A stretch of 32,000 nucleotides of DNA, from NCBI RefSeq assembly GCF_000017845.1, contig NC_010546.1, forward strand, positions 3,600,001-3,632,000, in the 5' to 3' direction. The notes under the pieces were generated by a model. That model searched no databases and was not told where the DNA came from. It was given only the letters and a program-made list of their open reading frames with translations. The stretch is from Crocosphaera subtropica ATCC 51142 (lineage in GTDB: Bacteria; Cyanobacteriota; Cyanobacteriia; Cyanobacteriales; Microcystaceae). Both the position numbers and the translations under genes were made by a program. This document shows positions 1 through 32,000 of this stretch, one piece after another (within the stretch, counting starts at the first letter, position 1; each line of letters begins with the position of its first letter).

Positions 1-1708
1 CAGTGGTTGGAAGCGGTTCGGGTTCAGGTTCAGAAGTTTGCTCAAGTTCGATTATGATTTCATCTCCATAAACTCGGCGCTCGGTATCGATTAGATTGTA
101 GTTGGCATCGAGAACGGGAAAACTATAAACAGGAGTGAAGGTAATCTGTGTTAGGTTCTCTTCAACCAGATTTTCTAAGTTAACTTCTAGATGTCCATAG
201 TGCTTGCCTCCAGCTACATTTTGAAGTACACCATTTACCTCTTGCCATAATTCTGCTTCGTCTTGGTCAGCAGTCCATTGACTAAACTCGTTGTAGCTGA
301 GGAGATTTCCGTTCTCATCGGTGCGTTGTCCGCGCATTCCGTCTCCGGCCACCCCCACATCGTAGTAGTAAACCCCTTCTCCGTCGTTATCTTCATCGAC
401 AAAGCTACGCTCGAACATTTCGCTATGACCAGAGAAAACCGCGACCACACCATATTCTTCAAACAGAGGATGATATTGACGCATCGGCGTTCCCCCCTGA
501 CCAGAAGAATCTTCATGATTCATCGGTAAGCCATGAGTCCCGTTAGAGTAAGGAGCATGGTGGAACTGTGCAAAGATGATTTGTCCTTGTTCGCGAGCCG
601 ATTCTAACTGTTTGATCGCCCAATTCCATTGAGGACTACCAGGGTTGAAGTCTGCTAAATCCGTACCCCCTGCTGCTTCATACTGTTCACGGGTGATGTT
701 CTCTTGAGTATCCGTTCCAGGTCCAGTATATTCTTGACCGCTAATTTGAGGGGGTTGTCCTTCCCCCCCATAGTTGTTACGGTTATCGTCTGGTTCACCG
801 TTGGAGCTATCGAGAGTCAGAATCGTTATGGGTCCGTAATCAATACGGTAGTAATTATCTTGATGTTCGGGAGTGCCATTGTCTGGCGCATCGAAATAAA
901 CATCGTATTTTTCGCGACCAAATAAGGGCCCATACCGTCCGTCTGGGTCAGTTCCATAACCTCCGTTGAGTGCGCCAAAGTTCTCCCAGTTACCTAAAGC
1001 TGGTAGGATGGGGTACTCAGACAAGCCACTGTCAAACTCACCGGCATTATGACGGAAAAATTCATCCCAAGCCGGTTGATAACCACCCCCTTGAATTAAA
1101 TCTCCTGGCATCATCATAAAGTCGGGTTCTCGGCTGTTGATGATTTCCAGGTTGTTTCTGTAACCGACATTTTCTGTTAAGGGATAGTTAAGGCTATCGC
1201 CAGAAACCCCAAAAGTCTCTGCCCAAAGACTACCTTCTATATCTGGACGCAGTAAAGATTCTTCCTCTAAAGCGCCCTGTTGCCAATCACGACGATTAAC
1301 TCGACCGCGAGGTTCGGTTTCGCTGTCTGAAAGCACCACAAAGCGAATCTGATCCCAGTCTTCAGCAGTAGGGGCTGTCTCAAAGCTAGATTGAAAAGTA
1401 TCATCTCCAACTGTCACCGAATACTCGTAAGTGCTGTCCGGCAACAGATCCCTTATGTCTAAAGTGTGCTTATAGTTTTCATTGTCAAGCAACCATGATC
1501 CTGATTCTAAACCGTCAATCTCTTGATTTAACTCAGCATCAGTGTAACTAAGGATTGGCTCAAATGTGGGGTTAATGGTAAAGGTTAGGGGAACATTCAA
1601 TCCTGGTCCTGTAATTGATACTTCACTCGAAATATTGTCTTCGGTGAACCAAGTGATGTAAGTTCCATCGCTAGAGGGCTGTTGTAAATAAGGGTTAATG
1701 CGAAACAT
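1..1708 (-). CDS. Purple-acid-phosphatase-like metallophosphoesterase, with its 3' end cut by the left window edge
   Basis: It is absent from the ORF track because no stop codon lies in the window. My own minus-strand translation from the ATG at 1708..1706 stays open to position 1: MFRINPYLQQPSSDGTYITWFTED...FVVLSDSE...PGDLIQGG...LGNWE...AQFHHAPYS...FSGHSEMFE...EQTSEPEPEPLPTT. The order of metallophosphatase motifs is preserved behind a PAP-type N-terminal beta-sandwich (STYEYSV). There is no N-terminal signal peptide. Confidence 0.8.
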   Translation of the reverse strand, partial: MFRINPYLQQPSSDGTYITWFTEDNISSEVSITGPGLNVPLTFTINPTFEPILSYTDAELNQEIDGLESGSWLLDNENYKHTLDIRDLLPDSTYEYSVTVGDDTFQSSFETAPTAEDWDQIRFVVLSDSETEPRGRVNRRDWQQGALEEESLLRPDIEGSLWAETFGVSGDSLNYPLTENVGYRNNLEIINSREPDFMMMPGDLIQGGGYQPAWDEFFRHNAGEFDSGLSEYPILPALGNWENFGALNGGYGTDPDGRYGPLFGREKYDVYFDAPDNGTPEHQDNYYRIDYGPITILTLDSSNGEPDDNRNNYGGEGQPPQISGQEYTGPGTDTQENITREQYEAAGGTDLADFNPGSPQWNWAIKQLESAREQGQIIFAQFHHAPYSNGTHGLPMNHEDSSGQGGTPMRQYHPLFEEYGVVAVFSGHSEMFERSFVDEDNDGEGVYYYDVGVAGDGMRGQRTDENGNLLSYNEFSQWTADQDEAELWQEVNGVLQNVAGGKHYGHLEVNLENLVEENLTQITFTPVYSFPVLDANYNLIDTERRVYGDEIIIELEQTSEPEPEPLPTT

Positions 1709-1832
1709 AATTCAAGTACACCTTTGTTGAAATTTGATGAATTAAAAAAAATACGAAATTCTTGATTAATCTTGTTTTTGTGAGACAAGGAAGGGAATGC
1801 TAGTTAGTATGTATCGAGTTTTTTGATCACCA

Positions 1833-1869
1833 TTTCAGGATTTTCTGTCATCACAAAAAAATCCCGAAA
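1833..1869 (-). promoter_or_regulatory. Conserved stem-loop, copy a (arms TTTCAGGATTTT / AAAATCCCGAAA, 13-nt loop), between the gene 2 terminator and the gene 1 start
   Basis: I read a 12-bp inverted repeat directly. The single A.C mismatch on the plus strand becomes a U.G wobble in the minus-strand RNA. It shares its stem core with the copies at 4239-4265 and 4973-5007. Confidence 0.5.
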
Positions 1870-1879
1870 ATTAACCATT

Positions 1880-1907
1880 AAAAAAAGGAGTAGGTATTAC
1901 CCACCCC
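1880..1907 (-). terminator. Rho-independent terminator of the PhoA-RTX gene
   Basis: The minus-strand RNA reads GGGGUGGGU-AAU-ACCUACUCC (G.U wobbles allowed) and begins 9 nt after the stop codon. A U7 tract follows it (A-run 1880-1886 on the plus strand). Confidence 0.75.
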
Positions 1908-1916
1908 AAAAAATGA

Positions 1917-2440
1917 TTAAGCAAACACAAAATCTGCCGCAGTTAAGTCAGTAGAATTAATACCTCTTAAGACCGCTAAATCTTGTCCTAAAGCATTAAT
2001 GGTGGTATCGGCACCATTTTGAGTTAACATCAAATCGTCAAAACTGAGATCCGTTGCCCCAAAACCGATCACATCCTCACCGATGGTAAAGTCAGTGATG
2101 GTATTCGCATTAGCTGGTACATCAATGTCATCGTTGGTGAGCCAGAATTGATCCATTCCAGAACCACCAGTGACGATATTGTTACCTTCTCCTGAACCGA
2201 GGAATAAGATATCGTCCCCAGAACCTGCAAGGATGCGGTTATTGCTACCGGCAAAAATAATGTCGTCACCACTACCCAAGTCAATGCGACTGCGATCGCC
2301 ACCCGGAGCAAAACTAACATCGACAAAGTCATCCCCACTACCGGCAAAGAGGATCTGGTTATCCCCAATAAATCCGCTCTCTCCAGGATTTTCTGTATCA
2401 AAGAAATCAGCATCAGCAGTCCCGCGAACCATAGTGGGAA
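1917..2440 (-). repeat. C-terminal RTX/secretion cassette, copy 1 (DNA-level paralogue of 5051-5575)
   Basis: It is collinear with 5051-5575 at a constant offset of 3134 nt. One example is a 45-nt perfect run at 2013-2057 = 5147-5191. The protein segments [42 protein letters not shown]... and [42 protein letters not shown]... are near-identical. Confidence 0.9.
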
Positions 2441-4184
2441 CTTCGGGGGTTTCTTCTTGTAAAGGGGTTTCTCCTTGTAAAATGGCAGTGCGTGCTGTTT
2501 GTGCCAAGTGTACCAAATCTACATGATTGGGAATACCTGGTACTTGAACGCCATAGTTTTCAAAACCTTGACCAATAAAACCATCTAGGACTTCAGAACC
2601 AGCACCTTGATAGTAAACGGGAACGGGACGGTTGGAGTGAGAACCCCACTGATACTTATCTTCAGGGTCAGAGCCAAAATAATGACCAGCAGTAGCAGAA
2701 TCGAAAGCAGTAGTTAAAGCTTCAGCCCCATACTCTCGATAGAGAGCAGGGAAGTCTTCGGTTAAGGTCATGTAGTGGTCGTGATCGGCTGTCACGATTA
2801 AGAGATTCTCTTCCCAACCACCATTTTCCTCAATCCAATCAACTGTGACTTCGACAGTCTCGTCAATATCTCTAAATGTTCCGAGTAAATTATCCATATT
2901 ATTGTCATGGAGTACCCAGTCCATATCGCCCTGTTCTACAGCAAGGAAGAAACCATCTTCATCTTTGCTGAGAAACTCTAAAGAGGCTGCTGTCATTTCA
3001 GCTAGGGTAGGATTCTCATCTGCTTCGCGAGCAATGAAGTCTTCTATTGTTTCGCCAGGCATCAGCGGACGATTGAGATCGGGAGTTTCTCCTGCCCGTT
3101 GAGAAGAGCGATGGGAAAAAGTATTTAAGCCAGTGTTACTGTAGTCGCTGTCTGCGGTTACTAAGGGCAAGTTGCCGTTTTGTCCTCTAGCTCCATAAAG
3201 ACCGAACAAGCGATCGCCATCTTCTGGATTAAGTGCTTCTGCTGCCTCTAACAAAGTCTCTCCAGCATTAGGATTGCGCTCTAAAAAATTGTAGCCGTAG
3301 AGATTATCGCCATCAGGATTATTGCTTAGTTCCTCATAGGTAGACTCAGCAATATAGACAAAGTTAAGCTCACCACCCATTTCTGAGTCCGTGTTGTTGT
3401 AGTCGAGAGGATGACCACCACCGAGAATAAGATCGGGTTGTATTTCTAACAGCATTTGCTGCGTGACGCTATCACCAGCCTCAAATTCCTCTCCTTCTAA
3501 AGCACCTTCAGGGATGCCGTCATCTAGCTTACCTCGGTTGTTAACGTGAGAAGCAGTTGCAGCAGGGGTGGCATGGCTGAAAGGAACGCTAGAAACTGTA
3601 CCTGTAGCTTTTCCTTGTGCTTTGGCAGTTTCGAGAATGGTTTCCACTGGCTGCTCGAAAATGTCAACTCCTAAAGCTCCAGCAAATGTCTTAACTCCCG
3701 AATAGAGAGACGTGCCAGCAGCAGCAGAGTCAGTAAAGTTTTGCTTGATGTATTCCGGGTTAGAACCTTGAATCCAAGGTTGAGGACCGCCTTGCTGAGG
3801 ATCATAACCAACGAGATTACCTACCCCTGGAAAGTCTTCATTGGCATAGGGGTTAAAGCTAGGATCGAAGCCAGTTGAGCTATCATCTGAATCCCTTGGC
3901 AAGGTAAATCCTTCACGCAGTTCGCCTTCACCAGTAACGCGGTCTCTAGGATCTCCCTCAAAGGCTGAATTACCTATGTCACCGTCAATAATTGTTGAAT
4001 AAGTAGTGGCATTGGTGTAGCCTTCTAGTTCTTGAAAGCTCAGTCCTTCGCCTTTACCCTCTGTATAGAAATCCTCTAAAGTATTTCCTTGGTGTCCTTC
4101 GTCAATTTGTTTGGCAATGGCAGCAGCACGAACCATTTCCCAGCCCATACCATCACCGACAATCATAATGACATTCTTGGCCAT
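1917..4184 (-). CDS. phoA: PhoA-family alkaline phosphatase fused to a C-terminal RTX-type Ca-binding cassette (755 aa)
   Basis: The canonical AP motifs appear in order: MIVGDGMG (Asp51 equivalent), [17 protein letters not shown] (D-S-A nucleophile), [14 protein letters not shown] (E/D/H metal ligands), VTADHDH and WGSHSN. The C-terminus carries GGxGxD-like repeats ([28 protein letters not shown]). The catalytic domain starts at residue 5, so there is no signal peptide. Confidence 0.92.
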   Translation of the reverse strand: [755 protein letters not shown]

Positions 4185-4238
4185 GATTTCAATTACCTTT
4201 AGTTTGTTAGGGTGTGTAAATTTTTGCAGAGAAAATGG

Positions 4239-4265
4239 CAGAATTTTTGATAATAGAAAATCCTG
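4239..4265 (-). promoter_or_regulatory. Conserved stem-loop, copy b (CAGAATTTT / AAAATCCTG, 9-nt loop), in the 5' leader/promoter region of the PhoA-RTX gene
   Basis: It lies 55-81 nt upstream of the ATG at 4184. The stem core is the same as in copies a and c. The one A.C mismatch again becomes U.G only in the minus-strand transcript. Confidence 0.45.
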
Positions 4266-4409
4266 AAATATTTACTGTCTTTTTAGTTGCAAACTTTGCC
4301 ATTAAAGAATTACTTATAATCTAAGCCTCTATCTCTAACAACACGCTTATGATTCTTCCCAAGAGAATATTTTTCTTATGGAAATTTTAAGCAAATTTTG
4401 ATCCGTTTT

Positions 4410-4463
4410 AAGAGTAAAACAATAAACTTATTATTATGAATTTTGAAAGTTTATTTTACTCTT
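4410..4463. repeat. Imperfect long inverted repeat in the ORF-free spacer (AAGAGTAAAACAATAAACTT ... AAGTTTATTTTACTCTT)
   Basis: I read the arms directly. They are about 17-20 nt long with a one-base indel and a 17-nt AT-rich loop. Confidence 0.5.
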
Positions 4464-4972
4464 CTTTAAGGAAAAAATAGTTTACAAAAGACACTTCTCT
4501 GACTCGATTTCATAATAGCGTTTTTAGGTATCGGTAAGGTTATTATTTGGTTAATAACCAATTATTTTTTTTATAAAATTTAAACAAGTTTAGTTTAAGT
4601 CATGTCTTTATTTTATACTTACTTGCTTATTATTTTTTAATCTTTTAAAGAAGAAACAAGAATGAAATATGCTGACTATTTCGCCTTTATTGTCTAAGCT
4701 AGCTAATTTTGTCGAAGATTTAAACTATAGATTTATGTCGTTTGCTTGATTAATACTAAATCCGCTTATTATCGTAGAGTAATCTTCTTTCTCCCCCTGC
4801 TTTCTCAAGATGATTGTCTACTGTCTATAGCGGATCTAGTATAATTTGATTAGCAAAAACTTGGTTTATTATAAACTGAGAAATAATAAAATTAGCGAAA
4901 TATTATAAATACATAAAATTAATATTACTTTTCACTAAAAAATGATTATTAATTTTTTATTCTTTATTAAAA

Positions 4973-5007
4973 ATTCCAGGATTTCTAATTACTAAAAATC
5001 CTGGAAT
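4973..5007 (-). terminator. Conserved stem-loop, copy c (ATTCCAGGATTT / AAATCCTGGAAT, 11-nt loop); second terminator-like hairpin after the 1976-aa gene
   Basis: The 12-bp stem is perfect. In the minus-strand RNA it is followed by UUUUAAUAAAG. Confidence 0.6.
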
Positions 5008-5010
5008 CTC

Positions 5011-5037
5011 GTTAATTAAAGGTAGGGAATACCTACC
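5011..5037 (-). terminator. First terminator hairpin after the 1976-aa gene
   Basis: The stem is GGTAGG-gaata-CCTACC at 5021-5037, 13 nt after the stop codon. UUUAAUUAAC follows it in the RNA. Its position is homologous to the terminator at 1880-1907. Confidence 0.55.
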
Positions 5038-5050
5038 CCTAAAAATACAA

Positions 5051-5575
5051 TTAAGCAAAAGCAAAGTCAGATGAACTCAAATCAGTAGAATCAATGCGTC
5101 GTAAGATAGCTAAATCTTGTCCGAGAGCATTGATGGTTGTATCTAAACCATTTTGAGTTAACATCAAATCGTCAAAACTGAGATCCGTTGCACCAAAGCC
5201 GATCACATCTTCCCCGATGGTAAAGTCAGTGATGGTATTCGCTTCAGTGGGTAAGGCTTCTGCATCAGTAACAATCCAGAATTGATCCATTCCAGAACCA
5301 CCAGTAACAACATTGTTACCTTCACCAGAACCCAGGAATAAGATATCGTCTCCTGAACCTGCAATGATGCGGTTATTGCTACCGGCAAAAATGATGTCAT
5401 CACCGCTACCCAAGTCAATGCGACTGCGATCGCCACCAGGGGCAAAGGTAACATCAACAAAGTCATCACCAGAACCTGCAAAGAGAAGCTGATTATCACC
5501 AATAAATCCACTATCTCCAGGATCTTCGGTGTCGAAGACATCAGCACCAGCACTACCCCGTACCATACTGGGAAC
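5051..5575 (-). repeat. C-terminal RTX/secretion cassette, copy 2 (paralogue of 1917-2440)
   Basis: See copy 1. It ends ...[13 protein letters not shown], whereas copy 1 ends ...[13 protein letters not shown]. Confidence 0.9.
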
Positions 5576-8500
5576 TTCGATGGGTTCGACAGAAGTATCT
5601 TCGATAGTAACCGTTACACTATTCTCAGCAGTTGGTGCATAACCAATTTCATCAATTAAAGTGTAAGTGGTGGTTTCGTCTCCTTCCGTTACTTCATCTG
5701 CAACCGTCGTTAAAGTGATGGTTGCAAAGGTTGCTCCTTCATCGATGGTGATGGCAGAACGAGCTAATTCTCCTGCTTCTGGGGTTAACTGTTCCAAATT
5801 GCTGGCATTGGTTAAAGTAGGAGGAAATTCCACATCTCCGAAGGCATTATCGGAGTCTACCTCAGACCAAACCACCCGTAAACCACCTTCTGGGGCTGCT
5901 TCATCGAGGGTAAAGGTGAGGGTGTAGGTATCAGCATTTTCAGTAACGCTGGTCTTATCAACGGTTAAACCGACTTCAGAAATGATGCCTAAACGGGGAT
6001 CAACATCTAAGGGTTCCTGTAACTGGATCTTGATAATCTCGTTGTTGTCGATATCTCCTTCCCGTCCCATAGAGAAAGGATAGTTATTATCATTGGCCAC
6101 TAAGATGGTTTGCTCATCAATTACTAACACATCTTCAATAGTGACGAAGGGGAACCTAAAGGTGGTGTCCCCATCATTATTAAGGTCATCGGGATCGGCA
6201 ATGTTTAAGAGATCCACTAATTCGGTCTTTTCAACAAAGCCGTTTTCATCCACTTGGGAGAGATCCACCTTAAACAGTTTCTTGAACTCGGCTGCATCTC
6301 CTTGGTTGCCATCCCGTTCAATAATGATAAACTCATTATCGTTAATAGGAGTCATATCACCGATCGCATGGCTACCGTCTTCTAATTCGTAGTAACCCGC
6401 TAACTCATCAAGGAAGCTACCTGAAGCCACATCAAACTCATAGATCCGTAAAGCGTTCTCTGGATCACCCATGACACGCCCTTCTAACAGAGGATAAAGG
6501 GTCATTAAATCAGGACTATACCCTAACCCTTCGTAACCACGAGAACGGCTTAAATTAACTAAATCAGCGTTTTCTGGGTTATCAGGAGAACTAACAAAGG
6601 CTGCAGTGATTTTATCTAAAACTAACCGCGCAGTATCAGGGTTATCAGAGAATACACCATCCACACCCAAAGAATAGAATTGATCGTATTCCGCTTCTGG
6701 GTTGCCGTTGTAGTCATTAGCTAAGAAGACATCTTCATCACGGAAGGTGTAAGGATGAACCTGTAATCCTGCTTCGTGAGCGTCTTCTACGAGGGTTGTG
6801 GGTTCAAGAAGGTTATTATCACTGGTGCCAACAATACGACGTTTAGAGGGGCCAATACCATCAGCGTAAGTAGCAATTTCTGCTAACCCGTCAGGGGTAA
6901 TTAAATCGCTATAGGTGCGATCGTCACCATCGGCCACTAAATCGTAGGGCGCACCACCGCCGCCAATTAACTGAACCAAAGGAATATCAACCCCGGCCTC
7001 TGGCATAATGGTTTCCGAGAGTTCCTGGAGGTTGCTAACTTCAAAGGACTGGATGAAGATGCGATCAGGATCGGTAAATCCTTTTTCGACTAAGGTATCA
7101 ATCAGAATTTGCGAGGTATTGATATTAATGGGAGATCCATCAATAAAGGTTCCTTCTGTGGCAAAGAAGGTAGGGTGTTTGGTTTCGGGATAAATACCGA
7201 TTTGTTCCCCAGTGGTTGCTTCAATTTCATTGACGAGATCGATGATTTCTTCTAGGGTGGGAATTTCAAAGAAGAAATCATATTCGGTATTTTCAGGACG
7301 AATATCAGGAATCCGTTCTACAGCCCGTAATTGCTTAATTTCTTCTAAAGTAAAGTCTTCTGAGAACCAACCGGTAAAACTGGTTCCGTCAATGACTTTG
7401 GTGGTTAAGCGATCGCTAAACTGAGGTAAGAGATAAACGTTAGTTGAAGTTGAACTTCTATCAATGACGTATTCCCCATTTTCATCGAATAAGGGATTAC
7501 CATTTGCATCGGTTTCAACAACGGCTAAAGCGTTCTCATGACGGGCAATAAGTACCCCATCTTTGGTGGGAACTAAGTCCGGTTCGATATAGTCTGCACC
7601 GAATTCAATACCGAGATTATAAGCAGCAATGAGATCCCGACCCAAGAATCCTAAGGTATGTTCAGGGCGATCGCCACTAGCACCCCGATGGGCAATGACT
7701 AAGGGATCTTCGCCGTTTAAGGTGTTGAAGTTGTAAATATTAGGAGTGGCAATAGGTGCGCTGAGTAATTCCCCATCTAAGTTAAATTCCAGGAGATAAG
7801 GACCAAATTCTTCCCCGATCCAAATGCGATCGTCGGTGACTACGATAGATTCAACGTCAAAATCTGCCCCAGTTAAGAATCTTTCGGTGGTGCCTTCACT
7901 AACAATATCAAAGGGGATGAAATTGTTAGGATCAGACAGTTGAATAAAGTCTAAAACCTCTGCCTCGCCGTTTCCTCCGTCTTCAGTTTGGAAGTTAGGA
8001 TCAACTTTGAAGATTCTTAAGAGATAATCATCACTATTGGCTTTCGATCCATACCCATTATCCGATAAAAACCAATAGTTACCATCTTCGGCAAATTGTA
8101 CCCCACTAAATCCTTGTACCGGTTGTTCAGCAAAGGGAACCTCACGGTTATCGGAATTAATGGAAAAACCAGAACCCCCAGGCAGTCCAGGTAAGAAGGT
8201 ATCCGCAGGTAAAGAAGAAAATCCCACTAAGGTAGCAATACTATCAGGATTAACCCCAAACAGGGTTTGATACATGATGTCATAAATTTCGGTATTGTCA
8301 ATGGTAGAAGACAATAACTCCGCATTCATGCCATAGGTTTTGGCTACAATGCTGCCAGGAAAGTCAGGGGTTCCTGCCCAAGCAATCCCAAAATTACCCA
8401 TTGGGCCATCAATACTATCCATAGCAGGAAAAGCGTCCCAGGGAAATTCTTCGCTTCCTGTGCTACCGGTTGCCCCATCTAGATAGTTAGGGGTATCGTT

Positions 8501-10981
8501 AGTGGTGGTAGGGTTAACATTAATGAAAGGAACTTGAGGTTCCGTATCTCCTAAATTTGGGTCACTGGTCAAATTACCAGAAGGACGGCTATAGGGGGCA
8601 AATTGAAAGACCTGCATTCCCCCTGCATCACTATCGGCAGCAGTAATGACTAAGGTATTAGGGTCTTGGGTATTGACATAGTCCATCGCTACTCCGATGG
8701 CAGCATCAGCCCGGCGCATGGCTTCGATGGTTCCAGGGGCATTGTTGCTGTTACCAAAGTTATCCGTTCCCTCTTCTTCTAAGACTGCAAAAAACCCATC
8801 GGGGTCATTTTTGAGGATTTTTAAGGAAGCCTCCAACATTTCCGCCACAGTGGGGGCTGTTGCTACATACAGAGGACTGGGATTATCTGTATTCAGTCCT
8901 AAGACTTCTTCCCTTGTAGCATCAAAGGTAGCATCGGCCGCAAACACCCCTAAGATTTTTTCGGGTAGGGTGTCTCCATTGACCACCTCATCCATTTGTT
9001 CTTCGGTATATACCACCGTATAACCCAAAGATTCAGCTAACTCAATTAAATTGATGCTAGGACGGCGTTCGGGGCGAGTTTCAGAGGCATCAATTTCGGC
9101 GGTAACGTGGAAACCAGTGGTGCCGATGGGTAGCATATAGAGTTCCCCACCCCCCATGATCACGTTGGTTCCGGAGCGAATGACCTGTTCGATGATTTCT
9201 GCGTACTTATCTCTAGCCCGAATATTGTCCCCATCTCGGTTGGTGGTTTTGGCAGCAAAAGCAGCACTTCCGGGTTCGGCTAAATGACCAGATTGGATCA
9301 AGGCGGTTGCTTTTCCAGCGGCGATCGCTTCTTCTAAAATGGTCATGCCCCGTTTTCCGGAGGCTGGAGTCACTTGAGAATTATCTCCATTGAGGCCAAA
9401 GGACTCATTAAACACTTTTACCCCATTAGCATGGGTCACGGCACCAGCATTAGAAGTTCCAGTTAATTGGTCTTCCATGTGGCCCAGATAAACCCCGGCG
9501 TTGGTCATGTTATCCCAGTTGAGGCGACCATCGGGACCGTGATCAATATTCCGTAGGGCCATGTAATGGGAAGGACTGGTACCGTCAGGGTGAATAAAGA
9601 TGACGTTCCCTGTGTTTTTGGTAGGAGTGGGGGCTGGGGTAGGGGCGGAATTACGAGCTTCTAATTCTACCTCGAATAAGGTTTCGTACATCAACTCGTA
9701 AATTCCTGTGTTATCTACCGTTGCAGGAAGTTTATCGGCATTGACCCCGTGAGCTTTGGCCACGATGGAACCGCTAAAGTCAGGGGTTCCAGCCCAAGCG
9801 ATACCAAAGTTAAACACATCCCCATCCACATCAGGGGCAGCTACAAAGGGGTCTGTATCGGCTCCAGTCTGCCCATCGAGGGGAACGGGTCGAGATTCGG
9901 TGGTAGGGTTATTATTAATCGTACCGACAGTTTGATCAGGATTACGGGGATCTCGTACTTGTAACCCACCGGCATCACTATCGGCGGCGGTAATAATTAA
10001 GCTGTTTTCGTACTTTTCATAGAATTCTAAAGCAACTCCAATGGCTGCATCACCGCGACGGGTTCCTTCTAACGTACCGGCTGCATTGTTATTGTTGCCA
10101 AAGTTATCGCTTCCTTCTTCTTCAACTACCGTAAATGACCCATTCTGGAAGTTAGGATGACTTTCGGCTAACTTTTGGGTCACTTCTAGCATTTCTGCTA
10201 CTGTAGGAGCCGTTTCTACATAAAGGGGTAATCCTCTTTCGGCTAACACTTCCTCTGGGCGATCGTTAAAGGTGTGAATGGGGGCAAATACCCCTAATAC
10301 TTTAGTGGGAGGTGTGGGGTATGTAGCGGGATCGAGCAACTCATACAGTTGCTCTTCAGTGTAGACAACGGTATAGCCTAAGCTTTCCGCCAGTTCGATT
10401 AGATTCTCGGTAGGACGACGTAAAGGGTTGGTGCTTAACGCATCTAATTCGGCTGCTGTGCCATGAAAGCCATCGGTTCCAATAGGTAAGAGGTTGAGTT
10501 CACCACCTCCCATAATAAAGTCCACTCCAGACTCGATCACTTGTTTGGCAATATCAGCTAACCGTTGCCGAGGAGGAATGCGCTGGCCATCAACTTCTAT
10601 TTCTCCCACTTGGGCTACAAAAGCAGCCGTTCCAGGTTCGTAAATGGCCCCAGATTGAACTAAAGCGGTTACCTTATTGGCTTCAACCGCTTCCTGCATA
10701 ATGGTTTTGCCTACATTGCCCGATAGAGGAACAATGGGGGTGTTACCTTCTTCGAGTCCGAAGGATTCTGCGTACACTTTTGCCCCGGTTGCATGGGTGA
10801 CAGCCCCCCCATTAGAAGTACCACCCAGTTGATCTTCCATATGACCGAGATAGACACCGGCGTGAGAAAGTTTATCCCAGTTGAGGTGGCCATCGGGTCC
10901 GTGATCCACAAATCGAGCAAAGCCGTAGTGAGAGGGGCTTGTGCCATCAGGATGAATAAAGATGACATGATTATTGTTCAT
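5051..10981 (-). CDS. 1976-aa multi-domain secreted-type phosphoesterase: two tandem atypical AP-like domains, a phytase-like propeller interrupted by a GDPD domain, a Calx-beta-like domain and an RTX cassette
   Basis: It is a single uninterrupted ORF. The domain motifs are listed in the sub-features below. There is no signal peptide, because the sequence [15 protein letters not shown] runs straight into the first catalytic domain. Confidence 0.9.
   Translation of the reverse strand: [1976 protein letters not shown]
5590..5990 (-). other. Calx-beta-like Ca-binding beta-sandwich
   Basis: The segment is [27 protein letters not shown]...[32 protein letters not shown]. It shows the G(E)T..i.v..v.D...EgdEt pattern. 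Confidence 0.5.
6040..6615 (-). other. Phytase-like region, C-terminal part (continuation after the GDPD insert)
   Basis: The motifs are [28 protein letters not shown] and [13 protein letters not shown]. The last is the DNNF-type terminal motif that also appears in the gene 4 phytase-like domain as [10 protein letters not shown]. Confidence 0.45.
6620..7700 (-). other. Glycerophosphodiester phosphodiesterase (GDPD, GlpQ-like) domain
   Basis: [19 protein letters not shown]...[24 protein letters not shown] closely parallels the E. coli GlpQ segment [15 protein letters not shown]...DYLEQDLVMTKDD.LVVLHD. The C-terminal segment VHPYTFRDE...[11 protein letters not shown] is also typical of the family. 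Confidence 0.85.
7705..8245 (-). other. Phytase-like (esterase-like activity of phytase) region, N-terminal part
   Basis: The motifs are [22 protein letters not shown] and [19 protein letters not shown]. They resemble the GGISGL...LSDD / EG..... pattern of the phytase-like family. Confidence 0.5.
8255..9615 (-). other. AP-superfamily (PhoA-like, atypical) domain B, an internal tandem paralogue of domain A
   Basis: The same motif series is repeated after a PTPAPTP linker: [58 protein letters not shown] and [18 protein letters not shown]. Confidence 0.65.
9650..10981 (-). other. AP-superfamily (PhoA-like, atypical) domain A
   Basis: [14 protein letters not shown] aligns with the GDGMG region. 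[17 protein letters not shown] aligns with the E. coli PhoA segment [31 protein letters not shown] and [10 protein letters not shown] sit in the positions of the metal-ligand segments. Confidence 0.65.
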
Positions 10982-11134
10982 GATTGTCGTAGTTAATCAC
11001 TCAGTAGTGTCTAAGAAACGTGATCAGTATTGAGGGCAATTTGACAGAAACATTTAAAATGCTCCTGTTAGAATTAAAGTAAGTAACAAGTTAAGGGGGA
11101 AAAATGTTGTCACTACAAGACAAAATGATCCCCT

Positions 11135-11166
11135 GAACGCAGGGAAATTTTATTTTTCCTGCGTTT
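11135..11166. promoter_or_regulatory. Palindromic stem-loop or operator candidate in the divergent intergenic region
   Basis: The sequence is (G)AACGCAGGGAAA-ttttat-TTTTCCTGCGTT(T). It has an 8-bp perfect core (AACGCAGG/CCTGCGTT) plus 4 further pairs including one G.T. It lies about 155 nt upstream of the gene 3 ATG. Confidence 0.4.
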
Positions 11167-11274
11167 CCTGAAAAAGCGTGATTTGAATTTAGATTAATCA
11201 GCACACATATAAAAATATATTGGTTCGTTAATTTTTGTCAAATGATTTTAAGTATTTTTAATGATTATTGTTAG

Positions 11275-11304
11275 CTTAAATTATACTTATAAACCTCTTA
11301 ACCT
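11275..11304 (+). promoter_or_regulatory. Candidate SphR/PhoB Pho box: three direct 8-mers with exact 8+3 spacing
   Basis: The repeats are CTTAAATT (11275), CTTATAAA (11286) and CTTAACCT (11297). They match the cyanobacterial Pho-box consensus PyTTAAPyPy(T/A) at 7/8, 5/8 and 8/8 positions, with 11-bp phasing. The background is AT-rich, so chance matches are plausible. Confidence 0.35.
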
Positions 11305-11568
11305 TTTAATAATTTTACTTGATTTTATATATAATTCTAATACTTTACCAAACTTTAACCCCATTATTATTTTGATTTAATCAACAAGTGCGAGTCTGTT
11401 AGTTGTGATTTGCAAAAAACTAAGTTAGTTGATGCTATCAAGAATTTTTTCTATAATTTGATAGTTTTTCGTGATTACATTAAAGCTATGATCAATCAAT
11501 AGCTTGTTTAATTGTGAAGGATTTATTTTATTTGTTTTTAGTTTTTATAATCTTGAACAGTTAAAGAT

Positions 11569-12700
11569 ATGATTCGTTTTGCTAGTTTTAATGCTTCTTT
11601 AAACCGTAATTCAGAAGGTGAATTAATTGCGGATTTATTGACCCCTAATAATGAACAAGGTCAAACGGTTGCTGAGATTATTCAACGGGTCAACCCTGAT
11701 GTTATTTTAATTAACGAATTTGATTTTGATGGAGTCGGTGATGCTGCTCAACTATACAGTAATAACTATTTAAACGTTAGTCAAAATGGGGTTAATTCCA
11801 TTGACTATCCTTATTTTTATGTTGCCCCATCTAACACAGGAATTGCATCAGGATTTGACTTAGATAACAATGGAGAAGTTGTTACAAATCCTGGAGAATT
11901 TGGCTATGGAAATGATGCTTTCGGCTTTGGCAACTTTCCTGGTCAATTTGGTATGGCAGTGTATTCAAAATATCCCATTGACTTTAGTAATGTTCGGACA
12001 TTTCAGACTTTTTTATGGAAGGATATGCCGGATGCTTTATTACCGGTTGATTCGGTTAGGGGGGAATCTTATTATTCAGAGGAAGAGTTAAATAGTTTTC
12101 GTTTATCTTCTAAGAGTCATTGGGATTTACCAATATTAATTGATGGAGAAACTGTCCACTTTTTAGTCAGTCATCCCACTCCGCCGGTATTTGATGGAGA
12201 AGAGGATAGAAATGGGAGAAGAAACCACGATGAAATCCGTTTTTGGTCAGATTATATTACTCCTGGAAAGGGGGGTTATATTTATGATGATCAAGGAAAC
12301 TTTGGGGGGTTAAAAGTAGGGGAAAAGTTTGTCATTGCAGGGGATCAAAATGCTGATCCTTTCGATGGAGATAGTGTTAACAATGCCATTAATCAATTAT
12401 TAGATAATCCTTATATTAATACCTCTGTTACCCCAGAAAGTGAGGGGGGTGTAGATGCTTCTAATAGACAAGGGGGAGTTAATGATAATCATATCGGTGA
12501 TCCTAAGTTTGACACAGCAGACTTTAATGATAATAACCCTGGTAATTTACGGGTAGATTATGTGTTACCTTCTGAAAATTTAGAGATTAAAGAAACTGGG
12601 GTTTTTTGGCCAACTTCTGATGATCCATTATTTGATTTAGTGGGAAATTTTCCGTTTCCTAGTTCTGATCATCGTTTAGTTTATACAGATGTTAATGTGA
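11569..12700 (+). other. Endonuclease/exonuclease/phosphatase (EEP) domain
   Basis: The motifs are [46 protein letters not shown] and the terminal [11 protein letters not shown]. Together they form the EEP N / E / D / D-N / SDH series. Confidence 0.8.
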
Positions 12701-15700
12701 AAAAGTCAATGATTGATTCAATTCGTAAAACAGTTCAAAGTATTAACTTTATCGGTGAGGTTAATTTCCCAACGGGTTTAACCTTTGAAGGGACAGAGTT
12801 TGGCGGTATTTCTGGTTTAGTTTATGATCACTTTAATGGGGTTTACTATGGTTTATCTGATGATCGCAGTCAGTTGAATGATGCCCGTTTTTATAGCCTC
12901 AATATCGATTTAAGTGATGGCATTTTAGACGGACAAGATATTACGTTTAATGGGGTTACCACGTTATTAGATGAAGATGGCAACCCATTTATTAATAATC
13001 GTATTGATCCAGAAGGGATTGCGTTAACCTCACGAGGAACTCTATTTATTTCTTCAGAAGGCAATGCTAATACATTACTTGATCCATTTGTCAATGAGTT
13101 TTCTTTATCTGGACAACAGTTTAATACGTTACCAGTCCCTTCTAAATTTTTACCAATAGCCGATCAAAGTAGTGGGATTCGGAATAATCAAGCCTTTGAA
13201 AGTTTAACTATTACTCCCGATGAACGATATTTATATACTGCTGTAGAAAATGCGTTATGGCAAGATGGAATTAACTCAACCCTAGAGAATGAAAGTGCGG
13301 TTAGAATTTTACAATATGACCTAAAAACGGGAGAAGCAGCTAAAGAATTTTTATATTTTACCGCTCCTATTCCTAATGATTCTAATCCCTCTGGGGGATT
13401 TGCTGATAATGGGTTAGTAGAATTATTAGCGATTGATAATACAGGAACTTTCTTAGCATTAGAACGCTCATTTGCTGCTGGTGTAGGTAACAATATTCGC
13501 CTCTATCAAGTTAACCTACAGGGGGCGACAGATATCAGTCAGTTTGATAGTTTAGCCATTGATCCTGATAATCCTAATGATGGCCTTTTTGATGTGGATT
13601 CGGTGGCACAAAAACGCTTATTAATTGATTTTGATGAATTAGGTATAACTTTAGATAACAGCGAAGCTTTAGCCTTCGGTCCAACCTTACCAAATGGTAA
13701 TCAATCTTTAATTGTTGTCAGTGATAACAATTTTAATGACAGTCAGTTTACTCAATTTTTGGCCTTTGAACTCGATATTAATTCTATTCCCTTTGTCACC
13801 CCAACCTTAGAAACCCCTTCAGAAATTCGTTATGATGATCCCACTGATTCAGAAGTAGTAGAAGGTTCGGACTCTGATGATCCAGCAATTTATATTCATC
13901 CCGATGATGTTGAACAAAGTTTAGTCATTACAGCATTAAAAAATGGGGGATTAGCAGTTTATGATTTAGACGGAAACGAACTACAAAAAATTGCCCCTGA
14001 TAATATTCGTTATAACAATGTGGATCTGGTTTATGGGTTTAACTTAGATGGGGAAAGTATAGATATCGCAGTTGTCAGCGATCGCCGAAATGATACGTTA
14101 GTAATCTTTGAAATTGATCCCACCACACAACAGTTGACGGATATCACATCTCCTAACATTTTAGAAAGCATTTTTGGGGTAGATGATGGCGAAGCAACTG
14201 CTTATGGTTTAGCGACTTATACCAGTCCCGTTACTGGAGAAGTTTATACCTTTGTTTCCCAAGCAGATGGAGATCAAATTGCCCAATTAAAATTAATATC
14301 AGACGGACAAGGTAACATTACGGCTGAAATTGTTCGTACTTTATCTGTTCCCATTCCTGATGGGGGTGAGGTAGAAGATGCACAAGTTGAAGGAATGGTC
14401 GTTGATCGAGAATTAGGATACTTATATGTAGGACAAGAAGGGTTCGGAATTTGGAAATTTTATGCCGAACCTAATAGCAGTGAGATAGGAACAATAGTTG
14501 ATACAGTAAAAGATATTAATCCTGATAGTAACTTAACCGCAGATGTAGAAGGATTAACCATTTATTATGGAGAAGATGGTCAAGGTTATTTACTCGCATC
14601 CAGTCAGGGAGATAGTTCTTTTGCTGTTTACGATCGCCAAGGAAGTAACTCTTATTTAGGTAACTTTGTGGTAGGAGAAAATAATGGAATCGATGGTGTA
14701 GAAGAATCTGACGGGGCCGATATTATTAATGTTGCGTTAGGGGATAAGTTTCCCAAAGGACTATTAGTCGTTCATGATGGATCTAATGAAAATGCAACGG
14801 TATTTCAAGATCCAGAAGATAGAGAAATTCAGAATTTTAACACCAATTTTAAATACATTGATTTGGAAGATTTAAGCGCAACTTTACCCTTCTTTAAACT
14901 AAATACAAAAGGATATGATCCCCGAAACCCTGTCCCCAACTCCCTTATCAATGGTATTGCAAGCGGTGACACCACCCAAAACAGTACGGTGTTATGGGCC
15001 CGAAGTACCTTCACAGGAGACGTAACCATTGAATACTCCACCGATGCTAACTTTTCCTCTATCATTGCAACCGAAACCCTCACTGTTACCGATCCTACCC
15101 TTCCCGTTAAAGTAGAAATTGAGAACTTAACCCCCAATACCCAATACTACTATCGTGTGACAGATGCCGCCAAAGATACCGCTATCGGGGAGTTTAAAAC
15201 GTCTGCGGAACTGGGAACTAACGTAGGGTTAACCTTTGGAGTCAGTGGAGACTGGAGAGGAGAGTTGGCCCCCTATCCTGCGATCGCCAATGCAAGCGAT
15301 CGGGATCTGGACTTTTTCGTTGAACATGGGGATACCATCTATGCAGACATCGAGTCTGATGCAGTGAAAAACCCCGATGGAACCCGTAAACAACAAGCAG
15401 AAACCATAGAAGAGTATCGGGCCAAACATAGCGAGGTGTATGACTCCCGTTTCGGGTTCAACTTTTGGGAGGAGTTACGGGCCAATACTTCCATCCTTGC
15501 AACCATCGACGATCACGAAGTCATCAACGACTTTGCCGGAGGGGCTAATGCAGACACCGATGATCGCTTCAGCGAAACAGAAGGGTTGATCAACGACACG
15601 GAACTCTTTGAAAATGGAATGCAAACCTTCCAGGAATATAATCCCCTCAGAGACGAATTTTATGGGGATGTAGGGGACGAAAGATTTAACGGGGAACGGA

Positions 15701-17739
15701 AACTCTATCGCTATAGTAACTATGGTAGTGATGCTGCTGTATTTGTGTTAGATACTCGTTCCTTTCGTGATGATGCGTTAGAGGGTCCCGAAAACTTTTT
15801 AGATACAGGCGATCGCTTAGAGGTTTTAAATCAGTCTTTGACGCAAGATAGAACCTTATTAGGAAGTGTGCAACTTGCGGATCTTAAACAAGACTTATTA
15901 GACGCAGAAAATAATGGGATTACCTGGAAATTTGTTATGGTTCCTGAACCGATGCAAAACATCTTTCCGGGTATCAATACGGATGCGTTTGAAGGGTATG
16001 GAAAAGAACGCACAGAAATACTCAAATTTATCAACGAAAATAGCATTGACAATGTGGTTTTTGTGGCTGCTGATGTTCACACCACTTTTGTTAATAATCT
16101 CACTTATCAAGAAGAACCAGAAGGGGAACAAATTGCTACAAATGCGTTTGAAATAACGACCGGTGCCGTTGCTTTTGAGCAACCAACTGGAGAAATATTA
16201 GGTAATTTATTTACAGCAGGAAATGCTAGTTTACAAACCTTTTATGATTCTCTACCGATTGCACCAGATACTGATGACCTTCCTAATGATAAAGACGATT
16301 TTGTTAAACAAGCAATCAACAATGTTTTATTAAATTCATTAGGATTTGATCCGTTAGGACTGAATAATAATCTACCCCAAGCAGAAGGATTAATTGATGC
16401 TACTTTGATACAAGGTGATTATTTTGTCGGTCATACTTATGGTTGGACAGAGTTTGATATTGACCCAGAAACACAGCAATTGAAGGTAATCACCTACGGA
16501 ATTGAGGCTTATTCTGAAGATGAGTTACTCGCTGATATTGACAATATTACTTCTCGTCAGCCGAAAATTGTTAGTGAATTTGTTGTTAATTCTACTGTCA
16601 ATGGTTCTTTTCCTAAAACGGTTAACGGAACAGATAATGATGACTTTATTGACTCAGTTGATCCTGATAATGGTTTCAATTTTAATGGCGATAATCAAAT
16701 TCTTTTTGCTGGTTTAGGTAATGATTTTATTGACGTTACTTTTGCACCAGGAAACAACATAATTAACTTAGAAGAGGGTGATGATATTGTCTTTTCAGGA
16801 AGCAATAATACGTTAAATGGAGGAGAAGGGAAAGACACCTTTTTTGTGGGAACTGGTGGAGGAAATAACACCATTACCGGCGGTGAAAATGCTGATGATT
16901 TTGTCATTGTCACCGATGAACAAGACTTACCCATTGAACCGAATATTATTACCGATTTTAATCCGTCACAAGGAGATAAAATCAGCTTACTAAACACCAG
17001 TTTTGATTATAGCGATCGCGGATCATCTTGGAATACCATTCAAGACAATAATGACACCGTTATCACTGTCTTTGATCAACGGGTTGCTATCCTCAAAAAT
17101 ACCGATGCAGATAGCTTGACTTCCGATAATTTCTTCTTTTCTAATACCAATAATAATAATAATAATGTAACCCCTATCACTGAAGAGGAAAACGAACCGA
17201 TCAATACTGATAATTCAAATGCCACAAATTCCGATCCAATTATAGAAAATAATGACCCCAATAATATCCCTCAAAGTGATGATCAAGGAGAATTATTTGA
17301 CTTAAGAGAATTTGTTGGAAGACAAGTTCAAGCTGACTTTTTAGTCAGTCGGAGTGCTAGTTACAACAACTTTATTGGCTTTTATGAAATTGATGATTTG
17401 ACAGGAAGAATTGATGGTTTAACCCCAGGAGAAGAGGGTTATCAAGAAGCTGCTTTATCCCGTCAGGTATCAGCAATCGGTTTACAGGTTGAGGACAATG
17501 AGACTGCTAATATAACAGAATTTTTCACAGGAGGAAGTATTTATGCTCCTTTTATGATTGTTAAAGGTACCCCTGAAACTTTGAGAAAATCATCATCAAT
17601 TTACTTCCCATTTTTAGGAGCAAATAAAGACAATAAAGATCGTGTTCGTCTCCTAGCTCAAAATGTATTTGGGTTTGAAGATTCTAGGGATTTTGACTAC
17701 AATGATCTTATCGTTGAGACAACTTTAACAGTTATTTAG
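11569..17739 (+). CDS. 2056-aa multi-domain secreted-type phosphoesterase: EEP, phytase-like, beta-propeller phytase, PhoD-like, RTX cassette, poly-Asn linker and DUF4114
   Basis: It is a single uninterrupted ORF. The domain motifs are listed in the sub-features below. There is no signal peptide or Tat motif, because [14 protein letters not shown] is already the EEP core. Confidence 0.9.
   Translation: [2056 protein letters not shown]
12740..13790 (+). other. Phytase-like (esterase-like activity of phytase) domain
   Basis: The motifs are [61 protein letters not shown] and [20 protein letters not shown]. Confidence 0.65.
13800..14870 (+). other. Beta-propeller phytase (3-phytase, BPP) domain
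   Basis: It runs collinear with Bacillus PhyC as I recall it. [11 protein letters not shown] matches [28 protein letters not shown] and IDIAVVSDR follow. [25 protein letters not shown] matches [59 protein letters not shown] matches [34 protein letters not shown]. Confidence 0.9.
14900..16520 (+). other. PhoD-like metallophosphatase domain
   Basis: [19 protein letters not shown] is the PhoD N-terminal GVASGDP..sVvLWTR motif. [41 protein letters not shown] and FVAADVHT complete the series. Confidence 0.8.
16627..17142 (+). repeat. RTX/secretion cassette, diverged third copy, here internal rather than C-terminal
   Basis: [24 protein letters not shown]...[11 protein letters not shown]...[45 protein letters not shown]...[12 protein letters not shown] is collinear with the cassettes of genes 2 and 3. 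Confidence 0.8.
17149..17166 (+). repeat. (AAT)6 in-frame microsatellite encoding poly-Asn
   Basis: I read it directly as ccAATAATAATAATAATAATgt. It lies within an N/D/P/E-rich low-complexity linker (about 17140-17280). Confidence 0.95.
17284..17736 (+). other. DUF4114-like C-terminal domain
   Basis: The terminal segment [20 protein letters not shown] matches the remembered DUF4114 signature (GFED....D.D.ND.v). An upstream segment reads [19 protein letters not shown]. Confidence 0.6.
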
Positions 17740-17830
17740 GTTGACTGAAATCTTGCACCAGAACAAATAAACTTAATAACGTAAGTCGTCCGCACTCAGC
17801 GTTCAGCATTTCCTTAACGAAGTTTCGGCT

Positions 17831-17851
17831 CTAACTCTGAACTCCGAACTT
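17831..17851 (+). repeat. STRR-like degenerate heptamer tandem repeat (CTAACTC TGAACTC CGAACTT)
   Basis: I read it directly. The same unit family occurs at 22611-22645 and, inverted, at 25286-25306. Confidence 0.6.
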
Positions 17852-17921
17852 AGGTTAATTTAATCGAAGAAGCAAGATGTGAGCCTTCCACTAGCAGCGA
17901 TCGCTACTAGCAATAGATAGC

Positions 17922-17951
17922 AAGAAACACTTATTTTCCCATGTGTTTCTT
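17922..17951 (-). terminator. Hairpin between the convergent gene ends (AAGAAACAC-12 nt-GTGTTTCTT)
   Basis: The 9-bp stem is perfect and ends 5 nt beyond the stop codon of the S51 gene. No clear U-tract follows it. Confidence 0.4.
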
Positions 17952-17956
17952 AAGAG

Positions 17957-18973
17957 TTAGAAAGATTGTTTTCTCAATCCTGACTTACCCCCTACAGTGT
18001 ACCAATATTCCCATTGTCCTCCACTGGCCGTAGACCAGTCCTTTAAATCAAAATGACCACTTCCTTCGGGTGTTCCTGAAATTCGATAGGTTTTCACCGC
18101 TTTTCCATCATTATCCCAAATTAAAGGCCAGCCTGGTTCCATTTGTTCTGGTAAAGCTCCATTGGTCTGTAAAAAATAAGCATCTTGTCCACTCTTAGTT
18201 CCATTGCCAAACACCTGAGCAATACCTTGCTCATCGATCGCCATAAAAGCCCCTTCTTCGAGTCCAATGCCATAATGATCAAGTTGATTATTATCTTCAT
18301 GAATCACCTTAGCTAATAAACCCAATAGCCTTCCATAGCGAGTTTCTGGGTTCCATTGATTCAGTCGATCTAAATGGGTATCTGTCAGCACTTGGTGTAG
18401 GTAAGGGACTTGTAGAAAATCACTTCGATGAATATGTTCTGTATTATAGTGAAAGGGATCATTAAGAATTTCTGAACTAATAATTCCTTGATGGTCAGGA
18501 GAATAGTAATAGTCTCCTAAAATCGCCATTCCTGCACTGGTTCCAGCAATGGGGATTTTTTTTTCATTAATCACATAATTTAGGGTTTCCTCTGTTTTAG
18601 TGCCTTGCCAATATTCTTGATAATCATTTTGGTCGCCTCCTGCAATAAACAAAGCATCAGCATCAAGAATATAGTCCGTGACTTTTGAATTATTAGCTGC
18701 TTCCCGACTATCAATGGAAAGTTCGGCCGCAGAATGGATCCAATCTCGATAATGTTGACAAATCCAATCAGCTTGTCTGCCAATTCCTCCTACCCGAAGC
18801 ACTAAATATTTACCCCCGTTGGCTCGTTTTAAAAACCATTGGGTTGCCTCATGTTCTCCTGATTTATTCCCTTCGGCTCCCCCAATTAATAAACAGCCTG
18901 ATTGTGCTTTAATTGACTGATAGTCTCTGCCTTCACAAGCTAAATAATAATCGAAATCATATCGACTTCCCAT
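17957..18973 (-). CDS. Peptidase family S51 / cyanophycinase-like protein (338 aa)
   Basis: ALFIAGGDQNDY, IPIAGTSAGMAILG (a GxSxG-type nucleophile elbow as in cyanophycinase/PepE) and THLDRLNQWNPETRYGRLLGLLA (the D.H....R.GRL segment) support the call. There is no signal peptide. Confidence 0.65.
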   Translation of the reverse strand: MGSRYDFDYYLACEGRDYQSIKAQSGCLLIGGAEGNKSGEHEATQWFLKRANGGKYLVLRVGGIGRQADWICQHYRDWIHSAAELSIDSREAANNSKVTDYILDADALFIAGGDQNDYQEYWQGTKTEETLNYVINEKKIPIAGTSAGMAILGDYYYSPDHQGIISSEILNDPFHYNTEHIHRSDFLQVPYLHQVLTDTHLDRLNQWNPETRYGRLLGLLAKVIHEDNNQLDHYGIGLEEGAFMAIDEQGIAQVFGNGTKSGQDAYFLQTNGALPEQMEPGWPLIWDNDGKAVKTYRISGTPEGSGHFDLKDWSTASGGQWEYWYTVGGKSGLRKQSF

Positions 18974-19097
18974 AGTCAGTTATCCCTAATATTTCTTTTC
19001 TTTAAATATCTCACACATTTAACCTCAATAGCTAATTAATTTTTATTATGTTGTAACGAAAAATTAACAAGAGTAAATTGTGTCTTTATCTGCTTAA

Positions 19098-20306
19098 TTA
19101 GGAAATTAAAGTTAGAAATCTTTGAATCACGAAAGCATTAACAATATCGATAAAAAATGCCCCTACTAAGGGAACGATAATAAAAGCTTGAGATGAACCT
19201 CCAAATTGTGCCGTAACCGCTGTCATATTAGCGATCGCCGTTGGTGTTGCTCCCAATGTTAAGCCCGAATAACCGGCACAAATCACGGCCGCATCATAGT
19301 CTCTTCCCATCACAGGAAAAACTAAAAAAATCGTATAAATAATACAAACTATTAACTGCGTTAATAGCACAACGGCAATAGAAACACCAATATCGAGTAA
19401 CGTCCACAGTTGTAAACTCATCAATGAAATTGCTAAAAATAAACCCAAACTGACATCAGAAATTAATGCCAAAGACGGGGTATCACTCGGCCAAGGAAAG
19501 CGTTTAAACAGCAATGGAATGGTATTAGTCAGAATAATTCCTGCTAATAAACAAGTCACAAAATCAGGCAATCTTAAACCTATTAAAGTAGACAAATAAT
19601 TGATCTGAATTCCTAAACCAATGGTTATCCCAATGACTAACAGAGAATTGAGCATTGTATTATAATCAATTATTACATCTTTTTCTTGATGTTTAATACC
19701 AATTGTGAGGTTTTCGTCTTGGTCCTTGGTATTAAGTCGATGTTTGACAATCAACCATTTGGCAATGGGCCCGCCGACGATACCCCCTAACACTAAACCA
19801 AAGGTAGCACTGGCAATGCCAATTTCTAGGGCATTGGCAATATTGTAGGTTTCCGCAAAAATAGGGGACCAAGCGATCGCTGTTCCATGACCGCCACTGA
19901 GGGACACTGAACCTGAAAGGATGCCGATGGGCCGCTCTAACCCCATTAAAGCGGCCATCCCTAACCCTGTCAAATTTTGTAAGAAAAGATAACTCACCGC
20001 TATAGCTAAAAGAATTAACAAGGGTTTTCCCCCTTGCAGCAAGGTTTTCAGTTTAGAAGAGAGTCCAATAGTTGTAAAAAAGATAATCAAAAATAAATCA
20101 CGAATATTGAGAGCAAATTCAATTTCAACTTGAAAAACAGCATAAAGCAAACCAAAAACTAAGGACGCTAAAACTCCACCTGAAACTGCATCAGGGATAT
20201 TAAAATTTTGAAGAAATTTAATTTTTTTCGTCAAATACTTCCCAAGATACAACACTAAAATAGCGATAATAATGGTCTGTCGAATATCGAGTAAAATAGT
20301 ATTCAT
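19098..20306 (-). CDS. gltS: Sodium/glutamate symporter GltS (402 aa)
   Basis: The protein is polytopic and matches E. coli GltS in length (about 401 aa). The N-terminus is collinear: ...LGKYLTKKIKFLQNFNIPDAVSGGVL...IRDLFLIIFFTTIGLSSKL against LGRKLVHSVSFLKKYTIPEPVAGGLL...LRDPLMLAFFATIGLNA. Confidence 0.85.
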   Translation of the reverse strand: MNTILLDIRQTIIIAILVLYLGKYLTKKIKFLQNFNIPDAVSGGVLASLVFGLLYAVFQVEIEFALNIRDLFLIIFFTTIGLSSKLKTLLQGGKPLLILLAIAVSYLFLQNLTGLGMAALMGLERPIGILSGSVSLSGGHGTAIAWSPIFAETYNIANALEIGIASATFGLVLGGIVGGPIAKWLIVKHRLNTKDQDENLTIGIKHQEKDVIIDYNTMLNSLLVIGITIGLGIQINYLSTLIGLRLPDFVTCLLAGIILTNTIPLLFKRFPWPSDTPSLALISDVSLGLFLAISLMSLQLWTLLDIGVSIAVVLLTQLIVCIIYTIFLVFPVMGRDYDAAVICAGYSGLTLGATPTAIANMTAVTAQFGGSSQAFIIVPLVGAFFIDIVNAFVIQRFLTLIS

Positions 20307-20350
20307 AACTTAAAATTTAACGCCTCTATCCAGATAGTTGATATTTACAT

Positions 20351-22345
20351 TTAATAATTATTAGGCTGTTGATGCTCTGTTAAATCTGAGGCAATTTCCC
20401 ACCACTTTGTCTGAAATGGTTTACGTCGAGTATTGGTTCCACAATGAATTTCTCCCCGTCCTAAGAAATAGGGTTCCCAATTATCAATAAAATAACAAGT
20501 ACAACCAAATGGTTCTAAAAGATTTTTTACGCAAGCTTCTATTTGACATTCTTCATTGATTTTCGGACCAAAAGGTTTGGGAATAGCTAAATGATTATCT
20601 AACACTAACATATTCACCATATTAGGGAAAAAAGTTTCGGCCCGTTTCTGATGACCTGCCCCTTGGAATAACCCTGGAATATCAATAATATCATCTTCTC
20701 TTAGTCCTAATTTCTGTTTTAAAATGTCTCGATTCCAGTCAATATACCTTTGAAACCGTTGATTATCTTGGAGCAATTCTTGATTTGATAAAAGATCAGT
20801 GATAGACATATCACCGATCCGAGTTCTTTGAGTCAATTCAGTTTGATGTTGCTCCTTTAGAGCTTGAATAATTTCATAATATTTATTAGGACTGGTCAAA
20901 ATTAGTTTAAATCCCTTTGCTGTCTTAGTTGGAACAAAAGTCATAAATTCATCGATATGTCCCACTTCTAACCAATCACAAAAAAGCTCAATGGGCGGTT
21001 GAATTTTTTGAGCATAAAGAAAATCTCTAATATTTTTCACCATTCTGGTTGAATATTCTGGGGCATCAGAATGATTTCCTCCGAATAAAATTCTCCCGAA
21101 CGGATAATCAACCCCATCAACTGTCACAGGGGGACTTACTTCTAAATTACCAAAAGAATCAAGGGTAGTTGCTTCTGGATTTTTGCGTGTTATATGGCCG
21201 ACATCAATTCCTAAAAGTTCTTCTTCGGGAAACTCATCTAAGCCCCGATCTCTAGGAGAATTTAAGACAACATACATAAAGTGACCAGGAGATTCACTAT
21301 AGCCAAATTCAATTTCATCTTGCATCCAGCGATCGTTGCGATAACGGATAGAAGAAACCACTTCTAATTGAGCTTTAGAGGCTCCAACGACAAAGCGCAT
21401 TTGTTCAATCATCTTATAATTCGAACCCGATGCAATCCTTGCAATATAAACAGTTTGAGGACTCAAAGTATGGGGAGTCATAATCCAAGGAGCGACTTGA
21501 AATCTTACCCGATCTGTATATAAAATTTCATTGTCTTTAACCAAAGATAAATTAATAAAAATGATGCCATCAAAATCAATATCCCGATAATGAAGTCCTT
21601 CGACGGCTAAAAAGATATCTTTCGTAATGTCTTGTTTTATTAAATTGCCTTGTTGGTGTCCATGGCCTACTAATTCATGACCATAATTCGTTTCCAGTTG
21701 ATCAAAAATACGAAGATAAGGGGCATTTTCTTCACTAACCCAGACCCTTAAATCATATTGAGAAGGTAACCGTTTCGGGCCAACTTTACGAACCACCATG
21801 AGACTACAATCTTTAATTTCTAGTAATCCTTTGAGGTGATAATCTTCCTCGTGAGCTTCTGGTCGATCGCGATCGCTATTAACTAAAAGAATTGCTCCAT
21901 AACCGTCTTTGCCTTGTTTCCAATTCCCTTTATTTGGGTTATTTTCTTCCACCACCCCATCCCGATCGGCATCTACATCTAAACAGATTCTTAATACAGT
22001 AAAATATAAGCCGTAACTAACAATCAAGTTTTGTTGTTTATCTAACAAATTGATGGTTAAAGAGCGGTCATCTAATTCTTCACTATAAGTATTTCCTTGC
22101 ACAATTAAACTATCAGCCAAGTCTTTGGGGGAAATTAGGACTTTTTCTGATAAAAGTACCGATAAATTGGCTTGTTTAACCCTTAATTCTCCTCTTACTT
22201 TTAATTCAACCCATTCAACAGAAGAATCAATTAAATGTTTAATTGGAATATTAATAAGTTGACCAGTGACTAAAACAACTTCATGAGAAGAACGATTCAC
22301 ACGAGAATTGGAAGAGAGAGGGGTAATCTTGAAGTTTCTCATCAA
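20351..22345 (-). CDS. Protein-arginine deiminase (PAD), animal-type three-domain length (664 aa)
   Basis: Three catalytic segments are present. RWMQDEIEFGY corresponds to mammalian RWMQDEMEIGY (Asp350). VGHIDEFMTFVP corresponds to GHVDEFLSFVP (His471/Asp473). GEIHCGTNTRRKPFQTKWWE corresponds to GEVHCGTNVRRKPFSFKWW (Cys645). The overall length equals that of the mammalian PADs (about 663 aa). Confidence 0.9.
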   Translation of the reverse strand: MMRNFKITPLSSNSRVNRSSHEVVLVTGQLINIPIKHLIDSSVEWVELKVRGELRVKQANLSVLLSEKVLISPKDLADSLIVQGNTYSEELDDRSLTINLLDKQQNLIVSYGLYFTVLRICLDVDADRDGVVEENNPNKGNWKQGKDGYGAILLVNSDRDRPEAHEEDYHLKGLLEIKDCSLMVVRKVGPKRLPSQYDLRVWVSEENAPYLRIFDQLETNYGHELVGHGHQQGNLIKQDITKDIFLAVEGLHYRDIDFDGIIFINLSLVKDNEILYTDRVRFQVAPWIMTPHTLSPQTVYIARIASGSNYKMIEQMRFVVGASKAQLEVVSSIRYRNDRWMQDEIEFGYSESPGHFMYVVLNSPRDRGLDEFPEEELLGIDVGHITRKNPEATTLDSFGNLEVSPPVTVDGVDYPFGRILFGGNHSDAPEYSTRMVKNIRDFLYAQKIQPPIELFCDWLEVGHIDEFMTFVPTKTAKGFKLILTSPNKYYEIIQALKEQHQTELTQRTRIGDMSITDLLSNQELLQDNQRFQRYIDWNRDILKQKLGLREDDIIDIPGLFQGAGHQKRAETFFPNMVNMLVLDNHLAIPKPFGPKINEECQIEACVKNLLEPFGCTCYFIDNWEPYFLGRGEIHCGTNTRRKPFQTKWWEIASDLTEHQQPNNY
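21869..21876. repeat. HIP1 octamer GCGATCGC (representative copy)
   Basis: Exact copies that I verified start at 2292, 3210, 5426, 14078, 15280, 17897, 21869, 26177, 27844 and 31620. More are visible elsewhere in the window. HIP1 is a known hallmark of many cyanobacterial genomes. Confidence 0.95.
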
Positions 22346-22610
22346 AAAATTCTCTTTAATTAGATAAAGACGGGGTAATTATAACATTGAAAATAGATTA
22401 AATTGATTATGATATCTTTAACAACTTGATAAGTAAGTAGTCGGACATAAGGGACATAAATAAAATAGCCCATATAAATGTTTGTAAACGAAGCTTGAAC
22501 CCTACTCCTGCCTCATTTCAACTGTAAACCTGAGTTCGACGGAAGAGAATCTATGAAAAATTGACACCCAACAAGAACTCTCAAACCCTGATTCCCTCCT
22601 TAAAGAAATT

Positions 22611-22645
22611 CTAACTCCGACTTCCGAACTCCTAACACTGAACTC
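22611..22645 (+). repeat. STRR-like degenerate heptamer tandem repeat, 5 units (CTAACTC CGACTTC CGAACTC CTAACAC TGAACTC)
   Basis: I read it directly. It lies in the 463-bp region upstream of the PAD gene. An inverted partner unit GAGTTCG sits at about 22541. Confidence 0.6.
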
Positions 22646-22808
22646 ACGTTGTAACGTTTATTTTTGTTTAGGTACTTAGTCGGATCTAAATAAGCACCAG
22701 TCTGTTAATTTATGTTACAAATTCAACTGACATCTTTAGCGATTTAGTTTGATTATATGTGAAATAACTTAATTGCAATGTTTAAGCGTCTAGCACTGGA
22801 AATTTTAC

Positions 22809-23234
22809 TTAGCTATAAAAAGCTAAATTAATCTTCTGAAAAAGAACGTAAATCAACTTAATTAAAATACCAATATAAAAAAGTAAAAAACCGATAAAAC
22901 TAGAAAGATAGCCAAAAATAATGATATCAGTAATAGTACAATCTAACAATAATATTTTCAATTGAATTGTTAAGTAAAATCGAATAATTTTATAGCAAAA
23001 AATAAAGTGATTAACGTCAATTTTTGCTTTTGAGTAATCAAAATTATCCCGAATTAAACTGAGAATTAGTGACCAGTAAAGGGTTGCTGCTGCTTGTCCT
23101 GCAAAGAAAAAAATAAAAGTTAGTAAAATAGTAACCCAAGTGCTAACATACATTCCCATTAAGGCAACTGATAAAGCGGTTAATGCCATAGAAACGATGA
23201 TAGTGACTGGTTCAGGTCTATATTTACTACTCAT
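22809..23234 (-). CDS. Small hypothetical membrane protein (141 aa, about 4 hydrophobic segments)
   Basis: This is an ORF-track entry. It has hydrophobic stretches (VTIIVSMALTALSVALMGMYV, ILLTFIFFFAGQAAATLYWSLILSLI and IIIFGYLSSFIGFLLFYIGILIKLIYVLF). It is very AT-rich, I recognise no family, and I see no clear RBS. Confidence 0.45.
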   Translation of the reverse strand: MSSKYRPEPVTIIVSMALTALSVALMGMYVSTWVTILLTFIFFFAGQAAATLYWSLILSLIRDNFDYSKAKIDVNHFIFCYKIIRFYLTIQLKILLLDCTITDIIIFGYLSSFIGFLLFYIGILIKLIYVLFQKINLAFYS

Positions 23235-23362
23235 AGTCTTATTAGAACAAGAATTTAGGTTGCTAAATCAATGTAGATTCTTGCTCTAAACATGGCTCTC
23301 TTAAGGTAAACGCTTCCAAGACTGGATCTTTGTTCAATCTACTTTCCATTTTCAATATTACT

Positions 23363-23905
23363 TTAAAAACTTCCCCAAAACCAATTACCAGGAGATTGAG
23401 AATCTTCACTGTAGAAAAACTCATGTAGTAACGTTGTTAATTCATCTTTTGTCAAATATCCATCGTTATTTAAGTCTAAATGGATAAAAGCCTTATGCGC
23501 TTCCTCCGCTTCAATTTCATAGATTTGATAGAATTTTTTAAATTCATCTATATTCACCTGATTATCTTGGGAAAAATCCATAGCCTTTAAGCTGATATTG
23601 ATTAAAGCTTTTTGAATATAGGAGGCTTCAAAGCTATCTAGCATTTGTTCTAAATACCATAACCATTCAGCTTCTGTAATTTTTCCATCGCCATTTCTAT
23701 CTGCCCAAACTTTTAAGCGGTCACCAAAACCCATCCAAAAAAAATAAAGTTCTTCGTACTCAGGTGTTCCCCATTTCCATCCTCTGATGTTAGTAATTTC
23801 ATGGATGACTCGCTCAAAATCGTTTCGAGTTAGTATCCCATCATGATTACGATCTAAAATTCGGAATAAATGGCGTAATTTTCTTTTTCTAATTGGGTTA
23901 AGCAT
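23363..23905 (-). CDS. EF-hand calcium-binding protein with four EF-hand loops (180 aa)
   Basis: Four 12-residue loops fit the DxDxDG pattern: DRNHDGILTRND, DRNGDGKITEAE, DFSQDNQVNIDE and DLNNDGYLTKDE. Confidence 0.8.
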   Translation of the reverse strand: MLNPIRKRKLRHLFRILDRNHDGILTRNDFERVIHEITNIRGWKWGTPEYEELYFFWMGFGDRLKVWADRNGDGKITEAEWLWYLEQMLDSFEASYIQKALINISLKAMDFSQDNQVNIDEFKKFYQIYEIEAEEAHKAFIHLDLNNDGYLTKDELTTLLHEFFYSEDSQSPGNWFWGSF

Positions 23906-24011
23906 AATAATTCAATAAAAATCGATTTTTACGTCTAAATTACAGCACTTGTTAATAGAATAAACAAATCTTCGACTCTTTTGATTAATAATTAAAAGAG
24001 TATTAGTTACA

Positions 24012-24044
24012 GAAAAAAAAAGCACCCCCAAACTTGGGAGTGCT
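24012..24044 (-). terminator. Rho-independent terminator of psbA
   Basis: The minus-strand RNA reads AGCACUCCC-aaguuu-GGGGGUGCU (one G.U pair) and is followed by a U8-9 tract (A-run 24013-24021 on the plus strand). It begins 30 nt after the stop codon. Confidence 0.9.
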
Positions 24045-24074
24045 TAGTGTATTATTCAGTTATTATCAAAGGAA

Positions 24075-25145
24075 TTAACCATTGATAACAGGAGCAGATA
24101 CAGGCTCAGCAGAAGCTAAGTCTAAGGGGAAGTTGTGAGCGTTACGCTCGTGCATTACTTCCATTCCGATTCCTGCACGGTTTAATACATCAGCCCAGGT
24201 TCCGATTACACGGCCTTGAGAATCAAGGATAGACTGGTTGAAGTTAAATCCGTTTAAGTTGAAAGCCATGGTGGATACACCCATTGCGGTGAACCAGATA
24301 CCGATTACAGGCCATGCACCTAAGAAGAAGTGTAAAGCACGGCTGTTGTTGAAGGATGCGTATTGGAAGATTAAACGACCAAAGTAACCGTGAGCAGCTA
24401 CGATGTTGTAGGTTTCTTCTTCTTGTCCGAACTTGTAACCGTAGTTTTGAGACTCGATTTCAGTGGTTTCACGAACTAAAGAAGAGGTTACTAAGGAACC
24501 GTGCATAGCGGAGAATAAAGATCCACCGAATACACCAGCAACACCCAACATATGGAAGGGGTGCATCAAGATGTTGTGTTCAGCTTGGAACACGAACATG
24601 AAGTTGAAGGTTCCGGAGATTCCTAAAGGCATACCATCAGAGAAAGAACCTTGTCCGATGGGGTAGATTAAGAATACTGCGGTCGCTGCGGATACAGGTG
24701 CAGAGTAGGCAACACAGATCCAAGGACGCATTCCTAAACGGTAGGAAAGTTCCCACTGACGACCCATGTAGCAAAAGATTCCGATTAAGAAGTGGAAAAT
24801 TACTAACTGGTAAGGACCGCCATTGTAAAGCCACTCATCAAGTGAAGCAGCTTCCCAGATGGGATAGAAGTGTAGACCGATAGCATTAGAAGAAGGTACG
24901 ACTGCACCGGAAACGATGTTGTTTCCGTAGAGTAAAGAACCAGCTACAGGCTCACGGATACCATCGATGTCCACAGGAGGAGCAGCGATGAAAGCAATGA
25001 TGAAACAGGTGGTAGCAGTTAAGAGGGTGGGGATCATTAAGGTACCGAACCAACCGACATAGATGCGGTTGTTGGTGCTGGTCACCCACTGACAAAACTG
25101 TTCCCACAAGGAAACGCTCTCGCGTTGTTGTAAGGTAGTAGTCAT
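24075..25145 (-). CDS. psbA: Photosystem II D1 protein precursor, Gln-130 (D1:1-type) form
   Basis: The D1 sequence is unmistakable ([23 protein letters not shown]...[20 protein letters not shown]). I counted residue 130 as Q ([10 protein letters not shown]). A 12-aa C-terminal extension follows Ala344. Confidence 0.99.
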
Positions 25146-25197
25146 GGTTATGATTCCTTTATTTATTTGTCAAGGTACGTTTTGTATTGACATTTTT

Positions 25198-25226
25198 ATC
25201 TTAAACAATTCGTCAAGTTTTGTAAA
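25198..25226 (-). promoter_or_regulatory. Candidate sigma70-type psbA promoter (-35 TTTACA, 17-nt spacer, -10 TAAGAT)
   Basis: The minus strand reads TTTACA-aaacttgacgaattgtt-TAAGAT. It would give a leader of about 45 nt that ends in the RBS-like AAGGA at about 25153-25157. Confidence 0.55.
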
Positions 25227-25285
25227 GAAGATTAATCAAATGTTTTCTTATGTAAAAAATAAGCAAGACTTATCTACCTAAACTA

Positions 25286-25306
25286 GAGTTCGCAGTTTGG
25301 GGTTCG
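25286..25306 (-). repeat. STRR-like heptamers in inverted orientation (plus strand GAGTTCG CAGTTTG GGGTTCG)
   Basis: The reverse complement gives CGAACCC CAAACTG CGAACTC. This is the same unit family as at 17831 and 22611. Confidence 0.5.
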
Positions 25307-25313
25307 GAAATCT

Positions 25314-25808
25314 TTAAGAAACCATTTTAAAGGTTAAGTTATCTTGCTTTAAGAAATTATAGGTAAAGTGATCTACCACATTAGTATCACTCAACTCTAG
25401 GTTATAGAAGTCCACATAATCATGATCAAAGTAAGGTCCGGCGTGCCAGGTACCGACTTCTAGCTTGATAAAACAATTCCCAGGAATCTTAAAAGCTTGT
25501 AATTGCTCAATATTGGGATAATTTTCGTCACTCGGAGGCGCAACGGCGATAAACCATTCTTTTCCTTCTAATGAACCCAGACATTGAGTACATTGTTGAT
25601 GGCGAGTAATACGATGAAACTGACGACCCCGTTCTTGTAATCGCATGATATAGAATCTAGGGGTCCCATTGTCTAGATGTAATTGAGCATCCGTTTCATC
25701 GTAAACTTTCCCATCTTCAGAAGGCGTTATTAGTTGTCCGTAAGCTTTAAAGTTTTCTGTGGTAATGTGGATTATTTTTAAAGATTGAACAGTAGTTACT
25801 TGAGTCAT
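25314..25808 (-). CDS. Ureidoglycolate lyase/hydrolase-family (AllA-like cupin) protein (164 aa)
   Basis: Its size is close to AllA at about 160 aa. ENFKAYGQLI corresponds to EAF..YGDVI. ITRHQQCTQCLGSL corresponds to LERHPLGTQAFIPM. GTWHAGPYF corresponds to NVWHHPLF. Confidence 0.55.
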   Translation of the reverse strand: MTQVTTVQSLKIIHITTENFKAYGQLITPSEDGKVYDETDAQLHLDNGTPRFYIMRLQERGRQFHRITRHQQCTQCLGSLEGKEWFIAVAPPSDENYPNIEQLQAFKIPGNCFIKLEVGTWHAGPYFDHDYVDFYNLELSDTNVVDHFTYNFLKQDNLTFKMVS

Positions 25809-25873
25809 AAGGATTAATGGACGATCAATAGCTTTATCCTAATCCTAATACTCAAGCTCTAGAAACTAAAACC

Positions 25874-26854
25874 TTACTGACTCGATGTAATCCCTCTTTC
25901 TCTGAGTTGTTGTACAAAATATTCTTCTAAAGAAGCACGGGCCCGATTTAAACCTAGGAGTTGAGCGTCTATGGTTGAGAGAAATTCGATAAAATCATGG
26001 ACATTTCCTGTTAATTGCCCATGCCAAGTCTGATCAATCTCTTTTATACCTGATATCCACGACTCTAAGGCTGGTTTTGTCCCACCTTTAACGATCACTT
26101 GATAAACATCAGAACGGCCTAAAATTTCTTCGAGGGAACCAACACATAATAAATCTCCTCTGGCTAAGAGGGCAATGCGATCGCAAATTTTTTCGATATC
26201 GGTTAAAACATGAGAGTTAAAAAAGATGGTTTTTCCTTGTTCTTTGAGGGATAAGACGATTTCTCTGACTTGATAGCGTCCCAAGGGGTCAAGTCCAGAC
26301 ATGGGTTCATCAAAAAAGACCACTTCAGGGTCATTAATTAATGCTTGGGCCATACCCACCCGTTGCAACATTCCTTTAGAATATTGTCGTAATTGTTTCT
26401 TTTTAGCGGTTTTTTGGGCTAACCCCACTAAATCAACTAATTCGGGGATGCGTCTTTTTTGTACTGACTTAGGAATTTGAAATAAACCTGCGACGAATTC
26501 CAAAAATTCCCAAGCGGTTAAATAATCGTAATAGTAAGCGTTTTCGGGTAAATAGCCGATTTTTTGTTTTACAGAGAGATTACCGACGGGATACCCTAAT
26601 AATACGGCCCGACCACTGGTCGGACGCACAATACCTAATAACATTTTCAGTAAAGTTGTTTTTCCTGCACCATTGGGGCCCAGTAACCCAAAGGTTTCTC
26701 CTTTGTATACGGAGAAGGAGCAATCATTGAGTGATCGCAATTTTTGATTCATCCAAAAGCCAGTGCGATACACTTTACTTAAATTCCATGTTTGTACCAC
26801 TGGCATTAATTCGTTTTTCGGTTCTTGTGGTTTGACTTCAGTAACGGAATTCAT
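25874..26854 (-). CDS. ABC transporter ATP-binding protein (ABC-2/DrrA-like) with a C-terminal extension (326 aa)
   Basis: It has Walker A GPNGAGKTT, a Q-loop, the signature-like YSKGMLQRVGMAQAL, Walker B VVFFDEPMSGLD and an H-loop NSHVL. Confidence 0.9.
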   Translation of the reverse strand: MNSVTEVKPQEPKNELMPVVQTWNLSKVYRTGFWMNQKLRSLNDCSFSVYKGETFGLLGPNGAGKTTLLKMLLGIVRPTSGRAVLLGYPVGNLSVKQKIGYLPENAYYYDYLTAWEFLEFVAGLFQIPKSVQKRRIPELVDLVGLAQKTAKKKQLRQYSKGMLQRVGMAQALINDPEVVFFDEPMSGLDPLGRYQVREIVLSLKEQGKTIFFNSHVLTDIEKICDRIALLARGDLLCVGSLEEILGRSDVYQVIVKGGTKPALESWISGIKEIDQTWHGQLTGNVHDFIEFLSTIDAQLLGLNRARASLEEYFVQQLRERGITSSQ

Positions 26855-27426
26855 TGCTTTTAAGGTGATAATTGGTGATCTAACTAGAAACGCTCTATTT
26901 CCATTGTTCCCTATTCTCTATATAAAATTAACTTTGTTAAGAATTTTAATAAAATCCTCTCAAGGTTAGAATGCTTAGCTGACCTTGATAGGAACTATGT
27001 TTCGGTACATTTCCAAAAACTATTAATTAAACACTACGTTTCCATTTGAGACAATGATATGATTCTTTCCCATACTTGAATCAGAAGCATATATAGCGGT
27101 GAGCCTATGATTTCTTTTTTGATAATATGCTTGCGAATGTTTACAACTTTCAGTAATATTATTAACACTTGTGGTTGTCTGAAAACTATATTCTTTTTTT
27201 AGGGAATGTCAGTCCCATGAAAAGTAGAATTAAGTAGAAAAATATTAGTAGGATGCCAATAGGCTTGGTCAACAACCAAAATAATAACTTTTTAATCTCT
27301 GTATTTCTAAAAGGGCTTAATATTATTAATGAAAAAAGTTAAACAATGATCTAAAAAGTCCCCAACAAACTCCTAAAACCATCCATAATAAAAAGATAGC
27401 GTGATAAAGAAAAGCCAGAAACATCC

Positions 27427-28830
27427 ATGAGTAAAGGAACCCTCTTCGATAAAGTTTGGGATGCCCATACCGTTCAAATCTTACCTTCAGGACAAACCCA
27501 ACTCTTCATCGGACTACATTTGATCCACGAAGTTACCAGTCCTCAAGCGTTTGCCATGTTACGGGAAAGAGGACTGACAGTATTGTATCCCGATCGCACG
27601 GTTGCCACCGTTGATCACATCGTCCCCACGGAAGACCAAGCCCGTCCTTTTGTTGATACCCTAGCAGAAGAGATGATGCAAGCATTGGAAAACAGTGCCA
27701 AAGAGAACGGTATTCGCTTCTACAATATCGGTTCAGGAAATCAGGGTATTGTCCATGTTATTGCCCCGGAACAGGGACTGACGCAACCTGGAATGACCAT
27801 TGCTTGCGGTGACTCCCATACCTCCACCCACGGGGCCTTTGGGGCGATCGCTTTTGGGATCGGAACCTCTCAAGTACGGGATGTGTTGGCCTCCCAAACC
27901 CTTGCCCTCTCTAAGCTAAAAGTGCGTAAAATTGAAGTTAATGGTACGTTACCCCCTGGAGTTTATGCCAAAGATGTGATCCTTCATATCATCCGTAAAC
28001 TGGGGGTTAAAGGGGGTGTGGGATACGCCTACGAATATGCAGGAACCACCTTTGCTAATATGTCGATGGAAGAACGGATGACCGTGTGTAATATGTCCAT
28101 CGAAGGGGGGGCAAGATGTGGCTATATTAACCCCGATGATATCACCTTTGACTACCTAAAAGGACGGGACTTTGCCCCTACAGGGGATGACTGGGACAAA
28201 GCGGTTACATGGTGGCGTAGTATGGCTTCTGATGCCGATGCCGAGTACGATGACGTTGTTACCTTTGATGCTTCAGACATAGAACCTACAGTGACTTGGG
28301 GGATCACCCCAGGTCAAGGGATCGGTATCAGCGAACCGGTTCCGACTCCTGAGAGTTTACCCGAAAGCGATCGTGCGATCGCCCAAGAAGCTTACAGTTA
28401 TATGCAGTTATCTCCTGGAACGCCGATAAAAGGCACAAAAGTTGATGTCTGTTTTATTGGTAGTTGTACCAATGGACGTATTAGTGACCTGCGAGAAGCA
28501 GCAAAGTTTGCTAAAGGCCATCATGTGGCTAACGGGGTCAAAGCCTTTGTGGTTCCAGGTTCAGAACGGGTGAAAGTACAAGCAGAAGCCGAGGGACTTC
28601 ATAAAATCTTTTTAGAAGCCGGGTTTGAGTGGCGTGAGGCTGGATGTTCAATGTGTTTGGCTATGAACCCGGATAAGTTACAAGGGGATCAAATTAGTGC
28701 CTCTTCTTCCAATCGTAACTTTAAAGGCCGTCAAGGATCATCAACCGGACGAACTTTATTGATGAGTCCCGCCATGGTGGTTGCTGCTGCGGTGAACGGA
28801 AAAGTCTCAGATGTACGGGAACTAAGTTAA
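27427..28830 (+). CDS. leuC: 3-isopropylmalate dehydratase large subunit
   Basis: The sequence [16 protein letters not shown]...HEVTSPQAF...CGDSHT...GSCTNGR...CSMCLAMN carries the aconitase-family Fe-S cysteines. The 467-aa length is typical of LeuC. Confidence 0.95.
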
Positions 28831-28841
28831 ACACTGAACAG

Positions 28842-28885
28842 TTACCAGTGATCGGTTATTTTCGTTCACTGGTAATGTTTATTCT
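28842..28885 (+). terminator. Rho-independent terminator of leuC
   Basis: The stem TTACCAGTGA-14 nt-TCACTGGTAA is a perfect 10 bp and is followed by tgTTTaTTcTTg. It lies between convergent genes. Confidence 0.75.
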
Positions 28886-28923
28886 TGTTAGTCGAATATC
28901 AATGAAATATCCTCCTGCCTCTT

Positions 28924-30429
28924 TTAAGGCAACCATTGAGGACGAAAACCAACTAAAGGCAACTCTTTTAAATCTGCTTTACTGTTAGGATTATTGTTAA
29001 TTGGAGGAATTAATAACCATAATTTACCCCCAACAATCGCTTGACCCGAATTGTTGGTTAAATTATCCTCTAAACTGGGATCATCACTGGTTAACACTTG
29101 GTCAAATAATAAAGCTAACCCATCAGGGGATAAACTAATTTTGATGTCTTGATAATCGGATAATTTGGCTAAGGGAGTCACTTCTCCTGTTTTAATATCA
29201 AACTTAGCAAAGTAGGGTTGTTCTTGATATTCGTCTCCTTCTAATAGTTCTGTTAGTAAACAATATAATTGATTTCCTGTTGGGGTAAATTGACAATCAA
29301 TAATTGACCCCTGTGTATTTAACAGTTCCTTTTGAATTCCTTGATTATTAACATAAAATAATGAGCGTGTGTAGCGTAAATTAGCATTATCCGTATTAAA
29401 ATCAATCATTGCTGCTGAATTACCAGTCGGAGAAAAATCTAATAATTGACCGAATTTAGGTAAAAAGTTTAAGGGATCGGCTTCTGGTTCTAAGGGGAGG
29501 ATTCCGATTCCTTCTCCTCTCGCAACCGCTAAGGCTTGATTATCAGGAGTGATTTCAAAATCTCCCCCGGTTATCTTCAATCTTTCTGGTTTTTCTCCTT
29601 TTTTAACGATCCAGAGATCAAAGTCTGCTGGATTTTCACGATTAACCCTTTGGATAACAATCGTTTTTCCATCAGCGGACAAATCAAATTGATTATTTTG
29701 ATAGGTTTCATTATCTAGAATTTCTTCTATTTTGCCAGCAGAATTATTATTAGGGTCTTCAACTCCATTATTCACCCCAGTGGTAACCGTATAAAGCTTT
29801 AATTGTCGCAAGCCATCAATTCCTAAACCCTTCTCAGACGCAGAAAATAAAATGCGATCGCCTTGGGGATAAAATTCAAAATTCATCACCACTAAATCCG
29901 ATGGCGTTAAAATCTTTTTATGTTGTTGGGTGATGTTATAAAAAACAAGTCTTCCTTGTTCTTCCCCTTGGGTTCCAATGTAAGCTAAAGCGCGATCACG
30001 ACTTTGAAAGGTTCCCACAAAGGGTTCCATTACTTGTCCTTGTTGCTTATTTTCCCTAAATCTTTCTGTAGCCTCGCTTAACTGAACTTGATAGGTTTGT
30101 CCGTAAGGAACTGGGGTTTCTAGGGTATATGCTAAGCGACGGCCAGCCCAACTTACTTTACCAGGAAGGGGAGGATTAATCACTAAATTTTTCTCAACCG
30201 TTGCTTTATCCATCGGACGATCAAAGGTTAAAATAAACGCCCTATCTTTACTGTCAACGGTTTCATTTTGCCAGCTAAAATCTTCGACTTCGGGACCTTT
30301 TCTTAAAAAGCAATTATTACCACAAAGTTTATCTCCCATGATTAAACCAGCAATGAGGAGACTAAATCCTCCTATTAACAAGACAGAGAGTTTATCAATA
30401 GGTTCTTGTAACGTAAGTTTATTCATCAT
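28924..30429 (-). CDS. Hypothetical membrane-anchored periplasmic protein with an Ig-like domain and a TolB-like beta-propeller (501 aa)
   Basis: It has an N-terminal TM segment (LSVLLIGGFSLLIAGLIMG) and an SbsA/Big_5-like segment (FDRPMDKATVEKNLVINPPLPGKVSWAGRRLAYTL). Repeated FSP/LSPDG..L propeller-like blades follow. Confidence 0.6.
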   Translation of the reverse strand: MMNKLTLQEPIDKLSVLLIGGFSLLIAGLIMGDKLCGNNCFLRKGPEVEDFSWQNETVDSKDRAFILTFDRPMDKATVEKNLVINPPLPGKVSWAGRRLAYTLETPVPYGQTYQVQLSEATERFRENKQQGQVMEPFVGTFQSRDRALAYIGTQGEEQGRLVFYNITQQHKKILTPSDLVVMNFEFYPQGDRILFSASEKGLGIDGLRQLKLYTVTTGVNNGVEDPNNNSAGKIEEILDNETYQNNQFDLSADGKTIVIQRVNRENPADFDLWIVKKGEKPERLKITGGDFEITPDNQALAVARGEGIGILPLEPEADPLNFLPKFGQLLDFSPTGNSAAMIDFNTDNANLRYTRSLFYVNNQGIQKELLNTQGSIIDCQFTPTGNQLYCLLTELLEGDEYQEQPYFAKFDIKTGEVTPLAKLSDYQDIKISLSPDGLALLFDQVLTSDDPSLEDNLTNNSGQAIVGGKLWLLIPPINNNPNSKADLKELPLVGFRPQWLP

Positions 30430-30444
30430 GTCAATTATTAATAC

Positions 30445-31272
30445 TTAATTAGAATACCCATAAGGATCATCAGGGGTAGGAATGGTCGTAATACTGTTAG
30501 CCGATAGAACTAACTGACGTTTTTGAGTGGGGGTTTCTTGCATGGTTTGAGTATCAATGGCAAGGGTTTCGGTCATCATTTCCCCTTCAATTCGTAACCA
30601 AGTATCAGGAGGATAATTGCTGCGATCGCGTTCTAATTTGACAGGAAGTCCTACGGGATAAGCATCCACAGCGCAACAACTAATAATAAAACGGGTCAAT
30701 AAGATATAATCATCAGGCAGGAGGGGAGAATGCACCACAAATCCTGTTACGTTGGCTTTTTGACCTTGATAAGCATCTGGTTCAGGATAAGCATTGAGGG
30801 TTCTGATCCAGTCAATGAGCGAACGTTCTTCTGGTTTAATGTTAACGCTAAAGCTTTGGGTTTCTCTTTGGGTGATGGGTAAAGAGTCTGACACCCCTCT
30901 TTGTAAGGCCACTTGACTATCAAAAATGGTCGGAGGAATAGTTAAACCGGCGATCGCAGCAATAATCAACAAACAACTGCCCCATCCTGGGGGAAAAATA
31001 CTGATATGTTGCACCGTTTCCCCATTATTTCCTTTTTGACGTAAGCTTTGAATCCATAACCACGTTTTCACACCTCCGAGAATGATGAGGAAGATGCTAG
31101 TAACAAAAACCAGCAAAAAATAATTAGGATGAATCAATAGTTTAAGTTGACCCGTTACCCAGGATTTGAAGAGTAATGCCCCCCAAGCGAGAATAGCTAA
31201 GATATCTAACCCTGGTAAGAGAAATTTTAACTTAGGGGAGGGTTTTAGTTTGGATAGTACATTCATAAACAT
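30445..31272 (-). CDS. TIGR03943/DUF1980-family membrane protein (275 aa)
   Basis: Two or three N-terminal TM segments precede a C-terminal domain with the characteristic SCCAVDAYPVGLPV motif. It sits directly downstream of a DUF318-type permease, which is the usual pairing. Confidence 0.7.
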   Translation of the reverse strand: MFMNVLSKLKPSPKLKFLLPGLDILAILAWGALLFKSWVTGQLKLLIHPNYFLLVFVTSIFLIILGGVKTWLWIQSLRQKGNNGETVQHISIFPPGWGSCLLIIAAIAGLTIPPTIFDSQVALQRGVSDSLPITQRETQSFSVNIKPEERSLIDWIRTLNAYPEPDAYQGQKANVTGFVVHSPLLPDDYILLTRFIISCCAVDAYPVGLPVKLERDRSNYPPDTWLRIEGEMMTETLAIDTQTMQETPTQKRQLVLSANSITTIPTPDDPYGYSN

Positions 31273-31300
31273 TATTTGACTTTTTTAAATCACAGCTATT

Positions 31301-32000
31301 TTAGAGAAAATAACTATGAAACAAAGCCAAGATAAAGGTTAACTGCGCGGCCAGTGCAAATAAATACACTATCATTCTAGGTTGAAAAATTGAAAGCATT
31401 AAACCGATGGCCTTAATATCGATCATTGGCCCAAACACCAGAAACCCTAACAGAGAACTGGTGGTAAAGGTTGAGGCAAAGGATAAAGCAAAAAAAGCAT
31501 CCACCGTTGAACAGATAGAAACAATGGCGGCTAATAGCATCATAGCCAGGATAGAACTAATCGTCCCTTGTCCCAAACTCAAAACAATTTCACGGGGAAC
31601 AAACACTTGGAGACAAGCTGCGATCGCACTGCCTAAAATTAACATTCCCCCTAATTCTCGTAGTTCTTGGGTGACGTTTTCGATGAACAATTTTAAGCGT
31701 CTTCCCATCACTGATGGCTGATCCCTGGTTAGGGTTAAAGTGGCCGCTGACATTTCATCCAGTCGCATCGGACCGTTCCCCGTTCCCAGTAAAAAGGTCC
31801 CGGACTGTAATAACATAGATTCTTTTAAATTAGGTTCTTGTTTTCTCGAACGGGCAAATCTCGGTTGACGGGATAACTGGGTGATCCGTTGTGCTAACAG
31901 AGGTTGTAACATAGGCCGGGGATCTTTCTGCACACTAAAAATACAACCAATGGTAATAGCAATGATCAGAGAAAAGAGAATTCGATAAAAGACGATTTCT
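31301..32000 (-). CDS. Predicted permease (DUF318/ArsP-like), with its 5' end beyond the right window edge
   Basis: The ORF track starts it at a GTG (31933). My translation of the same frame is open upstream all the way to position 32000 (...EIVFYRILFSLIIAITIGCIFSVQKDPRP...), so the true start lies outside the window. The C-terminal half is polytopic. Confidence 0.7.
   Translation of the reverse strand, partial: EIVFYRILFSLIIAITIGCIFSVQKDPRPMLQPLLAQRITQLSRQPRFARSRKQEPNLKESMLLQSGTFLLGTGNGPMRLDEMSAATLTLTRDQPSVMGRRLKLFIENVTQELRELGGMLILGSAIAACLQVFVPREIVLSLGQGTISSILAMMLLAAIVSICSTVDAFFALSFASTFTTSSLLGFLVFGPMIDIKAIGLMLSIFQPRMIVYLFALAAQLTFILALFHSYFL

Follow-up and report, generated by a model that had tools for sequence, protein, structure and literature searches.

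Four phosphoesterase open reading frames (ORFs) lie next to each other in Crocosphaera subtropica ATCC 51142, a marine nitrogen-fixing cyanobacterium. They are referred to here as g1 to g4, and the 32-kb stretch of DNA that was analysed as the window. The first, g1, is read on the reverse strand from an ATG at position 1708 and crosses the window start, so that 569 aa fall inside the window; according to the ORF listing, g2 (1917-4184, reverse strand), g3 (5051-10981, reverse strand) and g4 (11569-17739, forward strand) encode 755, 1976 and 2056 aa, respectively. The four ORFs were found where the first-pass annotation had placed them, and a Pfam domain search recovered ten of the ten phosphoesterase modules that it had named. 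Its statement that these genes take up more than half of the window is only narrowly correct, since the coding sequence of g1-g4 makes up 50.2% of the window and their span 55%. The chains reach 81-226 kDa and hold up to five catalytic modules each. No Rfam match was obtained anywhere in the window.

The catalytic part of g2 (aa 1-560; 2505..4184, reverse strand) is a canonical PhoA-type alkaline phosphatase with a Pfam Alk_phosphatase match at E 6e-53. Aligned with E. coli PhoA (1y7a, E 3e-36), it shows the motifs GDGMG, TDSAAA, D..H and TADHDH; it is canonical at Ser102, Arg166, Asp327/His331 and Asp51/Asp369/His370, and its motif columns read D-S-D-H-D-H. An RTX-type beta-roll module (aa 576-755; 1920..2459, reverse strand) forms the C-terminus, ends in DFVFA and shares 84-87% nucleotide identity with the RTX module of g3. 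HemolysinCabind scores 17.4 bits on this tail (cut-off 23) and Peptidase_M10_C is also sub-threshold, while an NCBIfam match indicates a resemblance to the serralysin C-terminal region.

Within the window, g1 (1..1708, reverse strand) encodes the N-terminal 569 aa of a putative PAP/PhoD-like two-domain metallophosphoesterase, the C-terminus lying beyond the window. An fn3-like N-domain (aa 7-103; nt 1400-1690, reverse strand) matches Pur_ac_phosph_N at 21.6 bits, under the cut-off of 30, and precedes a Metallophos core (aa 187-429; nt 422-1150, reverse strand) that scores 28.1 bits against a Pfam cut-off of 21.5. The earlier PAP-like call depends on this modest Metallophos score and is the weakest of the module calls. 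In the translation the motifs read LSD, GDLIQGGGY, GNWE, HH and GHSE, to be compared with the metallophosphatase set GD, GDxxY, GNH[DE], H and GHxH. Using hhalign, a local match of 54 columns to the g4 PhoD family was found (E 0.018), covering the end of the N-domain and motif I. A phmmer search of the PDB at E<=10 returned chance thrombin matches only, and the single-sequence AF2 model was unusable (pLDDT 31). The ortholog in Unicellular cyanobacterium SU3, which is 739 aa long and ~94% identical as read from the alignment, runs on into the common RTX module described below and ends in DFVFA. The tail of g1 itself, which lies outside the window, is thus predicted from orthologs.

On the reverse strand, g3 is made up of seven segments. 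It opens with two alkaline phosphatase (AP)-like domains (aa 1-455, 9617..10981, and aa 456-905, 8267..9616; Pfam Alk_phosphatase E 2e-23 and 1e-34). These are followed by the N-terminal part of a Phytase-like domain (PF13449; aa 906-1097, 7691..8266, E 2e-21, profile positions 1-111 of 284), an inserted GlpQ-type GDPD (aa 1098-1460, 6602..7690, Pfam E 4e-37, profile 1-244 of 244) and the C-terminal part of the Phytase-like domain (aa 1461-1650, 6032..6601, E 1e-29, profile 116-284 of 284). The phytase-like family named at first pass was confirmed in g3 as a single domain cut in two by the inserted GDPD. The latter (PF03009) aligns with E. coli GlpQ (1t8q, E 5e-34) through HRGASG..PEHT and E.DL, and scores 187 bits against NCBIfam PRK11143, under the equivalog cut-off of 254 bits. 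A spacer domain without a Pfam match even at E<=10 (aa 1651-1800, 5582..6031) leads to the C-terminal RTX beta-roll module (aa 1801-1976, 5054..5581), which ends in DFAFA and exceeds the cut-offs for both HemolysinCabind (27.6 bits, cut-off 23) and Peptidase_M10_C (22.6 bits, cut-off 20.7).

Read in the opposite direction, g4 begins with an EEP domain (aa 1-385; 11569..12723, forward strand; Pfam Exo_endo_phos E 1e-30, 107 bits), whose translation shows a C-terminal SDH motif and for which no sequence match was found in the PDB. A full-profile Phytase-like domain (PF13449; aa 386-735, 12724..13773, forward strand, Pfam E 2e-89) comes next, followed by a beta-propeller phytase (BPP; PF02333; aa 736-1115, 13774..14913, forward strand, Pfam Phytase E 7e-78, 263 bits). 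The former matches only designed beta-propeller proteins in the PDB; the latter matches the Bacillus phytases 1poo and 1h6l at E about 1e-60 (1poo, E 3e-60 over 311 residues). The fourth module is PhoD_N plus PhoD (PF09423; aa 1116-1640, 14914..16488, forward strand), with Pfam E-values of 8e-17 (62 bits) and 5e-47 (161 bits). It aligns with B. subtilis PhoD (2yeq, E 2e-24) with GDxIY, DDHE and DVH conserved; unlike in the B. subtilis enzyme, where the segment reads FASCQ, g4 reads VSGDW, so that an Asp takes the place of the Cys of the SCQ motif. This Cys is reportedly an Fe ligand in 2yeq. The RTX-type module of g4 (aa 1681-1860, 16609..17148, forward strand; HemolysinCabind 23.3 bits, cut-off 23) is internal, is homologous to the tails of g1-g3 and is 47% identical to the g3 module. 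It is followed by an Asn-rich linker and a DUF4114-type C-terminal domain (aa 1861-2056, 17149..17736, forward strand) that ends in DFDYNDLIVETTLTVI. This C-terminal region has no Pfam match of its own; it can be aligned at E 5e-68 to the end of the ortholog P0128, in which aa 1985-2051 match DUF4114 with 29.9 bits (cut-off 27).

The two AP-like domains of g3 are tandem duplicates of each other. Both fall in PF00245 by sequence, like the PhoA class, and keep the nucleophile Ser102 and Arg166 together with Asp51, Glu322, Asp327 and Asp369; unlike canonical PhoA, both carry Asn for the zinc-binding His331 and Ser for His370, as well as D153E, T155G, K328N and D101T/S. No His aligns in the His412 region. 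Given these two replacements, the domains belong to a clade of the PF00245 superfamily and not to canonical PhoA. Domain 2 matches the Vibrio AP 3e2d at E 2e-18 and has relatives in 97 representative clusters at E<=1e-30; the full-length matches above about E 1e-26 all read D-S-D-N-D-S. Moreover, in 54 domain instances drawn from clusters at 50% identity, the Ser, the Arg and the four acidic residues were essentially invariant, and the substitutions were nearly uniform: Asn at 331 and Ser at 370 in all 54, Glu at 153 in 51, Gly at 155 in 52 and Asn at 328 in 53.

If the His-less pair and the PF13449 propellers were degenerate and kept for substrate binding or scaffolding, the number of active enzymes would be well under ten. 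The loss of both tested zinc His in both domains could be read in this way, as could the replacement of GNHE and GHxH by GNWE and GHSE in g1 and the fact that PF13449, matched only by designed propellers in the PDB, has no characterised structure or activity. We regard this as unlikely, since the near-invariance of the catalytic residues and the clade-wide uniformity of the substitutions point to an active site that has been remodelled and not to one in decay, and conservation within g3 is highest in the AP pair (75-82% identity to Nostocales). With Ser and Arg kept and both tested zinc His replaced, the tandem domains suggest a zinc-independent alkaline phosphatase. We tentatively raise the further possibility that the clade is an undescribed, widespread PhoA-fold class with a bimetal site built from oxygen donors only (H331N, H370S, D153E, T155G, K328N), for which calcium, magnesium or iron would therefore be used, and that the island as a whole is largely zinc-independent and calcium-activated. 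In such an island, comprising the BPP, GlpQ, the PhoD with Asp for Cys and the RTX modules, g2 would be the sole zinc enzyme. The known alkaline phosphatase classes are PhoA, PhoD, PhoX, PhoAaty, PafA and Psip1 (review PMC11665274), and our literature search returned no description of a His-less or calcium-dependent PhoA clade. Assignment of the g3 domains to PhoAaty was rejected because PhoAaty has no similarity to PhoA or to PF00245 (PMC11098088).

The first-pass annotation had also proposed that the four proteins are exported in the same way. Their composition is unusual: Cys is absent from all 5,356 aa of g1-g4, as against 1.03% in the other proteins of the window (P about 1e-24), and the same holds for 114 of 120 g3-family and 109 of 119 g4-family proteins. 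All four are very acidic, the computed pI being the calculator's floor of 4.05. Their catalytic cores begin at residues 2-6, no more than five residues from Met1, which leaves no room for a signal peptide, and the ORFs are not extendable upstream. Neither a hydrophobic N-terminus nor a transmembrane (TM) segment was detected in g1-g4 (maximum KD(19) <=1.24). The RTX module of ~175 aa is common to the four, in g1 via its ortholog and in g4 at an internal position. The AF2 model of the g3 tail (pLDDT 96.5) gave 42 Foldseek matches in the PDB at E<=0.001, all of them RTX beta-roll domains, among which were PML lipase, PrtC, serralysin, AprA, CyaA block V and the AlgE R-modules; the probability was 1.00 for almost all, with moderate TM-scores (TMq) of 0.4-0.5. 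Nearly all of these closest folds come from proteins known to be type I-secreted. A search with the 176-aa tail as query returned short homologous fragments only and no cargo spectrum.

The likeness to type I-secreted RTX exoenzymes, such as the serralysin, PrtC and AprA proteases and the Pseudomonas MIS38 and Serratia LipA lipases, extends to the general layout, with N-terminal catalysis, no signal peptide, an acidic and Cys-poor chain and, in g2 and g3, a C-terminal Gly/Asp-rich calcium-binding beta-roll. The extreme C-termini of g2, g3 and the SU3 ortholog of g1 consist of D followed by F[VA]FA, and those of g2 and g3 (DFVFA and DFAFA) thereby show the acidic residue and the hydrophobics of these exoenzymes. 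Unlike them, g1-g4 carry phosphoesterase cargo, a single chain having as many as five catalytic modules where these exoenzymes have one, and the export of g1-g4 is predicted from sequence. In addition, the g4 module is internal; with ~200 residues following it, the module itself cannot be the extreme C-terminal signal. Cognate ABC transporter, MFP and TolC genes usually adjoin those of RTX type I substrates; here no type I secretion genes were found within the window or beside the orthologs examined. Taken together, the common RTX module and the absence of Cys, TM segments and signal peptides make a shared export route plausible, tempered by the internal position in g4 and the ortholog-derived tail of g1.

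The surface tethering that the first-pass annotation had offered as one option found no support: g1-g4 show neither an anchor nor an SLH domain or TM segment, and g4 adds only its DUF4114-type tail. A related idea is that g1-g4 are not released at all and stay cell-bound, at the outer membrane or S-layer, or periplasmic, the Gly/Asp-rich module serving only in folding or attachment that depends on calcium. RTX modules do occur in cyanobacterial S-layer proteins (PMC3034196), and both the extra tail of g4 and the missing adjacent secretion genes could be accommodated. We nevertheless consider retention quite unlikely, because g1-g4 have no Sec/Tat signal peptide, TM segment or SLH domain and because nearly all the closest tail folds belong to proteins released by type I systems.

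We examined the intergenic regions for Pho boxes, taking the motif definition from PMC1906773 and PMC11126600, in which the Pho regulon is marked by at least three tandem 8-bp boxes of consensus CTTAACCT with 3-bp linkers. Consensus positions were counted in this 27%-GC DNA with a threshold of at least 20/24. Six matches were found window-wide, and four of them fall upstream of g4, at 11275..11383 on the forward strand, where Pho-box-like 8-bp repeats with an 11-bp period form two runs that include an exact CTTAACCT. A TATAAT (-10) hexamer lies inside this region (11330-11335, forward strand). Dinucleotide shuffles of the g4 upstream intergenic region gave a mean of 0.15 matches versus the 4 observed, and 1 of 300 shuffles reached the observed number. 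A weaker triplet, CTTAACTT gtt ACTTACTT taa TTCTAACA, is located 85-114 nt upstream of the g3 ATG (11066..11095, reverse strand); by hand count it scores 18/24, below the threshold used for the statistics. The g4 repeats are conserved in two orthologous loci (L001 and L004), in alignment with which the g3 triplet is almost invariant, the L001 counterpart scoring 21/24; g3 orthologs at two further loci (L002 and L003) have similar upstream triplets. No site above threshold was found upstream of g2 or g1. Among 19 loci with a g1 homolog, one has a Pho-box-like site, and all but L013 have no related module nearby. The conserved repeats at g4, and the weaker ones at g3, fit phosphate control, from which induction at low phosphate may be predicted.

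Downstream of g2, 10 nt past the stop codon, there is a terminator-like hairpin with a 9-bp stem and a T-run (1887..1907, reverse strand; TTTTTTT), and another, with a weak consensus match, lies just past the g3 stop (5023..5041, reverse strand). Promoter and terminator consensus counts overall were not above those of shuffles, so these hairpins are argued from position alone.

A precedent for the combination of an RTX protein with Pho control exists in Synechocystis PCC 6803, where a gene cluster for type I secretion is under the direct control of PhoB and includes the RTX protein sll0721, the most abundant exoprotein under P limitation and an exotoxin in the authors' interpretation (PMC11126600). 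The present locus resembles that cluster in having cyanobacterial RTX proteins with a Pho-box/PhoB link, which is only predicted here. It differs in that the cargo of g1-g4 is clearly phosphoesterase, the enzymatic content of sll0721 being undescribed; the two are likened here by description, not by sequence.

The ~2000-aa size of g3 and g4 raised the question whether they are artefacts of assembly or annotation, such as chimeras or fused pseudogenes; nothing but the unusual ORF length speaks for this. The reading frames are uninterrupted, and g4 is identical to the GenBank protein ACB52843.1/WP_009545337.1 of the same strain, annotated 'phytase' on a 4.93-Mb contig. Similar-sized full-length orthologs occur in many independent assemblies, at 86-88% identity for g4 and 61-72% for g3 with 100% coverage in both cases, which is evidence against chimeras. 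We therefore rejected these readings and give an artefact next to no weight.

Both architectures are widespread, with well over 100 clusters each across cyanobacteria, and g3/g4-type proteins are already annotated in databases as phytase or alkaline phosphatase. The phosphoesterase modules are reshuffled between cyanobacterial genomes in chains of 1,100-3,000 aa. We read the synteny of g2 and g3 from ortholog loci. Only Crocosphaera-like genomes were seen to contain all four genes as a cluster; g3 and g4 are again paired in C. chwakensis, in three Crocosphaera MAGs and in strain SU3. In Nostoc PCC 7524 a 2xAP-RTX gene adjoins an RTX-PhoD-DUF4114 gene, and the g4 ortholog of Myxosarcina is surrounded by EEP-RTX, GDPD/phytase-like and phosphonate-transporter genes. 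The closest annotated counterparts are Nodularia spumigena nsp6490, a GDPD plus phytase domain protein (PMC3610870), and '3-phytase/alkaline phosphatase D' entries, which at the annotation level show the same GDPD/phytase-like and EEP-phytase-PhoD fusions; unlike these, g1-g4 are clustered and have common tails and a Pho-box-like promoter. The earlier view that this concentration of modules is largely uncharacterised stands insofar as no experimental characterisation was found in the searchable literature, and must be narrowed insofar as fusions of ~2000 aa also occur elsewhere. The locus tags cce_3492-3496 are named in no paper found by our search, nor did the searched literature describe a cluster of four such genes with common tails and a Pho-box promoter.

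The catalytic cores and key motifs align with those of E. coli PhoA, B. subtilis PhoD, the Bacillus BPPs and E. coli GlpQ; unlike these classical single-domain enzymes, the modules here are fused, Cys-free and without Sec/Tat signals. To judge by domain family, monoesters are probably the substrates of the canonical PhoA, the two His-less PhoA-family domains and the PAP-like metallophosphatase, diesters those of the GlpQ-type GDPD, PhoD and EEP, and phytate that of the g4 beta-propeller phytase. We therefore favour, with a probability of about 70%, the view that g1-g4 are a phosphorus-scavenging island of four modular exoenzymes that is induced by phosphate starvation and exported by a type I system. 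What speaks against this view is that the window has no type I secretion genes, that the g4 module is internal, that g2 and g1 have no Pho-box-like site, that the sites were scored by consensus count in AT-rich (27%-GC) DNA, that the Foldseek TM-scores are moderate and that, according to a review, low phosphate did not induce the annotated AP genes of C. watsonii (PMC11665274). Under phosphate starvation, the PhoB/SphR regulator would bind the tandem Pho boxes of the promoter region from which g3 and g4 diverge. The Cys-free, acidic proteins would then leave the cell unfolded and in one step via an ABC/MFP/TolC system encoded elsewhere. Extracellular calcium would fold the beta-roll and activate the calcium-dependent BPP, GlpQ and PhoD, and probably the His-less AP. 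Organic phosphorus, whether dissolved or particulate, would then yield orthophosphate through the action of these modules.

In other systems, the diesters attacked by EEP and GDPD modules are those of nucleic acids or derive from lipids. The secreted proteins could have a main role other than phosphorus nutrition and act on neighbouring cells or the matrix, serving competition, biofilm/EPS remodelling or defence through nuclease activity or the degradation of phospholipid headgroups and eDNA, with phosphate as a by-product. The exotoxin interpretation of the PhoB-controlled Synechocystis RTX protein (PMC11126600) points in the same direction, as does the lack of pst or pho transport genes within the window. 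Such a role is very unlikely in our assessment: a set for monoesters, diesters and phytate, with a true beta-propeller phytase and PhoA/PhoD among its members, is difficult to explain by anything but the freeing of phosphate, the Pho-box-like sites are conserved, and the Myxosarcina ortholog lies among phosphonate transporters.

Within the PhoA family, a conserved clade that has lost the zinc ligands His331 and His370 is now delimited. If calcium or iron supports its activity, the zinc demand estimated for alkaline phosphatase activity would need revising, as would gene-based surveys of marine phosphatases. A zinc-independent island would, if true, bear on the proposed Zn-P co-limitation of marine diazotrophs and on which enzymes hydrolyse dissolved organic phosphorus (DOP) in Crocosphaera. 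DOP sustains nitrogen fixers in phosphate-poor seas. A 2024 review still lists the enzymes for DOP hydrolysis in Crocosphaera as unknown (PMC11665274). The present locus offers candidates for them, four co-located enzymes for monoesters, diesters and phytate with a predicted Pho-box promoter and predicted one-step export, and it indicates that cyanobacteria build such enzymes by recombining a common pool of Cys-free, RTX-tagged phosphoesterase modules.

On the chromosome of Crocosphaera subtropica (formerly Cyanothece sp.) ATCC 51142, from which the window is taken, ORF reading bore out the positions that the first-pass annotation had assigned to four neighbouring phosphoesterase genes: g1 (minus strand, ATG at 1708, running past the window start, 569 aa visible), g2 (1917-4184, minus strand, 755 aa), g3 (5051-10981, minus strand, 1976 aa) and g4 (11569-17739, plus strand, 2056 aa). 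Their coding sequence makes up 50.2% of the window. The g4 product is identical to ACB52843.1/WP_009545337.1, which carries the database label 'phytase', and an artefactual origin of the giant ORFs was excluded. The best-supported reading is that g1-g4 constitute a phosphorus-scavenging island of modular exoenzymes. These would leave the cell unfolded via a type I system whose genes lie elsewhere and would fold on meeting extracellular calcium; Pho boxes would mediate their induction, at least in the case of g4 and g3. The multi-module block noted at first sight was confirmed, and its interpretation in terms of scavenging and common export is supported in part.

Pfam searches, run on whole proteins and on fragments, recovered every one of the phosphoesterase modules that had been named. 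The g2 protein contains a canonical alkaline phosphatase (AP); g3 combines two AP-family domains, a GDPD and a PF13449 'phytase-like' domain; g4 carries an endonuclease/exonuclease/phosphatase (EEP) domain, PF13449, a beta-propeller phytase (BPP), and PhoD_N with PhoD. By comparison with solved structures, four modules are tied to characterised enzymes: the g2 AP to E. coli PhoA (E 3e-36), the g3 GDPD to E. coli GlpQ (E 5e-34), the g4 BPP to the Bacillus phytase (E 3e-60) and the g4 PhoD to that of B. subtilis (E 2e-24). The phytase-like content of g3 was present as proposed, but it consists of one domain split by the GDPD, with profile positions 1-111 before and 116-284 after the insertion. 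The weakest call concerns the purple-acid-phosphatase-like reading of g1: Metallophos scored above its cut-off (28.1 bits versus 21.5), but the preceding purple-acid-phosphatase N-domain stayed below threshold. Searching g1 against PDB sequences gave no match, its single-sequence structure model was unusable, and its link to the PhoD family consists of a short profile match that takes in the final part of the N-domain together with metal motif I. No family was assigned by Pfam to g3 residues 1651-1800, and the last ~200 aa of g4 are of DUF4114 type by orthology to protein P0128.

The G+C content is 0.43-0.49 over most of positions 1-11000, across g1-g3, falling to 0.37-0.38 in the AT-rich g2-g3 spacer, and is lower in g4 (0.34-0.42) and, for the most part, in the rest of the window (0.31-0.43). 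This contrast between g1-g3 and positions 11000-32000 may come either from amino-acid composition or from a separate origin of g1-g3. The spacer itself (4185-5050; 866 bp, 26% G+C) holds no ORF of at least 150 aa, and it is probably dispensable, since its counterpart in Crocosphaera sp. MO_188.B44 measures only ~140 bp.

Both AP-like domains of g3 could be aligned with alkaline phosphatases of Vibrio and E. coli. A search of 1.84 billion representatives supplied 79 domain instances, which we aligned with g2 as internal canonical reference; 54 of these form a clade (N/S) in which His331 is replaced by Asn and His370 by Ser without exception (54/54 each). Asp153 is Glu in 51/54, Thr155 is Gly in 52/54, Lys328 is Asn in 53/54, and Asp101 is Thr or Ser. 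It is possible, though less well supported, that the modules are partly non-catalytic. The nucleophile Ser102 is kept, together with Arg166, Asp51, Glu322, Asp327 and Asp369, all essentially invariant over the 54 instances. Read from the alignment, this pattern is the signature of an active site remodelled rather than decayed. Sulfatases, which belong to the same superfamily as PhoA, have an Asp/Asn calcium site, and by analogy the N/S clade may require a hard cation (Ca/Mg/Fe). All full-length matches better than ~E 1e-26 show the N/S pattern, canonical D-S-D-H-D-H sequences beginning below that score. Within the g3 family the AP motifs are nearly invariant and occur in two copies in 113 of 120 proteins, while single-domain members with N-terminal extensions, annotated just as 'alkaline phosphatase', are found in Thermodesulfovibrionales and Dehalococcoidia. 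The cyanobacterial 'atypical PhoA' was rejected as an identity for this clade, being without similarity to PF00245 (PMC11098088). No description of the clade was found in the literature searched; it is apparently undescribed.

The four proteins share an unusual composition. Cysteine is absent from their 5,356 residues, compared with 1.03% in the other eleven proteins of the window (chance ~1e-24), and their computed pI is 4.05, the floor of the calculator. They have neither a TM-like segment nor a hydrophobic N-terminus. Since the catalytic cores start within 5 residues of Met1 and upstream extension of the ORFs is impossible, Sec/Tat signal peptides are ruled out by sequence. Cysteine is likewise lacking from 114 of 120 g3-family and 109 of 119 g4-family proteins.

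Moreover, g2 and g3 both end in a ~175-aa Gly/Asp-rich module with 84-87% DNA identity (1908-2441 versus 5042-5575), including 9 nt past the stop codons, which points to a tail cassette recently duplicated or homogenised by gene conversion. Unlike these tails, the catalytic parts of g2 and g3 are unrelated in detail. The g4 copy is 47% identical; behind it come an Asn-rich linker and then the DUF4114-type domain. The window edge truncates g1 right at the linker, but in 'Unicellular cyanobacterium SU3' an ortholog with ~94% identity runs on into this module, its last residues being DFVFA. The g3 tail scored above the Pfam thresholds for the RTX repeat and serralysin-C, and an alignment-based AlphaFold model of the module reached a pLDDT of 96.5. 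All its Foldseek PDB matches at E<=0.001 are RTX beta-rolls, mostly from type I-secreted proteins, among them PML and LipA lipases, PrtC, serralysin, AprA, CyaA block V and AlgE R-modules. Two observations count against the export reading: type I secretion genes were absent both from the window and from the surroundings of the orthologs examined, and the g4 module is not at the extreme C-terminus. That the proteins are cell-bound rather than released is possible, if less well supported than the exoenzyme reading.

We scanned both strands of the whole window for three tandem units of the cyanobacterial Pho box YTTAAYYW (PMC1906773), with 3-bp linkers and a threshold of at least 20/24; the TTAA cores are required for PhoB binding by EMSA (PMC11126600). 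Six sites were obtained, four of them within 11275-11383 on the g4 strand, 186-294 nt upstream of the g4 ATG. Dinucleotide shuffles of the g3-g4 intergenic region gave 0.15 sites on average and reached the observed count in 1 of 300, and four other AT-rich intergenic regions yielded zero sites. The g4 upstream region contains an exact CTTAACCT, with TATAAT after the first run of repeats, and both runs are kept in the orthologous divergent regions of two loci from other genomes (L001 and L004). Upstream of g3, at 85-114 nt, stands a conserved but weaker triplet (18/24, counted by hand), and similar triplets precede the g3 orthologs in L002 and L003. The scan found no comparable site upstream of g2 and g1, and 1 of 19 loci with a g1 homolog carries one. 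Hairpins with T-rich tails directly follow the g3 and g2 stops, so g1-g3 are probably separate transcription units. Pho control of g4 and g3 is a reasonable inference from these motifs. By analogy, a type I secretion/RTX cluster of Synechocystis is a direct activation target of PhoB, and the product of that cluster is the dominant exoprotein under P limitation (PMC11126600). For the g1-g4 proteins, a non-nutritional role outside the cell is possible and less well supported than phosphorus scavenging.

Between the two divergent Pho-box-like regions lies a conserved inverted repeat, AACGCAGGGAAA-n6-TTTTCCTGCGTT (11136-11165), whose sequence hardly changes across the corresponding intergenic regions of L001 and L004. 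It is not terminator-like, as no T-run follows it, and may serve as the target of a dimeric regulator.

The giant fusions proved less singular than first thought, their architectures being common and already annotated. The g4 search gave 1,050 proteins at E<=1e-20, and the best 120 clusters listed, most with at least 53% identity, are taken up by the g4 architecture (EEP, PF13449, BPP and PhoD, in most cases accompanied by RTX and/or DUF4114); the matches listed range over Chroococcales, Pleurocapsales, Oscillatoriales, Leptolyngbyales and Nostocales, and some carry extra SurE, GDSL-lipase or other modules. Crocosphaera, Leptolyngbya and Egbenema are among the genera with the g3 architecture. 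A version of ~1,125 aa that comprises just the two AP-like domains and the RTX tail (75-82% identity) is common in Nostocales and Chamaesiphon, and other relatives gain EEP, 5'-nucleotidase or PhoX modules, reaching 2,937 aa. No protein labelled C. watsonii was among the best 120 matches of the g3 or the g4 search, which hints that full-length orthologs are absent from that species.

The full arrangement, with g4 divergent from g3-g2-g1, recurs in SU3 and Crocosphaera sp. MO_188.B44; C. chwakensis CCY0110, like some additional MAGs, has the g3/g4 pair. In CCY0110, an 878-aa protein without Pfam match (L005, 1626-4262) replaces g2 and g1 downstream of the g3 ortholog. Modules are clearly reshuffled between genomes: in one Crocosphaera MAG three consecutive genes are g2, g1 and an EEP-PF13449-BPP-RTX gene, and in Crocosphaera sp. 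Alani8 PF13449-BPP-RTX is fused straight onto the catalytic part of g1. Related linkage was seen beyond Crocosphaera: Nostoc PCC 7524 places a 2xAP-RTX gene beside an RTX-PhoD-DUF4114 gene, and in Myxosarcina the g4 ortholog sits amid EEP-RTX, GDPD/PF13449 and phosphonate-transporter genes. Compared with the window g3, that of SU3 (L029/L001) is 98% identical in the GDPD, 74-90% in the phytase-like parts and 89% in the tail, and 46-49% in both AP-like domains; the AP pair was apparently exchanged as a cassette, giving mosaic orthologs. Variants of g1, the Alani8 fusion among them, lie at L009 (3989-8389), L008 (1-10193) and L013 (2035-4356): in L013 the g1 core is joined to a phytase-like domain, and in L007 and L008 the g1 core and its RTX tail stand ~2 kb apart owing to extra sequence. 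The g1 family, of which roughly 28 homologs were collected, is not confined to cyanobacteria, as MAGs of Limnohabitans and Algoriphagus (L031, L032, L034) contain members with 48-54% identity.

Elsewhere in the window, a 664-aa protein-arginine deiminase (PAD_M and PAD, E 2e-152) is encoded at 20351-22345 (minus strand). It is flanked by a Na+/glutamate symporter (19098-20306, minus strand) and, ~1 kb off on the other side beyond a 141-aa ORF, by a four-EF-hand calcium-binding protein (23363-23905, minus strand). To our knowledge, animal-like PADs are uncommon in bacteria.

The island reading has precedents in the form of predictions and analogies; no experimental work on the giant fusions or the four-gene cluster was found in the literature searched. 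Phytases, phosphatases and phosphodiesterases figure among the predicted RTX proteins tallied in a review (PMC3034196), Nodularia is noted to have a fusion of GDPD with phytase (PMC3610870), and a study of the Anabaena secretome and the TolC homologue HgdD, as cited in PMC4390845, reported putative alkaline phosphatases. The island represents a coherent, testable candidate answer to the question of which enzymes hydrolyse dissolved organic phosphorus in Crocosphaera-type diazotrophs.

Follow-up and report, generated by a model that had tools for sequence, protein, structure and literature searches.

A complete three-domain, animal-type protein-arginine deiminase encoded by the cyanobacterium Crocosphaera subtropica ATCC 51142

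The protein-arginine deiminase (PAD) gene described here lies in a 32,000-nucleotide stretch of DNA, analysed as a whole and termed the window. Its coding sequence occupies 20351..22342 on the minus strand, from an ATG at 22342 to a stop codon at 20351-20353, and encodes 663 aa; a single open reading frame covers 20351..22345 (-), giving 664 aa when counted from a mechanical TTG at 22345, one codon before the ATG. The gene call in the public assembly is identical (663 aa), the protein is 100% identical to the NCBI "protein-arginine deiminase family protein" of Crocosphaera subtropica (P0001), and in an independent sequencing run the gene recurs unaltered beside the same neighbours. The likeness in length to mammalian PADs, put forward in a preliminary description of this DNA, holds for either start (663/664 aa vs PAD3 and PAD4 chains of 664-670 residues). 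The protein is devoid of hydrophobic segments (19-residue hydropathy maximum, 1.37) and is probably soluble and cytoplasmic. On the same strand, 44 bp downstream, lies gltS (19098..20306, minus strand), a sodium/glutamate symporter gene supported by TIGR00210 (547.9 bits vs a cut-off of 310.75) and by Pfam; a further 124 bp downstream of gltS, again co-oriented, an S51-family peptidase is encoded (17957..18973, minus strand; Pfam PF03575, E 7.8e-09). No terminator-like site was found in the 44-bp gap, and PAD and gltS are possibly co-transcribed. A scan for promoters returned 23 sites against 22.6 expected, no better than chance, and we therefore claim none. The host is a cyanobacterium: besides the identical C. 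subtropica protein, the window holds a psbA gene and 21 HIP1 palindromes, where 0.13 are expected.

The gene product is a complete three-domain (PAD_N, PAD_M, PAD_C) animal-type PAD. The catalytic domain (20396..21523, minus strand; residues 274-649) matches Pfam PAD (PF03068) with E 1.7e-152 and 508.5 bits (cut-off 25) and spans positions 2-395 of the 395-position profile, and the middle domain (21536..21991, minus strand; residues 118-269, or 119-270 in the 664-aa numbering) matches PAD_M (PF08527) with E 4.3e-46 and 156.9 bits (cut-off 24.8). The N-terminal all-beta, PAD_N-like domain (21995..22342, minus strand; residues 1-116) is supported by hhalign and by a model of the N domain. The Pfam PAD_N profile (PF08526) yields no match at E<=1 in the window protein and equally misses every cyanobacterial homolog, as previously reported for cyanobacterial PADIs (Cummings et al. 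2021, Mol Biol Evol 39:msab317, PMC8826395). NCBIfam is also silent on the protein. When the cyanobacterial N region is aligned with animal PAD_N, hhalign returns a probability of 97.3% (E 2.3e-11, 99 columns). An AF2 model of the N domain, built from cyanobacterial sequences alone (pLDDT 85.5), was searched with Foldseek, and each of its 50 best PDB matches is a PAD chain (TMq 0.53-0.72, with PAD2 at 0.65-0.72; best E about 1e-7). Profile alignment and model together indicate that a PAD_N domain is present, though divergent and below Pfam detection.

The remainder of the homology evidence points the same way. By phmmer, residues 45-652 align with human PAD2 at E 1.8e-153, well past anything expected by chance. 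The 27 PDB matches comprise vertebrate PADs exclusively, the best being PAD2, followed by PAD1, PAD3 and PAD4 (E 1e-153 to 1e-124). The full-length AF2 model (pLDDT 85, pTM 0.82) superposes end-to-end on the PAD2 structure 4n2n (680 columns, E 3.6e-76, TM 0.85/0.86). Agmatine deiminase, arginine deiminase and Porphyromonas-type PPAD were considered as alternative assignments and rejected, none of them appearing among the Pfam matches even at E<=1. Thus, the animal-type identity first proposed from the letters alone is upheld: PAD and PAD_M are recognized by Pfam, the closest relative of solved structure is human PAD2, homology is strongest with three-domain PADs rather than with other deiminases, and neither the middle domain (Pfam) nor the N-terminal one (hhalign and model) is missing.

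At the level of individual residues, the Asp, His/Asp and Cys segments singled out in the preliminary description all occur in the reading frame. The first, RWMQDEIEFGY (21299..21331, minus strand; residues 338-348), aligned to human PAD2, contains the gate residue R338 (PAD2 R347), the catalytic D342 (PAD2 D351), the Ca1 ligands Q341 and E345 and the Ca2 ligand E343. GHIDEFMTFVP (20930..20962, minus strand; residues 461-471) provides the catalytic H462 and D464 (PAD2 H471 and D473), and GEIHCGTNTRRKPFQTKWW (20399..20455, minus strand; residues 630-648) the nucleophile C634 (PAD2 C647). None of D342, H462, D464 and C634 varies across the 48 aligned sequences; intact too are the second gate residue, W339, alongside R338, and the substrate-binding R364. 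For the calcium sites we relied on PAD2 ligand lists that we take to be those of Slade et al. (2015), partly corroborated by Cummings et al. Mapped in this way, most ligands are conserved, with the full set retained at Ca1 (Q341, E345, E401), Ca4 and Ca6, the last of these in PAD_M (D124, D126, D128, V130, E132), where the Ca3-5 ligands N155, D157, D159, D167, E175 and D178 are also located, these six making up the retained Ca3 set; the switch residue PAD2 D389 is conserved as D380. The exceptions are three. The Ca2 site keeps E343, S362 and D365, with PAD2 D370 replaced by N361 (21260..21262, minus strand); PAD2 D177 is replaced by Glu; and at Ca5, where D167 is kept, PAD2 D169 is without counterpart because of a 3-residue deletion in the Ca3-5 loop. 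The Asn at the D370 position is lineage specific: the window protein shares it with P0002 and P0004 alone, its nearest relatives, whereas the remaining 35 sequences from cyanobacteria in the alignment carry Asp (33) or Glu (2), and the animal sequences Asp (10/10). The loops modelled with low confidence, 159-164 and 367-376, correspond to those of Ca3-5 and Ca2. Given D370→N, D177→E and the shorter Ca3-5 loop, Ca2+ affinity could differ.

Taken further, the replacement of D370 by Asn at Ca2, together with a shortened Ca3-5 loop devoid of a D169 equivalent, might signal a PAD-like scaffold without catalytic activity or insensitive to Ca2+, comparable to PADI6 of mammals. We consider this very improbable, since the protein retains all four catalytic residues, R338, W339, R364 and every Ca1, Ca4 and Ca6 ligand, and among the PADs matched PAD6 ranks last (E 1e-91 vs 1e-153 for PAD2). 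Moreover, the side-chain oxygen of Asn can still coordinate Ca2+. For an active enzyme, the mechanism can be taken by homology from human PAD2 and PAD4: Ca2+ bound in PAD_M, at Ca1 and at Ca2 would order the active-site loops, and this ordering would bring the nucleophile, C634, into place as R338 moves out; D342 and D464 would hold the peptidyl-arginine as C634 attacks the guanidinium carbon, H462 would serve as general acid/base, and the products would be ammonia and peptidyl-citrulline.

The phylogeny (NJ, 100 bootstraps) places the window protein inside a monophyletic group of three-domain cyanobacterial PADs (100% bootstrap) and, within it, in a Crocosphaera/Aphanothece/Rippkaea/Cyanothece clade, also with 100% support. 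An exclusive clade of animal and cyanobacterial sequences receives 43% only, because a few other bacterial sequences branch nearby. The PAD is a member of the cyanobacterial/animal type, which Cummings et al. (2021) named "Clade Ai". Is the gene, then, a recent arrival? The "unusually AT-rich segment" invoked earlier is weakly real, as the 20-24 kb stretch has a GC of 0.30-0.38 vs 0.40 for the window and forms its longest low-GC run, which, together with PAD neighbourhoods that vary between genera, could suggest a recent horizontal import, with the AT-rich surroundings as an island, or an assembly contaminant. Yet the description does not extend to the PAD gene itself, whose composition is host-like: GC is 0.359 and GC3 0.253, in the range of neighbouring genes (several at 0.370-0.380, GC3 0.27), codon-usage distance from the other window genes is mid-range, and the lowest GC values fall in a 141-aa ORF and in intergenic DNA. 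On GC, GC3 and codon usage, we reject AT-richness as a sign of horizontal transfer. One of the HIP1 sites lies inside the gene; no tRNA, transposase or flanking repeat was found around it, and without tRNA and flanking repeats there is no island signature; in the tree, PAD sequences cluster according to cyanobacterial lineage (100% support); and the same gene and neighbours were recovered in an independent sequencing run. We thus give import or contamination next to no credence: in our reading the gene has long resided in the Crocosphaera/Aphanothece/Rippkaea lineage and has been passed down vertically.

The gene neighbourhood offers a different possibility, namely that the enzyme is metabolic and not regulatory, co-expressed in this lineage with gltS and the S51 gene and acting on nitrogen stores rich in arginine (cyanophycin or its beta-Asp-Arg dipeptides) or on short peptides and not on folded proteins. 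PAD, gltS and S51 are co-directional, separated by short gaps and with no convincing terminator between the first two, and the closest relatives retain part of the arrangement, PAD-gltS in an 88%-identical one (L081) and PAD-S51 in an 85%-identical one (L082). The S51 protein, moreover, is distantly related to cyanophycinase; its score against cyanophycinase TIGR02069, at 49.5 bits, nevertheless falls far under the equivalog cut-off of 126.6. The linkage is also gone at 72% identity (L001) and at all other loci, and therefore cannot explain conservation of the PAD family, and the assayed ortholog of Cyanothece sp. PCC 8801 modifies proteins. A metabolic role is, in our judgement, very unlikely. 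More broadly, a survey of 79 related loci, all from genomes other than that of C. subtropica, found none of 13 neighbouring window proteins recurring as a PAD partner, sporadic matches being confined to a giant phosphatase (2 loci) and generic ABC ATPases (4 loci). Clustering the flanking ORFs of 42 three-domain loci revealed no widely shared partner either; a MASE1 histidine kinase made up the most frequent family, present at 10 loci, mostly in Nostocales. An EF-hand gene lies about 1 kb upstream of PAD in the window; as a general feature this linkage was rejected, EF-hand motifs adjoining PAD being confined to the window and one other locus (L025).

A combined reading has the PAD of the C. 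subtropica sub-lineage working at an altered Ca2+ threshold in arginine or nitrogen-storage turnover, not in protein regulation, a proposal we hold to be distinctly unlikely. It draws on the clustering of D370→N, D177→E and the shortened Ca3-5 loop in the calcium-switch region, and also on the lineage-restricted PAD-gltS-S51 arrangement and the nearby EF-hand gene; C. subtropica figures in it as a diazotrophic unicellular cyanobacterium.

Overall, we favour, with a probability of roughly 0.9, a soluble three-domain Ca2+-dependent peptidylarginine deiminase of the cyanobacterial/animal type, vertically inherited; for the window protein itself, activity, Ca2+ dependence and cellular location are assigned by analogy and should be read as predictions. 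Animal citrullination, a modification with a central part in gene regulation, NET formation and autoimmunity, has been proposed to originate from the three-domain PADIs of cyanobacteria. A member of the family in a genetically tractable strain may open a route to the native cyanobacterial function of these enzymes, a function on which the locus itself adds no new knowledge, a close ortholog having already been assayed. The functional and expression literature on cyanobacterial PADs or on ATCC 51142 yielded only the Cummings work and a review. The finding is correct but already known, because the exact protein is annotated and the PADI of this species was used by Cummings et al. (2021) in their analysis of the Ca sites. 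The new points are minor: the lineage-specific Ca-site substitutions and the absence of a conserved gene partner.

How does this protein compare with known deiminases? PPAD, agmatine deiminase and arginine deiminase resemble PADs in that a Cys nucleophile attacks the guanidinium group, and the Porphyromonas gingivalis PPAD is Ca2+-independent. All three modify guanidino groups, and in phyletic terms Cummings et al. (2021) set them apart from PADIs. The two-domain PADIs of bacteria and fungi (actinobacterial, proteobacterial and early cyanobacterial) have a homologous PAD_C and share the catalytic residues, at 30-41% identity; their matches start at about residue 100-120 of the window protein, they branch outside the three-domain cyanobacterial clade, and they are without PAD_N and the Ca2/Ca4 synapomorphies (Cummings et al. 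2021). Bacterial PADs had been presented as a small group, and small it is, though not tiny: PADI is present in 11% of cyanobacterial species (Cummings et al. 2021), and our homolog search recovered >100 clusters of three-domain cyanobacterial PADs. Human PAD2 (PDB 4N20-4N2N series) is alike in length, three-domain organization and fold (TM 0.85) at 38-39% identity, falling to about 17-21% in the N domain. It shares the catalytic tetrad, the gate R347, the Ca1, Ca4 and Ca6 ligands and, as had been claimed for mammalian PADs in general, the KPF..KWW C-terminal tail. Apart from the three calcium-site differences given above, PAD2 E158 is Asp in the window protein, as in most aligned animal sequences, and, unlike PAD2, the window protein is prokaryotic, without histone substrates.

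The closest counterpart studied at the bench is the cyanoPADI of Cyanothece sp. PCC 8801 (Rippkaea orientalis; P0014), 59% identical over 96% of the length. Both proteins have three domains, of which Pfam detects PAD_M and PAD and misses PAD_N; both retain the catalytic residues and the R347 equivalent, show a similar Ca3-5 pattern and fall in the same 100%-supported subclade. They differ at D370 and D177, where PCC 8801 has Asp and the window protein Asn and Glu, in the genes neighbouring PAD, and in the Ca3-5 loop, which is 3 residues shorter in the window protein (3-5 when animal PADs are compared as well); a D169 equivalent is not evident in the loop of the PCC 8801 enzyme either. The PCC 8801 PADI citrullinates proteins by experiment, with an absolute dependence on Ca2+ (Cummings et al. 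2021). The horizontal-transfer relationship to which the preliminary description alluded is likewise a genuine proposal in the literature, one in which animals acquired their PADs from cyanobacteria and in which C. subtropica is included (Cummings et al. 2021).

The single long ORF at 20351..22345 of the window (minus strand) encodes an animal-type protein-arginine deiminase (PAD), as the preliminary description had proposed. Its mechanical start is a TTG; we place the coding sequence at 20351..22342 (-), from the ATG at 22342, the codon after that TTG, to the stop at 20351-20353, yielding 663 aa. The Asp, His/Asp and Cys segments quoted earlier are all present, at residues 338-348, 461-471 and 630-648, respectively. 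Pfam recognized two domains, the catalytic one of PADs (PF03068, E 1.7e-152, nearly the entire profile covered) and the middle one (PF08527, E 4.3e-46), and no other credible family in the protein; agmatine deiminase, arginine deiminase and Porphyromonas-type models, named at the outset as potentially better homologs, were not matched there, nor did any NCBIfam model match. All 27 solved-structure matches (27/27) are vertebrate PADs, headed by human PAD2 (E 1.8e-153, residues 45-652). Since its sequence has no hydrophobic segment, the enzyme is probably cytoplasmic.

The N-terminal domain, PAD_N (PF08526), was not matched by Pfam in the window protein. Judging from the sequences, this is normal for the cyanobacterial class: in a large protein collection, every cyanobacterial homolog carries PF08527 and PF03068 only, with animal homologs additionally carrying PF08526. 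The same Pfam pattern was reported before, a degenerate PAD_N being recovered by profile-profile search (Cummings et al. 2021, PMC8826395). Over residues 1-116, hhalign of 38 cyanobacterial versus 10 animal PADs gave a probability of 97.3% (E 2.3e-11, 99 columns). A full-length AlphaFold2 model (pLDDT 85.0, pTM 0.82; first 150 residues pLDDT 80-95) could be aligned over its full length with crystal structures of PAD2 (680 columns, TM 0.85/0.86, E 3.6e-76). Residues 1-116 were also modelled by themselves from an all-cyanobacterial alignment (pLDDT 85.5), and this model was compared with 350,542 PDB chains; its 50 best matches were all PAD chains, with PAD2 and PADI6 at the top (TMq 0.65-0.72, E ~1e-7). 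Thus, the three-domain architecture is present, the middle domain being recognized directly and PAD_N through hhalign and both models, and the possibility raised earlier that these two domains might be absent falls away.

To map functional residues, human PAD2 positions were transferred via HMMER alignment and every column was then inspected in a 48-sequence alignment; the PAD2 Ca2+-ligand lists, which we take to be those of Slade et al. 2015, were corroborated in part. PAD2 D351, H471, D473 and C647 correspond to D342, H462, D464 and C634, all invariant in that alignment; R347 and W348, which form the gate, and R373, which binds substrate (PAD2 numbering), are retained as well. The comparison of Ca2+ sites recommended in the preliminary description finds most ligands kept: Ca1 (Q341, E345, E401), Ca6 (D124, D126, D128, E132) and Ca3/Ca4 (N155, D157, D159, D167, E175, D178), as well as the switch residue PAD2 D389, here D380. 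The exceptions are the Ca2 ligand PAD2 D370, replaced by N361, and PAD2 D177, replaced by Glu, both changes being common only to the window protein and its two closest relatives, P0002 and P0004 (85-88% identical), in the 48 sequences. Only these three have a shortened Ca3-5 loop, which lacks 3-5 residues relative to the other cyanobacterial PADs and leaves PAD2 D169 without an equivalent. Model loops of low confidence (159-164, 367-376) coincide with the Ca-dependent loops carrying these deviations. At the PAD2 R347 column, animals and the Crocosphaera/Rippkaea/Aphanothece clade have Arg, whereas the other three-domain cyanobacterial PADs mostly have Pro. Two-domain bacterial PADs, unlike their published description (Cummings et al., PMC8826395), show Asp at the D389 column in a MAFFT alignment and, in mechanically called ORFs, ~100 residues ahead of the DVDADRDG motif; both mismatches may be artefacts of alignment or ORF calling.

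By homology, Ca2+ binding would order the active site, D342 and D464 would hold the peptidyl-arginine, C634 would attack its guanidinium carbon and H462 would act as acid/base, giving ammonia and peptidyl-citrulline. Protein citrullination by the enzyme of Cyanothece PCC 8801 has been demonstrated and requires Ca2+ absolutely (Cummings et al. 2021, PMC8826395). This ortholog (P0014) is 59% identical to the window protein, which by analogy we infer to be active and Ca2+-dependent; the Asn substitution at Ca2 (N361) casts some doubt on its Ca2+ threshold.

Gene context is of little help regarding substrate. The minus-strand order is psbA (D1; 24020..25145), a 180-aa protein containing several EF-hand motifs for Ca2+ binding (23363..23905; EF-hand_1 E 5.9e-20), a putative gene for a 141-aa hydrophobic protein (22809..23234) without Pfam or NCBIfam match, PAD, the sodium/glutamate symporter gene gltS and an S51-family peptidase gene; gaps are 466 bp from the 141-aa ORF to PAD, 44 bp from PAD to gltS and 124 bp from gltS to S51. 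The psbA copy has a noticeably higher GC3 (0.485), distinct codon usage (RMSD 0.296) and a strong 3' terminator-like hairpin (24045-24020, 11-bp stem), fitting a highly expressed gene. The EF-hand gene lies ~1 kb upstream of the presumably Ca2+-dependent PAD on the same strand; the only other EF-hand ORF adjoining a PAD lies on the opposite strand (locus L025, 1895-2128), and coincidence is the probable explanation. Among 79 related loci, none of these neighbours recurs beside PAD. Only the closest relatives partly keep the arrangement (PAD-gltS in L081, PAD-S51 in L082); the PCC 8801 and Crocosphaera XPORK-15E loci share no neighbour with it, and no widely conserved partner was found among 42 three-domain loci. 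In effect, PAD thus stands alone, and its context gives no reliable substrate clue. That a retuned calcium switch goes with a lineage-specific link to gltS and the cyanophycinase-like S51 peptidase we regard as unlikely. A MASE1-domain histidine kinase adjoins PAD in 10 of the 42 three-domain loci, mostly Nostocales (e.g. L006, 2937-4961), which may reflect shared synteny and not a functional link. In L081, the locus of an 88%-identical relative, the PAD-gltS pair has four genes for MscS-type mechanosensitive channels and one for MgtC around it (3491-15168).

Elsewhere in the window, a 755-aa alkaline phosphatase (1917..4184, -), a 1976-aa fusion of alkaline phosphatase, GDPD and phytase-like domains (5051..10981, -) and a 2056-aa fusion of EEP nuclease/phosphatase, phytase-like, beta-propeller phytase and PhoD domains (11569..17739, +) make up a cluster of multi-phosphatase proteins of very large size, apparently a locus for phosphorus scavenging in which the domain fusions are unusual. 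A related giant phytase-like protein adjoins PAD-S51 in L082.

The segment described earlier as unusually AT-rich consists mainly of the 141-aa ORF (GC 0.277) and intergenic DNA; the PAD gene itself (GC 0.359, GC3 0.253; window GC 0.40) resembles its neighbours, several of which lie close (GC 0.370-0.380, GC3 0.27), and its codon-usage distance to other window genes (0.104) is mid-range. Abundance of the HIP1 palindrome GCGATCGC is a typical cyanobacterial genome signature; the window holds 21 copies versus 0.13 expected by chance, one inside PAD (21869-21876) and none between 21877 and 26176. Neither tRNAs nor transposase ORFs were found in the window, nor repeats flanking PAD. Recent acquisition was considered, and nothing in GC, codon usage, HIP1, tRNAs, repeats or transposases suggests it.

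Phylogenetically, neighbour joining (628 columns, 47 taxa, 100 bootstraps; a crude method), for which translated two-domain bacterial PADs of the retrieved loci served as outgroups, places the window protein inside a monophyletic three-domain cyanobacterial set (100%). Its nearest neighbours are P0002 and P0004 (100%); Crocosphaera XPORK-15E and Aphanothece sacrum join next (100%), followed by Rippkaea PCC 8801 and Cyanothece UBA12306 (100%). Animal PADs are monophyletic (99%); an exclusive animal-plus-cyanobacterial clade receives only 43% by this crude method, because Reyranellaceae, Gastranaerophilales, Kapaibacterium, Fibrobacteres and Lachnotalea sequences (L041, L042, L044, L069, L074) branch near both groups. 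These five, several with long N-terminal regions, are relevant to any rigorous phylogenetic treatment of the horizontal-transfer hypothesis. PAD homologs 38% identical over residues ~115-653, with catalytic residues intact, also occur in Methanophagales/ANME-1 archaeal MAG contigs (L047, L048, L049); a single archaeal hit was previously dismissed as misattribution (Cummings et al. 2021, PMC8826395).

NCBI has an entry from Crocosphaera subtropica with 100% identity to the window protein, named there a protein-arginine deiminase family protein, and an independent sequencing run recovers the same three genes in a row, PAD, gltS and S51. Our literature search found neither later studies of what PADs do in cyanobacteria nor any data on the PAD gene of strain 51142. 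The PADI class was treated in detail by Cummings et al. (2021, PMC8826395), whose calcium-site analysis covered six cyanobacterial sequences, the PADI of Crocosphaera subtropica being one; the three-domain type, common to late-diverging cyanobacteria and animals, is the ground of their horizontal-transfer proposal, to which the preliminary description referred. Being already annotated and published, the window PAD is a known member of this described class.
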